From positions 2,190 through 66,189 of the forward strand of contig JAUIFX010000001.1 of assembly GCA_030429865.1 (NCBI GenBank): a DNA stretch of 64,000 nucleotides. The letters are read 5' to 3'. A program made the translations under genes and the position numbers. Positions 1-64,000 of the stretch are shown piece by piece. Source of the stretch: Gammaproteobacteria bacterium (lineage in GTDB: Bacteria > Pseudomonadota > Gammaproteobacteria > Ga0077536). The notes beneath the pieces are model-generated. The model did no database searches. It saw only the letters and a program-made list of their open reading frames with translations, and was not told where the DNA came from. Numbering within the stretch: position 1 is the first letter of the stretch; each line of letters starts with the position of its first letter.

Positions 1-1437
1 CTTGACCGCGGCGATGATCGCCGCCGCGTCGAGCGCCCCCCCCGGGCTGAGCACGACCACGGCCTTGATCGACTCGCCCCAACGCTCGTCCGGCACGCCG
101 ATCACGGCGCATTCCAGGACCCCGGGCAGGGCCAGGATCGGCGCCTCGACTTCGGTCGCGAAGACGTTGAAGCCGCCGGTGATGATCATGTCCTTCTTGC
201 GGTCGACGATGTAGAGATAGTCGTCTTCGTCGAGGTAGCCGATGTCACCGGTATGGTGCCAGCCGAACTTGCGTGCCTCGGCGGTCGCCTCGGGACGCTC
301 GAAGTAACCCCGGGTGACGAGCGGGCCACGGCAGCAGATCTCACCCCGCTCGCCGCGCGGCAGGGGACGGCCATCGTCGTCGAGGATCGCGACCTGCGTG
401 CACGAAGTGACCTTGCCGCAGCTCTGCAGGCGTTCGACATGCTCGCCGGCGGCGGCCCGCGCGACGACCTCGGGAGCGAGCATCGAGATCAGCATCGGCG
501 CCTCGGCCTGTCCGTAGCACTGGCAGATGACGGGGCCGAAGACTTCGACGCCGCGGCGGAACTTGTCGGGCGAGACCGGCGCGGCCGCGATGAGGACCTG
601 GCGCAGGCTGGAGGTGTCGTACTCGCCGGCGCGCGGATGATCGAGCAGCGCGTAGTAGGCGGTCGGCGGCAGGAAGATGTGCGTCACGCGATGTCGCTCG
701 ATCGCTTCGAGTACCGCACCGGCATCGAAGCCCTGGTGCACCACGGTGGTCCCGCCAACGCTGGCGAAGATGCCGATGATGACGCCCGCGGCGTGCGTGA
801 TCGGGGCGACCGCGAGGTGCACGATGTCGTCTTCGTGGCCGGCGACGTAGTGCGTGAGGCCGAGTTCGAACATCGCCACGATGTTGGCATTGGTCATCTC
901 CACGCCCTTGGACGGCCCGGTCGTACCACCGGTCGGCCAACGCGAGAAGACCACTTCCGGCGCCCCGAACGGGTCCGACCAGTCGGGCAGCGCGGTCGCG
1001 GTGCCGGCCGCACAGAATTCCTCCAGCGCCGGCACCCCGGCCACCTCGCCGCCGAAGCACACGGCACCCTTGAGTTCCGGCAAGGCGTTCATCACCTCGG
1101 CCACCTCGTCGGCGACGTCGGCATGGAAGAACAACCAGCGCGTCCGCACGTAGGCCATGTACTCGGCGTTGCCGGCCGCCGAGTTGCGCACGTTGACCGG
1201 CACCCAGGCACCACCGGCCCGCATTGCCGCGAACACGCAGATCACGGCGGTGGCATGGTTGGGCGAGTAGACGGCGATGGAATCGCCCTGCTCGAAGCCG
1301 GCGGCGTACAGGCCCTGGGCGACACTTTCGATGAGGACATCGGCGGCCGCGAAGTCGTAACTGACGTCCTCGCCGACCAGGAACGGGCGGTGCGGCGCGC
1401 GCCGCGCCCCGCGGTCGAAATAGTCGATCGGTCGCAT
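1..1437 (-). CDS. AMP-dependent synthetase/ligase (acyl-CoA synthetase family), partial; C-terminus runs off the window
   Basis: The minus-strand frame from ATG (complement of 1435-1437) reads MRPIDYFDRG... and contains the AMP-binding signature WPTGGTTGPSKG, YGQAEA, and GWHHTGDIGYLDEDDYLYIVDRKKDMIITGGFNV. A GAGGGGA Shine-Dalgarno-like sequence lies 6 nt upstream. No stop before position 1. Confidence 0.85.
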   Translation of the reverse strand, partial: MRPIDYFDRGARRAPHRPFLVGEDVSYDFAAADVLIESVAQGLYAAGFEQGDSIAVYSPNHATAVICVFAAMRAGGAWVPVNVRNSAAGNAEYMAYVRTRWLFFHADVADEVAEVMNALPELKGAVCFGGEVAGVPALEEFCAAGTATALPDWSDPFGAPEVVFSRWPTGGTTGPSKGVEMTNANIVAMFELGLTHYVAGHEDDIVHLAVAPITHAAGVIIGIFASVGGTTVVHQGFDAGAVLEAIERHRVTHIFLPPTAYYALLDHPRAGEYDTSSLRQVLIAAAPVSPDKFRRGVEVFGPVICQCYGQAEAPMLISMLAPEVVARAAAGEHVERLQSCGKVTSCTQVAILDDDGRPLPRGERGEICCRGPLVTRGYFERPEATAEARKFGWHHTGDIGYLDEDDYLYIVDRKKDMIITGGFNVFATEVEAPILALPGVLECAVIGVPDERWGESIKAVVVLSPGGALDAAAIIAAVK

Positions 1438-1448
1438 GGTGTTCCCCT

Positions 1449-1471
1449 CGTGTTGCGTGTTGCGTGTTGCG
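1449..1471. repeat. Tandem heptamer (TGTTGCG x3; CGCAACA on the coding strand) in the 5' leader of the acyl-CoA synthetase gene
   Basis: Direct reading: cgtgttgcgtgttgcgtgttgcgcgcg, immediately upstream of the SD/ATG of the minus-strand gene. Confidence 0.6.
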
Positions 1472-1593
1472 CGCGGCACGCGCGGCAGGGCTCATGCTCT
1501 ACGCTGCGGCAGGCCGGGGCAAGCATGCCGTCGATGACGGCGCGCCCGCGCTTGCATTACGCTTGTCATCTCGCGAAACATCGGGGAGATACC

Positions 1594-1986
1594 ATGGGAA
1601 CCGCAGAGAACAAGGCACTGGTCACGCGCTTCTGGGAGACCTTCTCGGCCGGGCGCTACGACGAGGCGGTCGCCATGCTGAGCGACGACGCCACCTGGTG
1701 GGTCGCCGGCAGTACCGACCTGTCCGGCACTTACAGCAAGAGCGAGTTCGCCGCCCTGCTCGGCCAGGTCACCGCGTCCGCACCGGGCGGCATCCGCGTC
1801 ACGCCGAAGCTGCTCACCGCCGAGGACGACCGGGTCTCGGTCGAGGCCGAATCGCATGCCGAGATCAGCAACGGCAAGACCTACCGGAACATCTACCATT
1901 TCATGATGATCGTGCGCGACGGCAAGATCGGCGCGGTGCGCGAGTACCTCGACACCGAGCATGTCACCGAGGTCTTCGGCAGCTGA
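1594..1986 (+). CDS. SnoaL-like / NTF2-fold protein (ketosteroid isomerase-like)
   Basis: 130 aa: MGTAENKALVTRFWETFSAGRYDEAVAMLSDDATWWVAGS...REYLDTEHVTEVFGS, typical SnoaL_2 pattern. Internal ATG within a longer track ORF (253..1986) whose upstream part is R/G-rich shadow sequence. Confidence 0.65.
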   Translation: MGTAENKALVTRFWETFSAGRYDEAVAMLSDDATWWVAGSTDLSGTYSKSEFAALLGQVTASAPGGIRVTPKLLTAEDDRVSVEAESHAEISNGKTYRNIYHFMMIVRDGKIGAVREYLDTEHVTEVFGS

Positions 1987-2096
1987 ATCGCCGGGGATGG
2001 GGCGGCCGGCAACGAGGTGGCGCGTTCGCTGCCCACGCCCGCATGGTTTGATCGAGGTCATACCAGTGGCCGTCCGCGTCCGCTAGCGTCTCGACG

Positions 2097-2564
2097 ATGC
2101 ACCACCGTCTCCGCCCCTCCGCCGGCATCACGCTCCTCGTCCTGCTTGCCTGTGCCGCGCTCGGCGCCTGCCGCGCGGCACCGCCCGGCCCGGGCCCCGA
2201 GGCGTCGACGCCGCTGCATTACAGCGAGCGTCTGCGCAGCCTCATGCAACGCATGAATGCGCTCCTCTACGAACGTAACCAGACCGAGCTCGAGGTCGAC
2301 AAGGAGCGCCTCGAGCGCGCGCGCGAACTCGCCACGGCGGCTGCGACGCTGGCGCGCGAGGTCGGCGGCGAGGGCCTCGCCGCGAGTACCGGCGAGCCCG
2401 CGCGCGAGGCGTTCGCGGGCCTCGCCCAGGAACTCGCCGCCGCGGCGGCGGAACTCGATGCGCTCGCTGCGGCGCGCCGCTATTCCGCACTCTCACCGCA
2501 GATGGAACGCGTCGCGCACGTCTGTGCCACCTGCCATCTGCGCTTTCGCGACCGCAGCCCGTGA
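2097..2564 (+). CDS. Class II c-type cytochrome (cytochrome c'-like), secreted or lipoprotein
   Basis: N-terminal signal with LLACAALGAC lipobox-like sequence, helical body, single C-terminal CXXCH heme motif (CATCH) as in cytochrome c'/c556. GTGA overlap with the downstream porin gene. Confidence 0.5.
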   Translation: MHHRLRPSAGITLLVLLACAALGACRAAPPGPGPEASTPLHYSERLRSLMQRMNALLYERNQTELEVDKERLERARELATAAATLAREVGGEGLAASTGEPAREAFAGLAQELAAAAAELDALAAARRYSALSPQMERVAHVCATCHLRFRDRSP

Positions 2565-3925
2565 AGGCGCTGCGCACGTGCGCGGCCGCCGTATGCAGCG
2601 TGGCGTTCGCGCCGGTAGTCGCCGCCCAGGCCGACGCCGCCGCCGAACTGGCCGCGCTGAAAGCCGAGATCGCGCGGCTGTCGGCGCGCGTGGCCGAGCT
2701 CGAGGAACGTATCGCCGCGCCGGTGGAAGCCGGCACGGCACCGGACGCGGTCGCGGTGGCCGCACCCGCCGCAGCCGGGCAGGGCGACGACCTCGCCGCG
2801 ACGGCGCCGCCAGCGGCCGCTCGCGCACCGGCCAGCGCCGACGTGGCGGCGCTGCCCCGTGGACCGCGCGTGAGCGTCGGCGGCCGGGTCAAGCTCGATG
2901 TCGTGTTCAGCGATACCAGCCGCGGCAGCGGCGCGATCGGCGACACCCTGCTCGCCCCCGGTGCCATTGCGCTCGATGCGACGGGTGAGAGCGACCAGCT
3001 CGACTGGTCCGCGCGCGCCTCGCGGCTGTGGTTGAAGAGCTGGCAGACCACGCCATGGGGCGATGCCGGCGCCTACCTCGAACTCGACCTGCTCGGCAGC
3101 GGCGGCGATCAGCGCGTGAGCAACGGCTACGGCGCACGTCTGCGCCATGGTTATGGCGAGCTCGGCGGGCTGCTGTTCGGCCAGACCTACAGTACCTTCG
3201 TCGATGTCGGGGCCCTGCCGGAACTCAACGACGACGGCATCAGCGCCGGCAGTCTGAACGTGCGCCAGCCCATGCTGCGCTACCAGCACGCGGTCGGCGG
3301 CGGCGCCATGCAACTCGCACTCGAGGCGCCGGAGACGACCCTGACCGCGGCCGACGGCAGGCGGCTGTCGCCGGACGACGACCGCGTGCCGGACGTGGTG
3401 GTGCGCTATCAGCGCGACAACGCTTTCGGCCAGTGGTCACTGGCGGCGATGGTGCGCGAACTGCGCATCGACGACGGCCCCGCCGGTGCCGGGGACAGCG
3501 CCGTCGGCGCCGCCGCCAGCCTGTCGGGGACGCTTCGCTTGGGCGTGCGCGACGGCCTGCGCTTTACCGGCGTCGGCGGCAACGCGGTGGGGCGCTATCT
3601 CGCCTTCAACGCGTTTGACGGCGGCCGCCTCGACGCCCGCGGCAACATCACCCTGACCCCGATGGCCGGCGGCATGCTGTCCTGGCAACACCTGTGGGAC
3701 GAACACTGGCGGTCGAATCTCACCACCGGCTACGCCTGGGCCGATGACGACGGCGCCCATGGCAGCAGCAACGAATCGCTCTACACCGTGCACGCGAACC
3801 TGCTGTGGAGCCCGGTGGCGCACACGACGCTCGGACTGGAATGGATCCATGCCTACCGGCGTCTTGTCGACGGCCGGACGGGCAGCCTGCAACGGCTGCA
3901 GTTCAGCGCGGTCCACAAATTCTAG
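2561..3925 (+). CDS. DcaP-like outer-membrane porin (N-terminal coiled coil plus beta-barrel)
   Basis: Signal peptide (AFAPVVAAQA), coiled-coil segment ELAALKAEIARLSARVAELEERIA, Gly/aromatic-rich barrel body, C-terminal ...LQFSAVHKF ending in Phe. Confidence 0.55.
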   Translation: MKALRTCAAAVCSVAFAPVVAAQADAAAELAALKAEIARLSARVAELEERIAAPVEAGTAPDAVAVAAPAAAGQGDDLAATAPPAAARAPASADVAALPRGPRVSVGGRVKLDVVFSDTSRGSGAIGDTLLAPGAIALDATGESDQLDWSARASRLWLKSWQTTPWGDAGAYLELDLLGSGGDQRVSNGYGARLRHGYGELGGLLFGQTYSTFVDVGALPELNDDGISAGSLNVRQPMLRYQHAVGGGAMQLALEAPETTLTAADGRRLSPDDDRVPDVVVRYQRDNAFGQWSLAAMVRELRIDDGPAGAGDSAVGAAASLSGTLRLGVRDGLRFTGVGGNAVGRYLAFNAFDGGRLDARGNITLTPMAGGMLSWQHLWDEHWRSNLTTGYAWADDDGAHGSSNESLYTVHANLLWSPVAHTTLGLEWIHAYRRLVDGRTGSLQRLQFSAVHKF

Positions 3926-3974
3926 GCGCCGTGCGGAGGCCGGCGGTGGCGCCGTGCGGCGCGCCGCGGCCGCC

Positions 3975-4310
3975 TCACCCGGCGAGCTGCAGGTAACCGC
4001 GCTGCAACGCGTGCTCGAGCGCGGCGAAGCCCTCCAACGCTTCGTTGTAGGCCTCGCGCAGGCGCTTGAGTTCGAGCGCGACCTCGGTCTCGATACAGGC
4101 GTCGGGGCAATCCGCACCCAGTTCCAGGACACGGTGCAGGTAGCGCGCCCGCAGGCAGGCGACCATGCGCGCGACCTCGATGAAGCGCGCCTTGGTCACG
4201 GCACCGGTGACGCTGCCGATCTGCTCACAGTTGATGGTCTTGATGGCGTGCTCGAGTTCGTAGTGGAGCCGTCTGTTGTCGTGTTCGTCGCGTACCGCGG
4301 ACATGCGCAA
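3975..4310 (-). CDS. Hypothetical protein (111 aa)
   Basis: Non-repetitive, balanced composition (MRMSAVRDEHDNRRLHYELEHAIKTINCEQIG...), unlike the R-rich shadow ORFs. No family recognised. Confidence 0.4.
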   Translation of the reverse strand: MRMSAVRDEHDNRRLHYELEHAIKTINCEQIGSVTGAVTKARFIEVARMVACLRARYLHRVLELGADCPDACIETEVALELKRLREAYNEALEGFAALEHALQRGYLQLAG

Positions 4311-4434
4311 CTCCAGGGACTGCGCCCGGTGGGATGGTCGTACCCGGGTTAGCGGCCATTCGCGGCAGATCTTAAGGCCGCGCGGCCACGGCGCAACCGT
4401 GGGCGCGAGTGGCGTTGCCGCGCCGCGGATCGGC

Positions 4435-5031
4435 TCAGTCGTTGGTGGCGCGCGCGGCGTCCACGGCGTCCGGACGTTCGAGTCTCAGCGCCGAGACGTC
4501 GAAGCCCTGGCCACGGGCAACGTCGAGCAACCGCTCGTAGGTTTCGCGCGGGATGCGCGGGGTCCGCGCGAGCACCCACAGGTAGTCGCGGTCCGGCGCG
4601 CCGACCAGCACGGCGCTGTAGTCGGGCTCGAGGGCGAGGATCCAGTAATCGCCCCACACGAAGGGCAGGAAACCGAGCCAGGCCGGCGCAAAGCGCACCT
4701 CGAGACGCGCCGGGTCGTCGTACTCGGCGTTGAGACGGGCGACGCCTTCGGCGCGCTGTAGCGTGCCGCCCTCGTCACGGCAGGCATTGACCACGCGCAC
4801 GCGGCCATCGGGCAGCGGCGAGTACGTTGCCGTGGTTTCGGCCTCGCACATCGCCTGGAAGCGATTGGGCAGCAGCGCGATCTGGTGCCAGCGGCCCATG
4901 TAACGATCGAGATCGACGTCTTCGACCGTTTCGAGCGCAGCTGCCGCACCGCCGGCCGCAGCCGTGACGACCGAGAACAGCGCCATGAGCAGGGCGCACA
5001 GCGGGACCGCCGTGCGCGCCATGTCGCTCAT
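4435..5031 (-). CDS. blc: Bacterial lipocalin (Blc-like) outer-membrane lipoprotein
   Basis: 198 aa from MSDMARTAVPLCALL... (lipoprotein-type signal) with lipocalin core DLDRYMGRWHQIALLPNRFQ...GDYWILALEPDYSAVLVG...YLWVLARTP. ATG overlaps the stop of the upstream AOR gene (ATGA). The upstream 460 aa of the 658-aa track ORF is R-rich shadow. Confidence 0.75.
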   Translation of the reverse strand: MSDMARTAVPLCALLMALFSVVTAAAGGAAAALETVEDVDLDRYMGRWHQIALLPNRFQAMCEAETTATYSPLPDGRVRVVNACRDEGGTLQRAEGVARLNAEYDDPARLEVRFAPAWLGFLPFVWGDYWILALEPDYSAVLVGAPDRDYLWVLARTPRIPRETYERLLDVARGQGFDVSALRLERPDAVDAARATND

Positions 5032-6749
5032 GCGACGTGCTGCTGCCACCAGCGCCGCACCGAAGCGTTGACCTCGGCGGCGTGGAAGCGGGCCACCTTG
5101 TTGCTCGGTTCGAGGGCTTCCTCGTAGAAGAACTCGGGCAGCTCGTCGTCGGCCTCGGTAAAGCCGGCGTCCGCGTTGAACTGCGCCTCGAAGCGCAAGG
5201 TCTCGCGGCCCAGCTCGTAGAAGAAGGATGGTTCGAGCGACGTGCCCAGCGCATCGTTGAGCAAACCGACGATCATCTCGATGTTGGTGTTGGTCACCGA
5301 GCGGCCGAACACGCACAAGCCCAGCGAGTCGGCGGTCGCGCACACGGTCTGCATTTCCATGCTGACATCGACCAGCTCGTCGATGTCCTTGCCACTGCAC
5401 TCGTACTTGGCCGCGTTGCCGGTCGTGTGGTCGGCGCCCTGCGCGGTCACCATCATCGAAATGCCGGTGACCTCGATCACCCGCGGGTCGTAGGCGCTGA
5501 TGCCCTGGCGCTTGATGACCGGGGTACGCTTGACGCCGTAGTGCTCGCCGACGTGTGCCGTGCCGCACGCCCACAGGCGCCCCTGCTCGGAGCCGGCACG
5601 GATTTCGTCCAGCACCCCGGTCAGGAAAGCCACGTCGCCGAACCCGGCGAGACCGGCATCGAGCAGCACCCCCATCATCGCCCCGGTCTCGATGGTATCG
5701 ATGCCGAGGTCGTTGGCGTGCCAGTTGAGGCGTGCCAGGTCGTCGGGGTCGGTGAGACCGCAGTTCGTGCCCATCAGTCCCAGCGTCTCGTACTCGACCG
5801 GCGAGGCGATCTCCTCGCCCTGCTCGTCGACGTAGACGTTGGAGCATTCGATCATGCAGCCCGGCATGCAGGCGTGCGACGTCGTACCGCCGCGCGACAG
5901 ATTGCGTTCGCGGATGTGCTCGCCGCCCATCTTGAGCACCGCGCCGGCACCGCGCACCTGGGCGCCGGACGTGAAGTTGTTCACCGGCAGGCCGCCGACG
6001 TGGTTGGTGTAATCGGCCATCATCGCCGTGCCGTAGTCGCGCAGCGCGCCTACGGCCTCGTCGGCGCGCAGCTTCGCGCCGTATTCCTTGATGCCCTTGA
6101 GCAGCTTCTTGCGATCGTGGAAGGTCGGCATACGGTCCAGATCGACCACCACCGCCTTGACCTTCTTCGCGCCCATCACGGCGCCCACGCCGCCGCGCGC
6201 GGCGAGGCGCGTCGGCCGCTTGTCGGTATCGCTCATCGAGATGCCGGCAAGCAGGCCGCCGTACTCGCCGACCGGTCCGCAAATCGCCAGGCTGACCTTC
6301 TGCCCGTACTTCTCGTGCAGCATCGCCGCGGTCTCGAACGTACCCTTGCCGAGGTACTCGCTGCCGCTGTCCCACTCGATGCGCCCATCCTTGCACAGGT
6401 GAATGACGCACCAGTCCTCGGCGGCGCCGTAGAGCGTGAAGCCGGCGATCTCGAGCTGGCCCAACGCGAGGCCGAAGGAACCGCCGGCATTGGATTCCTT
6501 GACGCCGCCGGTGAGCGGGCTCTTGCAGCCGACGCTGGTGCGGTTGGCGTTGGAGAAATTACTGCCGGCAAACGGGCCGGCCGAAAAAATCAGCGGGTTG
6601 TCGGGACCCAGCGGGTCGACCTTGGCCGCGCCCAGCTCGTTGAGCGTCTTGGCGATGAAGTAACGCCCGGCACGCGCGATCTGCTCGCCGGAAAAAGTTT
6701 CCTCGCGAACGCTGCGCTGGGCGAGATCGATGTGGAAATACTTGCGCAT
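5028..6749 (-). CDS. Aldehyde:ferredoxin oxidoreductase family (tungsten/molybdopterin enzyme)
   Basis: 573 aa: MRKYFHIDLAQRSVREETF..., AOR N-terminal and catalytic-domain features including an iron-sulfur Cys cluster region (CMPGCMIECSNVYVD). Confidence 0.85.
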   Translation of the reverse strand: MRKYFHIDLAQRSVREETFSGEQIARAGRYFIAKTLNELGAAKVDPLGPDNPLIFSAGPFAGSNFSNANRTSVGCKSPLTGGVKESNAGGSFGLALGQLEIAGFTLYGAAEDWCVIHLCKDGRIEWDSGSEYLGKGTFETAAMLHEKYGQKVSLAICGPVGEYGGLLAGISMSDTDKRPTRLAARGGVGAVMGAKKVKAVVVDLDRMPTFHDRKKLLKGIKEYGAKLRADEAVGALRDYGTAMMADYTNHVGGLPVNNFTSGAQVRGAGAVLKMGGEHIRERNLSRGGTTSHACMPGCMIECSNVYVDEQGEEIASPVEYETLGLMGTNCGLTDPDDLARLNWHANDLGIDTIETGAMMGVLLDAGLAGFGDVAFLTGVLDEIRAGSEQGRLWACGTAHVGEHYGVKRTPVIKRQGISAYDPRVIEVTGISMMVTAQGADHTTGNAAKYECSGKDIDELVDVSMEMQTVCATADSLGLCVFGRSVTNTNIEMIVGLLNDALGTSLEPSFFYELGRETLRFEAQFNADAGFTEADDELPEFFYEEALEPSNKVARFHAAEVNASVRRWWQQHVA

Positions 6750-6915
6750 GACGTGTCCTTCCTGCGGCTGTTTCGCATGGCTCAGATGACGCGATTATAC
6801 CGGCCGCGGGGCATGCCGAGGGCATTTCCACAACACATGCACGGGTAACGCGCGGCGCCCGGCACGATCGGGTAGCATCGGGTTCCCGCCCAGGGATCGA
6901 CGAGGCTCAAGCCCC

Positions 6916-7785
6916 ATGAACACGGCCCACCCGGCTCCGAGCGAGCTGCCGGCATGGCTCTATTGGCAGGAAGCGGCGCCGATAGACAGCGTCGAAGCGC
7001 CCACGCGCGAAGCCTTCGTCGAGCGCTGGGGCGCGCCCGGCCTGCCGGTCAAGCTCGGCGGCCTGACCGACGCGTGGCCCGCCCGTGAACGCTGGTCGGT
7101 GGCCTTCTTCCGTCGCGAGCACGGCGCCTGTGACGTCACCGTCGAGGCGCGCGCTGCCGCCGGCGGTACGCGCAGTGTACGCCTCGCCGATTACCTGGCG
7201 ACACTCGACGGGCCGACGGGAAACGAGGCCTGGTACCTGAAGGACTGGGTCTTCCGCGAGCAGGCGCCGGCCCTCGCCGACGACTACCGCGTACCCGCCC
7301 AATTCCCGGACTATTTCGCCGAACTCGAGCCGGCGCTGCGCCCCGGTTACAGCTGGATCTACATCGGCCCCCGGGACTCCGCATCCAACTTCCACCGCGA
7401 CGTCGCCGGCACCAGCGCGTGGAACGCGCTGATCCGCGGCCGCAAGCTGTGGCTGTTCTTTGCGCCCGACGAACACGCCGCGGCCTACGACAACTCGCTC
7501 GACGCGTTCGTACGCGACCGCAGCCCGGATCCACGCCTCGCTGCGCGACGACCGCTCTACTGCATCCAGGAACCGGGCGAGATCGTATTCACACCGTCGC
7601 TGTGGTGGCACCAGGTCTACAATCTCGAGACGTCGATCGCCGTGACCGAGAACTTTGCCGACGACTGCAATCTCAAGCACGTGCTGCGCGGCTTGCGCGA
7701 GCGTCCCGAGGGCCGCCATACGGCACTTGCGCTGGCGCTGCTGGTCGGCTGCCGCCGCCCGCGCCCGATTGGAGCGCGGCAGTGA
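6916..7785 (+). CDS. JmjC/cupin-4-like hydroxylase-fold protein
   Basis: 289 aa with ...SWIYIGPRDSASNFHRDVAGTSAWNALIRGRKLWLFF...FTPSLWWHQVYNLETSIAVTENF, characteristic of the JmjC/cupin fold. Confidence 0.6.
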   Translation: MNTAHPAPSELPAWLYWQEAAPIDSVEAPTREAFVERWGAPGLPVKLGGLTDAWPARERWSVAFFRREHGACDVTVEARAAAGGTRSVRLADYLATLDGPTGNEAWYLKDWVFREQAPALADDYRVPAQFPDYFAELEPALRPGYSWIYIGPRDSASNFHRDVAGTSAWNALIRGRKLWLFFAPDEHAAAYDNSLDAFVRDRSPDPRLAARRPLYCIQEPGEIVFTPSLWWHQVYNLETSIAVTENFADDCNLKHVLRGLRERPEGRHTALALALLVGCRRPRPIGARQ

Positions 7786-7838
7786 CCTGTGGCAGCATGA
7801 GCGCCGTGTCGCCTCCGGCACGCGACGAGTAACCGCCT

Positions 7839-8210
7839 GTGAGCAATTCCAACGACGATGACCGCACGGTCGTGGTGAACCCGGCCTCGCTGCCGCCGCG
7901 CGTGCCCGATGAGGATGACGACGCCACGCCGTCCGATCGCACCGTCATCATGAAACCGTCGCAGCGCGCGCGCGAGGCGGCCGCGGCGCTCAATGCCGAA
8001 CGCCGCCGGCAGGAAAAGGCGAGCGCGGCAGAAGCGGCGGGCGAGGCCGTCGACTTCGACGTCACCCAGGGCATCGTCGCCGAAACGCCGGACGACGCCG
8101 TCGCGCCGCCGCGGGCGGCGGGCGGCAAGGGCATGCCCTGGGTGTTCGGATTCGTCGTCGGCGCGGTCGTCATGATCGGCGTCATCGTCGCCGTGCTCGC
8201 ACTGCTCTGA
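7839..8210 (+). CDS. Hypothetical acidic protein with C-terminal transmembrane anchor
   Basis: GTG start; Asp/Glu-rich N-terminus; single C-terminal hydrophobic helix WVFGFVVGAVVMIGVIVAVLALL. Start codon uncertain. Confidence 0.35.
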   Translation: MSNSNDDDRTVVVNPASLPPRVPDEDDDATPSDRTVIMKPSQRAREAAAALNAERRRQEKASAAEAAGEAVDFDVTQGIVAETPDDAVAPPRAAGGKGMPWVFGFVVGAVVMIGVIVAVLALL

Positions 8211-8268
8211 ACACGCGCTCGCGACGACGGCCGGGCCACGCGGCATCCCGGGCGCACCTGCCGGTCCG

Positions 8269-9633
8269 ATGAGCGAGCGCCTGCGCCTGATTCCCAGTGC
8301 CGATGTCGCCACCCTGGGCGCACATTGCTACCTTTTCGATCGCGCCGCGCTGCACGAAAACGTGGTGTCGGTGCCGACCCAGCGCGTTTCGCAGCGCATG
8401 CGCGAGGTCGTGCGGCGCATCCGCGCCGCGTGGCCCGACCATGCGCCACACCCGTACGGCGCCTTCGAGGCCCTGTTCGACAGCGCGGCGGAACGCAACG
8501 TGCTGGCGCAGCTGGCGCGTGCCGGTTACCTCGAGGCGGTGCCGCCGGTGGCGCCGGCACCCGGCGGCACGGCGGCGCGGAGCGGACACGCGGAGACCGG
8601 CGAGGCCACCGATCCGGCGGCGCACTTCCGCGAACGTGTCCTGCGCCACTTCTTCAAGCGCCCCGCGTTCTTCCACCTGCCGGAACAGATCGATGACGAC
8701 GACTGTGACGTTGCGCTCGTCGGCGTGCCGATTTCCTCGACGCTGGTCTCGAGCGGCACCGTCGACGCGCCCGCACGCCTGCGCCGCGACAGCCAGCGCG
8801 CCGGCTTCTGGTTCGACTTCCATGCCGACGGCGTCTATACCGAGACCGGCTGCGACGACAGTCCGCCGCGCCTGATCTGCGCGGGGGTGCGCGCGAAGGA
8901 CTTTGGCGACATCGGCAGCGACTGCCGCACCGTCGGCGAACTGTTCGCCCACGCGCGGCAGCTCGTCGACACGCGGCTCGTCCCGCATGGCATCCGCCCG
9001 TTGTTCATCGGGGGCGATCACGCGGTGACGTTCCCGCTCGTCGATGCCTACCTCCATCACCACCCGGGACTCGTCCTGATCCATCTCGATGCGCACAACG
9101 ACCTCTTCTACACCGAGCGGGTCGAGTTCAACCATGCCGGCCCGGTGCACGGTTTGCTCGTCCACTCCGGGCTCGACAAAGTGCTCTCACTCGGACTGCG
9201 CACCATCGGGGATCCCCGCGTCGGCCCCTACAAGCGCCTGGCCGCGAGCGGTGCGCTGCGCGAACGCGCGCACCTCTACTCGCTGCGGGCACTGGAACGC
9301 TGGCTCGACCGGCCAAGCGAGTTCCAGGCCCACCTGCGCGAATGCATCGGCGTTGACCGGCCGTGTTACCTCACCATCGATCTCGACGTACTGTCGGCCG
9401 ACTGCATCGCCGGACAGCTGTCGACCCCGGCAGGTCCCGGGCTCGGCTGGCACCAGCTGCTCGAGATGGTCCGCCTGGTGACGGAGACCTTCGACGTCGT
9501 TGCCTGCGACGTCGTCGAATTCAACCCGGATCACAAGGATCGCCCGGTCGACGATGCGCGCGAGATGACCGTCCTGCTGCTCGAGCTGATCGACGGACTC
9601 GCGCGCTGCGCGCGGCGCATCGTGCCGCCCTGA
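8269..9633 (+). CDS. Arginase/agmatinase/formiminoglutamase (ureohydrolase) family protein with ~150-aa N-terminal extension; candidate peptide arginase
   Basis: Ureohydrolase metal-binding motifs GGDHAVTFPLV, HLDAHNDL, TIDLDVLSADCIAG. Sits directly upstream of the NHLP precursor. Peptide-arginase role is inferred from context (OspR-type enzymes). Confidence 0.8.
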   Translation: MSERLRLIPSADVATLGAHCYLFDRAALHENVVSVPTQRVSQRMREVVRRIRAAWPDHAPHPYGAFEALFDSAAERNVLAQLARAGYLEAVPPVAPAPGGTAARSGHAETGEATDPAAHFRERVLRHFFKRPAFFHLPEQIDDDDCDVALVGVPISSTLVSSGTVDAPARLRRDSQRAGFWFDFHADGVYTETGCDDSPPRLICAGVRAKDFGDIGSDCRTVGELFAHARQLVDTRLVPHGIRPLFIGGDHAVTFPLVDAYLHHHPGLVLIHLDAHNDLFYTERVEFNHAGPVHGLLVHSGLDKVLSLGLRTIGDPRVGPYKRLAASGALRERAHLYSLRALERWLDRPSEFQAHLRECIGVDRPCYLTIDLDVLSADCIAGQLSTPAGPGLGWHQLLEMVRLVTETFDVVACDVVEFNPDHKDRPVDDAREMTVLLLELIDGLARCARRIVPP

Positions 9634-9963
9634 CGCCTGCGCTGCCGTGCACCACGCCGGGGCCGCCGTGACACGCCGCCAGGGCGTAACGGGCGATGTC
9701 CGGCAATACCTCGCCACTCGCTTCATCCGTTGTTGACGTGCCACCGGGGCCGTGCTCTCCTAGCCGGGCATCGGCAGTCAGCCCTCGGCTCCAGCGCTTC
9801 GGCGTCGACCGGTAGCGGGCAGCGGATGGCAGGGATGGTGCGCGCCCGGGGCCGCTCGACACGGCCTTCGACGCGACGCGATTAACGGGGCAGGTGCGTG
9901 CACACGCGCATCCGCGACGTCAGCCTTACGACGAAGAAAACCTGATAACGAGGGAGATAACAA

Positions 9964-10338
9964 ATGGCTCAATCACTCCAGCAAGTAGCCGAGCGCATTC
10001 ACAAGGTGAAAGAGGAAGTGGCCGTCCAGGCAGTCCAGGACGACGACTTCCGCGAAGCCCTGATGAGCAACCCGACTGCCGCCCTGTGCGAAGAGTACGG
10101 CCTCGAGCCGAGCTTCTTCGAGAACATCTCGGTGCGCGTCGAGGTCGAGAACCCGAACGAAGTGGTCATCGTGATCCCGGCCGAGGCGGCCGAGGAAGAA
10201 CTCAGCGACGAGCAGCTCGAGGCAGTCGCCGGAGGCGCCGCCTTCATCGCCGGTGTTGCGGCCGGTGCCGCGGTCATCAGCGCTGCCGCCGCTGCGGGGA
10301 CCATCGTGCAGAACACCCGCGCGGGACGCCGCTGGTAA
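9964..10338 (+). CDS. NHLP (nitrile hydratase leader peptide) family RiPP precursor
   Basis: 124 aa. Leader ...NPTAALCEEYGLEPSFFENISVRVEVENPNEVVIVIPAEAAEEELSDEQLEAVAGG matches the NHLP consensus, including the LSDEELEAVAGG double-Gly cleavage motif. Core AAFIAGVAAGAAVISAAAAAGTIVQNTRAGRRW. Strong SD (GAGGGAG) 7 nt upstream. Confidence 0.85.
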   Translation: MAQSLQQVAERIHKVKEEVAVQAVQDDDFREALMSNPTAALCEEYGLEPSFFENISVRVEVENPNEVVIVIPAEAAEEELSDEQLEAVAGGAAFIAGVAAGAAVISAAAAAGTIVQNTRAGRRW

Positions 10339-10430
10339 GCAACCAGGGACGCGCCGCCGGTTCCTGCTCACCCCGTCTCTCCAGGCATGGCGTGACGCGG
10401 CGAGGCGCGCGGCGAACGGCGCTACCAAGC

Positions 10431-10461
10431 GCCGGCGGCGGGCAGGAGGCCCGCCGCCGGC
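10431..10461 (+). terminator. Perfect 12-bp GC stem-loop downstream of the precursor gene (putative attenuator/partial terminator)
   Basis: gccggcggcggg-caggagg-cccgccgccggc, perfect inverted repeat with 7-nt loop, followed by GGUGAUGAUUUCCU. Lies between the precursor stop (10338) and the next ORF. Confidence 0.4.
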
Positions 10462-10493
10462 GGTGATGATTTCCTGAGCACGAGGCGCCTCGG

Positions 10494-10688
10494 ATGAGCC
10501 TGCGACCCCATAAACGCAACCGGATCCTGGCGCTTGCCTTCCTCGCGCTCGGCCTCACGTTCGCGGCGCTTGCCCTGGCCGGAGGCGAAGCACGACTGAC
10601 CCTGGGTCTGGCGGCGCTGACCAACCTGCTCGCGGCATTCGTGTTCTACCAGCAGCAGCGCGGCCGGGACGACTCGGGGGCCGACTAG
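10494..10688 (+). CDS. Small membrane protein (64 aa, two predicted TM helices)
   Basis: MSLRPHKRNRILALAFLALGLTFAALALAGG...LAALTNLLAAFVFYQQQRGRDDSGAD. Hydrophobic; immunity or accessory role is speculative. Confidence 0.35.
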   Translation: MSLRPHKRNRILALAFLALGLTFAALALAGGEARLTLGLAALTNLLAAFVFYQQQRGRDDSGAD

Positions 10689-10983
10689 ACCGTCCGCGCG
10701 CGCCGCGCGCCGCTCCGCGAGACCCGACGATGACTGCTTTCGCGCCCGACGCCGGGGCCTGCCGCTGGTCGACGCGCTGGCGTTGCCGTGCGCCAGGGCC
10801 TGCACCGTCAGCCCGGCGCGGGCGGGCCGCGGTGCATCACGGAGACCGTATGCCGAAACCATCGGGCGCCAGCACCGGCGTCGCGCGCAGGATTCCCCGG
10901 GTGCGCGCCGTGCCGCCCGGCTGCCCGCCAGCGAGCCGCCGGCACGCTTCGGCCGCCGCGCGCGGCTGGACGACCCGGGCCGC

Positions 10984-12162
10984 ATGAGCGGCTTGGACTC
11001 CGGGCGCCGGACTGCCGTCGACGCGCGCAGTCCGCACGACTTCAGCGTGGCCGACTACCTGCGCCCCCTCGCACGCGACCTGCCGCCAGCGCTGGTCGCG
11101 GCCGCGGCGCGCGATGCGATCATCGACCTCGCCGCGCAGCTGCCGGGCGCGATCACGAGCTTCTGCGGCTTCGAATGTCCACTCGGCAGCGTCGAGGCCC
11201 GCGCCGACTTCCTGCTCTGCAGCACGCGCGAAGAAGGCCATGCCAGCGTGCTCGCGGGTACGCACGGCGAGAGCGCACTCGCGCCCGCGCTGCGCGCGCT
11301 GCCGGCCTGGCAGCGCGTCGCGGAATTCTCCCGCGCATGGCTCGGCGGGGATGGCCTGCTTGCCGACCACCTCATGAACACCTGGCTCGAGTTCGACATC
11401 GGCCGCGACGCCGAGGCGCTCGCCGCGCCGAGCATGTTCTTCGGCACCCACCCTCCGCCGCCCGGCGCCGCTTCGCGCGCCCAGCTCGATGTCCTGCTCG
11501 CGGCACTGGCCGTGCTCGATCCGCCGGCCGTGCTGGGTCACCGTCGGCGCGCACTGGAAGCCCTGCTGGGAGCACTGCCGCCGGGCTGTCACGTGTTCCA
11601 GGTCGGTGCGATGTGGTCACGCGGTCAAGCGGCGGTACGGCTGTGCCTGCGCGGCGTCGAGCGTTCGGCCGTACCGTCCCTGCTCGGCGCGCTCGACTGG
11701 CCGGGATGCCGTGAAGACGTCGCCGTCCTGCTCGACACCGTGGGCGCACACGCGAGCCGCGTCGACGTCGATCTCGATCTCGGTGACCAGGTCGGTCCCA
11801 AGCTCGGCCTCGAGTGTTACTTCGGTACGGATGCCGGCAACGCCGCACGCCTCGCCGCGCTGACCGCGGCGCTCGTGCGCCACGGCGCGTGCACGCCGGC
11901 CGAGGCCGCGGCGCTCGATGCCTACCAGGGACTGACCCTGCAGGATGCCGCCCCGGCCGACTGGCCGCCTCATCTCGCCGCGCTCGCGCGTGCCGGCGGC
12001 CGCGGGCTGAGCAGCGCGCTGTGCCGCTGGGTGCACCACGTCAAGCTCGTGCACGAACCCGGCGCGGCACTGAGCGCGAAAGCCTACCTCGCCGTCGAGC
12101 ATCACCTGCTGGACCGGCGCCAGCTGCGCGCGCACATCGACGCCATGCGCAGCGGCGCCTGA
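10984..12162 (+). CDS. Hypothetical protein (392 aa), first gene of the translationally coupled modification operon
   Basis: Internal ATG (MSGLDSGRRTAV...) chosen because the upstream part of the track ORF (from 10783) is R-rich. No family recognised. Stop lies 6 nt before the halogenase start. Confidence 0.5.
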   Translation: MSGLDSGRRTAVDARSPHDFSVADYLRPLARDLPPALVAAAARDAIIDLAAQLPGAITSFCGFECPLGSVEARADFLLCSTREEGHASVLAGTHGESALAPALRALPAWQRVAEFSRAWLGGDGLLADHLMNTWLEFDIGRDAEALAAPSMFFGTHPPPPGAASRAQLDVLLAALAVLDPPAVLGHRRRALEALLGALPPGCHVFQVGAMWSRGQAAVRLCLRGVERSAVPSLLGALDWPGCREDVAVLLDTVGAHASRVDVDLDLGDQVGPKLGLECYFGTDAGNAARLAALTAALVRHGACTPAEAAALDAYQGLTLQDAAPADWPPHLAALARAGGRGLSSALCRWVHHVKLVHEPGAALSAKAYLAVEHHLLDRRQLRAHIDAMRSGA

Positions 12163-12168
12163 TCCCCG

Positions 12169-14727
12169 ATGCACGGCCCTTCCCCCGAGTACGACCTGGT
12201 CGTCGCCGGCGGCGGCCCCGCCGGCACCACGCTCGCCACGCTGGTCGCACGTGGCGGCCATCGTGTCCTGCTGCTCGAAGCAAACCGCTTTCCCCGCTAC
12301 CAGATCGGCGAGTCCCTGCTGCCGGCGACCTTCAACGGCCTGTTCCCGCTGCTCGGTATCGACGCCGACCCCGGCCGGCTGGGCGCACCGGTGCTCAAGC
12401 GGGGAGCGACGTTTCACTGGGGGCGCGACGACGACCTGTGGACGATGAACTTCGGCGGCGCGCCGGACGACACCGAACCCGCGCCCGACTGGCCGACGGC
12501 GTTCAACGTGCGCCGCGAGGTCTTCGACGACGTGCTGCTGGGCGCCGCCCGCGCGGCCGGTGTCGAGGTCCGCGAGGGCGCCCGCGTCACCGCTATCGAC
12601 GCCGACGGGGAACGCGTGCGCGGCGTCGAGGTGGGCAGCGACGACGGCACCCGCTGGCACGCGCGCGGCCGCTTCGTCGCCGGCGCAACCGGCCAGGGCT
12701 GTCCACTCGCGGCGCACGTCGGCACGCGCCAACCCTCGGTGTTCTTCCGCAACGCCTCGGTCTTCGGCTACTTCCATGGCGGCGCACGCCTGCCGGGCGC
12801 GCTCGCCGGCAACGTGCTGCTGGAAGCCTTCGACCAAGGCTGGGCGTGGTACATCCCGCTCAACGACGAACTGACGAGCGTCGGCGTGGTGCTGCATCAC
12901 CCGCACACGCAGCGTCTCGGCGGCGACCGCGAGGCCGCGTTCCGCGACAGCCTCGCGCGCTGCACCTACATCGACGGCTACCTGCGCGGAGCGCGTCGTG
13001 CCACCACGCCGCCCTACGCCGGGCTGCGCGTGCGTTCGGAGTTCTCCTACACGCACGCGCGCTTCTGGCGCGCAGGTGCGCTGCTGGTCGGCGACAGCGC
13101 CTGCTTCGTCGACGTGATTCTCTCCTCGGGCGTACACCTGGCGACGTTCGGTGCACTGCAGGCGGCGCGCGCTCTCAACGCCGTGCTCGACGGCGAATTG
13201 CCCGAGCGCCTCGCGCTCAACGAGTTCGAGCTGCGCTACCGTCTCGAGTTCACCCGCTTCTACCAGGGGCTGCTCGGCCTGCACGACATGGCCCACGATG
13301 GCGCCACCTACCGCGAATGGCTGCGCGGGATGCTGCGGCGTACCCAGGGCGTCTACCTCGACGACGCGGCGGCGCCGCCGGCGCAGCGCCGCCGCACCTG
13401 GCAGGCGCTGGCATGGCTGCGCAAGCAGAACGCGCAGCTGGTGGCGTCGACCGCGCCGCCCGCAATGGATGCCGCGGCCGCGCTGCCCGCGATCGCCGGT
13501 GAGCTGCTCGTGCATGCCGATGGACTGCGCTTCGCGCGCGCCGCCGAACAGACCGATGCCGGCGACGCGCCCGATCCGCGGGTCGACACGCCGCTCTACG
13601 ATTACGGCAAGCTGCACGCCAGCGCCGCTCCCTACCTGCAGGCCTGTCCCGACGGCGTCGACGGTGCGCTCGCGCTGGTCACGGCCGCGCGCAGCCGTGG
13701 CATCCACCTGCGCGTACGCGGCAGCGGGCACACCTTCAGCGGCGCGAGCCTGCCGCGCGAAGGCGAGGTGCTGGTGCGTACCAACGGCCTCGATCACTAT
13801 CACTTCCACGCGCCTGGCCGGCTCGTCGCCGGCGCCGGCGCCATGGTCTGGGACATCCGCGATCTCGCCCGCGACCACGGCTTCGACCTGCCCGTCTATA
13901 ACGGCGGTTGGGCCGGACCGACCCTCGGTGGCTACATCTGCGCCGGCGGGTTCGGCAAGAGCGGCCTGTCGGAGGATGCCGGCGGGCTGTGGGAGAACAT
14001 CTATGCCGTGCGTCTCGTCGACGGGCATGGGACGCTGCGCACGATCACGCGCGACGACGACGCCTTCCCGTGGCTGTTCGGCAGCTCCGGCCAGCTCGGC
14101 CTGCTGGTCGATGCCGAGCTGCGCCTGGTGCCGTACGCCGATGCCACGGGCGCGCCGCGCTACCCGGTCGATGAACGTGGCCGCGTACCGCGCCGCCAGG
14201 TCGATGACCCGCGCCTCAACGACGTCGCGCCACGGCCCGACGACGACAAGCGGCTGTTCTGGTTCACCTTGCTGGTGTCACCGGCGGAGGAAGCCGACGC
14301 CTGGGCCGGCCTCGAGCAGCTCGTCCTCGATCACCGCGACGTGCTCGTGCCGGATGGCGGCTGGGCCGGCCCGCAACTCGACGGTGCGCCGATCGGCTAC
14401 CGCTACGTGATCCGTTTCCACGAGTTCAACCCGCCGCTGGTCTACCCGCGCGCCGAGACGTTCCTGTGCATCGGCGTGATGAGCCTGCTCGCCAGTGGCG
14501 ATGCCGGGAGCGATGCGCGGCTGCGTGCGATCGAGCGCGATTTCGTCGCACTCGCGCGGACGCGCCGGCTGCGCCTGTACCTGCAGGCGGAAAACATCAC
14601 CGGGCAGGTAGACCAGCGCCGTTATTACGGGCGTGCGACCTGGGAACGCTTTCTCGAACTCAAACGCGACTTCGACCCCGCGGCGCTGTTCAATCGCGAC
14701 GTCGTCTTCCCTCCCGATGCGCTATGA
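12169..14727 (+). CDS. Fusion protein: flavin-dependent (tryptophan-type) halogenase N-terminal domain plus FAD-linked oxidase (PCMH-type FAD-binding) C-terminal domain
   Basis: N-terminus DLVVAGGGPAGTTLA (GxGxxG), GESLLP, and the halogenase signature WxWxIP (FDQGWAWYIPL). C-terminal half has RVRGSGHTFSGASL FAD-binding motif and oxidase-like body. Single uninterrupted 852-aa ORF. Confidence 0.8.
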   Translation: MHGPSPEYDLVVAGGGPAGTTLATLVARGGHRVLLLEANRFPRYQIGESLLPATFNGLFPLLGIDADPGRLGAPVLKRGATFHWGRDDDLWTMNFGGAPDDTEPAPDWPTAFNVRREVFDDVLLGAARAAGVEVREGARVTAIDADGERVRGVEVGSDDGTRWHARGRFVAGATGQGCPLAAHVGTRQPSVFFRNASVFGYFHGGARLPGALAGNVLLEAFDQGWAWYIPLNDELTSVGVVLHHPHTQRLGGDREAAFRDSLARCTYIDGYLRGARRATTPPYAGLRVRSEFSYTHARFWRAGALLVGDSACFVDVILSSGVHLATFGALQAARALNAVLDGELPERLALNEFELRYRLEFTRFYQGLLGLHDMAHDGATYREWLRGMLRRTQGVYLDDAAAPPAQRRRTWQALAWLRKQNAQLVASTAPPAMDAAAALPAIAGELLVHADGLRFARAAEQTDAGDAPDPRVDTPLYDYGKLHASAAPYLQACPDGVDGALALVTAARSRGIHLRVRGSGHTFSGASLPREGEVLVRTNGLDHYHFHAPGRLVAGAGAMVWDIRDLARDHGFDLPVYNGGWAGPTLGGYICAGGFGKSGLSEDAGGLWENIYAVRLVDGHGTLRTITRDDDAFPWLFGSSGQLGLLVDAELRLVPYADATGAPRYPVDERGRVPRRQVDDPRLNDVAPRPDDDKRLFWFTLLVSPAEEADAWAGLEQLVLDHRDVLVPDGGWAGPQLDGAPIGYRYVIRFHEFNPPLVYPRAETFLCIGVMSLLASGDAGSDARLRAIERDFVALARTRRLRLYLQAENITGQVDQRRYYGRATWERFLELKRDFDPAALFNRDVVFPPDAL

Positions 14728-16195
14728 CCCGAACCTGCCGCGGGCCGTGTTTCTGGGCCCCTCTTTCGCGCCCGCCGCGGCGGCCAGGCTGCTGCCCGCG
14801 AACTACTATCCACCGGTGCGCATGGGTGACGTCTATCGCCTGCTCGCCAGCGGCGTCGAGACCATCGTCATCATCGACGGCGTGTTCCACCAGAGCACGC
14901 CGGTATGGCAGCGCGAGATCCTCGCCGCGCTGGAAGCCGGTATCCGCGTCGTCGGCGGTGCCAGCATGGGCGCGCTGCGCGCCGCCGAACTCGCGCCCTA
15001 CGGCATGGAAGGCATCGGTACGATCTACGGCTGGTACCGCGATGGCGTGATCGATGGCGACGACGAGGTCGCGCTGGTCCACGCCGACGCCGAGCTCGAG
15101 TACCAGGCGCTGTCGGAGCCGCTCGTCAACATGCGCTACAATCTGGCGCGCGCGCGCGCGAACGCCGTCATCGACGCCGCCGCGCACGACGCGTTGTTGG
15201 CCGCGGCGCAACAGCGCTGCTTCACCGAGCGCAGCTGGCGCCGCCTCGAAGCGGCGCCCGCCTGGCAGGCTCTGGCGCCTGCGCGCCGCGCGGCGCTTGC
15301 CGCCTTCCTTGCGAACGATTATGTCGATCTCAAGCACGCCGACGCGCGAGCCGTGCTCGAACACGTGCGCCGCAGCACCGCAGACAGCCGTTCCGCGCTA
15401 CGCCCGCGCAGCCGGTGGTCGTATCCCGGCAGCGCCCGCGTACGTCTGCAGGCCGCGCTGGCGCCGGACGGCAGCCTGGTCGACGGCGCCACCGTGCTCA
15501 CCAGGGCACTCGCGGCCGACGACGCCTGGGTCGCTCCCTGTCTGCGCGAGGCGCACGCGCGCTGCTACCTCGAGGACTGGCTCGAGCGCTGCGCCGCGAT
15601 GCCGCCGGCGGAGACGCTGGCGCCGTTCCTGGCCAGGGTGACGCCTGCGCAGGCAAGCGGTGACGCAGCCGCGTTCGCGCGCGCCAACGGCCTGACCCGC
15701 GACGAACTCGACGCCGCGCTCGCGGCGCGTGCACGCCATGCCTGGCTGCTGGCCGGGGAAAGCGCCATGCCCGGGACGGACGACGCCGCGCACGACGCCC
15801 TCCTCGCCGCCCTCGGCGAGACGGCGGCGAGCGCGCGCGCGGCGGCACGCCGCGACGCCTGCCTCGCCGCCTGGGCGCGCCGGCGCGGCATCAGCTGCCC
15901 CGCAGCCGAGCACGACCGGCGCGCGCCGCACTGGTGTGCCGCGCACGGACTGTCCGCGGCGGCAGTCGACGCCGATGCGCGTCTCGCGCGCGCCCTCGCC
16001 GAACGGGTCCTTGCCGCCTGGCTGCTCGACCAGGAACCGGCACACTTCGGTTTCGAACGTTTCTCTGCCGACGCCGAGCTGCTGCTCGCGCTCAAGCTCG
16101 ATGGCCGCCACGCGGCGCTCGTCGCCGACCTGACCGGCGTGCGTGCCGCACCGGCACCACCGCACAAGGACAGCAGCGCCGCGGGGGCCGCATGA
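14717..16195 (+). CDS. tfuA: TfuA-like protein (YcaO partner for thioamidation) with long Ala-rich C-terminal extension
   Basis: N-terminal ~230 aa match the TfuA core (VFLGPSFA...GDVYRLL...IVIIDGVFHQSTPVWQREILAALEAGIRVVGGASMGALRAAEL...GIGTIYGWYRDGVIDGDDEVALVH). Overlaps the halogenase stop by 11 nt and the ycaO start by 4 nt (ATGA). Confidence 0.75.
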   Translation: MRYDPNLPRAVFLGPSFAPAAAARLLPANYYPPVRMGDVYRLLASGVETIVIIDGVFHQSTPVWQREILAALEAGIRVVGGASMGALRAAELAPYGMEGIGTIYGWYRDGVIDGDDEVALVHADAELEYQALSEPLVNMRYNLARARANAVIDAAAHDALLAAAQQRCFTERSWRRLEAAPAWQALAPARRAALAAFLANDYVDLKHADARAVLEHVRRSTADSRSALRPRSRWSYPGSARVRLQAALAPDGSLVDGATVLTRALAADDAWVAPCLREAHARCYLEDWLERCAAMPPAETLAPFLARVTPAQASGDAAAFARANGLTRDELDAALAARARHAWLLAGESAMPGTDDAAHDALLAALGETAASARAAARRDACLAAWARRRGISCPAAEHDRRAPHWCAAHGLSAAAVDADARLARALAERVLAAWLLDQEPAHFGFERFSADAELLLALKLDGRHAALVADLTGVRAAPAPPHKDSSAAGAA

Positions 16196-17358
16196 ACCAC
16201 GCCTTCGCCTACACGCGCGGCACCTACCGTATTGCGACCCCGCAGGCCACGCTGGCGCGCATCGCGCCGCTGCTGCCGGCATGCGGCATCACGCGCGTCA
16301 CCGCGGTCACCCACCTCGATCGCCTCGGCGTGCCGGTTTACTGCGCGATCCGCCCGAACGGCGTCGTCCTGCAGGTCTCCAACGGCAAGGGTCTGAGCGC
16401 CGACTGCGCGCGCGTCTCGGCGCTGATGGAAGCGATCGAGCTGCACCACGCCGAGAACCCGCCGCCAGGCGCGCTGCGCGAAGCCACCCAGGCCGAACTC
16501 GAAGCCGCCGGCGAACGCGTGCTCGCGCCGCCGGCCCTGCCCGGCTACAACGGGGCCTACTTCGCGCGGGACTTCCGCCTGGAATGGATCCGAGGAACGG
16601 CGCTGGATGACGGCGCCGCCGCCTGGGCCCCGGCCAGCCTGGCCTGCTTCGCGCGCTCGCCGGCACCGCTCGTCACCGACACCAACGGCCTGGCCTCCGG
16701 CAATCACCTGCTCGAAGCGAGCCTGCACGCGCTCTACGAGCTGCTCGAGCGCGACGCCCTGGCCGGTCTCGGGCAGGATGGCCGGCTCGCCATCCGCGAA
16801 CGCTGCCGCGTCGTCGACACCGCTTCGATCACCGATACCGATCTGCACGCGCTGATCGCCGCCATCGCCGCGCGCGAGAGCCACGTCGTGCTGCTGTGGG
16901 TGCCGAGCCGCGTCCCGGTGCACACGTTCTGGGCGGTACTGCTCAACCGCCGCAGCGGCGCGGCACCGGTATCGACGCTCAACCTGGGCGCCGGCTGCCA
17001 CCACGACCCGAAGGTCGCCGCGGCGCGTGCCGTGACCGAGGCGGCACAGTCGCGCCTGAGCTTCATCCATGGCGCGCGCGAGGATCGCGTTGCCAAGCCC
17101 GTCGACCGCGCGCGCGCGGTTTCGGAAAGCCCCGCCTATCGCTATTTCGATGGCCTCGAGGCCGACACCGCGTGGCACGAGCTGCTGCCTGCCGCGCATT
17201 TGCCCGGCGATCTCGAGCAGGCGCACGACTGGCTGGTCACGGCTTTGTCGGGCACCGGCATCCGCGCGTGGCGCTTCGACCTCACCCGCGCCGAACTCGG
17301 TATCCCGGTAGTCAAAGTCGTCGCGCCCGGCCTCGCCTTCAATGGACGCCTGCTGTGA
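16192..17358 (+). CDS. ycaO: YcaO domain protein (ATP-dependent backbone amide activation; thioamide or azoline forming)
   Basis: MNHAFAYTRGTYR...; YcaO ATP-binding motifs SALMEAIELHHAE and LHALYELLERDAL (ExxERD), GLASGN. Internal ATG coupled to the tfuA stop. Confidence 0.85.
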   Translation: MNHAFAYTRGTYRIATPQATLARIAPLLPACGITRVTAVTHLDRLGVPVYCAIRPNGVVLQVSNGKGLSADCARVSALMEAIELHHAENPPPGALREATQAELEAAGERVLAPPALPGYNGAYFARDFRLEWIRGTALDDGAAAWAPASLACFARSPAPLVTDTNGLASGNHLLEASLHALYELLERDALAGLGQDGRLAIRERCRVVDTASITDTDLHALIAAIAARESHVVLLWVPSRVPVHTFWAVLLNRRSGAAPVSTLNLGAGCHHDPKVAAARAVTEAAQSRLSFIHGAREDRVAKPVDRARAVSESPAYRYFDGLEADTAWHELLPAAHLPGDLEQAHDWLVTALSGTGIRAWRFDLTRAELGIPVVKVVAPGLAFNGRLL

Positions 17359-18133
17359 ACGCGGCGCACGCAAGACCGTCGTGACGGCGACACCCGCGAA
17401 CGCCCTGGTCAGCCGCGCCGCGGTGCTCGACGAGGCTGCCTGCGCGGCCATCGCCCAACGCGTGCACGCCCTGCGCGCGCACTGGGTCGCGCGCGACGCG
17501 GCCGCCTTCCACACGCTCGGCGCCGCGCTCTACCTCGACCGTCCGACGGCCGCGACGCGTGAACGCTTCGGTCTCGCCGATGCCGACCCGGCGCGCTACG
17601 GCACGCTCGCCCGCGCGACGAACACCCTGCTCGAAGCCGGCTTCGCCGAGCTCTACGCCGCCTTCGCCGACGCGCTCGCCGGCCTGCTCGATGCCGACGT
17701 ACGCTACGCGGCCGACCGCGCCCGCCCCGGCTTCCACGTCTTCGAGCACCACCCTTCCTACGCCCGGCAGTCCGCGCACGTGCCCCATTTCGACCGGCAG
17801 TACGAGTGCATCGACTGGCCGCAGGCGGCAACCATCGACTTCACGGCGGCGATCTCGATCACGCTGCCGATCCGTTTGCCGGCGCGTGGTGGCGGGCTGC
17901 GCGTGTGGGAGCTGAACCTGTTCGACGTACAGGCGCTGGGTCCCGCCGCGGCGCGCGAACGCGCGCGCCGGGCGCCCTCGCGCGTACATCGCTACGTGCC
18001 GGGTGAACTGGTCTGCCACCGCGGCCACCTCCTGCACCAGATCCAGCCCTGGCCCTCGCGGCCCGGCGACGAGCGCATCACGCTGCAGGCGCACGGCCTG
18101 TTCTACGACGGTGCCTGGCAACTCTACTGGTAG
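17342..18133 (+). CDS. Putative Fe(II)/2-oxoglutarate-dependent oxygenase-like protein
   Basis: Candidate HxD...H facial triad (HVPHFD ... CHRGHLLH). Overlaps the ycaO stop by 17 nt, so last gene of the coupled operon. Family assignment weak. Confidence 0.4.
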   Translation: MDACCERGARKTVVTATPANALVSRAAVLDEAACAAIAQRVHALRAHWVARDAAAFHTLGAALYLDRPTAATRERFGLADADPARYGTLARATNTLLEAGFAELYAAFADALAGLLDADVRYAADRARPGFHVFEHHPSYARQSAHVPHFDRQYECIDWPQAATIDFTAAISITLPIRLPARGGGLRVWELNLFDVQALGPAAARERARRAPSRVHRYVPGELVCHRGHLLHQIQPWPSRPGDERITLQAHGLFYDGAWQLYW

Positions 18134-18169
18134 GGCCGCGTCCCGCGCCGGTCGAGCGATCAACGGACC

Positions 18170-20185
18170 CTAGCGCAGCCCGGCGAAGAACGCGGGTGGG
18201 GGCACATCGCCGGCCAGCCTCAGCAGAAGCCGCTCGCCCGCCGCGCGCGTATCGAGTTCGAGTTCACCACGGCGCCCGTCGCCGTCGGCACGCACGCGCA
18301 GGCTGACGTGGCGCCCCGCGTCGTGCAGCGCGGTGACCACGGTCCAATCCGCCGGGGCCGGGGGCGGCGGCGCCTCCGGATCGCAGGACTCGCGCACCAG
18401 CGAGAGCGCCGTGATACCTGCGGCGAGACGGTCGAGCAGCGCCTGGTCGGTGCCCGGCAGGGCGACCCGGGTGACCGTCGCCGAGAGGGCCTGGCCGAGT
18501 TCCGGGGCGGTCAGCTCGACGCGCTCGGCGCGTGCGTGGCGCAGCGCGAGCAGGCGCACGAGACCGTTGACGAAAGCCGAGGCGCGCAGCGTCATGGGCA
18601 GCCCCGCATGCCGATCGAGGCTCTCGATGGCCGCGCTCAGCGCGTGCTCGACACTGAGCAGGCGGCGCGCCGTCGGCCCGAAGGCGTGCGCACGAGTCAG
18701 CTCGCGAAAGCGCGCGAGGTCGAAACCAAGCGATGCCAGGGGCGCTGCAGCGTCGTTGAGCCGCGCCAGCGCGGCGCCTTCGCCGAGGGCCCCCGCCGTG
18801 TAGTCATCCATCACGTCGCAGGCCGCGGTCAGCACCGGCAGCACCGTCTCCTCGCCGGCGATGCACGCACCCGCGGCCAGCGCCTCCTGCGCCGCTGCCC
18901 AGGCGCCGGCGTCGTCGCGCTCGAGCGCGGCCAGCGAGGGCACCACCTGGGCCAGGCTGAGCTGCTCGACCAGGCTCCACGCGGCCAGCCACCAGTCGGT
19001 CAGGGCAGCGCTGCGGAAGCCGCCGTAGCTGCCGTGCACGAGGTGGTCGTGGACCTGGACCAGGCTGTGCTGCAGGCGCGCGACCGGCGCGAAGCGCGCG
19101 GTCGAGAAATCGCCGGCAGCCCGCGCCTCGAGCAGGCAGCCGGCGAGCAGGTGCAGACTCTGGAACGTGTTGAGCAGGCCACGCGAGTAGAGCGCATCGA
19201 CGTTGCCGGCCGGCGCGCCGAGCAGGCACACGCGCTCACCGACGACCCCCGCCGGCACGGTTCTGGCCCCGCGACTGCTCATCCACGGCCGCACCGGCGC
19301 GGCCTTGCCGAACTGCGCGGCCAGCGCCGGGTAACGCGCCAGCAGCGCGGACCACTCTTCGCCCGGCGACGCATCCCCCGGCGGGTGCACGCGGTTGTCG
19401 AAATTGACGCCGACGCTGACCAGGCGGTTGCGCGAGCGCGGGTGGTTGCCGAACGGGATCACCCACATCCAGGCGCCGTCGAGGATGTGATGCAGGGTGC
19501 CGTGGTGCCAGGGCAAGGCCGGCGGCGGCGCGGCGGCGCAGTCGTCGAAGGGCCGCACGCCGGTGAGGTGGGTGAAGATCACGCGCGAATCGGTCCGCAG
19601 CGGCGCCGTGCCCAGCGCCGCGACCCGCGGCAGCGTGGCGCCGTGACCGACGCAGTCGACGAGGTAACGGCCGTGCACGCGCCCGGCGCTGGTCGCGAGG
19701 CAGACGCCATCGTCCGCCACCGCTTCCTCGCCGCGGATTTCCGCCGTCAGCAGGGTGCAGCCGGCCTCGACGGCGCGCGCGCACAGCCAGGCATCGATGT
19801 CCTGGCGATACAAGTGCGCCTCGAGCACGTCCTCGGCGTAATTGACGGCGATATTGGCCCACCACTGCGCCTCGGTACGGGCGCTGCCGGCGGCATGGCG
19901 CACGAAGCCGAAGGACTTCTTAACCCCGGAGCTGGGCCCGATCTCGTCGTGGATGCGGTTCAGGTTGGCGATCGCGGCCAGTTCCTCCGCGCCGTAGCGC
20001 TCGGCCAGCACGCGCATCCACAGCACGGTCGGCTTGAGCAGGGATTCGCCGAGCGCGAAGCGCGGGTGCGGCGCCCGCTCGACGATCACGGTCGAGACCC
20101 CCTGGCGCGCAAGCACCAGTCCGAGCGCGCAACCGGTGATGCCGGCACCAAGAATGATGACCTCGCAGGACGCCGCTTCCATCAT
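18170..20185 (-). CDS. Flavin-dependent halogenase (second copy) with ~250-aa C-terminal extension
   Basis: MMEAASCEVIILGAGITGCALG (GxGxxG), GESLLKPT, and WxWxIP signature (GAWMWVIPF). ATG at 20185 chosen over the upstream GTG at 20224. Confidence 0.8.
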   Translation of the reverse strand: MMEAASCEVIILGAGITGCALGLVLARQGVSTVIVERAPHPRFALGESLLKPTVLWMRVLAERYGAEELAAIANLNRIHDEIGPSSGVKKSFGFVRHAAGSARTEAQWWANIAVNYAEDVLEAHLYRQDIDAWLCARAVEAGCTLLTAEIRGEEAVADDGVCLATSAGRVHGRYLVDCVGHGATLPRVAALGTAPLRTDSRVIFTHLTGVRPFDDCAAAPPPALPWHHGTLHHILDGAWMWVIPFGNHPRSRNRLVSVGVNFDNRVHPPGDASPGEEWSALLARYPALAAQFGKAAPVRPWMSSRGARTVPAGVVGERVCLLGAPAGNVDALYSRGLLNTFQSLHLLAGCLLEARAAGDFSTARFAPVARLQHSLVQVHDHLVHGSYGGFRSAALTDWWLAAWSLVEQLSLAQVVPSLAALERDDAGAWAAAQEALAAGACIAGEETVLPVLTAACDVMDDYTAGALGEGAALARLNDAAAPLASLGFDLARFRELTRAHAFGPTARRLLSVEHALSAAIESLDRHAGLPMTLRASAFVNGLVRLLALRHARAERVELTAPELGQALSATVTRVALPGTDQALLDRLAAGITALSLVRESCDPEAPPPPAPADWTVVTALHDAGRHVSLRVRADGDGRRGELELDTRAAGERLLLRLAGDVPPPAFFAGLR

Positions 20186-20264
20186 GTTTCCGAGAGTATT
20201 GCCGCGCGCCAGTATCCGGGGCACCGTGCGCGAATGCCAGTGCCGTGAGCAGACCCGATCGAGA

Positions 20265-20310
20265 TTGCCGGATATTCCTATAATGCAGTTTAAGTAATTT
20301 TCGAAACTGC
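20265..20310. promoter_or_regulatory. AT-rich divergent promoter island with consensus TATAAT and a 7-bp inverted repeat
   Basis: Local AT-rich patch ~20270-20345 in a ~70% GC background. TATAAT at 20279-20284 (+). Inverted repeat GCAGTTT(20285-91)/AAACTGC(20304-10). Lies between the divergent halogenase and cNMP-binding/export genes. Confidence 0.35.
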
Positions 20311-20416
20311 TTGTTTTATTTGATACATCGCGTATCGTAAATCATCCTGCGCGAGCCTCGTGAAGGCGCACCACGCGCGCTGTGCGGCCACTGCCAACGA
20401 CAACCGGGGAGCGTCC

Positions 20417-20953
20417 ATGCGCAAGGTATTGTTCATTTTCGGTGAACTCACCGACGCCGACACCGAGTGGATGTGCGATGCCGGCCAGGCCCTCACCCTG
20501 GCGACCGGCGACCGTTTGATCGAGGCCGGCCACCCGGTGCACGAGCTCTCGCTGGTACTGCGCGGTGAACTCGGCGTGTACGCCGGCGAGCGCGAAATCG
20601 CGCTGCTCGGCGAAGGCGAGATCGTCGGCGAGCTGTCGTTTCTCGATGCGCGCCCGCCTTATGCGTCGGTCGTTGCCACCGAACCCTCGATCGTTTTGCG
20701 CGTACCGCACGAAGCGGTGCACGCGCGTTTCGCCCGCGACCCCGGCTTCGCCGGCCGTTTCTATCGAAGTCTCGGCATTTTCATGGCCAGCCGCTTGCGC
20801 CAGACGGTCGGGCAGCTCGGCGTGCTCGGCGATGACGACGAACTCGCCGAGGACGCGACCAGCGTCGACGAAATCGACCCCGACGTGCTCGATCGCTCGG
20901 CCATCGCCGGGCGCCGCTTCGAGCGTCTGCGCACCCGCCTCGGAGTCGAATGA
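20417..20953 (+). CDS. Cyclic nucleotide-binding domain protein (bacteriocin-export-associated type)
   Basis: cNMP-binding beta-roll motif GEIVGELSFLD...PYASVVATEP. SD GGGGAG 7 nt upstream. ATGA overlap with the downstream HlyD gene. Confidence 0.7.
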   Translation: MRKVLFIFGELTDADTEWMCDAGQALTLATGDRLIEAGHPVHELSLVLRGELGVYAGEREIALLGEGEIVGELSFLDARPPYASVVATEPSIVLRVPHEAVHARFARDPGFAGRFYRSLGIFMASRLRQTVGQLGVLGDDDELAEDATSVDEIDPDVLDRSAIAGRRFERLRTRLGVE

Positions 20954-22392
20954 GCGTGGCCGACGACAAAGACATCTTCCGTAAGGAAGCCCTCGACCAG
21001 CTGAGCTCGCCCGAACAGCTCGAGCAACTGCTCGAGGTGACCACCCGCAAGGCCTGGGTCAGCCTCTACACCATTGCCGGTGCGCTCGTCGCGATTCTCC
21101 TGTGGAGCGTGTTCGGCCAGATTCCGATCACGGTCGACGGCTCCGGCATCTTCGTCTACCCGAGACGGGTCGTGTCGTTCCAGTCGCCGGCGCCGGGACA
21201 GGTCGTGAGCATCGACGTCAACGTCGGTGATTTCGTCGACAAGGGCGACATCATCGGCACCCTCAACCAGCCCGACCTCGCGCAGGAACTCGAACAGGAA
21301 CGCGTGCGCCTGGCCGAAGCACGCGCCCAGGTACTGCTCAAGGGCGATGCCCTCGAACAGCGCCTGGCGCTCGAACGCGAATCGATCGTGCGCAAGCGCG
21401 AGCTGCTCGCGCAGCGCATCGAGTCGCTGCAGCGGATCTCCGAGGCGCAGAAGAAGCGCAATGCGGGCTACCTCGCGCAGCAGAGCAAGAACCTCGCCGA
21501 GGCGCGCAGCACCCAGCAGAAGCTCGGCCGCGCGCTGGAGGAACGTTTCGAGAGCTACGAGCGCCTGCGCGCCGAAGGGCTCTCCTCCGACGACAGCGTG
21601 CTCGCCGCACGCCAGCGCTACATGGACAACCAGGTGCAGCGCTCCGAGCTCGACCTGCGCGCCCAGGAACTCGAACTGCGCCGACTGGAGAACGAGCAGG
21701 CCTACCAGCAATCGCTAGACCGCATCGAGGAGTTCCGCACCCAGCTGCAGGATCTCGAGATCCGCGAGCGCGAGCTGGACCAGCAGGCGCTGGAGACCAG
21801 CGCCAGCGCGAAGCAGCGTATCCAGGAGATCGAACGCAACATCGCGCGCCTCGAAAGCCAGCTCGCGACGCGCAGCCAGATCGTCAGCGAACATGCCGGC
21901 CGCATCCTCGAGATCACGACCGGTCCCGGCCAGATCGTCAATGCCGGCCAGCGCATCGGCTCGATCGAGACCGAGGATGCCGCGGGTGAGCTGATGGGCG
22001 TGGCCTTCTTCGCCGTCGGCGACGGCAAGAAACTGGCCGCCGACGGCGTGCTGCGCCTCACCCCGACGACGGTGGAACGCGAACGCTACGGCAGCATCGT
22101 CGCCACCATCACGAGCGTCTCGGCCTTCCCGGTCACGGCGGATGCCATCAGCTCGATGATCGGCAACGCCGAGGTCGCCCAGGAAATCAGCCAGGGCCGC
22201 AGCGTCATCCAGGTCGTCGCCCGCCTGCACGAGGACGCGGACGCCCATACCGGCTACGAATGGACCTCCGGCAAGGGTCCGCCCGGACCGCTCACCGCCG
22301 GCACCACGGCCAGCGCGCGCGCGACGGTCGAATACCGCCGCCCGATCACGTTCGTCATCCCGATCCTGCGCAGGTGGACCGGCGTTGGCTGA
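20950..22392 (+). CDS. HlyD-family secretion (membrane fusion) protein, NHLM-bacteriocin-system type
   Basis: N-terminal TM (VSLYTIAGALVAILLWSVF), long coiled-coil (LAQELEQERVRLAEARAQ...), C-terminal beta domain. Coupled to flanking genes. Confidence 0.8.
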   Translation: MSVADDKDIFRKEALDQLSSPEQLEQLLEVTTRKAWVSLYTIAGALVAILLWSVFGQIPITVDGSGIFVYPRRVVSFQSPAPGQVVSIDVNVGDFVDKGDIIGTLNQPDLAQELEQERVRLAEARAQVLLKGDALEQRLALERESIVRKRELLAQRIESLQRISEAQKKRNAGYLAQQSKNLAEARSTQQKLGRALEERFESYERLRAEGLSSDDSVLAARQRYMDNQVQRSELDLRAQELELRRLENEQAYQQSLDRIEEFRTQLQDLEIRERELDQQALETSASAKQRIQEIERNIARLESQLATRSQIVSEHAGRILEITTGPGQIVNAGQRIGSIETEDAAGELMGVAFFAVGDGKKLAADGVLRLTPTTVERERYGSIVATITSVSAFPVTADAISSMIGNAEVAQEISQGRSVIQVVARLHEDADAHTGYEWTSGKGPPGPLTAGTTASARATVEYRRPITFVIPILRRWTGVG

Positions 22393-24637
22393 GCAAGCAG
22401 CGCCTCCGGCCAAGAAGGCCCCGCCCGAGATCAAGCACCCGCGCGTGCGCACGCCGTCGGTGCTGCAGCTCGAGGCGGTCGAGTGCGGCGCCGCGGCGCT
22501 GGCGATGATCCTCGGCTATTACAAGCGCGTCGTGCCGCTGACCCAGCTGCGCCGCGAGTGCGGCGTCTCGCGCGACGGCAGCAAGGCCTCCAACGTGGTC
22601 CGCGCGGCGCGCCGCTACGGCATGGAGGCGAAGGGCTTCACGAAGTCGATCAAGAAGCTCTACGACATCAAGCCGCCGTTCATCGTGTTCTGGAACTTCA
22701 ATCACTTCGTGGTGTGCGAAGGCTTCGGCAAGGATCGTGTCTACCTCAACGACCCCGCCGTCGGTCATCGCAGCGTGACGCACAAGGAGTTCAACCGCGG
22801 CTTCACCGGGGTCGTCCTGGTGATGAAGCCGGGACCCGAGTTCACGCCGGGCGGGCGGCTGCCCAGCGTGGTCGGCAGCATCCGCTCGCGCCTTGCCGGA
22901 TCCGGCCGCGCGCTCGGCTTCTGCTTCCTCACCGGGCTGCTGCTGGTGATTCCGGGGCTAGCCGTGCCGGCCTTCAACCAGGTCTACATCGATGCGGTGA
23001 TCCTGCAACAGCGTACCGACTGGCTGCGACCGCTGCTGCTTGCGATGGGCGTGTCCGGGGTACTCACCGCGGCGCTGCATTTCATGCAGTTCCGCTTCCT
23101 GCGCCGGCTCAAGATCAAGCTTTCGATCAAGTTCTCGAGCAAGTACCTGTGGCACCTGCTGCACCTGCCGGCCAGCTTCTACGCGCAACGTTTCGCCGGC
23201 GAGATCGCCAACCGCAGCCAGATCAACACGAAGCTCGCCGACCTGCTCTCGGGACGCCTCGCGACGACCGCGATCGACGTCACGATGATGGGCTTCTATG
23301 CCGCACTGATGTTCTACTACGACGTCATTCTGACCCTCATCGGCATCGGCTTCGCGATCATCAACGCCTTCGTGCTCAAGGTCATTTCGCAAAAGCGCGT
23401 CGAGACCAACATGCGCGTGCTGACCGAGTACGGCAAGGCCCAGGGCACCGGCATGGCCGGCCTGCAGAGCATCGAGACGATCAAGGCCGGCGGCCTGGAA
23501 TCGGGCTTCTTCGGCGTCTGGGCGGGCTATTACGCCAAGGCCGCCGTGGCACGCCAGGATCTCGAGATGTCCAACCAGTGGCTGGACATCACGCCGACCC
23601 TGCTGACCGCGCTGACCAGCGCCGCGATCCTGTGTTTCGGTGGCCTGCGCGTGATGCACGGCGAGATCTCGATCGGCATGCTGGTCGCCTTCCAGAGCCT
23701 GATGGCGAGCTTCCTCGCGCCGATCAACGAACTGCTCAGCCTCGGCGGCACGTTCCAGGACATGCGCGGCGACCTCGAGCGCGTCGACGACGTGCTCGAC
23801 AACGACACCATGCCGACGCCCGAGGTCGAGGAACTCGTCGACGAGAACGGCGATAGGGTCACGCGCCTGAAGGGCTACCTCGAGCTGCGCGACGTGACCT
23901 TCGGCTACAGCCCGCTGGACAAGCCACTGTTCGAGAACTTCAATCTCAGCGTCGCACCGGGCCAGCGCGTCGCGCTGGTCGGTGGCAGCGGCTCGGGCAA
24001 GTCGACGCTCGCGCGCATGATCTGCGGCGAGTACGAACCGTGGTCCGGCCAGGTCCTGCTCGACGGCCTGCCGCGCAGCCAGATCCCGGCCGACGTCCTG
24101 CGCAACTCCTTCGCCGTGGTCGACCAGGACATCAGCCTGTTCGAGGGCAGCGTGCGCGACAACCTCACGCTGTGGGACGACACGGTGCCGGAGATCAACC
24201 TGCGTCATGCGCTGCAGGACGCGGCCGCCCACGAATTCGTCATGGCCATGGCCGGCGGTCTCGACGCCAAGCTCGCCGAGGGTGGCATCAACCTGTCCGG
24301 CGGCCAGCGCCAGCGCCTGGAAATCGCGCGCTCGCTGGTACTCAACCCGGCCGTCCTGGTCTTCGACGAAGCGACCAGCGCCCTCGACGCCGATACCGAG
24401 GGCGTGGTGATGGAGCGGCTGCGCATGCGCGGCTGCAGCGCGGTACTGGTCGCACATCGCCTGAGCACCGTGCGCGACAGCGACCTCATCCTCGTGCTCA
24501 AGTCCGGCCAGGTCGTCGAACAGGGCACACACGAGGAGCTGTGGGTGCTCGATGGCGAGTACGCCCGCCTGATGCGCGCCGACCAGGAACCCATCGTCAC
24601 CATCAGCGAAGAAGCAGACGACGACGGCGATGACTGA
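22385..24637 (+). CDS. ABC transporter with N-terminal C39 peptidase domain (leader-peptide-cleaving exporter)
   Basis: C39 active-site region LQLEAVECGAAALAMILGYY; six-TM permease; Walker A GGSGSGKST; ABC signature LSGGQRQR; Walker B VLVFDEATSALD. TTG start overlapping the HlyD stop. Confidence 0.9.
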   Translation: MAEQAAPPAKKAPPEIKHPRVRTPSVLQLEAVECGAAALAMILGYYKRVVPLTQLRRECGVSRDGSKASNVVRAARRYGMEAKGFTKSIKKLYDIKPPFIVFWNFNHFVVCEGFGKDRVYLNDPAVGHRSVTHKEFNRGFTGVVLVMKPGPEFTPGGRLPSVVGSIRSRLAGSGRALGFCFLTGLLLVIPGLAVPAFNQVYIDAVILQQRTDWLRPLLLAMGVSGVLTAALHFMQFRFLRRLKIKLSIKFSSKYLWHLLHLPASFYAQRFAGEIANRSQINTKLADLLSGRLATTAIDVTMMGFYAALMFYYDVILTLIGIGFAIINAFVLKVISQKRVETNMRVLTEYGKAQGTGMAGLQSIETIKAGGLESGFFGVWAGYYAKAAVARQDLEMSNQWLDITPTLLTALTSAAILCFGGLRVMHGEISIGMLVAFQSLMASFLAPINELLSLGGTFQDMRGDLERVDDVLDNDTMPTPEVEELVDENGDRVTRLKGYLELRDVTFGYSPLDKPLFENFNLSVAPGQRVALVGGSGSGKSTLARMICGEYEPWSGQVLLDGLPRSQIPADVLRNSFAVVDQDISLFEGSVRDNLTLWDDTVPEINLRHALQDAAAHEFVMAMAGGLDAKLAEGGINLSGGQRQRLEIARSLVLNPAVLVFDEATSALDADTEGVVMERLRMRGCSAVLVAHRLSTVRDSDLILVLKSGQVVEQGTHEELWVLDGEYARLMRADQEPIVTISEEADDDGDD

Positions 24638-27551
24638 CGCGCGCACGATCACCATTCCGCGCGCGGAGCTGCGCCGCCTCGGTGCGCGCAAGATCCGCAT
24701 TCTCGGACATCACCCGCTGGTCCTCGACGATCCGTCGCGCATGTGGATCATCGCCGCAGGCGAGGTTTCGGTGATGACTTCCCACGTCGATCGCGGCCTG
24801 CCGGTCGGCCTGCGCCAGCTGGTCTTCGAGGCCGGTGTCGGCACGCCGCTGTTCCCCGTCTCCGACGGACGCAGCGAGGATGCCGAACGGCTCATCGTGA
24901 CCTCCACTGCCGAGGTCACCTTCTACGAAGCGCCGCTGCGCGCGGCGCGCGAGCTGCTCGCACTGATCGGGCTGTCGCTGCGCGAGGCGATCGACGACTG
25001 GACCAACAAGTTGTCGCGTTTCGCCGCCCGCGAGGAAGTGTTTGCCGGCGCCGACCGCTTTCCGCACGAGGGCAAGTTCGGACTCGCTGACGGCATGCTG
25101 GTCTCGGTCAGCCCGAACCAGGTCGCCTGGCTGCAGATCGAGAGCGGCGACCTGAACGCGTTCGGCGATCCGGAACTCGCCGTCGGCACGCTGCCGTTCT
25201 ACATGCCGGTGGGCGGCGAGATCTGGTTCCAGGCCGCCGACGAAACGCGCGTGCGCGTCAGCGACGAACTCGCGAATGCCTCCGACCTCGACCTCGTGCG
25301 TGGCCTGGCGCTGTTCAATTCGCTCCTGCAACGCCGCCTGCGCCAGTTCGAGCGCGCCGCCCAGGAAGCCGAGCGCGAACGGCTCGAACGCTCGGCACAA
25401 GTCGAATCACGCATCTTCGACGGCACGCTCGAGAAACTCGCCGGCGTGCTCAACCGGCGCGAAACCGTGCCGCAGCGCGAAAGCCTGCTCCTGACCGCCG
25501 CGACCATCGTCGGCAACGACCTTGGTGTTGCGATCGCGCCGCCCGCGCGCTCGGAGGATCCGCGGCGCATGAAGGATCCCGTCGAAGCCATCGCCCGCGC
25601 TTCGCGCCTGCGCCACCGTACCGTGATCCTGGCCGGCCGCTGGTGGGAGAACGACAACGGGCCGCTGCTCGCCTACCTCGAGGACGACGACATCCCGGTC
25701 GCGCTGGTGCGCGACCAGTGGCACGGCTACCAGATGACCGATCCGCGACACGGCGTGGCCGTGCCGGTGACACCCGACATCGCCCTCTCCCTCAAGCCCA
25801 AGGCGGTCATGTTCTACCCGCGCCTGCCCGAGAGCGTGCGTACCGCCTGGGCCGTGCCGCGCTTCGCCATGCGCGGCCGCATGTGGGACATGATCTTCGT
25901 CGCCCTGCTGTCGCTGACCATCACCGGCATCGGCATGCTGGTGCCGCAGGCGACCGCGCTGATCATGGACAACGCGATCCCCGATGCCAATCGCCGCCTG
26001 CTCGCCGAGCTCGGCGCCGGACTGGCCATGGCGGCCTTCGGCGCCGCCCTGTTCGGCATCGCCCAGGGGATCCTCAGTATCCGGCTCGGCATCCTCTCCG
26101 ACAGCGTCAGCCAGTCGGCCGTGTGGGATCGCCTGCTCAGCCTGCGCCTGCCGGTGTTCCGGCGCTTCTCCAGCGGCGACCTGCTCGACCGCGCGATGTC
26201 GGTCAGCGCGGTCAACCAGGAGATCAACGGCCAGGCGATGCGCACCATCCTGACCAGCGGTACCGCCCTGCTCAACCTCGGCCTGCTCTACTACTACAGC
26301 AGCAAGCTCGCCTGGATGGTCGCCGGCATCGGCATCACGATAGTCATCTTCACGCTCGCGGCCGGCTATCTGGCGCGACGCCACTACCGCCGCCTGATGG
26401 AACTGCAGGGGCCGTTCTTCGGTTTCGTCGTCGAGCTCGTCAACGCGGTCAGCAAGATCCGCATCGCCGGCGCGCAGCGGCGCGCTTTCGCGCGCTGGGC
26501 CGATCGCTACGTCGAGCAGCTGCACCTGATTCTCAAGGCGCAGAGCATCGAGGACTACGTGTCGGTGTTCAACCTGCTGATCCCCCTGGTCAGCGCCATG
26601 TTCCTGTTCTGGATGGGCGTGGAGATGCTCAACGCCGAGGGCGAGCAGCGCCTCAGCGTGGGCGTCTTCCTCGCCTTCAACACGGCCATGGGCACGTTCC
26701 TCGGCGGCGCCACGACGCTGTCCATCATGGGACTCGAATTCCTCGACACCATGGCCAAGGCGGCGCGCGTCAAACCGCTGCTGGTGGCACAGAGCGAGAT
26801 CTCCGACGATCTCCGCGACCCCGGCCGCCTGAGCGGTCAGATCGAGTTCAAGGACGTCCATTTCCGCTACGGCGAGGACGGCCCGCCGGTGCTCCGGGGC
26901 GTCAGCTTCCGCGTCATGCCCGAACAGTTCGTCGCCTTCGTCGGCCCCTCGGGCAGCGGCAAGTCGACGATCATCCGGCTCCTGCTCGGCTTCGAGGAGG
27001 CCGAGGCCGGGGTCGTCGCCTACGACGACCAGGACCTGACCGGGCTCGACATCACCGCCGTCCGGCGCCAGCTCGGCGTCGTGCTGCAGACCGCGCGTAT
27101 CAACTCGGCCTCGATCTTCGACAACATCGGCGGCGGCGCCGAGATCACGCTAGACGAAGCCTGGGAGGCGGCCGAGGACGCGGGCTTTGCCGACGATGTG
27201 CGCGAGATGCCGATGGAAATGCACACCGTGATCAGCGAGGGCGGCACCAACCTCTCCGGCGGCCAGCGTCAGCGCCTGCTGATCGCCCGCGCGCTGGTGC
27301 GCAACCCACGCATCCTCGTTTTCGACGAGGCCACCAGCGCGCTCGACAACAAGACCCAGGCGACCGTCACCGAAGCGCTCGACCGACGCAAGGTCACGCG
27401 CCTGGTCATCGCCCACCGCCTGAGCACGATCCGCAACGCCGACCGCATCTTCGTGCTGGCCCAGGGACGCATCGCCGAATCCGGCACCTTCGACGAACTC
27501 GTCGCCAACGGCGGCATCTTCGCCTCCATGATGGCGCGCCAGATCGTGTAA
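24630..27551 (+). CDS. Second ABC transporter (permease plus ATPase) with N-terminal cNMP-binding-like regulatory domain (NHPM-type)
   Basis: 973 aa; Walker A GPSGSGKST, LSGGQRQR, ILVFDEATSALD; ~350-aa N-terminal non-transporter domain. ATGA-type overlap with the upstream ABC gene. Confidence 0.85.
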   Translation: MTDARTITIPRAELRRLGARKIRILGHHPLVLDDPSRMWIIAAGEVSVMTSHVDRGLPVGLRQLVFEAGVGTPLFPVSDGRSEDAERLIVTSTAEVTFYEAPLRAARELLALIGLSLREAIDDWTNKLSRFAAREEVFAGADRFPHEGKFGLADGMLVSVSPNQVAWLQIESGDLNAFGDPELAVGTLPFYMPVGGEIWFQAADETRVRVSDELANASDLDLVRGLALFNSLLQRRLRQFERAAQEAERERLERSAQVESRIFDGTLEKLAGVLNRRETVPQRESLLLTAATIVGNDLGVAIAPPARSEDPRRMKDPVEAIARASRLRHRTVILAGRWWENDNGPLLAYLEDDDIPVALVRDQWHGYQMTDPRHGVAVPVTPDIALSLKPKAVMFYPRLPESVRTAWAVPRFAMRGRMWDMIFVALLSLTITGIGMLVPQATALIMDNAIPDANRRLLAELGAGLAMAAFGAALFGIAQGILSIRLGILSDSVSQSAVWDRLLSLRLPVFRRFSSGDLLDRAMSVSAVNQEINGQAMRTILTSGTALLNLGLLYYYSSKLAWMVAGIGITIVIFTLAAGYLARRHYRRLMELQGPFFGFVVELVNAVSKIRIAGAQRRAFARWADRYVEQLHLILKAQSIEDYVSVFNLLIPLVSAMFLFWMGVEMLNAEGEQRLSVGVFLAFNTAMGTFLGGATTLSIMGLEFLDTMAKAARVKPLLVAQSEISDDLRDPGRLSGQIEFKDVHFRYGEDGPPVLRGVSFRVMPEQFVAFVGPSGSGKSTIIRLLLGFEEAEAGVVAYDDQDLTGLDITAVRRQLGVVLQTARINSASIFDNIGGGAEITLDEAWEAAEDAGFADDVREMPMEMHTVISEGGTNLSGGQRQRLLIARALVRNPRILVFDEATSALDNKTQATVTEALDRRKVTRLVIAHRLSTIRNADRIFVLAQGRIAESGTFDELVANGGIFASMMARQIV

Positions 27552-27716
27552 GTGATGACGTCGCCGGCCGGCCCCACCGGCCGCGCATTGCACCACGGGC
27601 TGCCGCCCACCGCCTGTCCCCGGATCCTCGATAATCAGTATCGATATACTAAAATTAGATAGTTATATCGCTTTTCTCGTGTAAACTCTTACCTGATTCA
27701 GGCACGACGACATCCC

Positions 27717-30053
27717 ATGCAGCAGCCGCGGCCATTCCGTCCCCGAGCCCCGCGCCACGCCGCCGGCGCGCGCCTGCTGGCGCTCGCCGGCAGCACCCTG
27801 CTGCTCGCCGCCTGCAGCACCCGCGTGCCGCACCCGCTGCTCGACGAGGCGACCGAACGGCAGGCGACGACCATCGAGCTGTCACAGCCGCCGGCCGTCG
27901 ACGGCGCACGGGGCACGCGCGCGTCGGCCGTGACGCCGGCCGCGGACGACCCGGTCGCGGCCCCCAACGGGAGCTCGGCGAACCAGCAGCCCGCGGACAC
28001 ACCGGCCGGCACCGACACGGTTGCCGAAAGCCCCCGTCCTGCGCCGGCCGGCGCAGCGCAATCCGCCGTGGACGCACCGGTGCCGGAAGCCGCCGCCGGC
28101 GCCGCGAGCCCGCCGCCGCAGCTGCCCATCGGCATTGCCGACGTGCGCAGCCAGGCCATCGGCAACAATCTCGAGATCAAGACCGAGCTCGTCCGCCCCG
28201 CACTGCTGCGCGAGGATCGCCGCGAGGCCGAGGCACGCTTTCTGCCGACCGCGTTCGCCCGCTACACCTATTCCGCGTTCGACGAGCCGGGCGTCGCACC
28301 GACGCGTAATCCCAACGGGTCGACCACCGACGACGCCGAGCTCGGCATCGTCGTGCCGCTGCAGACCGGCGGCAGCGCGCGCGTCAGCGTACCGATCACA
28401 CGCACCGACTTCGGCGTCCCCGGCATCGAGAACGTGCACGACGCGGCGACCACTTTCTCGCTCAGCCAGCCGCTGCTGCGCGATGCCGGCCGTCACGTGA
28501 ATATCGCACCGATCACCGTCGCGCGGCTGCGCGAGCGCCAGCAGGACGCACAAACCAAGCTCGCCATTCTCAACGTCCTGGCGGGGGCGGATCGCTTCTA
28601 CTGGAATCTCTATGCCGCCTCGCGTGCGGTCGAGGTCCGCCTGCAGCAGTACGAACGCGCCAAGGAACAGGAGCGCCAGGCCGTGCGCCTCGCCGAGGAA
28701 GGCGTGGTGCCGGCGATCGAAGTGGTCCGCGCGCGCTCGGGCGTCGCGCGGCGCGTCGAAGACATCATCCGCGCCGAGAACACCCGCCGCCAGGTCGAGC
28801 GCGAGATCAAGCGCGCCATGAACCGGCCCGACCTGCCGGTCACCGGTGCCACCGCGCTACTCGTGACCACGCCTCCCGACCCGGTCGAGATCGTGATCGA
28901 CCGGCCCGCGGCGCTGGCCAGCGCGCTGGACAACCGCATGGAGCTGCTCAACCTCGAACTGCAGCTCGCCGTCGATGCGCTCTCGGTCGACGTGGCGCGC
29001 AACCAGAAGCTGCCCAGCCTCGCGCTCGACTACAGCTTCCGCTACCTCGGTGCGAGCAACGAGCTGGCCGAGGCCTTCGAGCAGATCGGCCGCACCGATT
29101 TCGCCAACCAGAGCATCGGGCTGACGCTGGAAGTGCCGCTCGGCAACCAGGCGCGCGTGGCGCGCTACAACCGCGCCGTACTGCAGCGAGCGCTGACCGC
29201 CGCGAACCGTGCCCAGCAGGCCCAGATCATCGAGCGCCAGGTGCTCGATACGGTCGACCAGCTCGACGAGGCGTGGCAACGCATCCTCGCAGCACGCGAG
29301 GAGACGCTGCTGGCCGCGCGCAACTTCCAGGCCGAACAGCGCCAGTTCCGCGCCGGCGTGCGCACCAGCACCGACGTCCTCATCGCCGCCGACTTTCTCG
29401 CCGATGCCCAGATCAAGGAACTCAATGCGCTCGCCGCCTACGAGATTGCCAAGATCGACCTCGCCTTCGTTACCGGCACCCTGCTCGGCAGCGGCAACGT
29501 CCAGCTTGCCTCGTTCGACGAAACCCACGACATCGACGAAGTCTCCGCCGCCGACATCGACAGCCTCGCCCCGATGCCGCCGAGTCCGCCGGTGTCGACC
29601 CAGGAGTCGATTGCACGCAAGCTCGAACGCCTCGACGTCAAGGCGCCTTCGGCGGCGTCGGTGCCGGGGATGCCCGACCTGCCGGCGCGTCCCGACGCGA
29701 TCCGGCCCGGTCTCAACCCGTCGGCCGTGCTGCCGGCGCGGCCCGCGCCATTGGCACCCGGCACCAGCAGCGACGCGGCCGGCGGCAATGTCGCGAGCGC
29801 CGGCGGCGACGCAGCCGGCGCCGTGGGGACAGCAGGCACCCCGGCCACCATCACCGTCGCCGCCGACGACACGCTGTGGTCACTCGCGCGCCGCTACCGC
29901 CCCGACGACAGCGTCAGCGTGCCGCACATGCTTGCCGCCATCATCGCGGCGAATCCGCGACAGTTCGGCGATGCCAACCCCGACCGGCTGGTGACCGGAA
30001 CCGTCCTGCGCGTCCCCGGCGAGGCGGACCTCGCGGCGACGGCACGCCCCTGA
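27717..30053 (+). CDS. TolC-like outer-membrane efflux lipoprotein with Pro-rich linker and C-terminal LysM-like domain
   Basis: Lipobox LLAAC-S; two outer-membrane-efflux-protein repeats; Pro/Ala-rich linker; C-terminal TITVAADDTLWSLARRYRPDD...LVTGTVLRVP resembling a LysM peptidoglycan-binding motif. Confidence 0.7.
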   Translation: MQQPRPFRPRAPRHAAGARLLALAGSTLLLAACSTRVPHPLLDEATERQATTIELSQPPAVDGARGTRASAVTPAADDPVAAPNGSSANQQPADTPAGTDTVAESPRPAPAGAAQSAVDAPVPEAAAGAASPPPQLPIGIADVRSQAIGNNLEIKTELVRPALLREDRREAEARFLPTAFARYTYSAFDEPGVAPTRNPNGSTTDDAELGIVVPLQTGGSARVSVPITRTDFGVPGIENVHDAATTFSLSQPLLRDAGRHVNIAPITVARLRERQQDAQTKLAILNVLAGADRFYWNLYAASRAVEVRLQQYERAKEQERQAVRLAEEGVVPAIEVVRARSGVARRVEDIIRAENTRRQVEREIKRAMNRPDLPVTGATALLVTTPPDPVEIVIDRPAALASALDNRMELLNLELQLAVDALSVDVARNQKLPSLALDYSFRYLGASNELAEAFEQIGRTDFANQSIGLTLEVPLGNQARVARYNRAVLQRALTAANRAQQAQIIERQVLDTVDQLDEAWQRILAAREETLLAARNFQAEQRQFRAGVRTSTDVLIAADFLADAQIKELNALAAYEIAKIDLAFVTGTLLGSGNVQLASFDETHDIDEVSAADIDSLAPMPPSPPVSTQESIARKLERLDVKAPSAASVPGMPDLPARPDAIRPGLNPSAVLPARPAPLAPGTSSDAAGGNVASAGGDAAGAVGTAGTPATITVAADDTLWSLARRYRPDDSVSVPHMLAAIIAANPRQFGDANPDRLVTGTVLRVPGEADLAATARP

Positions 30054-30269
30054 GGCCGGCGTGCCCCGACCCGGCGCGCTCCGGGGTCGTTGCAGGGCCG
30101 GCGCGCGGCCAGGTCGCCGCCCGGCGACCAGCGTCACCTCGGCAAGGAAACCCCCGTATACTCGCCAGCGTTCCCGTTGCCGCCCGCGGGGAAACGACAC
30201 CCGGCGTGGCGACCTGCGGCACGGCGCGGCGCGGCTGCGTGCGCCGTGCACCCGGGCGTTGACCTCGTC

Positions 30270-31610
30270 ATGAAAACCACCCACGCCTCGTCACGATCGA
30301 ACGGCGCCGCCTGGCTGCGCCCTTTCCGCAATGCCGGCATCCTGGCGCTGGGACGCGGCATGCAGGGCGTGCTGTCCCTAGCCTACGTCGCACTCGCTTC
30401 GCGCGCGCTGGGACCGGGTGCCTTCGGTGTCCTCGTGCTGGTGCACAGTACGGTGCTGGTGGCGGCGCAACTGGTGCGCTTCCAGTCCTGGCAGGCCGTG
30501 CTCAAGTACGGCGCCCCCGCGCTGCTGGCCGCCGATCACGCGGCACTGCATCGCGTTCTGCTCTTCGCGCTCGGGCTCGACGTCGTCAGCGGCGCCCTGG
30601 CCGGCGTGGTGCTGGTCCACGCCATGCCCACCCTCGCCGCCTTCGTCGGGATCCCGGATGCGGTCGTGCCGCTGGCGACGCTCTACGCGATGAGCGTCGC
30701 GTTCGTCATTCTCGGTGCCGCGCCGCTGGGCGTGCTGCGGCTGCTCGACCGCCACGATCTCATTTCCTGGCAAACCATCGTCGAGCCCGTCGTGCGCTGT
30801 GCGGGCGCGCTGTTCCTGTTCGCCAGCGATGGCCTGCTGGCCGGGTTCCTGATGGTGTGGTTCGTGGCAACGGCACTTGGCAAGGGCGCGCTGTTCGTCG
30901 CCGCTTCGAAGGCGCTCGCGGCGCGCGGACTCAGCCTGCGCCACGCCGCGCTCGACCGCCGCTGTCTCGCGCCGGCACCCGGCATCTGGCGATTCAGCGC
31001 AGGCACCAACCTGAGTTCGATGCTCAACCTCAACGACACGCAGATCGGGCCGCTGCTCGCCGGCAACCTGCTCGGCGCCGCGGACGCCGGCCTCTACCGC
31101 ATCGCGCAGCAGGTCGCCAACGTGGTTTCGAAGCCGGTGCACAAACTGCTGGTGCCGGCAATCTATACCGACATGTCACAGCTCACCGCCGCCGGCGACC
31201 GCCGTACACGCCGCGAGGTCGTCGCCCGCTCCGGGCTGGTGGCAGGGCTCGCCGGCATCGCCATTTTCGCCCTGCTGGCCGCGTTCGGCGCCGATCTGCT
31301 GACCCTGGTCTTCGGCGAGGCCTACCGCGCAGCAACCGGACCGATGCTGTGGCTGTCGTTCGCGGGCGTCCTCGCCACGTTCGCTTTCCCCCTCGCGCCC
31401 CTGCTGATGTCAGGCGGCAAGGTCCGCCACGTCGTGATCATCCGCCTCGCCGCGCTGGTCGCGTACCTCATCGCGTTCTACCTGCTGGTTCCGGTCCACG
31501 CGCTGCTCGGCGCAGGCCTCGCGGTCAACCTGCATGCCCTGTTGACGGTTGCGGGCATGGCCTGGTGCGCGCGCGAGTTGCTGGGTCGCGATGACGTGCA
31601 GCAGCGGTGA
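30270..31610 (+). CDS. Polysaccharide biosynthesis protein / Wzx-MurJ-like flippase (MOP superfamily)
   Basis: ~447 aa polytopic membrane protein with typical flippase topology. Internal ATG chosen because the upstream part of the track ORF is R-rich. Confidence 0.6.
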   Translation: MKTTHASSRSNGAAWLRPFRNAGILALGRGMQGVLSLAYVALASRALGPGAFGVLVLVHSTVLVAAQLVRFQSWQAVLKYGAPALLAADHAALHRVLLFALGLDVVSGALAGVVLVHAMPTLAAFVGIPDAVVPLATLYAMSVAFVILGAAPLGVLRLLDRHDLISWQTIVEPVVRCAGALFLFASDGLLAGFLMVWFVATALGKGALFVAASKALAARGLSLRHAALDRRCLAPAPGIWRFSAGTNLSSMLNLNDTQIGPLLAGNLLGAADAGLYRIAQQVANVVSKPVHKLLVPAIYTDMSQLTAAGDRRTRREVVARSGLVAGLAGIAIFALLAAFGADLLTLVFGEAYRAATGPMLWLSFAGVLATFAFPLAPLLMSGGKVRHVVIIRLAALVAYLIAFYLLVPVHALLGAGLAVNLHALLTVAGMAWCARELLGRDDVQQR

Positions 31611-31613
31611 TGC

Positions 31614-31637
31614 CCGTGGACACCGCTTGGTCCACGG
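31614..31637 (+). terminator. Perfect 8-bp inverted repeat hairpin immediately after the flippase stop
   Basis: ccgtggac-accgcttg-gtccacgg, 4 nt after TGA (31608-10). No U-tract, so could equally be a protein-binding palindrome. Confidence 0.3.
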
Positions 31638-31769
31638 CACTACACTCGATGCCCGGTAAGGAACCAGTCTGCCCCGTTCGCGGTCAGAGGGGCTTTCGGC
31701 AGCCGGACGCCGCGCGGGACGACCGTCCCACGTATCCCCGCCGGCCAGGTGCGCGGGCAATCATGTGAC

Positions 31770-34286
31770 ATGAAACGATTTTTCTCGCATCGCCGCCGCC
31801 GCGCCGGCAGCGGCACGTCCGAAGACGATCCACGCCGGTTCCTCGATACCATCGTATTCCCGCCCACCCCCGGGGCGGCCCCATCGCCGCTGCCGCCGGT
31901 CCGGATTTTTCTCGGCACGGAAGCCGCGCACTACCGGGCCGAACGCGTGTTCCTGTGGTCGATCCTCGAACATCGCAACCCCGCACGGCGTTACGAAATC
32001 ATCCTGATGAAGGATCTGCCCGGTTTCGACCGCACGGCCTGGACGACCGGTTTCAGCAACTACCGCTTCGCCATCCCCTACCTCGCGGGCGGCGCGGGCC
32101 GCGCGATCTACAACGACGTCGACCAGATCTATCTCGCCGATCCCGGCGTGCTGTTCGACCACGACCTCGGCGACCACGGCTTTCTCGCCCTGTCGGGCGA
32201 GGACACCTCGGTGATGCTCATCGATTGCGCGCGCATGGACGACGCATGGCCGCTCGCGCGTGCGCGCAGCGCGCCGAAGCGGGAACTGCTGGCCCACGCC
32301 GCCGCCCTTCGCGGCGACTTGCCGGCCGAGTGGAACGCTCGCGACGAGGAGTTCCGCGCGGGAAACAGCAAGCTGCTGCATTTCACGGCGCTGCACCTGC
32401 AACCCTGGACCCCGGAGCCCGATCGCTTCGCCTACCGTGCGCATCCGCACGGCGAACGCTGGTACGCGCTCGAGCGGGCCGCGGACGCGGCGGGCTTCAC
32501 GGTATTCGACCGCGCGCACCCGAGCCGGCGTTACCGCGAGCTGATCGCGTGCTGCAGCGATCTCCACGCCCATGGCAGCGGCACGCCCGGGCAGAGCGCC
32601 GGGCAGACGTTCCCCGGACAGGTCCTCCCACGCCATGTCGGCAGCGTCGCCCGCCTGGTCGAAGCAGCCAATGCGCGGACCGTCCTCGACTACGGCGCCG
32701 GCAAGGCCGGCGCCTACCAGTCACTGCCCGGAGAGCCGCCGGAATCGCCGGTCAAGGCCATGCCGGCATGGGGCGCGGACCTGCGCGTGACCGTCTACGA
32801 CCCGGCCTATCCGCCTTACAGTGAGCTGCCCGAGGGCCGCTTCGACGGCGTCATCTGTACCGACGTCCTCGAGCACATCGCCGAGGAAGACATCCCGTGG
32901 ATCCTGCAGGAACTGTTCTCCCATGCCACGGCGTTCGTCTATGCCTCGGTCGCCTGCTACCCGGCGAAGAAGGTCCTGCCCAACGGCGAGAATGCGCACG
33001 TCTGCCAGAAGCCGCCGGCCTGGTGGGATGCGCAGTTCCGTGCCGCCGCGCGCGCACACCCGCACGTGCATTGGGAACTGTCGATCCGCAAGAAGAACTG
33101 GCGCGGCAAGAAAGTCCGGCTGAGCCGCGTCGGCGGTCACTGGCTGGACCGCCCGCGCGTCTGGGTGCTCGGCGATGACAAGCCCGGGAATACCAACCAG
33201 GCCATCGCCCTCGCCGCGGCGCTGGGCTATGACTACGACCTGCGCGTGCTCGAGTACGGTCCGCTCGCGCACCTGCACAATCGCCTGCTCGGGGCGAGCC
33301 TGGCGGGCCTGACGCAGCGCTGCGCGGCGAGCCTCGCACCGCCGTGGCCGGAACTCGTCGTCGCTTGCGGCCGCCGCACCGCGCCCGTGGCACGCTGGAT
33401 TGCGAAGCGCTCCCGCGGCGCTACCCGCGTGGTCCAACTCGGCCGCAAGGGCGGTGACACGGCACGTCCGTTCGATGTCGTCGTGACACCGGCCCACTGC
33501 CACCTTGCCGGCGACCCTCGACGCATCGAGACCCTGTTGCCGCTGACGCCGCTGGCCATTGCCAAGGGCGCCACCACGCCTGCAGGGGGCGCGAGCCCCC
33601 GCACCGTGGTGCTGCTCGGCGGCGCCACCCGCCGCTACCGTTTCGACGCCGATGTGATCGACGACCTGGCACGCCGACTACGCGCCGATCATGCCGCACA
33701 CGGCGGCGAGCTGTGGGTCCTGACCAGTGCGCGGACCGGCGCCAAGGCGCTCGCGCAACTCTCCGCCGCACTCGATGACGACACCCGCATCTTCGACCCG
33801 GATACGCTCGGCAGCCGCTACTGGGAGACCCTCGTCGCGGCTGACCGCATCATCGTCAGCGGCGAGAGCGAGTCCTTGCTCGCCGATGCGGTCGCGACGG
33901 GACACCCGGTGTTCATCCACGCACTGCCGCCGCGACCCCAGTCCTTGCTGCTGCGGGCCGGTGCGCAGCTCGACCGCTGGGCGCGCCGGCGCCCGACCAA
34001 CCGGCGCGCCACCACGCGCCCGCAGCGCGGGCTCGAATATCTCTGCGCACGGCTGATCGAAACGGGCCTGGCACGGCCGCCGCGCAACCTCGAAGAGTTG
34101 CACCAGGCCTTGTACGCGCGCGGCGTCGCACAACCGTTCGGCGCCGCGCCGACGCCCCTGGACGCAGCCCATCCGCTGCGGTTCAGCGCGACAGAGGAAA
34201 CAATAGAAGTCGCCCGGCGTGTGCGCGAGGCGCTCGGCTTCGGCGTCTGGACCTCGCCCGCGGAGCCGCCCGGTCAGGACGTCTGA
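31770..34286 (+). CDS. Three-domain fusion: GT8-like glycosyltransferase (DxD) plus class I SAM-dependent methyltransferase plus ELM1/DUF1022-like C-terminal domain
   Basis: N-terminal IYNDVDQIYLADP (GT8 DxD). Middle VLDYGAGKAG...FDGVICTDVLEHI (SAM methyltransferase motifs I and post-I). C-terminal VWVLGDDKPGNTNQAIALAAALGY resembling the ELM1 family. Single 838-aa ORF. Confidence 0.55.
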   Translation: MKRFFSHRRRRAGSGTSEDDPRRFLDTIVFPPTPGAAPSPLPPVRIFLGTEAAHYRAERVFLWSILEHRNPARRYEIILMKDLPGFDRTAWTTGFSNYRFAIPYLAGGAGRAIYNDVDQIYLADPGVLFDHDLGDHGFLALSGEDTSVMLIDCARMDDAWPLARARSAPKRELLAHAAALRGDLPAEWNARDEEFRAGNSKLLHFTALHLQPWTPEPDRFAYRAHPHGERWYALERAADAAGFTVFDRAHPSRRYRELIACCSDLHAHGSGTPGQSAGQTFPGQVLPRHVGSVARLVEAANARTVLDYGAGKAGAYQSLPGEPPESPVKAMPAWGADLRVTVYDPAYPPYSELPEGRFDGVICTDVLEHIAEEDIPWILQELFSHATAFVYASVACYPAKKVLPNGENAHVCQKPPAWWDAQFRAAARAHPHVHWELSIRKKNWRGKKVRLSRVGGHWLDRPRVWVLGDDKPGNTNQAIALAAALGYDYDLRVLEYGPLAHLHNRLLGASLAGLTQRCAASLAPPWPELVVACGRRTAPVARWIAKRSRGATRVVQLGRKGGDTARPFDVVVTPAHCHLAGDPRRIETLLPLTPLAIAKGATTPAGGASPRTVVLLGGATRRYRFDADVIDDLARRLRADHAAHGGELWVLTSARTGAKALAQLSAALDDDTRIFDPDTLGSRYWETLVAADRIIVSGESESLLADAVATGHPVFIHALPPRPQSLLLRAGAQLDRWARRRPTNRRATTRPQRGLEYLCARLIETGLARPPRNLEELHQALYARGVAQPFGAAPTPLDAAHPLRFSATEETIEVARRVREALGFGVWTSPAEPPGQDV

Positions 34287-34302
34287 GGCCCGTTCCAGGT
34301 TC

Positions 34303-35913
34303 TCAAGGTGCGGCGCCGCCTTTGCGCGCCAGCAGGTGGTCGCCGAGTCGGTGGGCGAGCGCGACTATCGTCAGCGTGGGATTCGCCCAGCTCGCGGTCG
34401 GGAATACCGAGGAGCCGGCGACGAAGAGGTTCGCGTAGCCGTGCACGCGGCAGTCGCGATCGACCACGCCCTGCTCTGGCGCCGCGCTCATGCGCGTCGT
34501 GCCCATGTGGTGGTAACCGCCGATCGCATGGTTGCCGACGGTCGCATCGACCGGCCACGCCGTGCCCGCTTCGCGCAGCCACGCCGCGGGTTCGAGATGG
34601 CCGACGCCACGCGCCGCGAGGCGTGCAGCGAGACGCTCGACCATGATCGCGACGGTACGCTTGTCGAGCTCGCACAGGCGCCATTCGAGCGCCGCGCGCG
34701 GCATGCCCAGCGCATCCCGCTCGCTGGCGAGACGCACCCGGCTGGATGGATTGGGTGCCTGCTCGGCACGCACCATCACGTTGACACGCCGCATGCCGCG
34801 CGCGAAACGCACGCGCTCGACCCGGCGCCGCAAGCGGTGCTGGATGAATCGCCGCAGGTCGCGGTAGCGGTGCCACAAGGCCCGGTTGGCCCGGGTCGGC
34901 GCGAGCTGGTGCTTGAGGTCGTTGTACAGCCGCTTGTGCAGCGCCACGCCGCGCGCGCTGTCGCGCTGCAGCTTGAACGTGAACGCGGTATTGAGGATGC
35001 CGGCCTCGCGCTGCAACGCGGGGGCCGGTAACAGTACCGACGCGATCTCGTTGCCATCGGCGCCGTGACGGCGCTGGAACGCCGCCCACAGCGCGAAGCC
35101 GGCGCGCGGCTCGAGCCGCCCGGCGCGCGCGTGCGGATGCTCCATGAAACAACGCCCGACCTGGTCATGACGGTTACCGACGCCGGCCGTCTCGACGTCG
35201 TCGGAGGCGAGCAGCAGGCGCGGGTTCTCGATACCGCCGGCGGCGAGCACGTAGTGCCGCGCGACGAGACGCGCGCGGCGTCCCTCCAGCGACGCCAACT
35301 CGAGGGCCTCGACCCGGTTCGCCGCGGCGCTGACGCGGATTCGGGTCACGTTCGCATGCAGCACGATGCGCACGTCGCCGGCGCCGAACAAGTCGTCCAT
35401 GCGCGCGGCATTGAATCGCTCGCGCTCGTTGTCGAAATGCCAGCAGCGCGTGACGAAATCGCCGTCGAGGCCGTTCTGTGCGGCGTTGTCGTCCCGCCAC
35501 CCGGATGCCGCGGCGGCGCTCTCCGGCAGTGCGAAATCGCGTGCTGCCTGCGCGTACCAGGGGTCGAGTTCGTCCAAGCTCAGCGGCCAGCCGCTCAGCG
35601 GGACCCAGGATCGGGGCTCGAGGTCGATGGCCTCGAAACGCGCGCAGCGCCCACCCCAGATGTTCGTCGTACCGCCGAGAAAACGCAGGCGGGCATCGAC
35701 CAGCGCGTAGTAGGGATCGCCGCAGTCCGGGCCGGCGGCGAGATCCTGCGTGGCCGCCTCGAAGTCGCGGCCGCCGCTCTCGACGACGCATACCTCGATG
35801 CCGTGCCCGGCCAGGTGCCGGGCGAGCGTGATACCGGCTGCGCCGCCGCCGACGATGGCGATGTCGCAGGCCAGCTCGGCGTTCTCGGGATAGTCGTTCA
35901 GATCGTGCAGCAT
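34303..35913 (-). CDS. GMC-family FAD-dependent oxidoreductase (choline dehydrogenase-like)
   Basis: DIAIVGGGAAGITLA (GxGxxG); C-terminal GMC signature ...HHMGTTRMSAAPEQGVVD...GYANLFVAGSSVFP. Confidence 0.8.
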   Translation of the reverse strand: MLHDLNDYPENAELACDIAIVGGGAAGITLARHLAGHGIEVCVVESGGRDFEAATQDLAAGPDCGDPYYALVDARLRFLGGTTNIWGGRCARFEAIDLEPRSWVPLSGWPLSLDELDPWYAQAARDFALPESAAAASGWRDDNAAQNGLDGDFVTRCWHFDNERERFNAARMDDLFGAGDVRIVLHANVTRIRVSAAANRVEALELASLEGRRARLVARHYVLAAGGIENPRLLLASDDVETAGVGNRHDQVGRCFMEHPHARAGRLEPRAGFALWAAFQRRHGADGNEIASVLLPAPALQREAGILNTAFTFKLQRDSARGVALHKRLYNDLKHQLAPTRANRALWHRYRDLRRFIQHRLRRRVERVRFARGMRRVNVMVRAEQAPNPSSRVRLASERDALGMPRAALEWRLCELDKRTVAIMVERLAARLAARGVGHLEPAAWLREAGTAWPVDATVGNHAIGGYHHMGTTRMSAAPEQGVVDRDCRVHGYANLFVAGSSVFPTASWANPTLTIVALAHRLGDHLLARKGGAAP

Positions 35914-36068
35914 GGTGTTCGACGGCGCAGCGCCTCGCGCGGGCGCCGCGATCATAGGGTGCGCGCGCGCCTGCGGCCAGTCGTTTCGCGGCGCTGGCAC
36001 CGGCCGGCGCCATACGCGATCATGCGGCGACGCACAGACGCCACACGCAGCGCGGGAGTTCAGCCACG

Positions 36069-36917
36069 ATGTCGAGCACGACGAGCAACACGGGAACCGA
36101 CCAGGCAACGTTCTGGAACGAGGAAGGCGGCCGCCGCTGGGTCGCGCACATCGACCAGCTCGAACGCATGCTGGCGGGCCTCAGCACGGTGCTGGTCGAT
36201 GCCGTCGGCGCGCAACCCGGCGAGCGCGTGCTCGACGTCGGCTGCGGCGGCGGCCCGACCAGCAACGCCTACGCGCGCGCCGTCGGCGATGCGGGCCGCG
36301 TGCTCGGCGTCGACATCTCGGCGGTGATTCTCGAAGTCGCGCGGCAACGTGCCCGGCACATCCCGAACCTCGAATTCGCGACTGCCGATGCCGCCACGCA
36401 CGCCTTCGAGCCGGCCAGCTTCGATGTCGTGACGTCACGCTTCGGTGTCATGTTCTTTCCCGATCCCCACGGCGCGTTCGGCAATATCCGCCGAGCCGTG
36501 CGCGCTGGCGGTCGCCTGTGCTTCATGTGCTGGCGCGGCATCGACGAAAACCCCTGGATGGGCGCCCCGGCGAAGGCCGCGTTCAGCGTCATTCCGCCGC
36601 CCGAGAAGCTACCGCCGGGCAGCCCGGGACCGTTCGCGTTCGCGGACCCGGCGCACGTGCGCGACATCCTCGCGAGCGCCGGTTTCGTCGACATCGAGCT
36701 GAGTCCCCACGAGCACCGCATCACGCTCGGCACGGTCGACGAGGCACTCGAATGGCTGACCAACATGGGACCGGCGGCAACACCGCTGGCCGAAGCCGGG
36801 CCGGACGCCCGCGCCGCCGCACGCGAGGCGATGCGCGAGCTGCTGGTCCGCCACGATACGCCGCAGGGCGTGACCCTGGACGGCGCAACCTGGCTGGTCC
36901 GCGCGCGGGTACCCTGA
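36069..36917 (+). CDS. Class I SAM-dependent methyltransferase
   Basis: VLDVGCGGGPTS (motif I), DVVTSRFGVMFF, GGRLCFMCW. Confidence 0.75.
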   Translation: MSSTTSNTGTDQATFWNEEGGRRWVAHIDQLERMLAGLSTVLVDAVGAQPGERVLDVGCGGGPTSNAYARAVGDAGRVLGVDISAVILEVARQRARHIPNLEFATADAATHAFEPASFDVVTSRFGVMFFPDPHGAFGNIRRAVRAGGRLCFMCWRGIDENPWMGAPAKAAFSVIPPPEKLPPGSPGPFAFADPAHVRDILASAGFVDIELSPHEHRITLGTVDEALEWLTNMGPAATPLAEAGPDARAAAREAMRELLVRHDTPQGVTLDGATWLVRARVP

Positions 36918-37051
36918 ACGCGCGGCAACGAGCCCGCCGGCGAGCGGCTACACTGGAACGGACAGGCCGCCTGGCACGGCCCGAGCGCGGTCACGCGGTC
37001 GGGCCGCGCCCCGGCGCGGCGTGCAAGACCAACCGCGGGGAGACGACCGAC

Positions 37052-37642
37052 ATGGGTAAAGCCGAGATTCCGAGCGGGACGCTGGCGTTCTGCGACCTCG
37101 ATTTGAAGGAGCGCGACAACCTCGACAGCGAGATGGCGGCCATGGTCGCCGGCATCGAGAAGAAGTACGGCTTCGTGCCGAACTTCGTCAAGCTGTTCGC
37201 CACCGACAACCAGCGCCTGCGCGCGTTCATGACGCCCTACATGGAGCTCATGCGCCGGGATTCCGGGCTCGACATGCTGGAGCACGAGATGATCGCGCTG
37301 GTCTGCGCGGCGACCAATGGCTGCGTCTACTGCTGCGCCCACCACGGCGCGCAGCTGCGTGGCGAGAGCGGCGACGCCCTGCTCGCCGAGTATCTCGGGC
37401 GCAATTACCGCCTCGCCGAGCTGTCGCCGCGCCACCGCGCAATGCTCGATTTCGTGGTCAAGGTCTCGACCGATGCCGAGGCCATCGATGCGCGGGACCA
37501 CGACGCCTTGCGCGAAGTCGGTTTCGACGACGAGGCGATCTGGTCGATCGCCTCGACCGCCGCGTTCTACGCCGGCGCCAATCGCCTCGCCCAGGCAGCC
37601 GGGCTTCGCGTGACACCCGAATACCTCGCGATGCACCGCTGA
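37052..37642 (+). CDS. Carboxymuconolactone decarboxylase / AhpD-like peroxidase-related protein
   Basis: 196 aa with CVYCCAHH motif typical of AhpD-fold proteins. SD GGGGAG upstream. Confidence 0.7.
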   Translation: MGKAEIPSGTLAFCDLDLKERDNLDSEMAAMVAGIEKKYGFVPNFVKLFATDNQRLRAFMTPYMELMRRDSGLDMLEHEMIALVCAATNGCVYCCAHHGAQLRGESGDALLAEYLGRNYRLAELSPRHRAMLDFVVKVSTDAEAIDARDHDALREVGFDDEAIWSIASTAAFYAGANRLAQAAGLRVTPEYLAMHR

Positions 37643-37673
37643 CGGCGCGCGCGGGCGCCGCCCGGCCGCGCGC

Positions 37674-38129
37674 TCAGCGTGGGCGGACAGGCGCGAGCGC
37701 CTCGCCCAGGTGCGCGCCGAGCGCCGGCGCCTCGACGTGGGCGAGATCCTTGGCGACGCTCGCGACCACGCAGGCGGCGGTCCGCGTATCGAGCGCCTCG
37801 CGCAACTGACCAAGAAAGCGTGGCTCGGCGACGAGCACGAGTTCATCCATCTCGCCGGCGCCGCGGGCCCTGTCGAGACGCGCGCCGATCTCGCGCGCGA
37901 AGTCCGCGGCGATGCGCTCGTGCGGACTCTCGGCGCGGCTCATCGCGTGGCGTCCCTCGCCGCCGCTGTCGAACGCGCGCCCCGGCCGGTCGGCATCGAT
38001 CGCGCCGTCCTTGAGGCGGCCGCGCGGATTGTCGAACGTTTCGCGCAACTCGAGCGTCTTGCCGCCGTCCCGGACTGCCATGATGCGTGCGCCGACGCGA
38101 TCGGCGACGACTAACCACTTCTCGTGCAT
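37674..38129 (-). CDS. Host-attachment-protein family (PF10116-like) protein
   Basis: MHEKWLVVADRVGARIMAVRDG... resembles the conserved N-terminus of host attachment proteins. 151 aa. Confidence 0.45.
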   Translation of the reverse strand: MHEKWLVVADRVGARIMAVRDGGKTLELRETFDNPRGRLKDGAIDADRPGRAFDSGGEGRHAMSRAESPHERIAADFAREIGARLDRARGAGEMDELVLVAEPRFLGQLREALDTRTAACVVASVAKDLAHVEAPALGAHLGEALAPVRPR

Positions 38130-38301
38130 GCCTTGTCTCCTCGTGCTGTAGGCGGACGCTGCCGCCGCTGTGACGGCGTCGCACCGAGCCTACGTCGCTG
38201 CGCGCGGCGCTACCTGACCGCGATCAGGATGACGCGCCGTGGCACCTCGCCCGGCAGGTCCGCAGCGTGTCCCGCGCGGCGTGGCATCGCACGGCGAAAC
38301 G

Positions 38302-39297
38302 CTAGCGAATCGCCACCGGGTTGATGATCATCTGCACCGTGCCTTTGAGGCGCGCCTGGCCGAGCACGAAGAGGAACTCCCAGGCGCGATCGGCGACCAG
38401 CTCGGCGGTGACGACGTTCTCGAGGATGTAGATGCCGCGCTTGGTGAGAAACTCCTGGTGCACCGGCAGGTAGACGCCGTCGACCTCACCCGGCTGGATC
38501 TCGAGGCTGAAGGTGTCGCCGCCGACTGCGACGGGCTCGCGCTCGGCAAGGTAGAGGGCACCGGCCTTGCCGAGCCCCGGCTGGCTGGCCATGTAGCGCT
38601 CGGCATCGAGACGGCTGAGCGGCATGTAGCCCGTGTGCAGCAGGACGACGTCGCCACGCGCGAGCGCGACGCCCTGGCGGGTCAGCGCGGCCTCGATCTC
38701 GGGCTCGTTGACGGCGACCTCGGGGCGCAGCATGACGTGTCCGTCGACCGTCATCAGGCGTTCCGGCTGCGTCTCGGCGAATAGGCCGACGATGTCGAGA
38801 ACGACACCGCGCGCGACGATCGGCGGGATGTCGGAGGTCGAGAACTTCTTCAGGCCGCTCTGGTGAAAGAACTCGTGGATGTCGGTCCCGTTGTAATAGG
38901 TGTGGTCGATGCCGACGTGACCGAGCCCGTCGATCTGCGTGCCGACACCGAAGAAGACCAGGCCCCAGTCGTCGTTGCCGGTCACCTTGCCCTCGCCGAT
39001 GGGCTCACCCGCGTTGTTGAAGATCGCGCCGTTGGACACCACGAACGTCTCCACGGTGCGCGAACCGAACGCCGGGGTCTCGCGCGAGACCTCCATGCCG
39101 AGCGCGTAGCGCTTGCCACTGCGTACCAGGCGCGCCGCGGCGGCGACGCTGTCGTCGGTGATGAGATTCACCGCACCCAGGGTGTCGTCCTTGCCCCAGC
39201 GCGACGGATACCAGTCCGCCGCCGTCGCCGATCCCGTGACCGTCAGCGCCAGCAGCGCCGCCACGAGCCCGTATCCCACTTCATACCGCATCGTCAT
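38302..39297 (-). CDS. Cyclase-family protein (kynurenine formamidase-like metal hydrolase), secreted
   Basis: Signal peptide MTMRYEVGYGLVAALLALTVTGSATA; cyclase-family motifs GTQIDGLGHVGIDH, GDVVLLHTGY. Confidence 0.7.
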   Translation of the reverse strand: MTMRYEVGYGLVAALLALTVTGSATAADWYPSRWGKDDTLGAVNLITDDSVAAAARLVRSGKRYALGMEVSRETPAFGSRTVETFVVSNGAIFNNAGEPIGEGKVTGNDDWGLVFFGVGTQIDGLGHVGIDHTYYNGTDIHEFFHQSGLKKFSTSDIPPIVARGVVLDIVGLFAETQPERLMTVDGHVMLRPEVAVNEPEIEAALTRQGVALARGDVVLLHTGYMPLSRLDAERYMASQPGLGKAGALYLAEREPVAVGGDTFSLEIQPGEVDGVYLPVHQEFLTKRGIYILENVVTAELVADRAWEFLFVLGQARLKGTVQMIINPVAIR

Positions 39298-39326
39298 CTC
39301 CCCTCCCCACCTGACCAAAATTTAAG

Positions 39327-39347
39327 CAAAAGTGTCAGACACTTTTG
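39327..39347. promoter_or_regulatory. 21-bp perfect palindrome CAAAAGTGTCAGACACTTTTG (operator-like site, copy 1)
   Basis: Direct reading. Located 9-30 nt upstream of the cyclase-family gene start (minus strand). Confidence 0.6.
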
Positions 39348-39374
39348 CCCTGCCGCAGCCTTCACGTATCACCC

Positions 39375-39395
39375 CAAAAGTGTCTGACACTTTTG
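39375..39395. promoter_or_regulatory. 21-bp perfect palindrome CAAAAGTGTCTGACACTTTTG (operator-like site, copy 2)
   Basis: Near-identical second copy, 48 bp centre-to-centre from copy 1, same intergenic region. Confidence 0.6.
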
Positions 39396-39437
39396 CGTGC
39401 GTGCTGCCGGGCTCGTCAGCGCCGCGGCGGCGCGCAA

Positions 39438-41144
39438 TCAGCCGGCCGCGCGGGCCAGCGGACCGCGTACCAGCCGCCCCGGCGTCGCGCCGGTGGCGCG
39501 CTCGCCCTCGAGCAGCACCTCGCCGTTGACGACCGTCCAGGCGATGCCGCGCGAGGTCTGCTTGAGGCGTTGCGCGCCGGCGGGCAGGTCGTTGACGAGT
39601 TCTGGCATGTTCGGCGCCACGGTATCGGGGTCGAACACCACGATGTCGGCGTTGAGACCCTCGCGCAGCAGGCCGCGATCGTGCAGCCCCCAGGCGCTGG
39701 CGGTGTCATAGGTGATGAGGCGGACGGCCTCCTCGAGCGTGAATTCCTGCTTCTCGCGTACCCAGTGACTGAGCAGATGGGTCTGCAGCGAGGAATCCAT
39801 GATCTGCGCGACGTGCGCGCCGGAGTCCGAGAAGGTCACGACGCTGCGCGGGTGCTTCATCATTTTCAGCACCGCGTCCTGGTCCTCGTTGGCCAGCGGC
39901 TGGCGGAAGAAGACATCGAAGTCGCGCTCCAGCGCGATATCGATCATCGCCTCTACCGGGTGCACGCCGCGCTTCGCCGCGACCTCGGTCATGAGCACCT
40001 CGTCGCCGATGCCGTTGAACAGGTACACCCAGTCCCACTCCGGCGGGCGCGCCTCGGCGCCGACCACTTCCGGGCCCTCGTAGGGGCGGGTCGCGATTTC
40101 GACCAGGCGGCGCTTCATGTCCGGGTCGGCGAACAGCGCTTTCTGCTCGTCGAGCGGCTTGGTGCGAACGTCCTTCCATACCTCCCAGGCGTCGAACGGG
40201 GTATGCGACTTGAACGACAGCATGGTCGAGATGGAGCGGCTGTGCGCCTGCACGAACAGGCGCCCGCCGGCGGCCGCGACTTCGTCGCCGAGGTCGTAAT
40301 AGGCCGGCCACAGGTCGGGCGCGATGCGGATGCTCGGCATGCCGTAAGTCACCGGGCAGCCGGACTCGACTGCGAGCTGCTTGAGGCGGCCGAAGTATTC
40401 GGCCTGGCGCCGTGGACTCCGCCCCGGTGCTTCGCTCGCGAGTTCGAAGATGCCAGCGCCGAGCTCGCCCATGGCGTTGACGATCGCGCGCACCTCGTCC
40501 CAGTCGGCGACGCGGCTCGCGACGGGGCGATCGTCGGAAGTGAGGTGGTTGTAGGTTCGCGAGGTCGAGAAGCCGATGGCCCCGGCACGGATCGCATCCT
40601 GGACCTGGCGGCACATGCGCGCGAGTTCGTCCGGCGTGGCCTGCTCGCTGAAGGCGCGCTCGCCCATCGCCCAGGTGCGCAGCGCGGAGTGCCCGATGTA
40701 GCCACCGTAGTTGATGCCCTTGGGCAGCCGATCGATGACGTCGAGATACTCCGGAAAGGTCTCCCAGCGCCAGTCGATGCCGGCCTTCATGGCATCGCGC
40801 GACAGGTCCTCGGCGCGCTCGAGGTTGCGGAAGACGAAATCGGCATCGTCGGCGGCACAGGGCGCGAGCGTGAAACCGCAGTTGCCCATGATGACCGTGG
40901 TGACACCGTGGTAGCAGGAACACGAACCGAGCGGGTCCCAGAAGACCTGCGCATCCATGTGCGTGTGACCATCGACGAAGCCCGGCGCGACCACCTGCCC
41001 GTCCGCATCGAGGGTGCGCGCGGCGCGCTCGTTGATGCGCCCGATGCGCACGATGCGGCCGCCGCTGACAGCCACGTCCGCCGGGTAGCGCGGGCCGCCG
41101 GAACCATCGACAACGAAGCCGTTCTTGATCACCAGGTCGTACAT
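39438..41144 (-). CDS. N-acyl-D-amino-acid deacylase (D-aminoacylase) family amidohydrolase
   Basis: MYDLVIKNGFVVDGSG...APGFVDGHTHMD (metal-binding HxH), full-length D-aminoacylase architecture, 568 aa. Confidence 0.8.
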   Translation of the reverse strand: MYDLVIKNGFVVDGSGGPRYPADVAVSGGRIVRIGRINERAARTLDADGQVVAPGFVDGHTHMDAQVFWDPLGSCSCYHGVTTVIMGNCGFTLAPCAADDADFVFRNLERAEDLSRDAMKAGIDWRWETFPEYLDVIDRLPKGINYGGYIGHSALRTWAMGERAFSEQATPDELARMCRQVQDAIRAGAIGFSTSRTYNHLTSDDRPVASRVADWDEVRAIVNAMGELGAGIFELASEAPGRSPRRQAEYFGRLKQLAVESGCPVTYGMPSIRIAPDLWPAYYDLGDEVAAAGGRLFVQAHSRSISTMLSFKSHTPFDAWEVWKDVRTKPLDEQKALFADPDMKRRLVEIATRPYEGPEVVGAEARPPEWDWVYLFNGIGDEVLMTEVAAKRGVHPVEAMIDIALERDFDVFFRQPLANEDQDAVLKMMKHPRSVVTFSDSGAHVAQIMDSSLQTHLLSHWVREKQEFTLEEAVRLITYDTASAWGLHDRGLLREGLNADIVVFDPDTVAPNMPELVNDLPAGAQRLKQTSRGIAWTVVNGEVLLEGERATGATPGRLVRGPLARAAG

Positions 41145-41248
41145 AGCTCCTCCCCTGTCGCGCTCGGACCCGCTTCGAGATTAGCATTAACAGGCTGCCG
41201 CTTCAGTCGCGCGGCGGCAGGGACAGGCGGCGCCGGGGAGGGCCAGGC

Positions 41249-42406
41249 ATGACCGAGTACAGCATCATCGACGTCGACACCCACGTCAGCGAAGCGGCCG
41301 ACCTGTGGACCAGCCGCGTACCGGCACGGTGGCGCGACGCCGTGCCGCGTGTCGGCACCGACAAGCGCGGCATCGCGTACTGGTACCTCGGCGAACGGCC
41401 GCTGGCCAAGGTCGGCCTCGCCGCAACGGCCGGCGTCGGCTCGATGAAATCGCCGCCGCGCGGCTACGATGACATGCACCCGGGCGCATGGGACCCCGCT
41501 GCGCGCCTCGCCTACATGGACGAAATGGGCATCTGGGCGATGGTGCTCTATCCGAATGTCGGCGGCTTCGGCAACCAGGCCTTCCTGCAGCTCGGCGACC
41601 CGGAGCTCATGCTCACCTGCGTCCAGGTCTATAACGACTGGCAGACGGAGTGGGCATCGGCCGACCCGCGCCGGCTGCTACCGGTCACCTCGCTGCCGTT
41701 CTGGGACGTGGCCGCCGCCGTCGGCGAGGTGCGCCGCTGCGCCGCCCTCGGGCACAAGGGCATCCTGTTCACCGGCGAGCCGCATGCCTTCGGCCAGCCG
41801 GTGCTCGGCGATCCGCACTGGAACCCGCTGTGGGAAGTGGCCTGCGAACTCGATCTGCCGATCAGTTTCCACATCGGGTCGGGCAACATGGAGGGTGGCC
41901 TGAACCGCGACAAGCTGCGCCTGTACGGCAAGATGGCCACGTTCACCGAGCTCTCGGTCGAGTTCTTCATGCGTAACGGCATCCAGCTCACCGACCTGCT
42001 GATGAGCGGCGTACTGGCGCGCTACCCGACCATCAAGTTCGTCTCCGTCGAGTCCGGCATCGGCTGGATCCCGTTCCTGCTCGAGGCCCTCGACTACCAG
42101 TTCGAAGGCAACCAAGTACGCAGCGAACGCGCCGACCTCGACCGCCTGCCGTCCGAGTATTTCGCGCGCAACGTCTACGGCTGCTACTGGTTCGAGCAGG
42201 TCGCACCGCGCCGCCTGATCGACAAGGTCGGCGTCGACAACATCCTGTTCGAGACCGACTTCCCCCATCCGACCTCGCTGTTCGGCGACCAAGTGCATGC
42301 GCGCATCGCGAACGGCCTCGGCGAGTGCGACGCCGACACGCGGCGCAAGATCCTGTGGGACAACGCCGCCCGCCTGTACAAGGTCGAGCTGCCGCCCGCG
42401 GCCTGA
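41249..42406 (+). CDS. Amidohydrolase-2 family protein (ACMSD-like metal-dependent hydrolase/decarboxylase)
   Basis: IIDVDTHVSE (N-terminal HxH-type), FETDFPHP near C-terminus; 385 aa. Confidence 0.75.
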   Translation: MTEYSIIDVDTHVSEAADLWTSRVPARWRDAVPRVGTDKRGIAYWYLGERPLAKVGLAATAGVGSMKSPPRGYDDMHPGAWDPAARLAYMDEMGIWAMVLYPNVGGFGNQAFLQLGDPELMLTCVQVYNDWQTEWASADPRRLLPVTSLPFWDVAAAVGEVRRCAALGHKGILFTGEPHAFGQPVLGDPHWNPLWEVACELDLPISFHIGSGNMEGGLNRDKLRLYGKMATFTELSVEFFMRNGIQLTDLLMSGVLARYPTIKFVSVESGIGWIPFLLEALDYQFEGNQVRSERADLDRLPSEYFARNVYGCYWFEQVAPRRLIDKVGVDNILFETDFPHPTSLFGDQVHARIANGLGECDADTRRKILWDNAARLYKVELPPAA

Positions 42407-42409
42407 ATC

Positions 42410-42727
42410 ATGGCGCGTATCAGCACGGCCTTCGTCGAGTTCCGCGAACTGCTCGCGCGCCACGTGCGCGAACTCGAACAGGCTTACCCCGAACGCTACT
42501 CCACGACCTGGTTCTTCCTGCGCTACCTCAAGCGCGTGCAGCGCCAGGCCGAGGGCCCGACGCCGCGCGCCTGCGAGCGCGCCATGCGCGGCCTGGTGCG
42601 TTTCTATTGCGACATGGCGGACAGCGAGCAAGGCCTCGCCGAACGCTTCGACGAGGTCTACTTCGCACACCGCAACGCCGTGCTGCTCGAACAGCGGGCC
42701 GAGCGCCGCGCTTCGCGCCGCGGGTGA
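42410..42727 (+). CDS. Hypothetical protein (105 aa)
   Basis: Starts 4 nt after the amidohydrolase stop; balanced composition; no family recognised. Confidence 0.4.
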   Translation: MARISTAFVEFRELLARHVRELEQAYPERYSTTWFFLRYLKRVQRQAEGPTPRACERAMRGLVRFYCDMADSEQGLAERFDEVYFAHRNAVLLEQRAERRASRRG

Positions 42728-42810
42728 AAACACCTGTGACGAAACCGCCTATACGGTAGCGTATGGCGTGGCGTAGAATCGCGCCCGGACCCATCACGAG
42801 GTGCAAGGTG

Positions 42811-43035
42811 ATGCCCCGCTACCAGAAACAGTTCAATCTCGATATCGCCGACATCGACCTCATCGAGCACGCCCTGCGCGGCGAGATCGCGCGCCACTCG
42901 GTGCGCGGCAATGGCGCCCTCGCCGGGCCGGAACACCGTGCGCAGATGCGCGCGATCAATGCGCTGCTCGGCAAGATTCACAATCAGAAGATTTTCTACG
43001 CCCAGGTCAAGGCGCCTGGCGTGCCGGCCGGCTGA
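42811..43035 (+). CDS. Hypothetical small protein (~74 aa)
   Basis: MPRYQKQFNLDIADIDLIEHALRGEIARHS...; internal ATG of the 42763 ORF. Weak. Confidence 0.3.
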   Translation: MPRYQKQFNLDIADIDLIEHALRGEIARHSVRGNGALAGPEHRAQMRAINALLGKIHNQKIFYAQVKAPGVPAG

Positions 43036-43241
43036 AACGGGCGCCCGGCACCCTGCGCGCGCCGGCTGCGAACAGCCCCGGCACGGCGCGGACCCGGCTC
43101 CCGGCAAGCTCTTCCGCGAGGGCGCGGCAAGCGAGGCCGCCGCCCGCCGGACACCTTGCCCGGCGCAAGCGCACGCCGCGGCGCCTGCGCGCCGCCCCGT
43201 TGAGGCACAATAGCGCGCTCGATCAGGGTTGAGGCGAAGGC

Positions 43242-44084
43242 ATGAGCTGGTGGGGCAAGGTCGTCGGGGGCGCGTTCGGGTTCATGCTCGGCGGGCCGCT
43301 CGGCGCGCTGTTCGGCGCGGCGGTCGGACACCATTTCGACCGCGGCCTGAATCGTCTCGAGGAGGTCGAACAGCCGTTCGGTAACGGCCCCGGGCAGGAA
43401 CGGATCCAGATGGCCTTCTTCACCGCGACATTCGCGGTGATGGGCCACGTCGCCAAGGCCGACGGGCGCATCAGCGCCGACGAGATCGCGCACGCCCGCG
43501 CGGTGATGCGCGAAATGAATCTCAACCCGGAGCAGACGCGCGTCGCACAGTCGCTGTTCCGCGAGGGTAAGGCAGCGGGTTTCGACCTCGAGGGCGTGCT
43601 GCGCCAGTTCCTGCGCGAGTGCCGCCGGCGTCAGACCCTGCTGCAGATGTTTCTCGAGATCCAACTGCAGGCTGCCTACGCCGACGGCACGCTGCACGAT
43701 GCCGAGGCCGCCTTGCTGCGACGCATCGCCGGCCGCCTCGGCTTCAACAGCGCACAGTTCGAACAGCTCGACGCGCTGATTCGCGCCGCGCGCGAACGCG
43801 GCACGCACGGGCCAGGCGGTGCCTCAGGGGGGCAACGCGGCAATCGCCGTGGAGCGTCCGGCCCGGCCGCCATGAGCGCAGACGAAGCGCGGGCCATCCT
43901 CGGCGTCGCGGCCGGGGCCGGCGAGGCCGATATCAAGAAAGCCTACCGCCGTCTCATGAATCAGCATCATCCGGACAAGCTGATCGCACGCGGTATGCCG
44001 GAGGAAATGGTCAAGGTCGCGACGACGCGCACCCAGGAGATCCGCACCGCTTACGAGACATTGCGCCGCACCGCGCGCGCCTGA
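43242..44084 (+). CDS. djlA: Co-chaperone DjlA (TerB-like domain plus C-terminal J domain)
   Basis: N-terminal TM (VVGGAFGFMLGGPLGALFGAAVG), TerB-like middle, C-terminal J-domain with HPD motif (KKAYRRLMNQHHPDKL). Confidence 0.8.
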   Translation: MSWWGKVVGGAFGFMLGGPLGALFGAAVGHHFDRGLNRLEEVEQPFGNGPGQERIQMAFFTATFAVMGHVAKADGRISADEIAHARAVMREMNLNPEQTRVAQSLFREGKAAGFDLEGVLRQFLRECRRRQTLLQMFLEIQLQAAYADGTLHDAEAALLRRIAGRLGFNSAQFEQLDALIRAARERGTHGPGGASGGQRGNRRGASGPAAMSADEARAILGVAAGAGEADIKKAYRRLMNQHHPDKLIARGMPEEMVKVATTRTQEIRTAYETLRRTARA

Positions 44085-44245
44085 CCGGCGCGATTGGCAA
44101 GCAGAACCGGATCTGGTCCAATGAGCCGCCTCGTGACGGCGGGCACGGCCCGGCCTGCGCCGCGGCCGGCGAGAGACGCAGGCCGGCACGGACGCAACAA
44201 CAAGAACAAGAACACGTGACTCCGCCGAGACAGATTGCCAACGCC

Positions 44246-46699
44246 ATGGACGCGGCCAGCGCAGACCCGTACGCGGAACGTCTCATCGACGACGCGCCGT
44301 TTCTTCTCTGGGTAACCGACGCCGCCGCCGCGGTCGTCTATGCCAATGCCGCGTGGCACGCATTCACCGGTTGCGGTCCGACCGGCTACGCGGGCGCCGC
44401 CTGGCTCGACGACGTTCACCCGGATGACCGTGCCCGCTGCCACGCTGCCCTGAACCCGGACGGTGACGAGCTCGAGCTGCGGCTGCGCCGCCACGACGGC
44501 GCATTTCGCTGGCTGCACGCCCGCGTGCGCGCCCACTACGACGACGACGGCGAGGTACTCGGCTACGCCGTTTACGGCGTCGACGTGAGCGCCCTGCACG
44601 AGGCGCGCGAGGCCGAGTACAACGCCCGCCTGCGCCTCGAGCTCGCCATCAGCGGGGCCAATGAGGGTATCTGGGACCGGCCGGACTACGACTGCGAGGA
44701 CGAGTACTGGTCGCCGCGCATCTACGAGTTGCTCGGCTACGAGGACCGCGCCTTCGCCGGCGGCTACGCGGCGCTGCTGGAACGCGTTCACCCCGACGAT
44801 CGCGATCTCATCGTCGCCAGCCTGGACAAGGCCATCGACCGCCGCGCGACCTACAACCAGGAATACCGCCTGCGCACGCGCCGCGGCGAGTACCGCTGGT
44901 TTCATTCGCGCGCCGTGATCGTGCGGGACGCCAACGGCAAACCGGTTCGCATGACCGGCTCGCTCGCCGATATCCACGCGCGCAAGACCGCCGAGTTCGC
45001 CCTGCGCGACGAGAAGGAAAAGGCCGAGGTGACTCTCGCCTCCCTCGCCGAGGGCGTGATCACCATCGACGACAACGGCGTGGTCGAATACATGAACGGT
45101 GCTGCCGAGCGCCTCAGCGGTGCGGCGCCGGACGGCTGGCGCGGCCGGCCGCTCGACGACCTGCTGCCCGTGGTCGACGAGGACGGCGAAGCGATCGGCC
45201 TGCAGGCGGTATGCCGCGGGGTCGGGCAGGACGAGCGCCGCACGCTGGAAGGCTACCTCGCGCTGCGCCCCGGCAAGCGTACCGTCCTCGAGATCACGGT
45301 CGCTCCGCTCGGCGGCGGGCGCGGTCATCACACCGGCGACATCGTGGTCCTGCGCGACGTGACCGAGGCGCGGCGCATGGCGCGGCGCATGGCCCACCAG
45401 GCGACCCACGATCCGCTCACCAACCTCGTCAACCGGCGCGAGTTCGAGCGCCGCCTCGAACGCATCCTGCGCAGCGCGCGGGACGATGCCACGCGCCACG
45501 CGTTGTGCTACATCGACCTCGACCAGTTCAAGATCATCAACGACTCCTGCGGTCACGGCGCCGGCGACGAACTGCTCAAGCAGATCGCGCGCCTGCTGCG
45601 GGGTGCCGTGCGCAAGCGCGACACGGTCTGCCGCCTCGGTGGCGACGAGTTCGGCGTTCTCATGGAACACTGCGACCTCGAACACGCCGTGCGCAGCGCC
45701 GATCTCATCCGCGAACGCACCGCCGCCTACCGCTTCACCTGGGAGGGGCGCGGCTTCGCCATCGGCACCAGCATCGGCGTGGTTGCCATCACCACCGACA
45801 GCGACGACCTGGCCGGCGTGCTGCGCCGCGCCGACGCCGCCTGCTACGCGGCCAAGGAGCAGGGCCGCAACCGCGTGCACGTCTACCACGACGACGACGC
45901 CGAAATGGCGCGCATGCACAGCGAGATGCGCTGGGTCGCGCGCATCAACCACGCGCTCGAGGCCGATGCCTTCGAACTGTACTACCAGGCCGTGCACGCG
46001 GCGGGTACGCAGCGATCCGGCGCGCCCTACTACGAGTTCCTGCTGCGCATGCGTGAAGGCGAGAGCCTCGTCGCGCCGGGGAACTTCCTCCCCGCGGCGG
46101 AACGCTACGGACTCGCTACGCGCGTCGACCGCTGGGTCGTCGAACATGCGCTGATGCTGCTTGCCGGCGCCACCCTGCCCGGCGGCGACGACGCCGTGTG
46201 GGCCATCAACCTGTCGGGCGCCTCGCTTGGTGACGAGCATTTCACTGCGTGGGTCGTCGAGCAACTCGAAACGAGCGGCGTCGACGGCGCGCGGGTCTGC
46301 TTCGAACTCACCGAAACCGCGGCCATCACCAATCACACGAGCGCCATCGTCTTTCTCGAGACGCTGCGCGAGCGCGGCGTGCGCTTTGCCCTCGACGACT
46401 TCGGCTCCGGGCTGTCTTCGTTCGCCTACCTCAAGAGCCTGCCCGTCGACTTCCTCAAGATCGACGGCGTGTTCGTCCGCGACCTCGCCAGCGATCGTAT
46501 CGCGCACGGCATCGTCAAGGCCATCGTCGACATCGGCCACCTGATCGGATCGACCACCATCGCCGAGTTCGTCGAGGACGCGGCGACCGCGCGGGAACTC
46601 GAACGCCTCGGCGCCGACTACCTGCAGGGCTATCACTTCGCGCGGCCGCGACCGGCGCTTGCGCAAGACTGCGGCGGCAACCGCGCCACGACCGCCTGA
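44246..46699 (+). CDS. PAS/PAC sensor-containing diguanylate cyclase/phosphodiesterase (PAS x3, GGDEF, EAL)
   Basis: Three PAS-like segments; GGDEF motif (RLGGDEFGVLM); EAL domain with EFLLRMREGE. Start uncertain (ATG 44246 or in-frame GTG 44216). Confidence 0.85.
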   Translation: MDAASADPYAERLIDDAPFLLWVTDAAAAVVYANAAWHAFTGCGPTGYAGAAWLDDVHPDDRARCHAALNPDGDELELRLRRHDGAFRWLHARVRAHYDDDGEVLGYAVYGVDVSALHEAREAEYNARLRLELAISGANEGIWDRPDYDCEDEYWSPRIYELLGYEDRAFAGGYAALLERVHPDDRDLIVASLDKAIDRRATYNQEYRLRTRRGEYRWFHSRAVIVRDANGKPVRMTGSLADIHARKTAEFALRDEKEKAEVTLASLAEGVITIDDNGVVEYMNGAAERLSGAAPDGWRGRPLDDLLPVVDEDGEAIGLQAVCRGVGQDERRTLEGYLALRPGKRTVLEITVAPLGGGRGHHTGDIVVLRDVTEARRMARRMAHQATHDPLTNLVNRREFERRLERILRSARDDATRHALCYIDLDQFKIINDSCGHGAGDELLKQIARLLRGAVRKRDTVCRLGGDEFGVLMEHCDLEHAVRSADLIRERTAAYRFTWEGRGFAIGTSIGVVAITTDSDDLAGVLRRADAACYAAKEQGRNRVHVYHDDDAEMARMHSEMRWVARINHALEADAFELYYQAVHAAGTQRSGAPYYEFLLRMREGESLVAPGNFLPAAERYGLATRVDRWVVEHALMLLAGATLPGGDDAVWAINLSGASLGDEHFTAWVVEQLETSGVDGARVCFELTETAAITNHTSAIVFLETLRERGVRFALDDFGSGLSSFAYLKSLPVDFLKIDGVFVRDLASDRIAHGIVKAIVDIGHLIGSTTIAEFVEDAATARELERLGADYLQGYHFARPRPALAQDCGGNRATTA

Positions 46700-46958
46700 A
46701 GCGCCGCTCGCCGGCGGACTCGCGTCGCGGCGATTGACAACGCCGAGAGGCTTCGTCGATGCTCTCCCGGCGGCGCCGGTGCCGTTTCGCCGCAGGGACG
46801 AACCCGGGCCGGTGAGTCCGGTTCGCCCGCGGTGCTTCGATCGATCGCTGCGCAGGCAGGCCGATTGCGGCCTTCGAGCGTGCCGGCCGCGGCGCGCCGC
46901 GCGGCGATCTCCGCCCCTCGCGGCCATCGCGATCCCAGCGACCACGGAATCAACGACC

Positions 46959-47429
46959 ATGGAGAACGCCTTGTACATCCTGGTAGTCGCAAGCCTGGTC
47001 GGCGCGGGCGTCGTCACCGGACTGTTGTTCGCCTTCTCGAACTTCGTCCTGGCCGCGCTCGCCGAGCTGCCGCACGAGCACGCCCTGTTCGCAATGCAAC
47101 GCGTCAACGAACGGATCATCAACCCGCTCTTTCTGCTGCTGTTCCTGGGAACGCCTCTCGCCTGCCTGGGCATCATCGCCACGAGTGGCTCGGGGGGCGC
47201 CGCACAGTTGCCCCTGGTGATCGGCGCGCTGCTCTACCTCGCGGGGCCGCTGGGTGTGACGGTGCTGCGCAACGTGCCCCTCAACAACCGCCTTGCCGGC
47301 GCGACGGCCGAGGACGCGGCGACGGCCTGGCCCGACTACGTGAGACGCTGGCAGTTCTGGAACCACGTCCGCAGCTACATGGGTATTGCCGCGCTGGCTT
47401 TGCTCGGCTGCGGAGCGGTGGCCTTGTGA
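46959..47429 (+). CDS. DUF1772 (anthrone-oxygenase-like) membrane protein
   Basis: 156 aa, four hydrophobic helices; internal ATG of a longer R-rich track ORF. Confidence 0.5.
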   Translation: MENALYILVVASLVGAGVVTGLLFAFSNFVLAALAELPHEHALFAMQRVNERIINPLFLLLFLGTPLACLGIIATSGSGGAAQLPLVIGALLYLAGPLGVTVLRNVPLNNRLAGATAEDAATAWPDYVRRWQFWNHVRSYMGIAALALLGCGAVAL

Positions 47430-47451
47430 CCACGCCCGCGCGAGTGCCGCG

Positions 47452-47649
47452 ATGAAGTACGTCGTCCTTCTCGCCGCGGGCACGCTCGCGATTGGCGCCC
47501 TGCTCACGATCGCGCTGTATTACCTCGCCGGGTCGGACGTGGCGTACTTCTTCGCCAGGTTCCTTGCCGGGCCCGTGGGCTTCATCGCCTCGTTCGTGCT
47601 GTTCATTGCCTATGACACGGTCCGGCCGCGGCAGGGTCGCGGCGAATAG
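47452..47649 (+). CDS. Hypothetical small membrane protein (65 aa, two TM)
   Basis: MKYVVLLAAGTLAIGALLTIALYYLAG...FIASFVLFIAYDTV; 22 nt after the upstream gene. Confidence 0.3.
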   Translation: MKYVVLLAAGTLAIGALLTIALYYLAGSDVAYFFARFLAGPVGFIASFVLFIAYDTVRPRQGRGE

Positions 47650-47851
47650 CCCCGGCAGGCGCGGGCCGGAGACGATTGCCGTCGCCGCGCTCCCGGCGCC
47701 ATTCAGCCCGTCGCGCGCGTCGACTACACTGCGAACCATGTCAGCCGGCCGCGCAGTTCAACCGTGATGACGCCGCGTCCATGCTCACGCGAGCTGGTAT
47801 GCAGCGCGCGCGGCGCTCGAACCGTCCCCTGCGGGACGCGGTGACCGGCCG

Positions 47852-48940
47852 ATGATCGCTCGATCTCCCGGGCGCGCGCAGCAAGTCTGCTTCGTCGCCG
47901 CGTCGGTCCATGCCGCCCTGGTCGTGCCCCTGTCCCTGGCGGCCGGCAGCAGCCTGCCGTTCGCCCTGGAGGCCTATGCTCCACCGGTCGGCCACGCACG
48001 CGAACTGCTCGGCGGATTCGTCCTCGCGGTCGTCACGGGCTACCTGCTCGGCCGGCCTTCGCGCGGGCTGTTCGGCGTACTCTGCGCGCCCTGGCTGGCG
48101 GCGCGCTTCGGCTGGCTGCTCGACGCCGGTGGCCCGTGGGCACTGGCCAGCCAGGGCGCATTCGCGCTCGCATTCACCGCGAGCCTGGCGCCGAAGTTCA
48201 TCGGCAGCGGTCGCCGCTGGCGCAATCTCGCCATCGCGCCGCTGCTCGCCCTGCTCGCCGCCGCCTCCGTCGCGCTCGACGGCATCACGGGCAACCTCGC
48301 GCTCGTGCACCAGGTCATGCTCCTGCTGCTGGCCATCCTGCTCGCCTTCATGGGCGGGCGGGTGCTCGCGCCCGCGGTGACGACGCAGCGCGAGCGTGAC
48401 GGCCACTCACCCGCGGTACGTATGCAACCGCGCCTCGAGGGCACGATCATGGCGCTCCTCGCGGCGGCGGCCACGGCGCTCGCCGCCGGGCTCGCGTCGA
48501 TCGCCGGCGCCGCCACGCTCGCGGCCGGCGCCGTCAGCGCGATCCGGCTGTGGCGCTGGCGCATCTGGACCTGCCGCGCCCGTACCGACCTGTGGTGCCT
48601 CGGCGCCGGCCACCTGTGGTTGTCACTCGGGCTGCTGGCGTTCGGCCTCGACCTCGCGCGCGGCAGCGGTACCAGTGCGGCGCTTCACCTGCTGACCGTC
48701 GGCGCACTCGGCACGTTCACGTTCAACATCATGCTGCGAGCGCGGCTGCAGCGTACGCAGGGCGAGCCGGCGCGGGAGTCGCTGCTGCCGGCCGGCACCG
48801 TGCTGCTTGCCGTGGCAACACTCGCGCGCTATGCCGCGACGCCGTCCGGCATGGGGCATGCGCCGATCCTGATCGGCGCGGCGGCAGCGGCGTGGACCGT
48901 GGCCTACGTCGCACTCGCGCGGCGCCTCCTGCGCGCGTAG
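47852..48940 (+). CDS. nnrS: NnrS-family membrane protein (NO-response associated)
   Basis: Polytopic membrane protein with conserved N-terminal His region (HARELLGGFVLAVVTGYLL) as in NnrS. Confidence 0.55.
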   Translation: MIARSPGRAQQVCFVAASVHAALVVPLSLAAGSSLPFALEAYAPPVGHARELLGGFVLAVVTGYLLGRPSRGLFGVLCAPWLAARFGWLLDAGGPWALASQGAFALAFTASLAPKFIGSGRRWRNLAIAPLLALLAAASVALDGITGNLALVHQVMLLLLAILLAFMGGRVLAPAVTTQRERDGHSPAVRMQPRLEGTIMALLAAAATALAAGLASIAGAATLAAGAVSAIRLWRWRIWTCRARTDLWCLGAGHLWLSLGLLAFGLDLARGSGTSAALHLLTVGALGTFTFNIMLRARLQRTQGEPARESLLPAGTVLLAVATLARYAATPSGMGHAPILIGAAAAAWTVAYVALARRLLRA

Positions 48941-49085
48941 GGTAGCGACATCGACAGGTGCACTCCATGCTCATCGGCGACGTCTTCAGCCCGGCACGCG
49001 TGACCACGCGCGATGCCGGCAACAACCTCGTACGCGGGGGCCGCGCGGTAGCCGCCGCGCCGCCCACCGGCGCCGGGTACTCGCC

Positions 49086-49709
49086 ATGACCGGATCGGCG
49101 GCTTTCTGGGACCGCATCGCCGCGCGGTACGCACGCAAGCCCGTCGCCGACGAAGCGGCGTACCAGCGGAAACTCGCTGTCAGCCGAGACTACTTCACGC
49201 GCGATTCGGAACTACTCGAGATCGGCTGCGGTACGGGTTCGACCGCACTCGCGCACGCGCCCTACGTGAAGCACATCCGTGCCATCGATTTTTCGTCCAG
49301 CATGATCGCCATCGCCGAGAAGAAGCGCGTCGACCAGCGCATCGACAACGTCACCTTCGAGTGCCGCGGCGTCGGCGAACTTGCCGATGACGGCCGCTGC
49401 TACGACGGCATCCTCGCGCTCAGCGTGCTCCACCTGCTCGATGACTGGCGCGGCGCGATCGGCCTCGTACACGACCTGCTGGTGCCCGGCGGCGTGTTCA
49501 TCAGCAGCACCGCGTGCATACGCGACATGCTGCCCGGCTTCCGCTTCATCGCGCCGCTCGGCCGCACGCTCGGTCTGCTGCCGGAGCTGAGCTGCTTCAC
49601 GGCCGCGAGCCTGCGCCGGGCGCTCGACGACGCCGGCTTCACGATCGCCTTCGAATGGCAACCGGGCAAGCGCCAGGCGCTGTTCCTGGTCGCCCGCAAA
49701 CCGCGTTGA
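49086..49709 (+). CDS. Class I SAM-dependent methyltransferase (UbiE/COQ5-like)
   Basis: LLEIGCGTGSTAL (motif I), DGILALSVLHLLDDW, GGVFISST. Confidence 0.7.
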   Translation: MTGSAAFWDRIAARYARKPVADEAAYQRKLAVSRDYFTRDSELLEIGCGTGSTALAHAPYVKHIRAIDFSSSMIAIAEKKRVDQRIDNVTFECRGVGELADDGRCYDGILALSVLHLLDDWRGAIGLVHDLLVPGGVFISSTACIRDMLPGFRFIAPLGRTLGLLPELSCFTAASLRRALDDAGFTIAFEWQPGKRQALFLVARKPR

Positions 49710-49720
49710 AGGCTGCGTGC

Positions 49721-50458
49721 ATGCATCCGACACCCGCCGTCGCCGACGCACTCGCCGGGCTCGCCCGCGCCTTCGATGCATTGCACGAAGCGGACGTCCG
49801 CGCGAATCCCGGCGGCCTGCTGGCGCAGGATCGGCCGCGCGCCGTCGCCGACATCGACGCCGCGCTCGATGCCACGCTGTCGGCCTTTCACACCCTGTGC
49901 CTCGCAACCGACGCGCAATGGCCCGACGTGCCGGTTGACTGGTACGCCAACGCGGACCTTGCCCTGGTACTCGCCCTGCACGCGGCCCGCGCGCAAGGCG
50001 ACGCGCGCCGCCCACGCACCGTTTACGCCGCCCACGCACAGGGCGCGCCGCGCCCGACGGCGCTGGAACACTACGTGCTGGTCGATTTCGATTACGCGGT
50101 GGAACGCGCTGATGCATTCGACGTGTTCCTTTCGTGGACGGACTTCGAGGCATACCTCGCGCAAGACGGCGCCGCTCACCAACGCCGCGCCGCGACCGTC
50201 GCATGCATTCGCCACTATCTCGGCGCCGACGACTTCCCGCACTACGCGGCCCACCACGCACTGCCCCTCGAACGCGTGTTTTTCAACGTCGTGCCACTGT
50301 TCGTCAACGCCGGCGCGACCGTCGCCACCCTGATCGCCCCGGTCGTCGAAGCCGACGCACAGGCGCGCGCACTGCTCGGCCACCGCTTCGCAGCGAACGT
50401 ACGCGCCGACACCCGCCGCCCGCTGGTGTCGTGCGGACCCTTCCTGCTACCGGCCTGA
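49721..50458 (+). CDS. Hypothetical protein (245 aa)
   Basis: ATG 11 nt after the methyltransferase stop; no family recognised. Confidence 0.4.
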   Translation: MHPTPAVADALAGLARAFDALHEADVRANPGGLLAQDRPRAVADIDAALDATLSAFHTLCLATDAQWPDVPVDWYANADLALVLALHAARAQGDARRPRTVYAAHAQGAPRPTALEHYVLVDFDYAVERADAFDVFLSWTDFEAYLAQDGAAHQRRAATVACIRHYLGADDFPHYAAHHALPLERVFFNVVPLFVNAGATVATLIAPVVEADAQARALLGHRFAANVRADTRRPLVSCGPFLLPA

Positions 50459-50486
50459 GCGGCGCCGGCCGGCACCGTGCCGTGCG

Positions 50487-53375
50487 TCAGGCATCCTCCG
50501 CCCAGGCTTCCGGCGGCGGACAGCTGCACACGAGGTGACGATCGCCGTGCACGTTGTCGATGCGCGCGACCGGCGGCCAGTACTTGTCGGCAATGTCCGC
50601 GCCCGCCGGAAAAAACGCCTGCATCTTGTCGTAGGGCCGCTCCCAGCGCTCGGCGATGAGCAGGCGGTGAGTGTGCGGCGCATGCTTGAGGGGATTGTCC
50701 TCGGCATCGGATTCGCCGCGCTCGACGGCCGCGATCTCCTCGCGAATGGCGATCATCGCTGCGCAGAAGCGGTCGAGTTCGCGCTTGTTCTCGCTTTCTG
50801 TCGGCTCGATCATGAGCGTGTCGGCGACGGGGAAGGACATCGTCGGGGCGTGGAAGCCGAAGTCGGCGAGGCGCTTGGCGACGTCGTCGACGGTGATGCC
50901 CGTGGCGTGCTTGATCGGGCGCAGGTCGATGATGCACTCGTGGGCAACGCAGCCGTTCTTTCCCGTGTACAGCACCGGGTAGTGCTCGCGAAGGCGATGC
51001 GCCACGTAGTTGGCCGCGAGGATCGCAACCAGCGTCGCGCGGCGCAGTCCCTGTGCGCCCATCATCGCGATGTAGGCCCAGGAGATCGGCAGAATGCTCG
51101 GCGAGCCCCACGGTGCCGCGGAGACGGTGCCGATGGTACCGGCCGGGCCGGCAGCCGGATTCACGCCGCCGATGACCGGATGATCCGGCAGGTAGGGCGC
51201 GAGGTGCGCCATGACGCCGATCGGCCCCATGCCCGGACCGCCGCCACCGTGGGGGATGGCGAAGGTCTTGTGCAGGTTGACGTGCATGACGTCGGCGCCG
51301 ATCTCCCCCGGCCGGCAGATGCCGACCAGGGCGTTGAGGTTCGCCCCGTCCATGTAGACCTGCCCGCCGTGCTCGTGCACCACGTGGCAGATTTCGCGGA
51401 TAGCGGCCTCGAACACGCCGTGCGTCGACGGGTAGGTGATCATCAGCGCAGCGAGGCTGTCGGCGTGCTCGGCGGCCTTGGCGCGCAGGTCGGCGACGTC
51501 GACGTTGCCGCTGTCGTCGCAGGCGACAAGCACGATACGCAGGCCTGCCATCACCGCGCTGGCGGGATTCGTGCCGTGGGCCGAAGCCGGCACGAGGCAG
51601 ACGTCGCGGGCGCCTTCGCCGCGCACCTCGTGGTACTTGCGAATCGTCAGCAGGCCGGCGTACTCGCCTTGTGAACCCGCGTTCGGCTGCAGCGAGAACG
51701 CGGCGAAACCGGTCAGGTCGCAGAGCATGCTCTCGAGCTCCGAGAACAGCTGCTGGTAACCCTGCGCCTGGTCGAGCGGCGCGAACGGGTGCAGGTCGGC
51801 GAACTCGCGCCACGACAAGGCCTGCAGCTCGGCGGCCGCGTTGAGCTTCATGGTGCACGAGCCGAGCGGGATCATGGCGCGGTCGAGGGCGATGTCGCGG
51901 CGCGCGAGGCGGCGCATGTAGCGCATCATCTCGGTTTCCGAATGATAGCGCTCGAACACCGGGTGAGTGAGTATCGGGTCGCGGCGCAGCAGTTCGCCGG
52001 GCAGGTTCTCGCCGATCTCGCGATCGAGCGCGGCGATGTCGAGTTCGTCGTCATCGCGCGCGAACACGCGCCACAGCGCGCGCAGGACGCCACGCGTCAC
52101 GGTCTCGTCGAAGGCGATACCGAGATGATCGGCATCGACCACGCGCAGGTTGATGCCGGCCTCGCGCGCGCGCGCCGCGAGGTGACGCGCCCGGTGCGGT
52201 ACCCGTACCGTGAGAGTGTCGAAGAACTGCGCGTGCACGACTTCGTAGCCGAGCCGTTGCAGCGCCAGCGCGAGAATCTGCGCGAGCCGGTGTACGCGCC
52301 CCGCGATCTGCGCGAGGCCGTGCGGGCCGTGGTAGATGGCGTAGAAACCGGCGATGATCGCGAGCAGGACCTGCGCGGTGCAGATGTTCGACGTCGCCTT
52401 GTCGCGGCGGATGTGCTGTTCGCGGGTCTGCAGCGCCATGCGCAGCGCGGGGTGTCCGTCACGGTCCACCGACACGCCGATGATGCGCCCGGGCGTCGCA
52501 CGCACGAAGGCCTCGCGGGTCGCGAAGTACGCCGCGTGCGGCCCGCCGTAGCCCATCGAGACGCCGAAACGCTGCGCGCTGCCGACAACGATATCCGCCC
52601 CCAGCGCACCCGGCGCCGTCAGCATGACCAGCGCGAGCGGATCGGCGGCGACCGCCGCGATCGCCTGCCGGGCATGTGCGGCCTCGATCACTGCGCGGAA
52701 ATCGCGTACCGCGCCGCTCGAGCCCGGGTACTGCAGCAGGATGCCGAAATAATCCTCCTCGGTACCCCAGGTCCCGGGGTCGCCGACGACGACATCGAAG
52801 CCGAAGTAACGCGCGCGCGTCTCGACGACGGCGATCGTCTGCGGGTGGCAGTCGGCATCGACGAGAAAGCGCCGGCCCTGGTTCTTGGCCACGCGCCGCG
52901 CCATCGCCATGGCCTCGGCCGCGGCGGTGGCCTCGTCGAGCAGTGATGCGTTCGCCACCGGCAGGCCGGTGAGATCGATGATCATCTGCTGGAAATTGAG
53001 CAGCGCTTCGAGGCGCCCCTGGCTGATCTCGGCCTGGTAGGGCGTGTAGGCGGTATACCAGCCGGGATTCTCGAGCACGTTGCGCTTGATGACCTCCGGC
53101 ATCACCGTGCCGTGATAACCCATGCCGATCATCGACACGTTGACGCGGTTGCGCGCGCACATCTTGCGCAGGTAGGCGAGCACCGCCTGCTCGGAGATGG
53201 TCTCGGTCAGCGCCAGCGGCGCGTCGGAGACGATGTCATCGGGGACCGCGCGGGTGACGATGTCGTCCAGCGAATCCAGCCCGAGCTCGGCCAGCATCTC
53301 GGCGACCTGGGCCGCGTCCGGCCCGATGTGGCGGCGGACAAAGTCGCCGCGCTGCTCGAAATCACGCAGCCGCAT
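50487..53375 (-). CDS. gcvP: Glycine dehydrogenase (decarboxylating), glycine cleavage system P protein
   Basis: 962 aa, full-length GcvP ([19 protein letters not shown]...). ATG at 53375 preceded by GGAGGG SD. Confidence 0.95.
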
Positions 53376-53398
53376 GCTGCCCTCCTCGCGGTACGCGC

Positions 53399-53776
53399 TC
53401 ACAGGCCGGCAACGTAGTCCTGGTAGGCCGCCTCGTCCATGAAGGCATCCAGATCCGCGGCATCGTCGGCCTCGATGCGCAGCAGCCAGCCGTCGCCGAG
53501 CGGCGCGCCGTTGACGAGTTCGGGGGCATCGGCGAGACGGTCGTTGACGGCGACGATGCGCCCGGCCACTGGCATGTTGATCTCGCCGACCGCCTTGACC
53601 GATTCGATCACCACCACCTGGGTGCCCGCGGCGACGGCGGCATCGGCCTCGGGCAGTTCGACGTAGACGATGTCGCCGAGTTGTTCCTGCGCGTAATCGG
53701 TGATGCCGACAGTGATGCTGCCGTCGTCCTCACGGCGCAGCCATTCGTGATCCTGGGTGAACTTGAGCGTGCTCAT
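53399..53776 (-). CDS. gcvH: Glycine cleavage system H protein (lipoyl carrier)
   Basis: 125 aa, [42 protein letters not shown]...[15 protein letters not shown] (lipoyl-lysine motif ESVKA). Only the C-terminal part of the 367-aa track ORF. Confidence 0.9.
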
Positions 53777-53790
53777 GGGCGGGGGTTTCC

Positions 53791-54903
53791 TCAGCCTCTG
53801 TAGTAACGGTGGGGGACGAAAGGCAGCGCATGGATTTCGACCTCGTGGCGCCGTTCGCGGATCGCGACCTCGAGCCGGGTACCCGGCCGCGCGCAGGCGC
53901 GCTCGACGTATCCCATGGCGACCGGATGACCGACGCTGGCGCCGAAACTGCCGGACGTCACCGTGCCGACGACGCGGCCGGCAGTGTCGACGAGTTCGGT
54001 ACCGGCACGCAACGGCACGCGGCCGCTGGGTGCCAGGCCGACGCGCACCCGCGGCGTGCCGTGGGTGAGTTGGTCGAGAACCACCTCGGCGCCCGGAAAG
54101 CGCGCCGCGGCGCTGCCGTCGCGGTACTTGCGCGCGACCGTCCAGGCGAGGTCGGCCGCGATCGGCGTGGTGGTGGCGTCGATATCGGTGCCGGACAGGC
54201 ACAGCCCGGCTTCGAGACGCAGCGAATCGCGCGCGCCGAGACCGACCGGCGCGACGCGCTCGTCGGCCAGCAGGCGCCGCGCGAGGCCTTCGGCATCGGC
54301 AGCGTCGAGGGCGATCTCGAAGCCGTCCTCGCCGGTGTAACCGCAGCGGTTGACCAGGCAGGTGCGGCCGGCCAGCCGGCACTCGCGCGCCGACATGAAC
54401 GGCAGCGTCGCGACTTCCGGCTCGAGCGCGCCGAGCACCGCCGCCGCGGCCGGCCCCTGCAAGGCGAGCAGCGCGCGGTCCTCGGCCAGGCTGACGCGGC
54501 ACGCCGCACCGAGCCCGGCTACCAGGTGCGCCAGGTCGTCATGCTTGAACGCGGCATTGGCCACGACGAACAGGCGCCCTGGCAGGCGCGTGATCATCAG
54601 GTCGTCGCGAATGCCGCCGTCGGCGTTGGTCAGCAGGCTGTAGCGTTGGCGCCACAGCCCAAGTCCCGCGATGTCGCCCGGCACCAGGGTCTCGAGCGCG
54701 TCGAGATCGCCCTCGATGGTGATCTGCCCCATGTGCGAGACGTCGAACAGGCCCGCGGCGCGCCGCGTGTGCAAATGCTCCTGGCGGATGCCGCCGTCGT
54801 ACTGCAACGGCATCGCGTAGCCGGCGAACGGCACCAGCCGGGCACCAAGCTCGCGGTGGAGTGCCTCCAGCGCCGTCGATCGGCCCGCAACCGCGTCATT
54901 CAT
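53791..54903 (-). CDS. gcvT: Aminomethyltransferase, glycine cleavage system T protein
   Basis: 370 aa, typical GcvT (ALHRELGARLVPFAGYAMPLQY...FDVSHMGQI...). Confidence 0.9.
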   Translation of the reverse strand: MNDAVAGRSTALEALHRELGARLVPFAGYAMPLQYDGGIRQEHLHTRRAAGLFDVSHMGQITIEGDLDALETLVPGDIAGLGLWRQRYSLLTNADGGIRDDLMITRLPGRLFVVANAAFKHDDLAHLVAGLGAACRVSLAEDRALLALQGPAAAAVLGALEPEVATLPFMSARECRLAGRTCLVNRCGYTGEDGFEIALDAADAEGLARRLLADERVAPVGLGARDSLRLEAGLCLSGTDIDATTTPIAADLAWTVARKYRDGSAAARFPGAEVVLDQLTHGTPRVRVGLAPSGRVPLRAGTELVDTAGRVVGTVTSGSFGASVGHPVAMGYVERACARPGTRLEVAIRERRHEVEIHALPFVPHRYYRG

Positions 54904-55080
54904 CGGCCATTGTCTCCACGCACGCGCTGCATCGTGCCCTGGTGTCTCCGAACCCTGTGCTGCCGCCGGCCTGTCATTCGCGCTGCCGGTGGAGGCATCA
55001 CCATATCATCCCGACCCGGGGCGGCGACCAGTCCGCTCGCCGCCCCGCGATCAAGTTTCGTCGCTGCCGTCCGCTACCCG

Positions 55081-56109
55081 ATGAGCGACCGTAACGCGCT
55101 GCGCGCGTTCCCCCACCATCGCCTTATGCTGCCTGCCCTGTCCCTCTACATGCTCCGCCTGAGCGCAGCGCGCGATGGCCATGCGCTCGCGCGCGCTTAC
55201 CTGGACGCGGCCCGCGAGCTGCTCGGCGGCGCCGAGACCACGCTGCTCGAAGTCCACATGCCGCTGGACGCCGTCAGCGGCACGCGCACGCTGCGCCCGG
55301 GAGAGACCATCGTGCGGCGCTTCGACGCCCGCGCCGGTGCCGCGGGCGGGCGCCGCCCCGTGGACCTGCGCGGCGTCCACGCGAGCATCGCGCAGCGCCG
55401 CGCGCTCGAACTGCCTGCCGCGGACGCGCATCCGGCGCGCCTGCTGCTGCCCATCGCGGGCGAGGGTAATCCGCGCCGCGTGCTCACCATCGACGAGCCG
55501 GCGGATTCGCCGGAGGCGCGCGTCGCGCTGTTGCAGCTGAGCGAGATATTCGCCAACCAGAGCGCACTCATCGACCAGCGCGAGCGCGACGCGCTGACGG
55601 GCCTGCTCAATCGCCAGGCCCTCGCGCAGCGCTACATGCAGATGCTCGGCACCCAGGCCGCCGGCCCGGACCGCGCGACGCAGCAACTGTGGCTGGCGGT
55701 CCTCGATCTCGACCACTTCAAGCGTGTCAACGACCGCTACGGGCACCTGATCGGCGACGAAGTGCTGCTGCACCTGGCGCGCCTGATGGAAAGCACGTTC
55801 CGCTACTCCGATGCCCTGTTCCGCTTCGGCGGCGAGGAGTTCGTCATCCTCATGCATGGCGACGCGGGGGCCGCGGCACGGGTATTCGAGCGTTTCCGGC
55901 AAACCGTCGCTGCGCATGCCTTTCCGCGCGCCGGCAACGTGACGGTGAGCATCGGCTACACGGGCGTCGCGGCCGATATGCCGCCGCCGGTGGCCCTGGA
56001 CATTGCCGATCGGGCGCTCTACGCGGCCAAGGCCGCTGGACGCGACCGCGTCGTGCGCGGCCGCAGTACCGGCGGGCCCCGGCGTGTCGGCGAAGTGGAG
56101 ATGTTCTGA
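55081..56109 (+). CDS. GGDEF-domain diguanylate cyclase with N-terminal sensory domain
   Basis: GGDEF variant GGEEF (RFGGEEFVILM), upstream DHFKRVND; divergent from gcvT. Confidence 0.8.
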   Translation: MSDRNALRAFPHHRLMLPALSLYMLRLSAARDGHALARAYLDAARELLGGAETTLLEVHMPLDAVSGTRTLRPGETIVRRFDARAGAAGGRRPVDLRGVHASIAQRRALELPAADAHPARLLLPIAGEGNPRRVLTIDEPADSPEARVALLQLSEIFANQSALIDQRERDALTGLLNRQALAQRYMQMLGTQAAGPDRATQQLWLAVLDLDHFKRVNDRYGHLIGDEVLLHLARLMESTFRYSDALFRFGGEEFVILMHGDAGAAARVFERFRQTVAAHAFPRAGNVTVSIGYTGVAADMPPPVALDIADRALYAAKAAGRDRVVRGRSTGGPRRVGEVEMF

Positions 56110-56168
56110 CGCGCCGCGGATTTCAAGAATCCCTATAATCGGGGACAGTCCACCAGGGGAGGAGACGG

Positions 56169-57989
56169 GTGCGATACCTGGCCGCATGGGGCGTCGCGCT
56201 GCTGCTGAGCGCAGCGGCTCACGCCGGAAAAGACGAGGCGCATGCCGCGCTCGCGCCGATCGCGGACGCGGACTGGAGCCGTGCGCACGCCGCGCACCTG
56301 CTCGAGCGCGCCGGCTTCGGCGGTACACCGCGCGAGGTCGACCGTCTCGCCGCGCTGGGCCCGCGCGCGGCGGTGCGGCACCTCGTGCATTTCGCGGGCA
56401 CGGCGGCCGACACCCTGCCGCCGTTCGAGCATTCGGGCATCTTCGACGAAGGCCTCGACCCCTTCCCGCCCAGCCGGCCGGCCACCACCAAGCTCGCCAC
56501 CGAGACCGGCGAGGCGCTCGGCATCAAGGTCCGCAGCGGCGGCAACCGTCCGCTGCAGCCCATCGTCAACAAGTTCTTCTACTGGCTGCGCGCCAGCCGC
56601 CTCGAGACCGACCGGGTCGCCCAGTGGTGGGCCGAACGCATGCTGCGTTCGCCACGGCCGCTCGAGGAGAAGATGGCGCTGTTCTGGCACGGACATTTCG
56701 CGACCAGCGAGGACAAGGTGCGCGACTATCGCAAGATGCTGCAACAGCTCGAACTGTTCCAGCGCGCCGGTCTCGGCAACTTCCGCACCCTGCTCGTGGC
56801 CGTGGCGCAGGACCCCGCAATGCTCGCCTATCTCGATGCCGGCGTGAACGTGAAGGGTTCGCCGAACGAGAACTTCGCGCGCGAGATCATGGAGCTGTTC
56901 ACGATGGGCGTGGGCAACTACAGCGAGCACGACATCCGCGAAGCGGCGCGCGCGTTCACGGGCTGGAACTTCGTCGGCACCGAGTTCCACGTCGATCCGG
57001 CCAGGCACGACGACGGACCGAAGACCTTCCTCGGCGAGACCGGCAACTTCGACGGTGTCGAGATCATCGACCGCATCCTCGCCCACCCTGCGACGCCCGC
57101 ATTCATCGCCGCCAAGCTGTATCGTTTCTTCGTCCGCGAAGATCTCGATCCAGCGCTCGAAGAAGCCCTCGCCGACAGACTCGTCGCGCTCGATTACGAG
57201 CTCGCGCCGTTCCTCGAGACACTGTTCCTCTCGCGCGACTTCTATGCCGACGCCTCACGCGGCACGCGCATCAAGAGCCCGGTCGAATTCGTCATCTCGA
57301 CCTACCGCAAGCTCGGTCTCACCGACCTGCCGGGCGCGCCCGACTTCAACCTCGTCACCGGCGCGCTCGGTCAGCGCCTGATGCATCCGCCGACGGTCGC
57401 CGGCTGGAGCTACGGGCGCAGCTGGATTACGCCCAGCCTGCTCATCGAGCGCGGCAATTTCGCCCTCGACCTGGCGTTCCCGGACATCGAGTTCATCCCC
57501 GAAGATCGCTACCCGGTCTACCCCACGGGGGAGGAGATCCGCGCCGTGCACCGGCGTCTCCGTGCCGGCGCCGACATGACCACGGCGACGCGCCCGGTCG
57601 AAGCCGGCATGAGCGAGGACGGTGACATGATGACGGCGATGTCCAACCAGGTCGATCGCGAGGAAGCCTTCAATACGCGCTACGGCAGCTATCGCGGCTG
57701 GCAGATGGCGATCGAACGGGTCAAGCCGATCGAGCGCGATCTCGCACCGCTCGACCTCACGCACATGGTACTCGCCGCCGAACTCGCCACGCCGCTCGCC
57801 GTCGTCGACCATTTTGCCCACCGTTTTCTTTCCGTGCCGCTCACCGAAGACACGCGCCGGCTGCTCGCCGACGCCTTCGAGCGCGAACTCGGCAGCGCCG
57901 ACGTGCTGGCCAACGCCACCTCGCTCGAAGAACCACTGCGCGTGCTGCTGCACCTCGTGCTGAGCCGGCCCGAGTACCAGCTGGGGTGA
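56169..57989 (+). CDS. DUF1800 family protein (secreted)
   Basis: Signal peptide; conserved DUF1800 features (FWHGHFATS, ELFTMGVGNYSE...). Followed 4 nt later by its usual DUF1501 partner. Confidence 0.7.
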   Translation: MRYLAAWGVALLLSAAAHAGKDEAHAALAPIADADWSRAHAAHLLERAGFGGTPREVDRLAALGPRAAVRHLVHFAGTAADTLPPFEHSGIFDEGLDPFPPSRPATTKLATETGEALGIKVRSGGNRPLQPIVNKFFYWLRASRLETDRVAQWWAERMLRSPRPLEEKMALFWHGHFATSEDKVRDYRKMLQQLELFQRAGLGNFRTLLVAVAQDPAMLAYLDAGVNVKGSPNENFAREIMELFTMGVGNYSEHDIREAARAFTGWNFVGTEFHVDPARHDDGPKTFLGETGNFDGVEIIDRILAHPATPAFIAAKLYRFFVREDLDPALEEALADRLVALDYELAPFLETLFLSRDFYADASRGTRIKSPVEFVISTYRKLGLTDLPGAPDFNLVTGALGQRLMHPPTVAGWSYGRSWITPSLLIERGNFALDLAFPDIEFIPEDRYPVYPTGEEIRAVHRRLRAGADMTTATRPVEAGMSEDGDMMTAMSNQVDREEAFNTRYGSYRGWQMAIERVKPIERDLAPLDLTHMVLAAELATPLAVVDHFAHRFLSVPLTEDTRRLLADAFERELGSADVLANATSLEEPLRVLLHLVLSRPEYQLG

Positions 57990-57993
57990 TGCC

Positions 57994-59178
57994 ATGACCA
58001 CGCGACGCCAATTCATCCAGGGCAGTGCCGCGGTCGGCGCCGCCGCGCTGACGTCCGCGTTCGCACCGCGGCTGCGCGCGGCGGGCGACGAGCGCATCCT
58101 GGTCGTGTTCGAACTCTCGGGCGGTAACGACGGGCTCAACACCATCGTGCCCTACGCGGACGATACCTATTACCGGCTGCGGCCGAAGATCGGCCTGCGG
58201 CGCGACGAACTGCTCGTGCTCGACGAGCACTACGGCATGAACCCGGGCCTGGCCGGCATGCACCGGCTATGGCAGAACGGTAATCTCGCCATCGTGCACG
58301 GCTGCGGTTACGCGCACCCCTCCTACTCGCACTTCACGTCGATGGCCTACTGGCACACCGCGTCACCCAACTCGGGCGATGCCTACGGCTGGGTGGGCCG
58401 CCTCGCCGACGCGCTGGAACCCGAGCCGCGGACGAATTTCCTGATCAACATCGATAGCGCGCAGTCGCTCGCCGTGAACAGCCGCGTGCACACGCCGGTC
58501 GTATTCGACGAGCCCGAGCGATTCCAGCGCCTGGCGCTCGCCCGCGAGCGGGAGGTGTTGGAGCGTGTCGCACCGGGCGGCTCGGGCAACCCGGCGCGCG
58601 ACTATCTCAACATGGTGGCCGCCAGCGCGAACGAAGCCTCGACCCGGGTGCGCGAAGCCTGGCGCAACTACGAATCGCCGGTCGATTACGGCCTGCTGCC
58701 GGCGCAGCTCGACAAGGTCGCCGCCTGCATCAGCGCCGGCCTGCCGGCGCGGCTCTACTACCTCGCCTTCCGCAACAACGCGTTCGATACCCACGTGCAG
58801 CAGCGCGACCTGCACCAGCGCCTGCTGACGTATGCGTCCGATGCCGTGGCCGGCTTTCTCGCCGACCTCGAGCGCCTCGGCGCGGCTGACCGCGTGGTCG
58901 TGCTGATGTTCTCCGAGTTCGGCCGCCGTGCCGGCGAGAACACCAACCTGGGCACCGATCACGGCACGGCCAACGTGATGTTTCTTGCCGGCAAGCCCGT
59001 ACGCGGCGGCCATTACGGCGCGCCGCCCGACCTCACCGAGCTCGACGACACGGACAACCTGCGCCACACGACCGACTTCCGCCGCGTCTACGCCAGCGCA
59101 ATCGACGGCTGGATGCGGCCGGGCGCGAGCGAGGCCGTGCTCAAGGGGCGCTTCGAGCCCTTCCCGGTGTTCGGCTGA
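57994..59178 (+). CDS. DUF1501 family protein with twin-arginine (Tat) signal
   Basis: Tat motif TRRQFIQGSAAVGAAALT; sulfatase/phosphatase-like fold features (SGGNDGLNT, GTDHGTANVMFLAG). Confidence 0.75.
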   Translation: MTTRRQFIQGSAAVGAAALTSAFAPRLRAAGDERILVVFELSGGNDGLNTIVPYADDTYYRLRPKIGLRRDELLVLDEHYGMNPGLAGMHRLWQNGNLAIVHGCGYAHPSYSHFTSMAYWHTASPNSGDAYGWVGRLADALEPEPRTNFLINIDSAQSLAVNSRVHTPVVFDEPERFQRLALAREREVLERVAPGGSGNPARDYLNMVAASANEASTRVREAWRNYESPVDYGLLPAQLDKVAACISAGLPARLYYLAFRNNAFDTHVQQRDLHQRLLTYASDAVAGFLADLERLGAADRVVVLMFSEFGRRAGENTNLGTDHGTANVMFLAGKPVRGGHYGAPPDLTELDDTDNLRHTTDFRRVYASAIDGWMRPGASEAVLKGRFEPFPVFG

Positions 59179-59253
59179 CGCCGGCAATGCGCGGGCGGTA
59201 ACGGTCCGTGTCAGGCAGCACGGGCCACCACCCGGGGCACGCCGCGGTGACGC

Positions 59254-60642
59254 TCAGAAGTAGAACGTGATGTCGGCATAGCCGTAGGCAGTGTCACCCT
59301 CACCGGTCGCGTTAGGCGCGGTGTCGAGGAAGCTGCCGTTGAGGAACAGCGCGCCGCCGGCTTCCAGGCGCACGCTCTGCGGCAGCAACCAGTAGCGTCC
59401 GCGCAACTCGATCTGGTGACCGGCGAAACTGCTGCTCGCACCGCTCGCATCGCGCACACCGCTCAGTCCCAGGCTGTCGCGGTCGGAGTCCAGCCACACG
59501 GCGCGCCAGGTCATCATGGCATCGGCGCGCGAGGTCGGCGCGACCTCGATGCGCAGCCCCGGCGAATTCAGGTTCGAACGGATGAGGTGGGTAAAGATCG
59601 AGGTTGGCCCGAGATCACCGCGCACCGGGCCGTAGAGACCGTCGAAGCGGCCGAAATCGCCGTCGTTCGGATCGTCGTCGCCCGAGGCGTAATCATATTG
59701 CAGCGACAGGCGCGGCGACCACGGCAGCGCGAACAGGCGGCCGAGCTCCGCGTGCGCGTAGCCGGCGAAGACATCGAGATCGCGGCGATCCAATGGCGAG
59801 GCGGTCGCACGCGCCTCGCCCGTCTGTACGCCACCCTCGAGGTCGAAATCGAGCTGCCCGCTGGCGCGCGGGCGGAACAGGCGCGCCCCGAACGTGACGA
59901 TCCGGCGGTTCTGCGTCTGGTGCTGCCAGTCGCCGTCGCGCTCGTGCAGGCCGAGCACGAAGCCCTCGATGGCGGTATCGCGCGCCGCCGGGTAGCGGTA
60001 GTGCACGCCCCATAGCTGCGTGTCGAAACTTTCGCGGTCGAACGCGACCTCGTTGTCCAGCACGCTGGCGCGGTCGAGCGGCAGGCGGCTGTGCGGCAAC
60101 AGGTACATGAGGGTCAGGAGCTCGTCGTGCCGCCCGCCGAGTTCCAGCTTGGCGCCGGTGAAGGCGTTCGGCATGTTGCGAAACAGGTTGCGCCCGATGA
60201 GCCGGCCCGCGCCGAGGTCGAACATCATGCGGCCGAGCATGAGATCGACGTTCTCGACCGGGCCGTCGAGGCCCTCGAAGTGCGCGCCCAGGTAGGCCTG
60301 CGCGAGTTCGGCCGTGTCGACCAGGTTGCTGTCCGCCGCGCCTCCGCGGTCGGTCAGGTAGGCGCGCGCGTCGAGCAATTCGCCGACCACGCGCCAGCGC
60401 TCGCCGTGCGCGGCGAGGCGCACGCTGGTGTACAGGCTGAGTGCCTGGTCGCCCCCCTCGCGCCCGGCGCGGAACTGGTCGTCGAGCGTTTCGTAGCGCG
60501 TGCGGTGCACGAGATCGAGACGCAGCCAGGCGGGCAGGCCGAGCGCGGACTGCAGCTGCCGCGGCGCGGCCGCCGCGGAGGCACCGCAAAGGCAGGCGCC
60601 GAGCAGCGCGATCGAAGGCAACAGTAACTTGAATCGGGTCAT
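59254..60642 (-). CDS. Alginate-export (AlgE-like) family outer-membrane beta-barrel protein
   Basis: Signal peptide, alternating beta-strand pattern, C-terminal ...YADITFYF ending in Phe. Confidence 0.55.
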   Translation of the reverse strand: MTRFKLLLPSIALLGACLCGASAAAAPRQLQSALGLPAWLRLDLVHRTRYETLDDQFRAGREGGDQALSLYTSVRLAAHGERWRVVGELLDARAYLTDRGGAADSNLVDTAELAQAYLGAHFEGLDGPVENVDLMLGRMMFDLGAGRLIGRNLFRNMPNAFTGAKLELGGRHDELLTLMYLLPHSRLPLDRASVLDNEVAFDRESFDTQLWGVHYRYPAARDTAIEGFVLGLHERDGDWQHQTQNRRIVTFGARLFRPRASGQLDFDLEGGVQTGEARATASPLDRRDLDVFAGYAHAELGRLFALPWSPRLSLQYDYASGDDDPNDGDFGRFDGLYGPVRGDLGPTSIFTHLIRSNLNSPGLRIEVAPTSRADAMMTWRAVWLDSDRDSLGLSGVRDASGASSSFAGHQIELRGRYWLLPQSVRLEAGGALFLNGSFLDTAPNATGEGDTAYGYADITFYF

Positions 60643-60723
60643 GAAGATGGGTGTCCTCGTGGTATCGGGTGGCGTCGTCCGCGCGCGGCCGCCTGCCGCG
60701 TGCGGCGCCCGCGGGGTACAGGA

Positions 60724-61986
60724 TCAACCAGGCAGCAGCCCGAAGGCAAAAGCGAAGGCGGAAACCATGAGACCGAAGGTGACTGCGAGTTCGCGCGGCC
60801 GCAGGTCGCTCGGTTGCGCACGCCCTGCGGCGCCCTGGAAGAGATAGAGATACATTTTCATCATGGTCATCGCGTTCAGCGCACCGCTGACCACGACCAG
60901 CGTGGTCGGCACCGCGGCGCCGGCGAAAGCGCCGCGCAGCACGAGATCGGAGGCGACGTAGCCGAGGGTGAGCGGCAGACCCGCGCTGACCAGGCCGAGC
61001 ACGAGAAAGGCGTTGGCGAGGCGCGGCCAGGACGCGTAACAACCGTGCGGGCGCACGAGGCTCAGCGCCGCACCCAGGCGCGCTTCGAGCGCACCGAGCA
61101 ACAGCACGAAGCCCGTGCTCGCGGTCACCACCGTGAGCAGGACGAACGTCCCTCCGACGACCGCCGCCTCGCCAGTGCTGAACTCCGCGAAGCCGGCAAC
61201 CGCGAGCTGGCTTGCCACGATGCAGGCGCAAGCACGACGCGCGTCGCGCTGGGCGAGCGCGAGCAAGGCATTGCCGAGCGCGGCGAACGCGAGCAGCCAG
61301 GAGAGCGGCTTCCGGGCCGGTTCCGGCACCACCGCGACTGCCGATTCGAGAACCGAGGCCTGCAGGATGACGATGCCCGCGAAGAGATTCAGCGGCAGCA
61401 CCTGTGCGAGGCGCAGGTACCAGGCGTGCAGCGGGGGCGCGGCGAGCAGTGCGAGCAACCAGCCCCCTGCGGCCAGCCCGCTCGCCGTGCCGAACCCCAG
61501 CGCCGCACCCGCGAGCACGCCGAGCAGGCCGGGCAGGATCAGCAGCAGCACCGCTGCTTCGCGCCCACCCGGTGCGGCCGCGAGGCTCGCCGTCGCGGCC
61601 GCGAAACCGACCAGCGGCAACACGCACACCAGCCACGGCGCGGCGGCGAACGGCACCGCGGCGGCGGTCGCAACCAGCACGCAAAGTACGGCGAGGTCGT
61701 AGCGCGACATACGCAGCGCGGGCGACAGCGCCAGCGCAACCACGCCGCTGCCGAGCGCCGCGAACGCGATCACGCGCGCGGAGAGCCATGGCAGTTCCGG
61801 TGGCAGGGCGAGCATCGATCGCTCGGGCAGGTGCAACAGCAGCCCCACGCCCACCGCGAGCGTCGCGGCGGCGAGCGCAGCGGTCGCGGCACGGCGTGCC
61901 ATGACGCGGTCGGGAGCGAGCACCGAGAGCAAGGCGCCAACCATGGCGCAGGTAATGCCGACCGTCAGCATGAGATCAGGATACAT
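60724..61986 (-). CDS. Polytopic membrane protein (possibly proton-conducting transporter subunit, NuoN/MrpD-like)
   Basis: 420 aa, >10 hydrophobic helices. ATG at 61986 with AGGAGAAGG SD, overlapping the upstream NuoL-like gene by 11 nt. Confidence 0.45.
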   Translation of the reverse strand: MYPDLMLTVGITCAMVGALLSVLAPDRVMARRAATAALAAATLAVGVGLLLHLPERSMLALPPELPWLSARVIAFAALGSGVVALALSPALRMSRYDLAVLCVLVATAAAVPFAAAPWLVCVLPLVGFAAATASLAAAPGGREAAVLLLILPGLLGVLAGAALGFGTASGLAAGGWLLALLAAPPLHAWYLRLAQVLPLNLFAGIVILQASVLESAVAVVPEPARKPLSWLLAFAALGNALLALAQRDARRACACIVASQLAVAGFAEFSTGEAAVVGGTFVLLTVVTASTGFVLLLGALEARLGAALSLVRPHGCYASWPRLANAFLVLGLVSAGLPLTLGYVASDLVLRGAFAGAAVPTTLVVVSGALNAMTMMKMYLYLFQGAAGRAQPSDLRPRELAVTFGLMVSAFAFAFGLLPG

Positions 61987-63373
61987 GGGCCTTCTCCTCG
62001 TTACGCCCGGCCCGGCGACCGCGCGGCAGCGCGGCGAGCACGGCGCGCGCCAGGCGGCCGGACCAGCGCTGCTCGGCAGCATCCAGGCCGCGCAGGGCAT
62101 CGAGCAGCACGCCGATCACGCGGTCTGTGAGCAGGGCATCCAGGCCGCCGCGTTCGAGCGCATGGCGGTAGACACGCGGCAGGGTCAGCCAGCGGTTGCT
62201 GCCGCTATCCAGGTCGATCGCGTGCGAAACGTGGTGCCCGAGCATCTGCTCGAGATGGTGACGATCGTGCAGCAGGCTCGGCGCGCGCAGGATCTGGAGC
62301 GTACGGTAGCCGGCATGGCCGATGATGTGCAGCAGCGCGACCAGGTGCAGGCCCAGGCCGATCTCGGCCATGATCAGACCGACCTGGGTCACCGAACCGT
62401 AGGCCAGCATGCTCTTGATGTCGGTCTGCACGCGCCCGACCAACGCGCCGTGCAGCGCGGTCGCCAAGCCGACCCCGATCAATGCGCCGCCAATCAGGGG
62501 TGACGCGTGGACCTGCTCGTGGCAACGCAGCAGCAGGAAGGGCCCGAGGTGTACGGACAACGCGCCGTAGAAAATCGCGCTGGACGGAGTCGGCCCTTCC
62601 ATTGCCCGCGGCAGCCAGCCCGAGAACGGCACCTGCGCCGACTTGCCCATCGCCGCGAACATCAGCGAGAAGCCAATGAGCAGGGACAGGGCGCCGGCGG
62701 CGCGTTGCGGCATGCCGAGCCAGGCGGCATTGCCGGGGCGAACGAAATCCGCGTCGCCGAAGTTCACGTGCAGGCAGACGATCGCGATGACGAGACCCAC
62801 GTCGCAGGCGCGGTAGGTCACGAACGCGCGCAGCGCATTGCGTACCGGTCCCGGGCGCTGGTTGAAGAACGCGATGAGCAGCGTCGAACTGATACCGACC
62901 AGTTCCCAGCCGATCAGCAGCATGTCCAGGCTGCCGGCGAGCGAGACCAGGGCGAGACCGGCGGCGAACAGCATGAGCAGCGCGTAGAAGCGATGGAAAC
63001 CCTGCTCGCGGTGCAGGTAGCGCCGCGAGAACGCGGCGACCAGCGCGACCATCAGCAGGCTGAAGCCGCCATAGGCGAGACCCAGCGCGTCGAGGCCGAA
63101 ACGCACTTCGAAGGCGTCATGGCCGACCGCGAACCAGCGCCCCGCACCGACGACGCTGGGTGCGCCGAGACCGGCCAGCAACACCGCTGCGAGGAGGCCC
63201 ATGAAAAGGCTCGCCCCGAGTACCCCGGTGGCAACGACGCCGTAGGTGTAGGCCTCACTGGTCGCGCGGCCGAACAGGCGCGGCAACAGCACGGCGGCGA
63301 AGGCCAGCACCGGCAACGCCGGCACCAGCAGCACGACATGCGCGCTCGTCGCGCGCAGTAGTTCAGGCAGCAT
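61976..63373 (-). CDS. NuoL/MrpA-family (complex I subunit 5-like) proton-translocating membrane protein; DabB-like
   Basis: 465 aa; conserved NuoL-family segment LLIGWELVGISSTLLIAFFNQRPG; ATG 63373 with GGAGGTGG SD; 7 nt downstream of a large soluble upstream ORF. Confidence 0.65.
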   Translation of the reverse strand: MLPELLRATSAHVVLLVPALPVLAFAAVLLPRLFGRATSEAYTYGVVATGVLGASLFMGLLAAVLLAGLGAPSVVGAGRWFAVGHDAFEVRFGLDALGLAYGGFSLLMVALVAAFSRRYLHREQGFHRFYALLMLFAAGLALVSLAGSLDMLLIGWELVGISSTLLIAFFNQRPGPVRNALRAFVTYRACDVGLVIAIVCLHVNFGDADFVRPGNAAWLGMPQRAAGALSLLIGFSLMFAAMGKSAQVPFSGWLPRAMEGPTPSSAIFYGALSVHLGPFLLLRCHEQVHASPLIGGALIGVGLATALHGALVGRVQTDIKSMLAYGSVTQVGLIMAEIGLGLHLVALLHIIGHAGYRTLQILRAPSLLHDRHHLEQMLGHHVSHAIDLDSGSNRWLTLPRVYRHALERGGLDALLTDRVIGVLLDALRGLDAAEQRWSGRLARAVLAALPRGRRAGRNEEKAHVS

Positions 63374-64000
63374 GTTCCACCTCCGCACGGACGCGTGCGC
63401 AGGACAGGTGCCCACGCCGGCCGGTGTAATGATCCATCGACGATTCGACGAGCGGCAGATCGCGCGAATGCGGCACGTACGGTACGAAACGCCCTTCCTC
63501 GAAGACCTGTACCGCGCCGCTCTCAGGGTCGACCGCGGCAAGCTGGATCCAGCGGTTGAGCACCAGCGCCGCGACGCCGGGGCGGGTCGCGACGATGTGT
63601 TCGAGTACCGCGGTGGTCGCCTCGACCACGGTGAGCAGGCGCATCGGCTCGTGGATCTCGACCATCTGCCAGGGCAGTCCGGTGCGCAGGTCGGAAGCGT
63701 GACCGTCGACGACGCCGACAAGACCCGTGATGTTGTGCGGCAACTTGGTCCCGCAGCCGTAGCCGCGCGGGTCGACATAGCTGAAGTAGTACTCGAGACT
63801 GATGCCGGCTCCGACCGGGGCGGCAGCCGCGAGCAGCGCGCCGAGCTTGGCGCCGTCCGCGTCATCACGCGGATCGTAGGAGATGAGGAACGCGCGACGG
63901 TCGAGAAACAGGCCGCGCGTGCTGCGCCGCCGGCCGATTACGCACACCGCGTTGGTGGCGTGTCCATACTCGGGCCGCGGCTGGCCGAGGTCCGTCGCGT
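63363..64000 (-). CDS. C-terminal part of a large soluble protein running off the window edge (possible DabA/DUF2309)
   Basis: Frame stays open from 63947 to the window edge (no stop in 64000..63948). Soluble C-terminus ...YGCGTKLPHNITGLVGVVDGHASDLRTGLPWQMV.... Sits immediately upstream of a NuoL-like gene, the DabA-DabB arrangement. Family assignment rests on context only. Confidence 0.35.
   Translation of the reverse strand, partial: ATDLGQPRPEYGHATNAVCVIGRRRSTRGLFLDRRAFLISYDPRDDADGAKLGALLAAAAPVGAGISLEYYFSYVDPRGYGCGTKLPHNITGLVGVVDGHASDLRTGLPWQMVEIHEPMRLLTVVEATTAVLEHIVATRPGVAALVLNRWIQLAAVDPESGAVQVFEEGRFVPYVPHSRDLPLVESSMDHYTGRRGHLSCARVRAEVEHAA

Follow-up and report, generated by a model that had tools for sequence, protein, structure and literature searches.

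The cluster described here has its closest precedents in the srp, mpp, PalQ and thioamitide pathways. In the srp system, the NHLP peptide SrpE is brominated by SrpI at its C-terminal Trp once YcaO has acted, and the YcaO enzymes of the related srp proteusin clusters function as cyclodehydratases (PMC10858898). In another NHLP peptide, PalX, which has the core DNVRRFFW, the C-terminal Trp is prenylated by PalQ (PMC10853753). MppC carries out the leader-dependent geranylation of a Trp, and the mpp cluster also encodes a halogenase, two arginases and an oxygenase (PMC11791876, PMC12715784). Proteusin-type peptide arginases such as OspR belong to PF12640 and carry an EEH(N/H)EAF motif, whereas KgrD, a peptide-acting arginase that needs a pre-modified substrate, belongs to PF00491 (PMC12703449). 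The TfuA-YcaO pair is established as the marker of backbone thioamidation (PMC8120280).

Here we describe 16 genes spanning about 23 kb (6916-30053) of the window, the whole 64,000-nucleotide stretch of DNA that was analysed, which comes from the chromosome of an uncultured gammaproteobacterium of about 70% G+C. They make up one genuine RiPP biosynthetic gene cluster, organised around an NHLP precursor (Table 1). An earlier note on this DNA had placed the cluster at 8269-30053, and Pfam, NCBIfam and PDB matches together with fold prediction found all the genes it named in their places and families. Its right edge stands: the TolC-like gene is the last of the cluster, and beyond it come polysaccharide genes, for a flippase and then an Elm1-like protein. 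Its left edge does not, as the conserved block opens at 6916 with the JmjC/Cupin_8 gene, which lies at the equivalent position in the related lineages L005/L008, L025 and L026. The gene list had also left out the two small membrane-protein genes.

Table 1. Features of the cluster (coordinates refer to the window)
Feature	Position	Strand	Evidence
JmjC/Cupin_8 Fe(II)/2OG oxygenase	6916..7785	+	Pfam Cupin_8 3.1e-20, JmjC 1.3e-14
123-aa protein, acidic N-terminal part, one C-terminal transmembrane helix	7839..8210	+	translation
Arginase-fold ureohydrolase, PF00491	8269..9633	+	Pfam Arginase 5e-33, residues 147-424
NHLP precursor, 124 aa	9964..10338	+	TIGR03793 59.4 bits
Perfect 13-bp G+C inverted repeat, 5-nt loop	10431..10461	+	3' of precursor gene
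64-aa protein, two transmembrane helices	10494..10688	+	conserved 3' of precursor
Predicted ABBA (PT-barrel) aromatic prenyltransferase	10984..12162	+	high-confidence prediction
Halogenase-FAD oxidase fusion	12169..14727	+	Trp_halogenase 7.5e-35, FAD_binding_4 1.4e-13
TfuA with C-terminal extension of ~250 aa	14717..16195	+	Pfam TfuA 2.4e-45
Stand-alone YcaO, TfuA-associated type	16192..17358	+	Pfam YcaO 1.9e-65
Predicted Fe(II)/2-oxoglutarate oxygenase	17342..18133	+	predicted fold (AF2 pLDDT 91.7)
Second flavin-dependent halogenase, CtcP/PltM-like	18170..20224	-	PDB 7v0b 6.5e-75
Stand-alone cyclic-nucleotide-binding-domain protein	20417..20953	+	Pfam cNMP_binding 2.5e-14
NHLM-type HlyD periplasmic adaptor	20950..22392	+	TIGR03794 328.5 bits, cut-off 156
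C39 peptidase/permease/ATPase exporter	22385..24637	+	TIGR03796 1050 bits, cut-off 853; Peptidase_C39 2.5e-35
Second NHLM ABC permease/ATPase	24630..27551	+	TIGR03797 840 bits, cut-off 709, residues 286-972
TolC-like outer-membrane efflux protein	27717..30053	+	Pfam OEP 1.7e-34

The same gene order was found in five other gammaproteobacterial metagenome lineages, at protein identities of 40-93%. Four of them (L002/L006, L005/L008, L007 and L025) have the block complete or almost complete; in L026, a close relative, the sequence compared opens with the JmjC gene and stops where the fusion gene starts. In L005/L008 synteny begins at the JmjC gene and reaches the second ABC gene, in L025 it continues to the outer-membrane efflux (OEP) gene, and in L002/L006, L007 and L026 it holds over the parts of the block compared there. 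Because the block is syntenic across lineages with different flanks, the upstream neighbours in L005 being other than those in the window, we regard it as a single biosynthetic cluster. Co-location is as a general caution no proof that genes serve one pathway, but mere adjacency is hardly conceivable here, given this identical order in divergent lineages and the overlap of coding regions. Spacing from the prenyltransferase to the oxygenase genes is +6, -11, -4 and -17 nt, as tight as the earlier note had claimed. Additionally, sub-modules survive around the same precursor type in distant clusters, as YcaO-2OG-precursor-prenyltransferase in L029/L030 and precursor-prenyltransferase-fusion in L039. 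The co-location is far beyond chance, and the genes are not an unrelated scatter.

The precursor has the canonical NHLP leader claimed for it, with a score above the NCBIfam TIGR03793 cut-off of 50.9 bits, and close orthologues carry the PGAP label 'NHLP leader peptide family RiPP precursor'. The 91-aa leader (9964-10236) contains LSDEQL, an LxxxxL motif, at residue 80 and terminates in AVAGG. It is followed by a 33-residue core (10237-10335), AAFIAGVAAGAAVISAAAAAGTIVQNTRAGRRW, which includes S15, T22 and T27 and has neither Cys nor Tyr. Orthologous cores keep xxFxA at the N-terminus, with Phe3 conserved, and AGR(R/S)W at the C-terminus, where one Arg of the tail is invariant. The sequence GAGGGAG, about 7 nt 5' of the precursor ATG, reads as a ribosome-binding site. 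The inverted repeat 3' of the gene is a possible attenuator; the wider region folds with a z-score of -1.3, which is not significant, and L004 and L005 have G+C-rich palindromic stretches 3' of the precursor that, judged by eye, are potential hairpins.

The first gene of the core operon had been listed as a hypothetical protein. The gene itself stands and the label is replaced: a high-confidence prediction makes its product an aromatic prenyltransferase of the ABBA fold, probably leader-dependent and MppC-like. The tie to MppC is indirect, through a homologue of this enzyme inside the Nostocales HT-58-2 locus figured in the MppC paper; the W336/F340 (WxxxF) pattern reported for MppC was not seen in ten homologues checked. 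Wherever a locus with a prenyltransferase homologue yielded a precursor, in cyanobacteria, Terriglobia, Saprospiraceae and sponge and other metagenomes, it has NHLP/Nif11 precursors with the Trp terminal or at most four residues from the C-terminus. Halogenase/FAD_binding_4 fusions of reverse domain order adjoin NHLM exporters and Nif11 precursors, and in these precursors Trp is the sole aromatic residue; six of the seven end in it, and the other has it one residue from the end. Both the prenyltransferase and the halogenase/VAO-oxidase fusion families are tied to precursors whose Trp is C-terminal or nearly so. Because a prenyltransferase is predicted, the product would also be a lipopeptide, centred on the C-terminal Trp. 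The mpp cluster shares with the window arginase, halogenase and prenyltransferase genes and an R-W core.

Both flavin halogenases reported in the earlier note have the WxWxIP motif (WAWYIP225 in the fusion, WMWVIP252 in the second enzyme). Residues ~1-400 of the fusion are a CndH-like flavin-dependent halogenase with GGGPAG14 and K77, of which 376 residues align with CndH (PDB 3e1t, 1e-103), the catalytic Lys included. Residues ~480-852 are a VAO/PCMH-type FAD oxidase, with cytokinin dehydrogenase-like PDB matches at 2e-8. The Trp halogenases RebH and PrnA match the fusion in the GxGxxG region only (E ~1e-3), and the best 60 PDB matches listed for it include no chain under the name MibH. The second halogenase is divergent, as first described, relative to the export operon, but convergent relative to the biosynthetic operon. 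It matches a tetracycline 7-halogenase (7v0b) and PltM (2.7e-67), and has GAGITG26, K102/K103 and a C-terminal extension of ~200 aa. Its start codon is uncertain (GTG 20224 or ATG 20185); the 684-aa form was not found in the protein collection searched, and orthologues have 671-688 aa. Both enzymes belong to phenol/pyrrole-type clades (CndH-like and CtcP/PltM-like), outside the tryptophan-halogenase clade.

The known substrates of these clades are phenols, pyrroles or carrier-bound tyrosyl groups, not tryptophan. The core lacks Tyr. One or both flavoproteins might be hydroxylases, or might act away from the C-terminal Trp, for example on a hydroxylated Phe3 or on the prenyl group. The conservation of Phe3 and sub-threshold NCBIfam matches to Trp-hydroxylating QhpG and to LodB/GoxB maturases agree with this, as do the clades themselves. 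We consider it fairly unlikely, however, since both enzymes retain the halogenase-specific motif and the catalytic Lys, and since the reverse-order fusion loci have Trp as the only core aromatic, at or one residue from the C-terminus. Halogenation of the terminal Trp, which SrpI performs in the srp system, is the role proposed for the window enzymes.

Of the two putative Fe(II)/2OG oxygenases, the JmjC/Cupin_8 protein has an HRD motif at residue 160. The other, earlier called oxygenase-like, has no match in a Pfam search, yet its predicted fold is that of such an oxygenase: Foldseek matched the model to WelO5 (5t22, 1.3e-9, TM 0.64) and also to SadA and SnoN. It is predicted to be a hydroxylase and not a halogenase; it has the facial triad H149-x-D151...H plus R245, and 22 homologues all retain H149, D151, H226, H232, R245 and T247.

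The arginase-like enzyme had been likened to proteusin peptide arginases. Its fold is as claimed, with the metal-ligand motifs GGDH248, DAHND274 and DLDVL371, but the likeness to OspR is one of fold only. This is a classical PF00491 enzyme in which the EEH(N/H)EAF motif was looked for and is absent, and an OspR-type PF12640 peptide arginase is ruled out. It is a candidate peptide Arg-to-Orn enzyme, with KgrD as a precedent in its family. It could instead act on a free guanidino metabolite, or only on an Arg already hydroxylated, prenylated or modified in some other way, and form no Orn from peptidyl Arg. Its nearest structural relatives are guanidinobutyrase (3nio, the best PDB match, 7.7e-17), agmatinase and arginase, it lies outside PF12640, and KgrD, the sole PF00491 precedent, needs a pre-modified substrate. 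Additionally, the JmjC oxygenase gene is two genes upstream, and L007 carries a second JmjC-like gene beside the arginase. Such substrates are possible, though we lean towards peptidyl Arg: the gene adjoins the precursor in every lineage whose compared sequence reaches there, an extra N-terminal region of ~140 aa is missing from small-molecule ureohydrolases (a Pfam search with the N-terminal 144 aa gave no match), one core-tail Arg is invariant, and mpp likewise joins arginases, halogenase, prenyltransferase and an R-W core.

TfuA and YcaO are both present, as claimed. TfuA scores 218 bits against NF033432 (cut-off 235), its C-terminal extension gave no match in a Pfam search, and its gene overlaps its neighbours by 11 and 4 nt. 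YcaO scores 178 bits against TIGR00702, over the cut-off, and 173 bits against TIGR03266, the McrA thioglycine YcaO model (cut-off 365); neither protein reaches the equivalog cut-off of its archaeal McrA thioglycine model. The YcaO score below that cut-off, a 109-bit match to the TOMM SagD model, the Ser and Thr residues of the core and the cyclodehydratases of the srp relatives would fit a YcaO that forms azolines from Ser/Thr, or an amidine, with TfuA in a different role. We judge this unlikely, because the 4-nt overlap joins tfuA to ycaO, a pair regarded as a thioamidation marker, their homologues are adjacent in L002, L005 and L025, Pfam/NCBIfam profile searches found no E1-like/C-protein, RRE or azoline dehydrogenase gene in the cluster, and Cys is absent from the core. 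YcaO and TfuA would install at least one backbone thioamide; the hydrophobic, Ala-rich stretch is the most plausible place, on the model of the VMAAA segment in thioviridamide.

The standard NHLP export set and TolC-like protein are likewise confirmed, all three NHLM profiles scoring over their cut-offs. The cNMP-binding protein is an accessory of the export operon, and its 178-aa orthologues sit before HlyD in L002, L005 and L025. The N-terminal ~285 aa of the second ABC protein gave no match in a Pfam search. The TolC-like protein has a FimV/LysM-like C-terminus (TIGR03505, 55 bits), and an OEP gene also lies 3' of the second ABC gene in L025. The 123-aa membrane protein had no match in a Pfam search and has homologues at the equivalent position in L005, L007, L025 and L026. 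The 64-aa protein, a candidate immunity or membrane accessory protein, also follows the precursor in L002/L004, L007, L025, L026 and L028.

Full-text searches, in which few subscription journals were covered, combined TfuA, NHLP, proteusin, thioamide, halogenase, arginase and prenyltransferase; they found no characterised pathway or RiPP family with this enzyme set, as the earlier note had claimed, and no literature uniting TfuA/thioamide with a proteusin/NHLP pathway. The note had overstated the distance from known systems, to which srp, mpp and PalX/PalQ are partial precedents. The prenyltransferase family has previously been mined by others, and the cluster or product might already be characterised in literature outside this coverage. 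This is very unlikely, as the searches returned nothing and the source names seen, all from MAGs, were only automatic ('tryptophan 7-halogenase', 'hypothetical protein' and the PGAP precursor label).

We consider the full reading, one 16-gene RiPP cluster with a pathway centred on the C-terminal GR(R/S)W, to be likely. The precursor would be modified while attached to its leader, with several enzymes converging on this invariant motif. The prenyltransferase would lipidate the Trp indole, the two halogenases would halogenate the Trp, and the fused VAO-type oxidase and both oxygenases (JmjC, and the WelO5-fold enzyme with HxD) would oxidise or hydroxylate the Trp or the neighbouring Arg, while the ureohydrolase would form ornithine from at least the invariant Arg. 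The leader would then be cut off after Gly-Gly by the C39 domain of the first ABC transporter, and the two-helix membrane protein beside the precursor may serve as an immunity factor. From enzyme family and context, the product is probably a heavily decorated peptide, thioamidated, halogenated and ornithine-containing as first predicted, with prenylation at the C-terminal Trp now added. The HlyD/ABC1/ABC2/TolC-like system would export it as a hydrophobic, C-terminally cationic lipopeptide that is probably membrane-acting.

Genes were called by third-position G+C, the window being about 70% G+C, and the calls were then checked by translation; four of them match exactly the proteins called by NCBI on a 91,437-bp contig. 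Sixteen genes occupy the stretch from 6916 to 30053 and leave no gap without an assignment. Every gene of the set listed in the earlier note was recovered through gene calls, family searches and spacing, but the extent proposed there, 8269 to 30053, had to be revised: the cluster begins at 6916, and a JmjC gene and two genes for small membrane proteins had been missed. Consecutive genes of the core operon are spaced by +6, -11, -4 and -17 nt.

Genes of the cluster, with their coordinates in the window, strand and the basis of each assignment
Feature	Coordinates	Strand	Basis
JmjC/Cupin_8 oxygenase	6916-7785	+	Pfam; HRD160
123-aa protein, membrane anchor at C-terminus	7839-8210	+	translation
PF00491 arginase-fold enzyme, additional ~140-aa N-terminal region	8269-9633	+	Pfam, PDB match
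NHLP precursor, 124 aa	9964-10338	+	TIGR03793 above cut-off
64-aa protein, two membrane helices	10494-10688	+	translation, relatives
Predicted ABBA prenyltransferase, no Pfam/NCBIfam match	10984-12162	+	structure model
Halogenase + FAD_binding_4 oxidase fusion	12169-14727	+	Pfam
TfuA	14717-16195	+	Pfam
YcaO	16192-17358	+	Pfam
Predicted Fe/2OG oxygenase, no Pfam/NCBIfam match	17342-18133	+	alignment, structure model
FAD protein, CtcP/PltM-type halogenase	18170-20224	-	Pfam, PDB match
cNMP-binding protein	20417-20953	+	Pfam
Three NHLM export proteins	20950-27551	+	each above equivalog cut-off
TolC-like OEP protein	27717-30053	+	Pfam

The halogenase-oxidase fusion protein has about a dozen close relatives with 68-81% identity, all of metagenome or MAG origin. 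Among the related loci, the same gene order runs from the JmjC gene to the second NHLM ABC gene (ABC2) in L005/L008 and from the JmjC gene to the TolC-like gene (OEP) in L025, and it is identical over those parts of the cluster that L002/L006, L007 and L026 contain; protein identities across these syntenic lineages lie between 40 and 93%. The genes that precede JmjC in L005 are others (FMO-like, peroxidase, luciferase-like), and the left border was therefore placed at the JmjC gene. The aldehyde:ferredoxin oxidoreductase gene at 5028-6749 was rejected as a member on the same ground. Since an OEP gene follows ABC2 in L025, as it does in the window, the TolC-like gene was placed within the cluster. 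The block from JmjC to OEP is one unit. The flippase and Elm1-like genes after 30053 were also considered and rejected, as they have polysaccharide functions and are unseen in the related loci, although these end at or before OEP.

The rest of the window holds ordinary chromosomal genes, including those for GcvP, a PAS-GGDEF-EAL protein, amidohydrolases and polysaccharide functions. The Elm1-like gene (31749-34286) encodes an 845-aa protein that resembles the Elm1 (mitochondrial fission) family over residues 479-737 (2.5e-47) and has no match in its N-terminal half; following the flippase gene, it is probably a glycosyltransferase-type capsule/LPS gene with no relation to the cluster. A PAS-PAS-GGDEF-EAL signalling protein of 1,026 aa (43619-46699) was missed by the third-position G+C filter, and a 1,043-aa antisense ORF with no Pfam match overlaps it; this base composition yields many spurious ORFs. 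Rfam and tRNA scans of the window gave no match. A promoter and terminator scan found no promoter-like site in 6500-21000 and terminator-like sites at background level. Records bearing the cluster are labelled 'Gammaproteobacteria bacterium', with the exception of two Klebsiella records: L007 (CAMCBY010000044.1), titled 'Klebsiella pneumoniae', and L005/L008 (CAZKRY010000012.1), titled 'uncultured Klebsiella sp.'. Both labels are almost certainly wrong, the cluster having about 70% G+C (the value of the window).

The leader of the precursor scores 59.4 bits against TIGR03793 (cut-off 50.9). It ends in ...EEELSDEQLEAVAGG, with the LxxxxL motif LSDEQL at residue 80 and AVAGG at residues 87-91, a Gly-Gly site as used by C39 exporters. 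The core, AAFIAGVAAGAAVISAAAAAGTIVQNTRAGRRW, has 33 residues, a GRAVY of 0.82 and a pI of 12, and contains neither Cys nor Tyr. Orthologous cores (AAFIAAVAAGAAVASAVAATGTIVQSSRAGRSW, AAFIAAVAVAVSAVAVASTTAQATRAGRRW, AAFIAGVAAGAAVVSAVAAAGTIAQNTRAGRRW and FAFTAAVTAGAVAGAATTVAAGGLVQAYTPAGRSW) share an invariant Phe3, a hydrophobic Ala/Gly/Val-rich body and an AGR(R/S)W tail. The precursor also gives weak matches to class II bacteriocin models. One orthologous precursor, P0177 (MEQ9061637.1; 139 aa, flagged partial), continues past the stop as ...AGRRWDTRQHVSDGDDRTQR, which may be an error of sequencing or assembly, or else natural variation that would bury the C-terminal Trp. At 10431-10461, 93 nt past the precursor stop codon, the sequence can form a perfect 13-bp G+C stem closed by a 5-nt loop, and G+C-rich palindromic stretches, seen in sequence as potential hairpins, also follow the precursor in L004 and L005. 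Overall, the region folds no better than its shuffles (z = -1.3). The hairpin may conceivably act as an attenuator and so set how much precursor is made relative to the enzymes.

The gene that opens the core operon had been labelled a hypothetical protein in the earlier note. The gene is real and the label can be replaced. Twelve homologues were aligned and the structure was then predicted, giving a model (pLDDT 87.6, pTM 0.88) with the five alpha-beta-beta-alpha repeats of a PT-barrel; the top 50 Foldseek matches in the PDB are all aromatic prenyltransferases, among them PriB, IptA, AmbP1, NphB, AnaPT and PagF. On the strength of the model fold and these matches, the protein is confidently predicted to be an ABBA-type aromatic prenyltransferase. 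A profile search retrieved 3,787 representatives of the family (50% identity, E <= 1e-3), 1,202 of them with E <= 1e-30; the family gave no match to a Pfam or NCBIfam model, and the members checked are publicly named 'hypothetical protein'.

When 185,579 species genomes were scanned for degenerate patterns with the prenyltransferase alignment, 15 loci were recovered. Outside the gammaproteobacteria these come from cyanobacteria (Chamaesiphon, Stigonema, Iningainema, Chrysosporum, Nostocales HT-58-2, Prochloraceae and Coleofasciculus) and from Terriglobia, Dehalococcoidia and Bacteroidota. Halogenases and YcaO are absent from the non-gammaproteobacterial loci, many of which carry NHLM exporters, LanM, metallo-beta-lactamase-fold, 2OG and DUF7005 genes. 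In all nine genome loci with a precursor found (L009-L011, L013-L015, L018, L020), an NHLP or Nif11 precursor containing Trp lies beside the prenyltransferase homologue; in L017 the ORFs were listed and no precursor was found. Three further loci, L023, L029/L030 and L039, likewise combine a Trp-containing Nif11/NHLP precursor with a prenyltransferase homologue. In the genome loci the precursors end in Trp, the tails being ...KVKW, ...RAKW, ...KNSGW, ...GGSHW, ...GGTKW, ...ATKAW, ...SKIKW, ...PKPKW, ...KQAKW, ...PKIKW and ...VNAKW, and wherever a precursor is visible beside a family member (L009-L020, L023, L029, L039) the Trp is at the C-terminus or at most four residues away from it. Such co-occurrence would give a simple rule for genome mining.

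Other features of these loci were recorded as well. In the cyanobacterial loci L009-L018, a protein of about 610 aa with no Pfam match always follows the prenyltransferase homologue, often overlapping it (for example, L015 11076-12911), and two metallo-beta-lactamase-fold proteins, a small 2OG-FeII_Oxy_3 protein and DUF7005 are also encoded. The homologue in L009 is a longer ORF of 576 aa. In a distant cluster, L029/L030 (344-4631), genes for a YcaO protein (48% identity), a WelO5-fold oxygenase (41%), an NHLP precursor and a prenyltransferase (32%) are adjacent. The core of this precursor is AVFCAAIGAALITATGAVTVGAMAATGAVAAAGINSGWGKK, with the tail ...INSGWGKK, and the arrangement suggests that YcaO, 2OG enzyme and prenyltransferase form an older module. 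L039 retains the precursor, the prenyltransferase and the halogenase-oxidase fusion.

The first 380 residues of the fusion align over their whole length with CndH (3e1t; 1e-103) and include GGGPAG14, the catalytic K77 (aligned to the KRG of CndH) and WAWYIP225. The minus-strand protein matches the tetracycline 7-halogenase CtcP (6.5e-75) and PltM (2.7e-67) in the PDB, and it has GAGITG26, a Lys-Lys pair in the expected region (K102/103) and WMWVIP252. Because of these PDB matches, the WxWxIP motifs and the Lys residues, both enzymes are assigned by sequence to the flavin-dependent halogenases, in clades known for tyrosyl, phenol or pyrrole substrates. That the second FAD protein is a mere generic monooxygenase was considered, as it has no Pfam halogenase match; the CtcP and PltM matches and the WxWxIP motif led us to reject this. 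Membership in the Trp-halogenase clade (RebH/PrnA/MibH) is not borne out either: RebH, PrnA and Thal match only the first ~60 residues, which hold the dinucleotide-binding motif, at E ~1e-3, and the 60 best PDB matches listed include no chain under the name MibH. As SrpI was discovered with MibH as the hook, the halogenases of the window are, on these PDB comparisons, not SrpI-type by lineage.

In its C-terminal half the fusion carries a VAO/PCMH-type FAD oxidase domain, nearest to cytokinin dehydrogenases and BBE-like oxidases. Fusions with the domain order reversed, oxidase first, occur at 43-45% identity in L021 (10001-12757) and L023 (10001-12766), where they adjoin NHLM exporters and one to five Nif11 precursors. 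The cores beside them are rich in Gly, Ala and Val and have Trp as the sole aromatic residue, which is C-terminal in six of the seven; tails at these loci are ...GGSGW, ...TGSAW, ...AGSAW, ...GSNPW, ...AGRVW and ...RVGSW. In L023 (metagenome sample tag NGUY21-1) a prenyltransferase homologue and TfuA are encoded as well, and so are a PRMT-like methyltransferase, a P450 and a protein of 598 aa in which a CxxxCxxC motif occurs. L021 has its fusion with no prenyltransferase, from which it follows that the VAO domain is independent of that enzyme. Fusion of the VAO domain and the halogenase in both orders, in different lineages, argues for a coupled function. The VAO domain and the halogenase could work on one residue in turn, or the VAO domain could be the source of reduced flavin. 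The C-terminal Trp is invariant in the cores of the cluster, and the cores found beside the related fusions have no aromatic residue other than Trp. More speculatively, the halogenases, for which the core offers no Tyr, may in fact take a hydroxylated indole as substrate.

The arginase-fold enzyme matches PF00491, and no other family, at 115 bits (cut-off 22), and its alignment to 3nio contains the complete binuclear-Mn ligand set (GGDH, DAHND, DLDVL). An arginase-fold enzyme is thus present as first reported; its assignment to the proteusin-type peptide arginases was not upheld, as the EEH(N/H)EAF motif of PF12640 (OspR-type) is absent from the protein. Its kept position beside the precursor and the invariant Arg of the core suggest that it may act on peptidyl Arg. 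An RRE or PqqD-like domain had been suspected at its N-terminus and found no support in Pfam at E <= 1. At this threshold the C-termini of TfuA and of the second halogenase, the N-termini of the arginase and of ABC2, and the two small membrane proteins likewise have no credible match. The JmjC/Cupin_8 assignment of the first gene comes from Pfam. A JmjC-like gene with 35% identity to it lies between arginase and precursor in L007 (7933-8649), and this placement is a hint that Arg hydroxylation and the arginase may be functionally connected.

In the oxygenase encoded after YcaO, H149, D151, H226, H232, R245 and T247 are invariant in an alignment of 22 sequences, and the model (pLDDT 91.7) matches WelO5 (1.3e-9, TM 0.64), SadA and SnoN. 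It is read as a probable Fe/2OG oxygenase, and not as an Fe/2OG halogenase, because it has HxD where Fe/2OG halogenases such as WelO5 have HxG/A. Residues and model fit the double-stranded beta-helix fold of Fe(II)/2OG oxygenases, with HxD/E...H and an Arg that binds 2OG; the JmjC enzyme is placed in this group through Pfam and HRD160.

TfuA (Pfam 2.4e-45) and YcaO (1.9e-65) are encoded by genes that overlap by 4 nt, and a gene for an E1-like or C-protein partner is absent. The TfuA-YcaO pair is described as the accepted marker of backbone thioamidation (PMC8120280). For export, HlyD (TIGR03794), the C39-ABC protein (TIGR03796) and the second ABC protein (TIGR03797) each score above the equivalog cut-off. 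No radical-SAM domain was found in the 16 genes, and the cluster falls outside the proteusins in the narrow sense, which are marked by an epimerase for D-residues. It is also not a thioamitide cluster, as the AviMeCys machinery (HFCD decarboxylase and Ser/Thr dehydratase pair) and a C-terminal Cys were both absent from it. A full-text literature search found no paper that joins TfuA thioamidation to a proteusin or NHLP product and none that combines the enzyme set of the cluster. The view of the earlier note, that the combination is not recognisable from any characterised RiPP family, is supported by this search, and we found no evidence that the cluster was previously characterised.

Several known systems resemble parts of it. 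In the srp proteusins of sponge symbionts, the precursor SrpE is an NHLP peptide with the core LCCCW; once the YcaO protein SrpC has cyclodehydrated it, SrpI brominates its C-terminal Trp, a step that needs the LxxxxL of the leader (PMC10858898). Like the window, srp combines an NHLP precursor, LxxxxL, Gly-Gly, YcaO and a flavin halogenase, and its halogenase is leader-dependent with the C-terminal Trp as the modified residue. The short srp core yields thiazolines, whereas the core in the window has no Cys and its YcaO is paired with TfuA; SrpI was found through MibH, whereas the halogenases here are CndH-like and CtcP/PltM-like; and a prenyltransferase, an arginase and a VAO fusion, all present here, are unreported for srp.

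The cryptic mpp cluster of Moorena producens PAL has a Nif11 precursor, MppE (core ACWRWSG), and the LanM protein MppM; its SrpI-like halogenase MppI carries out 5-bromination of Trp80, its ABBA prenyltransferase MppC carries out leader-dependent C5 geranylation of Trp82, and it also encodes the arginases MppA/B, the oxygenase MppG and a terpene synthase (PMC11791876, PMC12715784). Both clusters place a halogenase, a prenyltransferase, arginase(s) and an oxygenase around an Arg-Trp core, and the long, structured mpp leader ends in ...ELSDSELEAVAGG, nearly identical to the leader end in the window. Only mpp has a Nif11 leader, a seven-residue lanthipeptide core, LanM and a terpene synthase, and it lacks YcaO and TfuA. 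Among the loci retrieved with MppC, the supplement of the MppC paper presents one from Nostocales HT-58-2 that encodes two Nif11 precursors, LanM and an MppC-like prenyltransferase. Our locus L015, from the same genome, has exactly these features, and ARV58828.1, the homologue of the window protein, is the sole prenyltransferase-like gene identifiable in it. Since this homologue sits in the locus of the MppC paper, the window enzyme is probably MppC-like, a reading reached through the shared locus; the W336/F340 (WxxxF) pattern of MppC is absent from the ten prenyltransferase homologues checked.

The thioamitides (thioviridamide, thioholgamide) have short non-NHLP leaders and an HFCD decarboxylase and dehydratase that form AviMeCys, and they occur mainly in Actinobacteria; the thioviridamide core holds a VMAAA segment. 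As in the window, TfuA lies beside YcaO and an Ala-rich hydrophobic segment of the core is a plausible substrate, whereas the non-NHLP leader and the AviMeCys enzymes are absent here. Polytheonamide has an NHLP leader, a long hydrophobic core, many tailoring steps and a probable membrane action. The window cluster resembles this type in leader, core, number of tailoring steps and probable membrane action, but a radical-SAM epimerase or C-methyltransferase, an N-methyltransferase and a LanM-type dehydratase are missing here; family searches for C-methyltransferase, N-methyltransferase and LanM-type dehydratase found none in the cluster.

Proteusin peptide arginases (OspR, landornamide) belong to PF12640 with EEH(N/H)EAF, OspR acting on an NHLP peptide, and within PF00491 the one described peptide-acting member is KgrD of the enteropeptins, which needs a pre-modified Arg (PMC12703449). 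OspR, KgrD and the window enzyme are all of the ureohydrolase superfamily and encoded beside an Arg-containing RiPP precursor. The window enzyme differs in having neither PF12640 nor EEH(N/H)EAF and in its additional N-terminal region with no family match, and the KgrD cluster differs in being a short rSAM/thiomorpholine pathway of Enterococcus. Finally, in Paenibacillus alvei the NHLP peptide PalX (core DNVRRFFW) receives a prenyl group on its C-terminal Trp from PalQ, a reaction that the NHLP domain enhances (PMC10853753). PalX shares with the window precursor a conserved C-terminal Trp after Arg residues, but PalQ has the ComQ/isoprene-synthase fold instead of an ABBA barrel and belongs to a three-gene signalling cluster in which other tailoring enzymes are absent.

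The pathway that we propose builds on what was established here about genes, folds, motifs and conservation, and on the tie to Trp-tailed precursors. The strongest evidence for its mechanism is a correlation: two enzyme families, the prenyltransferase and the halogenase/VAO fusion, occur together with NHLP/Nif11 peptides that have a Trp at the C-terminus or close to it. We consider it fairly probable that Trp33 of the core (W124 of the precursor) would be prenylated under guidance of the leader, and likely that one or both halogenases would halogenate the same indole. Oxidation or hydroxylation would fall to the VAO domain, the JmjC enzyme and the WelO5-fold oxygenase, and we give an even chance to at least one of them acting on the GRRW tail. 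Conversion of the invariant Arg to Orn is put forward tentatively, at slightly below even chances. We lean towards TfuA and YcaO installing one or more thioamides, the favoured site being the Ala-rich stretch, by analogy with VMAAA of thioviridamide. The C39 domain would cut after Gly-Gly, and the product would be carried across both membranes by HlyD, the C39-ABC exporter, ABC2 and OEP. A hydrophobic helix with a cationic, lipidated and halogenated tail suggests membrane action, and the 64-aa two-helix protein encoded beside the precursor is a candidate immunity factor.

That the cluster family is a new RiPP class, the first thioamidated NHLP (proteusin-type) peptide, with its invariant C-terminal GR(R/S)W converted to a new indole lipid anchor that is halogenated, prenylated and oxidatively remodelled, seems rather unlikely on present grounds. 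If it were true, the halogenase/VAO fusion would represent coupled chemistry on a C-terminal Trp, fused in both orders across lineages; the PF00491 ureohydrolase with its new N-terminal domain would be a second, independent origin of leader-guided peptide arginases; and two halogenases of phenol/pyrrole clades would have been recruited to a peptide substrate. The cluster is made of known enzyme families on a known precursor and export framework, with three partial precedents for C-terminal Trp modification in NHLP/Nif11 peptides. No concept is overturned, and the cluster is a well-supported target for genome mining. If the predictions hold, one 33-residue peptide would bear four modifications (Trp lipidation, aryl halide handles, ornithine and backbone thioamides), each useful for peptide engineering, and the leader-guided enzymes could be mixed with those of other NHLP/Nif11 pathways. 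Leads for enzymology are the flavin halogenases outside the tryptophan clade that would act on a peptide, the recurrent halogenase/VAO fusion and a classical-family arginase in an NHLP pathway. The prenyltransferase family, with about 3,800 representatives (50% identity) and no model in the Pfam set searched, gains a fold and a likely substrate rule, a Trp at or near the C-terminus of an NHLP or Nif11 peptide.

Follow-up and report, generated by a model that had tools for sequence, protein, structure and literature searches.

A conserved, tryptophan-ended NHLP-leader peptide and its proposed hypermodifying gene cluster in uncultured Gammaproteobacteria

Introduction

What does a 124-codon open reading frame encode when its product joins a long leader to a Cys-free core that is rich in alanine and ends in tryptophan, and what would the surrounding enzymes do to such a peptide? 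A locus in a 64,000-nucleotide stretch of gammaproteobacterial DNA (the window; 69.8% GC) raises this question. An earlier note, made from the DNA letters, had read the ORF as an NHLP-type precursor of a peptide made by the ribosome and modified after translation (a RiPP). We think it likely that the ORF is the sole precursor of an uncharacterized group of proteusin-like RiPPs, made with NHLP leaders by uncultured Gammaproteobacteria, with a tail that would be hypermodified and a product that would be exported and membrane-active. The gene, the family to which it belongs, the conservation of the core, the synteny of the cluster and the folds and motifs of the enzymes are shown by the data below; each chemical step, its site and its place in the order we infer from the families of the enzymes, and the bioactivity proposed below is of the same kind.

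Results

A single NHLP-type precursor gene under purifying selection

The ORF lies at 9964–10338 on the plus strand and is translated as MAQSLQQV...LSDEQLEAVAGG/AAFIAGVAAGAAVISAAAAAGTIVQNTRAGRRW, followed by the stop (124 aa). It divides into a leader (9964–10236, residues 1–91, ending AVAGG), a core (10237–10335, residues 92–124) and the stop codon (10336–10338), and its composition is of the coding type (GC3 0.81, GC2 0.43). Residues 14–91 of the leader match TIGR03793 at 59.4 bits, above the curated cutoff of 50.9; this is the HMM search by which the earlier note had wished its NHLP assignment to be checked, and the assignment stands. The note had named two findings that would speak against it, namely no significant match to NHLP models, or homologues with a C-terminal region that is not conserved or not cleaved after Gly-Gly; both were looked for and neither was seen. 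Sixteen homologues with identities of 98 to 44% conserve both the leader and the core, and in the 17 sequences A89, G90 and G91 of the Gly-Gly motif that closes the leader (AVAGG, residues 87–91) are invariant. In a codon-level comparison of seven homologous loci, pN/pS of the core was 0.08–0.46 with pS of about 0.6, and the core is thus under purifying selection. Because leader and core are kept in 16 homologues and the core has these pN/pS values, the ORF is more than a chance reading frame, and its identity as a real ribosomal peptide precursor gene is confirmed. When the six reading frames of the window were searched, unfiltered, with the family profile, the only match was the precursor ORF (next best E 0.42), so further precursors in the window were rejected. 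The single precursor gene that had been reported therefore holds for the window, and the related clusters at L006 and L017 have two and three, respectively. Consensus scans around the precursor recognized neither a sigma-70 promoter nor an intrinsic terminator.

A hydrophobic core with an invariant C-terminal tryptophan

A recount of the core gave 33 residues, among them 13 Ala, 4 Gly, 3 Arg, 1 Ser, 2 Thr, 1 Phe and 1 Trp with no Cys, which agrees with the composition first described (Cys-free, three Ser/Thr, three Arg, terminal Trp). The Trp is the sole electron-rich aromatic residue. Invariant positions among the homologues are the N-terminal AAF and, in the tail VQNTRAGRxW, A120, G121 and W124; R119 and R122 are retained in at least 90% of them. 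The C-terminal RRW, for which conservation had been suggested as a check, is thus conserved in part, since R123 varies (R/K/S/Q/N/A/G). Ser106, Thr113 and Thr118 are not conserved. Distant representatives keep the tail as VQN[ST]RAGRxW or G[VI]RRGW and have a diverged hydrophobic middle. A terminal Trp occurs in 49 of the 149 closest NHLP-like representatives whatever residues precede it, and because one third of these related precursors are Trp-ended, C-terminal Trp chemistry could be a widespread and overlooked theme. On the Kyte-Doolittle scale, core residues 1–24 have a mean of 1.99 and residues 25–33 one of -2.3, the core contains ten small-xxx-small pairs, and class IIb/IIc bacteriocin models match it weakly, below threshold.

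A syntenic cluster with a dedicated export system

The precursor sits in a cluster of about 23 kb (6916–30053) that is syntenic in at least eight independent metagenome or MAG loci. The same gene set flanks the precursor at L004, L008, L009, L011/L012, L013, L014, L015 and L006, and in part at L017; the contigs of L016 and L017, which carry distant precursors, are short and give partial gene context. Precursor identity across the syntenic loci falls to 44% with enzyme order unchanged. A genome scan with family-specific patterns returned three cluster loci. An identical copy of the precursor protein was found on a single short public contig (994 bp), and the closest cluster belongs to a MAG labeled Gammaproteobacteria bacterium. 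Overlaps between genes indicate that the cluster is one operon. The literature covered, mostly papers available without subscription, holds no description of a cluster with such an enzyme combination, and the cluster is apparently undescribed so far.

The downstream part of the cluster, on the plus strand, encodes export proteins. A cyclic-nucleotide-binding protein of the bacteriocin-transport-associated type (20360–20953; PF00027; TIGR03896 130 bits, below the cutoff of 161) is followed by an NHLP bacteriocin system HlyD-type periplasmic adaptor (20950–22392; TIGR03794 328.5 bits, cutoff 156.2), an NHLP export ABC transporter with an N-terminal C39 peptidase domain (22385–24637; Peptidase_C39 2.5e-35; TIGR03796 1050 bits, cutoff 853), a second NHLP export ABC transporter subunit (24630–27551; TIGR03797 840 bits, cutoff 709) and a TolC-like outer-membrane efflux protein with a C-terminal LysM match (27717–30053; PF02321 1.7e-34), which is the probable outer-membrane part of the exporter. 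The adaptor and both ABC proteins, all above their curated cutoffs, are thus co-located with the precursor. The C39 domain is predicted to cut the leader after Gly-Gly, the cleavage proposed in the earlier note, with which both the invariant Gly-Gly site and the equivalog-level match of the exporter agree.

Two small proteins with hydrophobic segments accompany these genes on the plus strand. The 123-aa protein at 7839–8210 is acidic and of low complexity in its N-terminal part and has a transmembrane helix at the C-terminus (hydrophobic from about residue 97); it gave no matches in the family search, and weak homologues occupy the equivalent position at L004, L008, L014 and L015. Directly 3' of the precursor, a 64-aa ORF (10494–10688) with two hydrophobic segments, of which one is clear and the other weaker, has 44–55% identical counterparts in the same position at L004, L008, L009, L013 and L015, and none was detected at L014 or L006. 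Our guess is that it encodes an immunity or membrane protein.

An arginase and a JmjC protein point to modified arginine side chains

The gene at 8269–9633 (plus strand) encodes a 454-aa arginase/ureohydrolase-family protein that matches PF00491 over residues 147–424 (5e-33; 115 bits, cutoff 22), preceded by an extension of some 140 aa without a match. Its metal motifs GGDH248, DAHND274 and DLD371 are intact when aligned to guanidinobutyrase (3nio), and we predict that it hydrolyzes peptidyl-Arg to Orn. An OspR-type arginase (PF12640) in the window was considered and rejected, as the enzyme belongs to PF00491, a family for which KgrD provides a precedent on a RiPP (PMC12703449). L006 has, in place of this arginase, a PF12640 peptide arginase (61.5 bits) with all three peptide-arginase motifs listed in PMC12703449 (DEHAD, EEHHEAF and LDIDIDFFSS). 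This swap for an OspR-type enzyme in a distant sister cluster gives strong, though indirect, support to the Arg-to-Orn conversion that had been proposed from the core composition, and the fusion to the JmjC protein described below supports it indirectly too. If correct, the window enzyme would be the second case of a classical PF00491 arginase acting on a peptide, and the natural swap would show that both arginase types are interchangeable.

A JmjC/Cupin_8 Fe(II)/2OG protein hydroxylase with an HRD160–162 motif is encoded at 6916–7785 on the plus strand (Cupin_8 3e-20, JmjC 1e-14). Its nearest solved structures are JMJD6 (4e-32) and JMJD5 (2e-17), and at L004, L008 and L015 it is fused to the arginase in one 819-aa protein, which makes it a candidate Arg/Orn side-chain hydroxylase. 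Its gene is absent within the 20 kb seen at L006 and so does not belong to the universal core set.

YcaO and TfuA suggest a thioamide in the tail

A 492-aa TfuA protein (14717–16195, plus strand) carries an N-terminal TfuA domain (PF07812 2.4e-45) that matches solved TfuA (6xp8, 4e-44, residues 10–219) and scores 218 bits against NF033432, for which the cutoff is 235; its C-terminal 260 or so extra residues match no family. The start of the following YcaO gene (16192–17358, plus strand) overlaps the TfuA stop codon by 4 nt, and the adjacent pair is kept in all sister loci. The YcaO, an ATP-dependent backbone-amide activating enzyme by family (PF02624 1.9e-65; TIGR00702 178 bits, cutoff 75.65), has as its closest specific model the YcaO of McrA-glycine thioamidation (173 bits, below the cutoff of 365); a further match, of 109 bits, is to the TOMM cyclodehydratase model. 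YcaO-TfuA pairs make thioamides, and the adjacent pair is consistent with the thioamide that had been proposed for the Ala/Gly backbone; the placement in the Ala/Gly stretch gains no support, and conservation favors the C-terminal tail as the site.

Azole formation was rejected as the main reading: neither an SagB/McbC-type dehydrogenase or FMN dehydrogenase nor an E1/ThiF-like partner was found among the ORFs scanned across the cluster, and the core has no conserved Cys, Ser or Thr. Azol(in)e chemistry is thus unlikely, although the earlier statement that the core composition rules it out was too strong. Radical_SAM gave no matches in the GC3-supported ORFs scanned at 2.1–31.6 kb or in further ORFs.

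An alternative, which we consider unlikely, is that the YcaO makes Ser/Thr azolines, or an amidine through attack of an Orn delta-amine or the N-terminal amine on an activated backbone amide, so that the product would be cyclized in place of carrying a thioamide. Because YcaO and TfuA both score below the McrA equivalog cutoffs, another outcome such as an amidine with an Orn amine is possible; the match to the cyclodehydratase model, the unexplained extra domain of TfuA and the arginase, which would yield nucleophilic amines near the invariant Ala-Gly, fit this idea as well. It is opposed by the translational coupling of TfuA to YcaO in every cluster, by the close match of the TfuA domain to the solved structure, and by the variable Ser106, Thr113 and Thr118 together with the missing azoline dehydrogenase and E1-like partner among the ORFs scanned. 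Thioamidation of at least one amide in the tail is the outcome that we favor.

Enzymes that may converge on the terminal tryptophan

An 852-aa fusion protein is encoded at 12169–14727 on the plus strand. Its N-terminal part is a CndH-like flavin-dependent halogenase (3e1t, CndH, 4.5e-103; about 55% identical to CndH) with the motifs GGGPAG14, K77 and WAWYIP225. From about residue 477 it continues as a VAO/PCMH-type FAD_binding_4 oxidase domain (PF01565 1.4e-13, residues 493–626), whose PDB matches over residues 477–660 are generic (cytokinin dehydrogenase and BBE-like, about 1e-8). In L006/L007 each half has a gene of its own, and these genes are neighbors. A QhpG/LodB-type Trp hydroxylase was also considered for this protein and rejected, with NCBIfam scores of 134 and 62 bits that are far below the cutoffs; the identity to CndH, the WxWxIP motif and the Lys identify it as a halogenase. 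A second flavin-dependent halogenase of about 671 aa, CtcP/PltM-like (7v0b 6.7e-75, 6bzt 3.4e-67), is encoded on the minus strand at 18170–20185 and has the motifs GAGITG, WMWVIP and GVKKSFGF, with the Lys in the last aligned to the PDB matches; this halogenase is kept in all sister clusters. MibH (5uao) is absent from the PDB matches of the first halogenase at E <= 1e-3 and of the second at E <= 1e-2, and no flavin reductase was found in the cluster. With two halogenases that have WxWxIP and the catalytic Lys, and a single electron-rich aromatic residue in the core, the halogenation of Trp envisaged in the earlier note is supported as a prediction.

Two further proteins were recognized by fold. 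The 392-aa protein at 10984–12162 (plus strand) is predicted to form a 10-strand PT barrel of five alpha-alpha-beta-beta units with Arg, Lys and Tyr at alternate strand positions, the fold of ABBA aromatic prenyltransferases of the DMATS/indole type, and has no match in Pfam (even at E <= 1) or NCBIfam. The 263-aa protein at 17342–18133 (plus strand) has a double-stranded beta-helix with the HxD...H triad (H149-x-D151, H232) and the 2OG-binding Arg (R245) of a WelO5/SadA-like Fe(II)/2OG oxygenase, and likewise has no sequence-family match. Four maturases escaped the earlier note, namely the prenyltransferase of ABBA fold, the oxidase domain of VAO type, the Fe/2OG oxygenase and the JmjC protein. 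Taking the enzymes together, the tail would carry ornithine, a thioamide and a halogenated Trp that is probably also prenylated and oxidized.

Could the peptide be a carrier instead of the product? Ammosamide-type pearlins are built on the C-terminal Trp of a scaffold peptide, and by analogy the Trp, perhaps with Orn, might be converted to a halogenated prenylated indole alkaloid and cut off as a small molecule. As many as five enzymes whose relatives are of indole or aryl type meet at a single Trp here (the two halogenases, the indole-prenyltransferase-like ABBA fold, the VAO oxidase and the WelO5-like oxygenase), as such a pathway would have it, and the 49 of 149 Trp-ended representatives with differing preceding residues point the same way. 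The Trp is genetically encoded, however, and a PEARL-type ligase is absent; moreover, the ORFs scanned between 5 and 31.6 kb include no peptidase other than the C39 domain, so that nothing would release a C-terminal residue. Purifying selection extends over the whole core, including the N-terminal AAF and the hydrophobic segment, the Gly-Gly-cleaving peptide exporter is conserved, and the targets of the arginase and the JmjC enzyme would remain on the discarded scaffold. We therefore judge this explanation improbable, slightly more so than a different YcaO outcome, and retain the modified, exported peptide as the product.

An orphan paralogue and the improbable case of an unmodified bacteriocin

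A syntenic cluster had been expected at L002/L003, which hold the paralogue P0012; an orphan precursor was found instead, beside unrelated genes and without adjacent maturases. The same MAG carries the full cluster on another contig (L013). The prenyltransferase-fold and Fe/2OG protein families were seen solely in this cluster type. That the gene encodes a class II-like bacteriocin which has an NHLP leader and stays essentially unmodified, and lies next to enzymes of unrelated pathways by coincidence, might be argued from this orphan and from the sub-threshold resemblance of the core to double-glycine class IIb/IIc bacteriocins, but is very improbable given the identical enzyme set and order at no fewer than eight loci over precursor identities down to 44%, the confinement of two enzyme families to the cluster, the gene overlaps that point to one operon, and the complete cluster in the genome with the orphan copy.

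Discussion

How might these enzymes act together? In the pathway that we propose, the acidic 91-aa leader would offer the 33-aa core to maturases of a fixed set, the majority of which would act on the tail ...VQNTRAGRxW. The PF00491 arginase would convert one or more tail Arg residues to Orn, and the JMJD5/6-like JmjC enzyme, arginase-fused in some clusters, would probably hydroxylate the same Arg or Orn side chain. YcaO and TfuA would convert at least one backbone amide to a thioamide without forming azoles. The invariant terminal Trp would be halogenated by the two flavin halogenases and prenylated by the cryptic DMATS-like ABBA prenyltransferase, and may be oxidized further by the WelO5/SadA-like Fe/2OG hydroxylase and by the VAO/PCMH flavin oxidase fused to the first halogenase. 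One possible outcome of the VAO reaction is oxidative decarboxylation in the style of CndG and FeeG, which would leave a C-terminal indolyl enamide. Finally, the C39-ABC/HlyD/TolC system would cleave after Gly-Gly91 and export a 33-mer that combines a 24-residue Ala/Gly/Val/Ile segment, transmembrane helix-like and rich in small-xxx-small pairs, with a cationic, lipidated aromatic anchor. Such a peptide most likely acts on membranes in the manner of a bacteriocin.

A more ambitious extension, which we put forward tentatively and hold to be less probable than its negation, is that the family represents a new RiPP class with a rebuilt C-terminus, in which the Trp is prenylated, mono- or dihalogenated, hydroxylated and oxidatively decarboxylated by the halogenase-VAO fusion, with (hydroxy)ornithines and a thioamide adjacent to it, giving a lipidated cationic anchor on a transmembrane-helix peptide. 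The cap would then be a neutral halo-prenyl-indolyl enamide, and the prenyltransferase would belong to a previously unrecognized ABBA family.

If the proposed chemistry is correct, a small operon would direct six or seven post-translational reactions, unreported together, to one 33-residue peptide: conversion of Arg to Orn, hydroxylation of a side chain, thioamidation of the backbone, double halogenation, prenylation and an oxidative remodeling of the C-terminus. Among its enzymes would be halogenases of the CndH and CtcP/PltM clades that are guided to peptides by a leader, a family of prenyltransferases that sequence profiles cannot see and possibly the first VAO-type C-terminal decarboxylase for peptides. 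The enzymes would be attractive for peptide engineering, and the product of these uncultured Gammaproteobacteria could plausibly be an antibacterial that targets membranes.

Among known systems, the srp proteusins of sponge symbionts (precursor SrpE, brominase SrpI, YcaO SrpC) have a halogenase that acts on the C-terminal Trp of the core (PMC10858898), and they share with the present cluster a long NHLP-type leader that ends in Gly-Gly, a YcaO and a flavin-dependent halogenase. The SrpE core, in contrast, is a short one rich in Cys (LCCCW), on which the YcaO forms thiazolines, whereas the core here has 33 residues and is Cys-free and transmembrane-like, and the YcaO here is paired with TfuA. 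SrpI is related to MibH, and the halogenases here are CndH-like and CtcP/PltM-like (a comparison made via MibH); the arginase, prenyltransferase, VAO, JmjC and Fe/2OG enzymes are extra. Strict, polytheonamide-type proteusins are defined by a radical SAM epimerase or C-methyltransferase, for which the ORFs scanned here gave no Radical_SAM match. Of the hallmarks of TOMM or linear azol(in)e peptides, the cluster ORFs include a YcaO, no E1-like partner or dehydrogenase was found among them, and the core is not rich in conserved cyclizable residues.

Conversion of Arg to Orn on a RiPP core is known from landornamide, which has an NHLP leader and an OspR-type enzyme, and from the enteropeptins, whose KgrD is a PF00491 protein (PMC12703449). 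KgrD and the window arginase share this family, and the latter adds its N-terminal extension of about 140 aa. Unlike the landornamide enzyme, it is not a PF12640 protein, the OspR type occurring only at the sister cluster L006, and the lanthionine, epimerase and thiomorpholine machinery of those pathways is missing here. The peptide-arginase literature examined makes no mention of an arginase-JmjC hydroxylase fusion.

McrA thioglycine, the thioamitides and the thiovarsolins rely on adjacent, coupled YcaO-TfuA pairs, as would the present family, and the proteins of McrA-glycine thioamidation are the closest specific models here, with both scores below the equivalog cutoffs. This cluster differs from those systems in its NHLP precursor substrate, its gammaproteobacterial host, the additional C-terminal domain of TfuA and the lack of AviCys/HFCD machinery.

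For the C-terminus, CndG and FeeG are VAO/PCMH enzymes whose reaction yields an enamide from an N-acylated aromatic amino acid at the C-terminus (PMC11350588). The chondrochloren pair CndH/CndG resembles the fusion protein in joining a CndH-type halogenase to a VAO/PCMH-family domain, on a substrate that ends in an aromatic amino acid; their substrate is a tyrosyl PKS/NRPS product, whereas ours would be a ribosomal peptide with Trp, and the likeness to CndG is at family level. Cyanobactin prenyltransferases (PagF, KgpF) and indole enzymes of the DMATS type (CymD, MpnD) have the PT barrel that is predicted for the 392-aa protein.

The mature peptide itself would resemble class IIb/IId bacteriocins and daptides, which likewise have a Gly-Gly leader, a C39 exporter and a hydrophobic, helical-looking core with small-xxx-small pairs and a cationic end. 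Their leaders are short, however, and their cores are unmodified or shaped by another enzyme set. Daptides have their C-terminal carboxylate removed or replaced (PMC10036551).

A conserved NHLP precursor

The ORF at 9964-10338 (+) encodes an NHLP precursor whose core is conserved and under selection. It has 124 codons and an ATG start, its translation is identical to the sequence quoted in an earlier note made from the DNA alone, and its codon-position pattern (GC3 0.81, GC2 0.43) is that of genuine genes in the window, which has a GC content of 69.8%. The NHLP leader proposed in that note spans residues 1-91 and scored 59.4 bits with the curated NCBI model TIGR03793 (cutoff 50.9), and in Pfam related precursor and nitrile-hydratase families matched below threshold only. 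The core, residues 92-124 (AAFIAGVAAGAAVISAAAAAGTIVQNTRAGRRW), is Cys-free and Ala/Gly-rich as had been described, its 33 residues including 13 Ala, 4 Gly, 3 Arg, 2 Thr and one each of Ser, Phe and Trp. A six-frame family-profile search of the window with all filters off found no second precursor copy, which bears out the claim of a single precursor gene.

A search of 5.8 billion proteins returned 16 homologues (98-44% identity), all metagenome- or MAG-derived, two of which carry a Gammaproteobacteria label. Across the aligned homologues the Gly-Gly of the cleavage site and the first three core residues (AAF) are invariant, and the C-terminal region is conserved, with Ala120, Gly121 and Trp124 invariant and Arg119 and Arg122 present in at least 90%. 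Arg123 (R/K/S/Q/N) and all three Ser/Thr core positions are variable. Codon-level comparison of seven homologous loci gave a core pN/pS of 0.08-0.46, with synonymous sites close to saturation (pS about 0.6) and constraint on the core at least equal to that on the leader. Remoter relatives, found when a profile was searched against 1.84 billion cluster representatives, retain the tail VQN[ST]RAGRxW or G[VI]RRGW behind a divergent hydrophobic middle.

Of the 149 NHLP-like cluster representatives that matched the family profile best (P0064-P0212), 49 (33%) have Trp as their last residue, usually in the form ...RRW, ...RxGW, ...GW or ...SW behind very different cores, and a C-terminal Trp looks to be a widespread, under-appreciated trait of NHLP precursors. 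A paralogous precursor, P0012 (locus L002, 10001-12816; L003 is arranged alike), is 56% identical and lies remote from any maturase, the full maturase cluster of its MAG being on a separate contig (L013). Its core is lengthened by a Gly/Val insert and ends RAGRQW. It adjoins an integrase, a type I restriction-modification system and two proteins that look secreted and have C-termini (VPLPAALPLF..., VPLPATLPLM...) similar to PEP-CTERM sorting signals.

The spacer that follows the precursor gene (10339-10493) is GC-rich and structured. Its strongest stem, at about 10433-10459, is a perfect G/C hairpin of 10 bp that lacks a T-tail (z-score of the whole region -1.96). L004, L008, L009 and L015 likewise have strong hairpins in the corresponding spacer, but L006 does not. 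The hairpin may stabilise or attenuate the transcript and so set the precursor-to-enzyme ratio.

A conserved operon of putative maturation and export genes

The precursor is associated with a Gly-Gly-cleaving exporter in a conserved operon of putative tailoring enzymes. Family scans of GC3-supported ORFs, with start codons refined against homologues, defined a cluster at about 6916-30053. A JmjC/Cupin_8 hydroxylase (6916-7785), a 123-aa membrane-anchored protein (7839-8210) and a PF00491 arginase-family protein (8269-9633) precede the precursor, which is followed by a 64-aa hydrophobic ORF (10494-10688), a 392-aa protein (10984-12162), an 852-aa halogenase/FAD_binding_4 fusion (12169-14727), TfuA (14717-16195), YcaO (16192-17358), a 263-aa protein (17342-18133) and, on the opposite strand, a 671-aa flavoprotein (18170-20185; halogenase 2). 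A cNMP-binding protein, HlyD, C39-ABC, ABC2 and a TolC-like protein occupy 20360-30053; of these, HlyD, C39-ABC and ABC2 clear the equivalog cutoffs curated for NHLP bacteriocin export. In the 973-aa ABC2 subunit (24630-27551) the TIGR03797 match starts at residue 286, leaving the first ~285 residues outside the alignment. An aldehyde:ferredoxin oxidoreductase (5028-6749, minus strand) lies on the upstream side, and beyond about 30 kb the window holds housekeeping or unrelated genes.

Gene set and order are identical around the homologous precursors of loci L004/L015, L008, L009, L011/L012 and L014. The closest relative, L013, from a Gammaproteobacteria MAG (80-93% protein identity), is also syntenic, its contig ending just past the precursor. 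The distant cluster L006 (precursor identity 44%) has two precursors and encodes the halogenase and FAD_binding_4 protein as separate genes. A still remoter fragment, L017, carries three precursors, which end in RRGW or SRGW, together with a PhyH oxygenase, a homologue (38% identity) of the 392-aa protein and the first part of a CndH-like halogenase. In L004 (2656-4020) and L008 (3784-5154) the genes just before the arginase-JmjC fusion encode an alpha/beta hydrolase and a luciferase-like monooxygenase; these have no counterparts in the window and may be extra lineage-specific tailoring genes. The MAG contigs L014 and L015 bear the titles 'uncultured Klebsiella sp.' and 'Klebsiella pneumoniae'. 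They have a GC content of 59-63% and a gene content that fits environmental Gammaproteobacteria MAGs, and the labels look wrong.

Predicted tailoring of the core

Conservation of the C-terminal tail points to it as the main modification site, and the leader would direct the maturases onto the core. No core arginine is more than five residues away from the terminal Trp. The arginase retains its binuclear-metal ligand motifs (GGDH, DAHND, DLD) and aligns with guanidinobutyrase, agmatinase and arginase structures. At L006 it is replaced by a PF12640 protein (61.5 bits) with DEHAD, EEHHEAF and LDIDIDFFSS, the three defining motifs of OspR-type peptide arginases (PMC12703449). Since two unrelated arginase families thus swap naturally between clusters, there is strong comparative evidence for a predicted conversion of peptidyl Arg to Orn. 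Among solved structures the JmjC protein is closest to the lysyl hydroxylase JMJD6 (E 4e-32) and the arginyl hydroxylase JMJD5 (E 2e-17). In L004, L008 and L015 arginase and JmjC form one 819-aa protein, a fusion that suggests hydroxylation of the same Arg/Orn side chain; no JmjC gene was seen at L006.

The TfuA domain matches a solved TfuA at 4e-44, and the closest specific NCBIfam models of TfuA and YcaO are the McrA-glycine thioamidation pair, both scoring below the equivalog cutoffs. The presence of YcaO and TfuA without azole partners or conserved Cys/Ser/Thr predicts backbone thioamidation. It is possible that YcaO yields an azoline or amidine instead, but its coupling to TfuA disfavours this outcome. 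The earlier note had stated that the core 'rules out' azolines and had placed thioamides in the Ala/Gly backbone; both statements were somewhat too strong. Its reading is supported wherever sequence can test it. The invariant Ala-Gly of the tail is a speculative thioamide site. The N-terminal ~140 aa of the arginase (8269-8710) and the C-terminal ~260 aa of TfuA (15404-16195) drew no sequence match from Pfam, NCBIfam or the PDB; both extra domains are kept in sister clusters and may be leader-binding modules.

Trp124 is the only electron-rich aromatic in the core open to the two flavin halogenases. Halogenase 1, the N-terminal part of the 852-aa fusion, matches the chondrochloren halogenase CndH over residues 7-382 (PDB 3e1t; E 4.5e-103) and retains K77 (KRGATFHWG) and WAWYIP, and halogenase 2 matches CtcP and PltM at about 1e-75, with WMWVIP and the Lys present. 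From about residue 477 the fusion is a VAO/PCMH-type FAD domain. Two VAO/PCMH flavoenzymes, FeeG and CndG, the latter from the pathway of CndH, turn a C-terminal N-acyl tyrosine into an enamide by oxidative decarboxylation (PMC11350588), and by analogy decarboxylation by the fused domain is a lead. The 392-aa protein has no Pfam or NCBIfam match and only 12 homologues, all from the same cluster type. An AlphaFold2 model built from their alignment is confident (pLDDT 87.6, pTM 0.88) and has five alpha-alpha-beta-beta units, a predicted ABBA prenyltransferase fold; its invariant Arg, Lys and Tyr residues (in RLCLR, KAYL, HHxK and LECY) alternate along the strands, as would be expected of a diphosphate-binding barrel. 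The 263-aa protein has a predicted WelO5/SadA-like Fe/2OG oxygenase fold, and the cluster holds two sequence-orphan enzyme families recognisable by predicted fold alone. The earlier note's enzyme picture was incomplete, lacking the putative prenyltransferase, VAO domain, Fe/2OG oxygenase and JmjC hydroxylase. The indole-prenyltransferase-like fold, two halogenases, halogenase-VAO fusion and WelO5/SadA-like oxygenase suggest that Trp124 would be prenylated, halogenated and oxidised, with decarboxylation to an enamide as a further possibility.

Proposed product

Cleavage after Gly91 would be followed by export of the 33-mer. A 24-residue core segment resembles a transmembrane helix (mean hydropathy 1.99, ten small-xxx-small pairs), and the exported peptide would comprise this segment and then a cationic, lipidated aromatic anchor, as would suit a bacteriocin that acts on membranes. 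A candidate for the immunity protein is the conserved hydrophobic ORF of 64 aa that follows the precursor gene. A less likely alternative is a scaffold-peptide (pearlin-like) route to a small indole alkaloid; against it stand the selection on the hydrophobic core, the presence of a dedicated peptide exporter and the lack of a releasing protease among the ORFs scanned from 5 to 31.6 kb. Coincidental adjacency of precursor and enzymes is contradicted by the synteny across loci.

Comparison with known systems

The separate elements of the cluster have precedents. YcaO-TfuA pairs produce thioamides, and ABBA prenyltransferases act on cyanobactins. SrpI is a brominase that acts on the Trp at the C-terminus of a proteusin precursor (PMC10858898), OspR-type and KgrD-type arginases form ornithine in RiPPs (PMC12703449), and an aromatic residue at the C-terminus is the target of CndH and CndG (PMC11350588). 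A literature search with incomplete full-text coverage found no description of this enzyme combination or precursor family. The window cluster differs from strict proteusins in having no radical SAM enzyme. In the membership tests it fell outside the TOMMs, its arginase outside the OspR type and its halogenases outside the MibH/SrpI type, whereas it belongs with NHLP precursors and the NHLP export system. The cluster is thus that of a RiPP with an NHLP leader, and it apparently represents an undescribed hypermodified family that offers several enzymology leads, with a chemistry that is predicted throughout and stays within established RiPP logic.

What the first reader, a model, noticed from the sequence alone, without database searches (positions are those of the whole stretch)
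10494..12162. Two unassigned ORFs inside the cluster: a 64-aa two-TM protein and a 392-aa hypothetical protein heading the modification operon
Neither matches a family I recognise. The position of the 392-aa protein, 6 nt upstream of the halogenase fusion and first in the coupled operon, suggests a dedicated function such as a precursor-recognition/RRE partner for YcaO or a scaffold. The small membrane protein could be an immunity factor or an export partner.
Basis: inference. Interest (0 to 1): 0.5.

Follow-up and report, generated by a model that had tools for sequence, protein, structure and literature searches.

The report
RiPP tryptophan prenyltransferase plus small membrane protein
The 392-aa "hypothetical" protein is a barrel-shaped peptide prenyltransferase of the recently described MppC/NctPC family that most likely attaches a lipid (prenyl) group to the last tryptophan of the neighbouring precursor peptide, and the 64-aa ORF is a real, conserved two-helix membrane protein found only in this cluster type, whose role (possibly self-immunity) is still unproven.

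Summary
Both ORFs are real and lie exactly where reported. Neither matches Pfam or NCBIfam.

The family has about 3,800 representatives. Members occur fused to LanM, 2OG oxygenases and sulfotransferases. Of 72 neighbouring double-glycine precursors, 62 end in Trp, as the window's does (…QNTRAGRRW). So this is a tailoring enzyme, not an RRE or a YcaO scaffold.

The 64-aa ORF is conserved in seven loci, always between the precursor and the prenyltransferase. It is under purifying selection (dN/dS down to 0.11). It has only 12 relatives in 5.8 billion proteins; five of these match contigs that carry the prenyltransferase subfamily and none is seen in another context. A role in immunity is plausible but untested.

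Verdict: a new member of a known enzyme family, in an uncharacterised RiPP pathway combining thioamidation, halogenase-like enzymes and an arginase-family enzyme.

The parts
9964..10338 (+). Precursor peptide (124 aa). It has an NHLP-type leader with the L(X)4L motif LSDEQL and the double-glycine site AVAGG. The 33-aa core is AAFIAGVAAGAAVISAAAAAGTIVQNTRAGRRW, ending in Trp124.
   Evidence: TIGR03793 leader_NHLP scores 59.4 bits against a cutoff of 50.9. GC3 is 0.81. Orthologous precursors in L001, L003, L005, L009 and L016 all end in RAGR[RS]W.
10430..10462 (+). GC-rich hairpin between the precursor and the small ORF: a 14-bp stem with loop AGGAG. No T-tract follows. It may act as an attenuator or RNA-stability element (inferred).
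   Evidence: Read directly from the sequence. Conserved in L076 and L077. Part of the MFE fold; the whole intergenic region has z = -1.84, which is not remarkable on its own.
10494..10688 (+). 64-aa small membrane protein with two predicted TM helices (9-27 and 33-51), a basic N-terminus and a charged C-terminal tail. Invariant residues: A13, A15, F16, L17, F23, A24, L26, A41, N44, V50, F51, R56.
   Evidence: Present in the same slot in 7 distinct loci. dN/dS is 0.11-0.69 for pairs with the window and 0.34 for L076 vs L077. Only 12 clusters exist in 5.8 billion proteins; five match PT-subfamily contigs and none is seen in another context.
10689..10983 (+). 295-nt spacer found only in the window/L076/L077 clade. 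The first ~80 nt are conserved and the rest has diverged. No conserved protein is encoded here. The 85-aa ORF at 10730-10987 is a chance high-GC ORF.
   Evidence: In L078, L001 and L003 the gap is only 18, 60 and 66 nt between the called gene ends.
10984..12162 (+). 392-aa ABBA (PT-barrel) peptide prenyltransferase of the MppC/NctPC family. Family-invariant residues: E64, D75, E136, D138, P149, R213, R219, H352, K354, K366, Y368.
12169..14727 (+). 852-aa fusion of a flavin-dependent halogenase-like domain (GGGPAG, WAWYIP) with a FAD_binding_4 oxidase domain.
14717..16195 (+). TfuA-family protein (492 aa from the homolog-supported start), the usual partner of thioamide-forming YcaO.
16192..17358 (+). 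YcaO (388 aa from the homolog-supported start), related to the McrA-thioamidation type.
17342..18133 (+). Conserved protein of 250-263 aa with unknown function (start at 17342 or 17381). Invariant His/Asp residues H146, H149, D151, H226, H229 and H232 suggest a metal site (inferred).
   Evidence: No family assignment was obtained.
18170..20224 (-). 684-aa second flavin-dependent halogenase-like protein (GAGITG, WMWVIP).
6916..9633 (+). Upstream tailoring genes: JmjC/Cupin_8 hydroxylase (6916-7785), a 123-aa C-terminally anchored membrane protein (7839-8210), and an arginase-family (PF00491) protein of 454 aa (8269-9633).
   Evidence: The arginase and JmjC domains are fused in L003 and L005.
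20360..30053 (+). Regulator and export genes: cNMP-binding protein (20360-20953), HlyD-like adaptor (20950-22392), C39-peptidase ABC transporter (22385-24637), second ABC transporter (24630-27551), outer-membrane factor (27717-30053).

Best explanation
The 392-aa gene encodes a soluble ABBA-fold (PT-barrel) peptide prenyltransferase of the MppC/NctPC family. Shown here: its fold, its full-length homology to the MppC ortholog, retention of every family-invariant polar residue, and its placement beside an NHLP precursor with the same L(X)4L-AVAGG leader end as MppE. Inferred: it binds the leader-bearing 124-aa precursor. Its basic residues (R213, R219, H352, K354, K366, Y368), with Mg2+ held by acidic residues (D75, E136, D138), bind and ionise a prenyl diphosphate inside the barrel. 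The resulting allylic cation is captured by the indole of the C-terminal Trp124 of the core. Chain length (C5-C20) and ring position are unknown. The other enzymes (two halogenase-like flavoproteins, YcaO/TfuA thioamidation, an arginase-family enzyme, JmjC) decorate the same peptide. The C39-ABC/HlyD/OMF system then cleaves after GG and exports it. The 64-aa gene encodes a helical-hairpin inner-membrane protein dedicated to this cluster sub-type. The most likely role, by inference only, is protection of the producer's membrane against the hydrophobic, lipidated product.

For: Family: 33% identity over 373 aa (E = 4e-55), and hhalign probability 100%, to the 375-aa protein next to the MppE ortholog and LanM in Moorena producens. 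MppC is a biochemically proven leader-dependent Trp C5-geranyltransferase (PMC12715784). NctPC is an αββα-barrel PT domain that geranylgeranylates Trp (PMC13290415, citing Hubrich 2024).

Family breadth: 3,787 representatives. Fusions to LanM, 2OG oxygenase, FAD_binding_4 and sulfotransferase tie the domain to RiPP tailoring. Eleven invariant residues across 109 diverse members are all present in the window protein; the ten polar ones lie on or next to barrel strands, eight of them in i/i+2 pairs.

Acceptor: 62 of 72 unique double-glycine cores near family members end in Trp and 69 of 72 contain Trp. Trp is 1.6% of residues elsewhere in the cores, and 2.5% of arbitrary ORFs in the same loci end in Trp. 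The window core has exactly one Trp, at its C-terminus.

Synteny: the gene is kept in the same cluster in every locus fetched for 6 of its 12 close homologs.

Small ORF: same slot in 7 loci. Against L077, dN/dS = 0.11 with 17 of 23 differences at third positions. Only 12 relatives were found; five match PT-subfamily contigs and none is seen in another context. Its position directly after the bacteriocin-like precursor is typical of immunity genes (established knowledge of class II bacteriocin loci). The core gives weak hits to class IIb bacteriocin models.
Against: There is no biochemical evidence for this protein. The prenyl donor is unknown, and no prenyl-diphosphate synthase was found among the annotated cluster genes. 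TM-scores to solved prenyltransferases are only 0.35-0.55 and sequence identity 8-16%.

The comparator is an ortholog identified by synteny (its MppE is 87% identical to the published one), not the published MppC itself. MppC's leader-binding W336/F340 could not be mapped. The likeliest equivalents in the window protein are Ala333/Ala337. MppC acts on an internal Trp in a lanthionine ring, whereas this core has no Cys, and no LanM turned up among the annotated cluster genes or in the sub-clade's related loci. PatF shows that a PT barrel can be catalytically inactive.

For the 64-aa protein: L005 and L016 have the same core type but no such ORF in the sequence available. One close pair has dN/dS = 0.60. 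It has no similarity to any known immunity family.
Confidence: 0.75

Rival explanations
1. The 392-aa protein is a non-catalytic PT-barrel protein (as PatF is in the patellamide pathway). It would only bind the leader or core and present the precursor to YcaO/TfuA or the halogenases. This is a scaffold role.
Against: All 11 residues invariant across 109 diverse family members are retained, and the MppC ortholog shares them. Of these, 10 are polar (acidic, basic, His or Tyr). Purifying selection (dN/dS 0.2-0.43) is similar along a protein whose conserved polar residues sit on barrel strands. Prenyl donors are primary metabolites, so a dedicated synthase is not needed.
Confidence: 0.1
2. The protein is an active prenyltransferase, but its acceptor is not Trp. 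It would prenylate an Arg guanidine, or the ornithine amine made by the arginase-family enzyme, in the conserved RAGRRW tail, as the cyanobactin enzymes AgcF and DciF do on Arg.
Against: Across the whole family, the feature shared by the neighbouring cores is a terminal Trp (62 of 72), not Arg. Most cores end in KW, GW or PW without Arg. Both characterised relatives, MppC and NctPC, act on Trp (PMC12715784, PMC13290415). The closest solved structures are indole prenyltransferases.
Confidence: 0.1
3. One reading: the 392-aa protein is an RRE (PqqD-like) precursor-recognition partner for YcaO.
For: Position at the head of the operon that contains YcaO. No family assignment by sequence.
Against: No winged-helix RRE element appears in the model, and residues 17-392 form a single PT barrel. 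No structural hit is an RRE protein. TfuA, the usual partner of thioamide-forming YcaOs, is encoded next to YcaO. Most relatives of the protein occur with LanM and without YcaO: 40 of 76 loci have LanM, and YcaO appears only in this sub-clade and L017.
Confidence: 0.02
4. The 64-aa protein is not an immunity factor. It would instead be a membrane accessory of the pathway, for example an anchor that brings the prenyltransferase or the lipidated intermediate to the ABC exporter, or a signalling or regulatory partner.
For: It is strictly co-inherited with this prenyltransferase sub-clade and sits 18-66 nt upstream of the PT gene in L078, L001 and L003. Clusters with the same core type in L005 and L016 lack it, so it is not indispensable for surviving the product. 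A second ABC transporter could provide immunity.
Against: The export machinery is already complete without it. The gene follows the precursor directly, as immunity genes usually do. No data distinguish the two roles.
Confidence: 0.35

Closest known systems
MppC (Moorena producens mpp cluster), a leader-dependent lanthipeptide prenyltransferase (Wakeel, McShan & Agarwal, JACS 2025, PMC12715784)
   Same: Same protein family: 33% identity over the full length to the syntenic ortholog, with hhalign probability 100%. Same αββα barrel. It is not in Pfam and is not sequence-related to the cyanobactin F-family. It is encoded beside a long structured-leader precursor ending ...EEELSDxxLEAVAGG with an L(X)4L motif. 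The core contains Trp. A Trp halogenase and arginase-like and oxygenase genes lie in the same cluster.
   Different: MppC acts on an internal Trp of a LanM-cyclised heptapeptide with a Nif11 leader. Here the leader is NHLP, and neither a LanM gene nor a Cys in the core is present. The Trp is the C-terminal residue of a 33-aa hydrophobic core. The partner chemistry is YcaO/TfuA thioamidation. The host is a γ-proteobacterium-like, 70% GC organism. The helix positions that probably correspond to MppC's W336/F340 are Ala here (mapping uncertain).
NctPC, a prenyltransferase-cyclase fusion (Hubrich et al., Chem 2024; described in PMC13290415)
   Same: An αββα-barrel prenyltransferase domain with low similarity to cyanobactin prenyltransferases. 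It acts on Trp of a RiPP precursor. Long fusion members of the family with no Pfam hit in the extra region turned up in my search (P0095, P0112, P0129, P0153).
   Different: NctPC carries an MstE-like terpene cyclase domain and uses GGPP. The window protein is a stand-alone prenyltransferase domain, and no terpene-cyclase family was detected among the annotated cluster genes. I could not obtain NctPC's sequence, so direct homology was not tested.
Bacterial and fungal indole prenyltransferases of the DMATS/ABBA superfamily (MpnD, CymD, TleC, IptA, PriB, FgaPT2)
   Different: There is no detectable sequence relationship: no Pfam Trp_DMAT hit and no PDB hit with family profiles. Those enzymes act on free amino acids or small molecules, not on leader-bearing peptides.
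Cyanobactin F-family prenyltransferases (PagF, PatF, KgpF, LimF, AgcF/DciF)
   Different: They are about 300 aa, leader-independent, act on macrocycles released by PatA/PatG-type proteases, and are not sequence-related (PMC12715784 SI). No PatA/PatG-type protease family was detected among the annotated cluster genes.
PalQ/ComQ, trans-IDS-like Trp prenyltransferases (PMC10853753)
   Same: PalQ prenylates the C-terminal Trp of an NHLP-type precursor, which is the same chemistry and position proposed here.
   Different: PalQ and ComQ have an unrelated all-α isoprenoid-synthase fold. The similarity is an analogy, not homology.
Small membrane immunity proteins of class II bacteriocin loci
   Same: A small TM protein encoded immediately downstream of a double-glycine precursor, in a locus with a C39-ABC exporter.
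   Different: It has no sequence similarity to any described immunity family, and its function is untested.

Membership tests
ABBA / PT-barrel aromatic prenyltransferase superfamily | A 10-stranded antiparallel β-barrel built from five ααββ repeats and surrounded by helices | tested here: met
ABBA / PT-barrel aromatic prenyltransferase superfamily | A ring of basic and Tyr residues in the barrel lumen that binds the prenyl diphosphate, with or without Mg2+-binding Asp | tested here: inconclusive
   Family-invariant R213, R219, H352, K354, K366, Y368, E64, D75, E136 and D138 lie on or next to barrel strands, eight of them in i/i+2 pairs.
ABBA / PT-barrel aromatic prenyltransferase superfamily | Catalyses prenyl transfer | not testable with these tools
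   This needs an enzyme assay or in vivo co-expression.
MppC/NctPC-like leader-dependent RiPP prenyltransferases | Full-length sequence homology to MppC | tested here: met
   BLASTP gives 33% identity over 373 aa, E = 4e-55; hhalign gives probability 100%, E = 2.4e-56, to L007:10745-11872. That is the only PT-barrel homolog found in the Moorena producens cluster, where it sits next to the Nif11 precursor (87% identical to MppE) and LanM. Caveat: this is an ortholog, not the published PAL protein.
MppC/NctPC-like leader-dependent RiPP prenyltransferases | Encoded with a Nif11/NHLP precursor that has a structured leader, an L(X)4L motif and a double-glycine site | tested here: met
   The precursor at 9964-10338 matches TIGR03793 above its cutoff and ends ...EEELSDEQLEAVAGG; compare MppE ...EEELSDSELEAVAGG.
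MppC/NctPC-like leader-dependent RiPP prenyltransferases | A Trp acceptor in the core | tested here: met
   There is a single Trp, at the core's C-terminus. Of family-linked cores, 62 of 72 end in Trp. That this Trp is the actual acceptor is inferred.
MppC/NctPC-like leader-dependent RiPP prenyltransferases | Hydrophobic leader-binding side chains (MppC W336/F340) | tested here: inconclusive
   The numbering could not be mapped. The PAL sequence was not obtainable and the L079 gene is truncated. Candidate equivalents are window A333/A337 or W327/L331.
Lanthipeptide prenyltransferase (in the sense of acting on a LanM-cyclised core) | A LanM in the cluster and Cys plus Ser/Thr in the core | tested here: not met
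   No DUF4135/LANC_like protein was found among the cluster genes scanned, and the core has no Cys. LanM is near the prenyltransferase in 40 of 76 other loci but in none of this sub-clade's.
DMATS family (Pfam Trp_DMAT) / Orf2-type (PTase_Orf2) / cyanobactin F-family | Match to the family's sequence model | tested here: not met
   No Pfam hit at E <= 0.01 for the protein, and none for 109 family members at E <= 1. No PDB sequence hit with either family profile at E <= 10.
RRE (PqqD-like RiPP recognition element) | A winged helix-turn-helix of three helices and a three-stranded sheet; PqqD-family sequence match | tested here: not met
   There is no such element in the model, no PqqD hit, and no RRE protein among the structural neighbours.
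Bacteriocin immunity protein (for the 64-aa ORF) | A small membrane protein co-transcribed with, and next to, the bacteriocin structural gene | tested here: met
   A two-TM, 64-aa protein starting 155 nt downstream of the precursor on the same strand, in the same slot in 7 loci.
Bacteriocin immunity protein (for the 64-aa ORF) | Confers resistance to the cognate peptide, or is homologous to a proven immunity family | not testable with these tools
   No homology to any named family. The function needs genetics.

The most novel reading that the evidence does not exclude
The window encodes an uncharacterised RiPP type from γ-proteobacteria-like organisms. It would be a class-IIb-bacteriocin-like hydrophobic peptide that is prenylated on its C-terminal Trp by an MppC-family enzyme working outside any lanthipeptide context. 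The same peptide would also be thioamidated (YcaO/TfuA), halogenated, hydroxylated (JmjC) and de-guanidinated by a canonical PF00491 arginase-fold enzyme rather than the known PF12640 peptide arginases. The orphan 64-aa two-TM protein would be its dedicated immunity determinant. More broadly, 'hydrophobic core + C-terminal Trp' would be the general recognition signature of this ~3,800-member prenyltransferase family, giving a sequence rule for mining C-terminally lipidated peptides.
Probability: 0.35. Interest if true: 0.65.

Novelty: new member of a known kind. Interest (0 to 1): 0.45.

Why it matters
The result turns a "hypothetical protein" into a testable enzyme assignment. It extends the newly described leader-dependent RiPP prenyltransferase family from lanthipeptides and proteusins of cyanobacteria to a YcaO/TfuA thioamide pathway. 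The comparative result that 86% of neighbouring precursors end in Trp gives a simple rule for predicting the modification site and for mining lipidated peptides, which interest researchers as membrane-active antimicrobials and as peptide-lipidation biocatalysts. I could not check whether this rule has already been published. The small membrane protein is an orphan family found so far only with this cluster type, which makes it a well-defined candidate for an immunity test.

Tried and rejected
- Pfam, NCBIfam and PDB sequence searches found nothing for the 392-aa and 64-aa proteins. This held for the single sequences and for the 13- and 109-member profiles. The one PDB hit, a mitochondrial ribosomal protein at E = 0.07, is noise.
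- The word-index homology search suggested a tiny family of 12 proteins. The exhaustive profile search showed that this was a sensitivity artefact, with 3,787 representatives.
- PalQ, the "C-terminal Trp prenyltransferase", was considered as the family and rejected because it has an isoprenoid-synthase fold.
- The upstream extension of the PT ORF (TTG 10783) and the 85-aa ORF at 10730-10987 were considered as coding and rejected. GC2 is 0.77-0.84, and the protein sequence is not conserved in L076/L077 although the frame stays open.
- No sigma-70-like promoter was found in 9600-12300, and the single terminator-like site (inside the PT gene) is no more than chance gives.
- Mapping MppC's W336/F340 failed.
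- The 263-aa neighbour could not be assigned. BLASTP against the 2OG-oxygenase fusion partner was not significant. Pfam gave only a sub-threshold WelO5 hit for one homolog. The PDB profile search found nothing. The single-sequence model had pLDDT 39 and was not used.
- The AFDB fold library was unavailable.
- The paper describing NctPC (PMC11484575) is not held.
Full report
**Observation**

The window is about 70% GC, so mechanical ORFs abound. I used codon-position GC to separate real genes from chance ORFs.

The two ORFs of the finding are at the stated coordinates. ORF 10494-10688 (64 aa) has GC1/2/3 = 0.77/0.48/0.83. ORF 10984-12162 (392 aa) has 0.80/0.55/0.85. The in-frame upstream extension to TTG 10783 has GC2 = 0.77 and looks non-coding.

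Homolog N-termini and an identical NCBI gene call support the 10984 start. The 392-aa stop (12162) lies 6 nt before the next ATG (12169). Downstream genes overlap: TfuA ATG 14717 against the stop at 14727, and YcaO ATG 16192 against the stop at 16195. "First gene of a coupled operon" is therefore correct. Neither protein matches Pfam-A or NCBIfam.

**Context**

The surrounding genes form a RiPP cluster:

| Coordinates | Strand | Gene product |
|---|---|---|
| 6916-7785 | + | JmjC/cupin hydroxylase |
| 7839-8210 | + | 123-aa tail-anchored membrane protein |
| 8269-9633 | + | arginase-family protein |
| 9964-10338 | + | NHLP-leader precursor |
| 10494-10688 | + | 64-aa ORF |
| 10984-12162 | + | 392-aa ORF |
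| 12169-14727 | + | flavin halogenase-like / FAD_binding_4 fusion |
| 14717-16195 | + | TfuA |
| 16192-17358 | + | YcaO |
| 17342-18133 | + | conserved unknown, 250-263 aa |
| 18170-20224 | - | second halogenase-like flavoprotein |
| 20360-20953 | + | cNMP-binding protein |
| 20950-22392 | + | HlyD-like adaptor |
| 22385-24637 | + | C39-peptidase ABC transporter |
| 24630-27551 | + | second ABC transporter |
| 27717-30053 | + | outer-membrane factor |

The precursor ends ...EEELSDEQLEAVAGG | AAFIAGVAAGAAVISAAAAAGTIVQNTRAGRRW, so the core has a single Trp and it is the last residue.

**The 392-aa protein: fold**

The word-indexed search found only 12 relatives, none with a Pfam domain. An AlphaFold2 model built on their alignment is confident (pLDDT 87.6, pTM 0.88). 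It shows five helix-helix-strand-strand units giving 10 main strands.

- TleC, Orf2/NphB type, AmbP1
- CloQ, EpzP

**The 392-aa protein: family**

An exhaustive profile search shows that the family is large. It has 3,787 representatives at 50% identity with E <= 1e-3, and 1,202 with E <= 1e-30.

Some members are fused to other RiPP tailoring domains:

- a class II lanthipeptide synthetase (DUF4135 + LANC_like, P0079)
- 2OG-Fe(II) oxygenases
- FAD_binding_4
- sulfotransferases

The literature describes such a family. MppC from the Moorena producens mpp cluster is an αββα-type prenyltransferase unrelated in sequence to cyanobactin prenyltransferases. It requires the Nif11 leader (its structured nucleus and L(X)4L motif) and geranylates Trp82 at indole C5. 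Its sequence network contains Cyanobacteriota, Myxococcota and Pseudomonadota, and members co-localise with LanM, Nif11 and, in 9 cases, NHLP precursors (PMC12715784 and its SI). NctPC is an αββα-barrel prenyltransferase domain fused to an MstE-like cyclase that geranylgeranylates Trp (PMC13290415).

To test membership, I located an mpp-type cluster through the published MppE sequence. In Moorena producens locus L007, a 375-aa protein without a Pfam domain follows the Nif11 precursor and lies near LanM. The window protein aligns with it end to end: 33% identity and E = 4e-55 by BLASTP, probability 100% by hhalign.

Across 109 diverse members, 11 residues are invariant: E64, D75, E136, D138, P149, R213, R219, H352, K354, K366 and Y368. 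All are present here. The ten polar ones lie on or beside barrel strands, eight of them in i/i+2 pairs. That pattern fits a lumen site for diphosphate, Mg2+ and a catalytic acid/base.

Profiles of the family do not reach any Pfam or PDB prenyltransferase by sequence.

**Acceptor residue**

A scan of GTDB species genomes returned 68 loci from cyanobacteria, Acidobacteriota, Chloroflexota, Bacteroidota, Myxococcota and γ-proteobacteria. In the loci fetched up to that point I searched for double-glycine precursors.

| Measure | Value |
|---|---|
| Unique cores found (in 36 loci) | 72 |
| Cores ending in Trp | 62 (86%) |
| Cores containing Trp | 69 |
| Trp frequency elsewhere in the cores | 1.6% |
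| Arbitrary ORFs in the same loci ending in Trp | 2.5% |

The cores are not phylogenetically independent, but the contrast is very large. Together with the Trp specificity of MppC and NctPC, this makes the C-terminal Trp124 the most likely acceptor.

PalQ shows that C-terminal Trp prenylation of an NHLP precursor exists in nature, but it uses an unrelated fold.

**Cluster sub-type**

LanM is near the prenyltransferase gene in 40 of 76 loci. YcaO with TfuA, together with both halogenase-like proteins and the 250-aa unknown, occurs only in the window's sub-clade: L001, L003, L005, L008, L076 and L078. The arginase-family and JmjC genes are seen there wherever the upstream region is held (L001, L003, L005, L009, L077). 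L016 is a partial case.

This is therefore a non-lanthipeptide branch of the family. The Moorena clusters also combine arginase-like (PF12640), oxygenase and, in L007, Trp-halogenase genes with the prenyltransferase. The window cluster contains the same kinds of enzymes, some drawn from different families.

**The 64-aa protein**

It has two hydrophobic segments (9-27 and 33-51), a basic N-terminus and a charged tail.

A homolog of 62-68 aa occupies the same slot between the precursor and the prenyltransferase in seven distinct loci: window, L076, L077, L078, L001, L003/9 and L008. Thirteen positions are invariant, including N44 in TM2.

Codon analysis shows purifying selection:

| Pair | dN/dS | Note |
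|---|---|---|
| window vs L077 | 0.11 | 17 of 23 differences at third codon positions |
| L076 vs L077 | 0.34 | |
| window vs L076 | 0.60 | |
| prenyltransferase gene (control) | 0.2-0.43 | |

The rest sit on short contigs, and none is seen in another context.

The ORF is absent from L005 and L016, which have the same core type.

Its function cannot be derived from sequence. Three points make immunity the best guess, with a membrane accessory role nearly as likely:

- its position directly after a bacteriocin-like precursor (the core gives weak hits to class IIb bacteriocin models)
- the hydrophobic, lipidated nature of the predicted product
- the presence of a complete exporter

**Intergenic features**

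A 14-bp GC hairpin (10430-10462, loop AGGAG) lies between the precursor and the small ORF and is conserved in close relatives. No T-tract follows it.

A 295-nt spacer (10689-10983) exists only in the window/L076/L077 clade and encodes no conserved protein.

No promoter-like site was found, and the single terminator-like site is no more than chance gives.

**Verdict**

It is wrong on mechanism for the large protein, which is a tailoring prenyltransferase and not an RRE or YcaO scaffold.

This is a new member of a known enzyme family described in 2024-2025, placed in an uncharacterised RiPP pathway, together with an orphan small membrane protein whose role remains to be tested.

Noticed in passing
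window 8269-9633: The cluster's 'arginase' matches the canonical arginase/agmatinase family PF00491 (E = 5e-33). It does not match PF12640, the family of all characterised peptide arginases (OspR type; PMC12703449). It has an N-terminal extension of about 140 aa and is fused to the JmjC hydroxylase in L003 and L005. It may be a second, independent kind of peptide Arg-to-Orn (or guanidino-hydrolysing) enzyme acting on the conserved RAGRRW tail.
   Followed up: partly
window 17342-18133 (alternative start 17381): A conserved protein of 250-263 aa is present in every locus of this sub-clade for which that region is held (41-86% identity). It has invariant His/Asp residues (H146, H149, D151, H226, H229, H232) and no Pfam, NCBIfam or PDB sequence match. 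One homolog gives a sub-threshold WelO5-like hit (E = 0.046). The single-sequence AF2 model was unusable (pLDDT 39).
   Followed up: partly
window 12169-14727 (+) and 18170-20224 (-): Two flavin-dependent halogenase-like proteins both carry the WxWxIP signature (WAWYIP at 225, WMWVIP at 252). One is fused to a FAD_binding_4 oxidase domain. The core, however, has only one Trp, one Phe and no Tyr. Several enzymes, including the prenyltransferase, may therefore converge on the same C-terminal Trp.
   Followed up: partly
loci L008-L075 (family-wide): Precursors next to this prenyltransferase family typically have a long hydrophobic, TM-like core ending in K/G/P-Trp; 62 of 72 end in Trp. They often occur in tandem arrays of 2-5 paralogous precursor genes (for example L019, L027, L071).
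   Followed up: partly
window 10430-10462: A perfect 14-bp GC hairpin with loop AGGAG lies between the precursor gene and the small ORF and is conserved in L076 and L077. No T-tract follows it, so it is not a canonical intrinsic terminator. It may be an attenuator or mRNA-stabilising element that sets the ratio of precursor to enzyme expression.
   Followed up: partly
window 10689-10983: A 295-nt spacer between the small ORF and the prenyltransferase gene is found only in the window/L076/L077 clade; the gaps are 18-66 nt in L078, L001 and L003. The first ~80 nt are conserved and the rest has diverged. One frame stays open in all three loci, but the protein sequence is not conserved.
   Followed up: yes
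window 7839-8210: A 123-aa protein with an acidic N-terminal region and a single C-terminal TM helix is encoded between JmjC and the arginase-family gene. A no-Pfam ORF of 123-125 aa occupies the same slot in L001 and L077, so the cluster encodes a second small membrane protein of unknown role.
   Followed up: no
L007 (Moorena producens) 7067-9713 and 15685-17019; L079 3065-5702: The mpp-type lanthipeptide clusters also encode two PF12640 peptide-arginase-like proteins (one fused to a 2OG oxygenase) beside the prenyltransferase; L007 also encodes a Trp halogenase. This is the same set of chemistries as in the window cluster, built partly from unrelated enzyme families.
   Followed up: no
window 24630-27551: A second ABC transporter of 973 aa has an N-terminal extension of about 400 aa before the membrane domain. 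It sits directly after the C39-peptidase ABC transporter and is a possible alternative immunity or export component.
   Followed up: no
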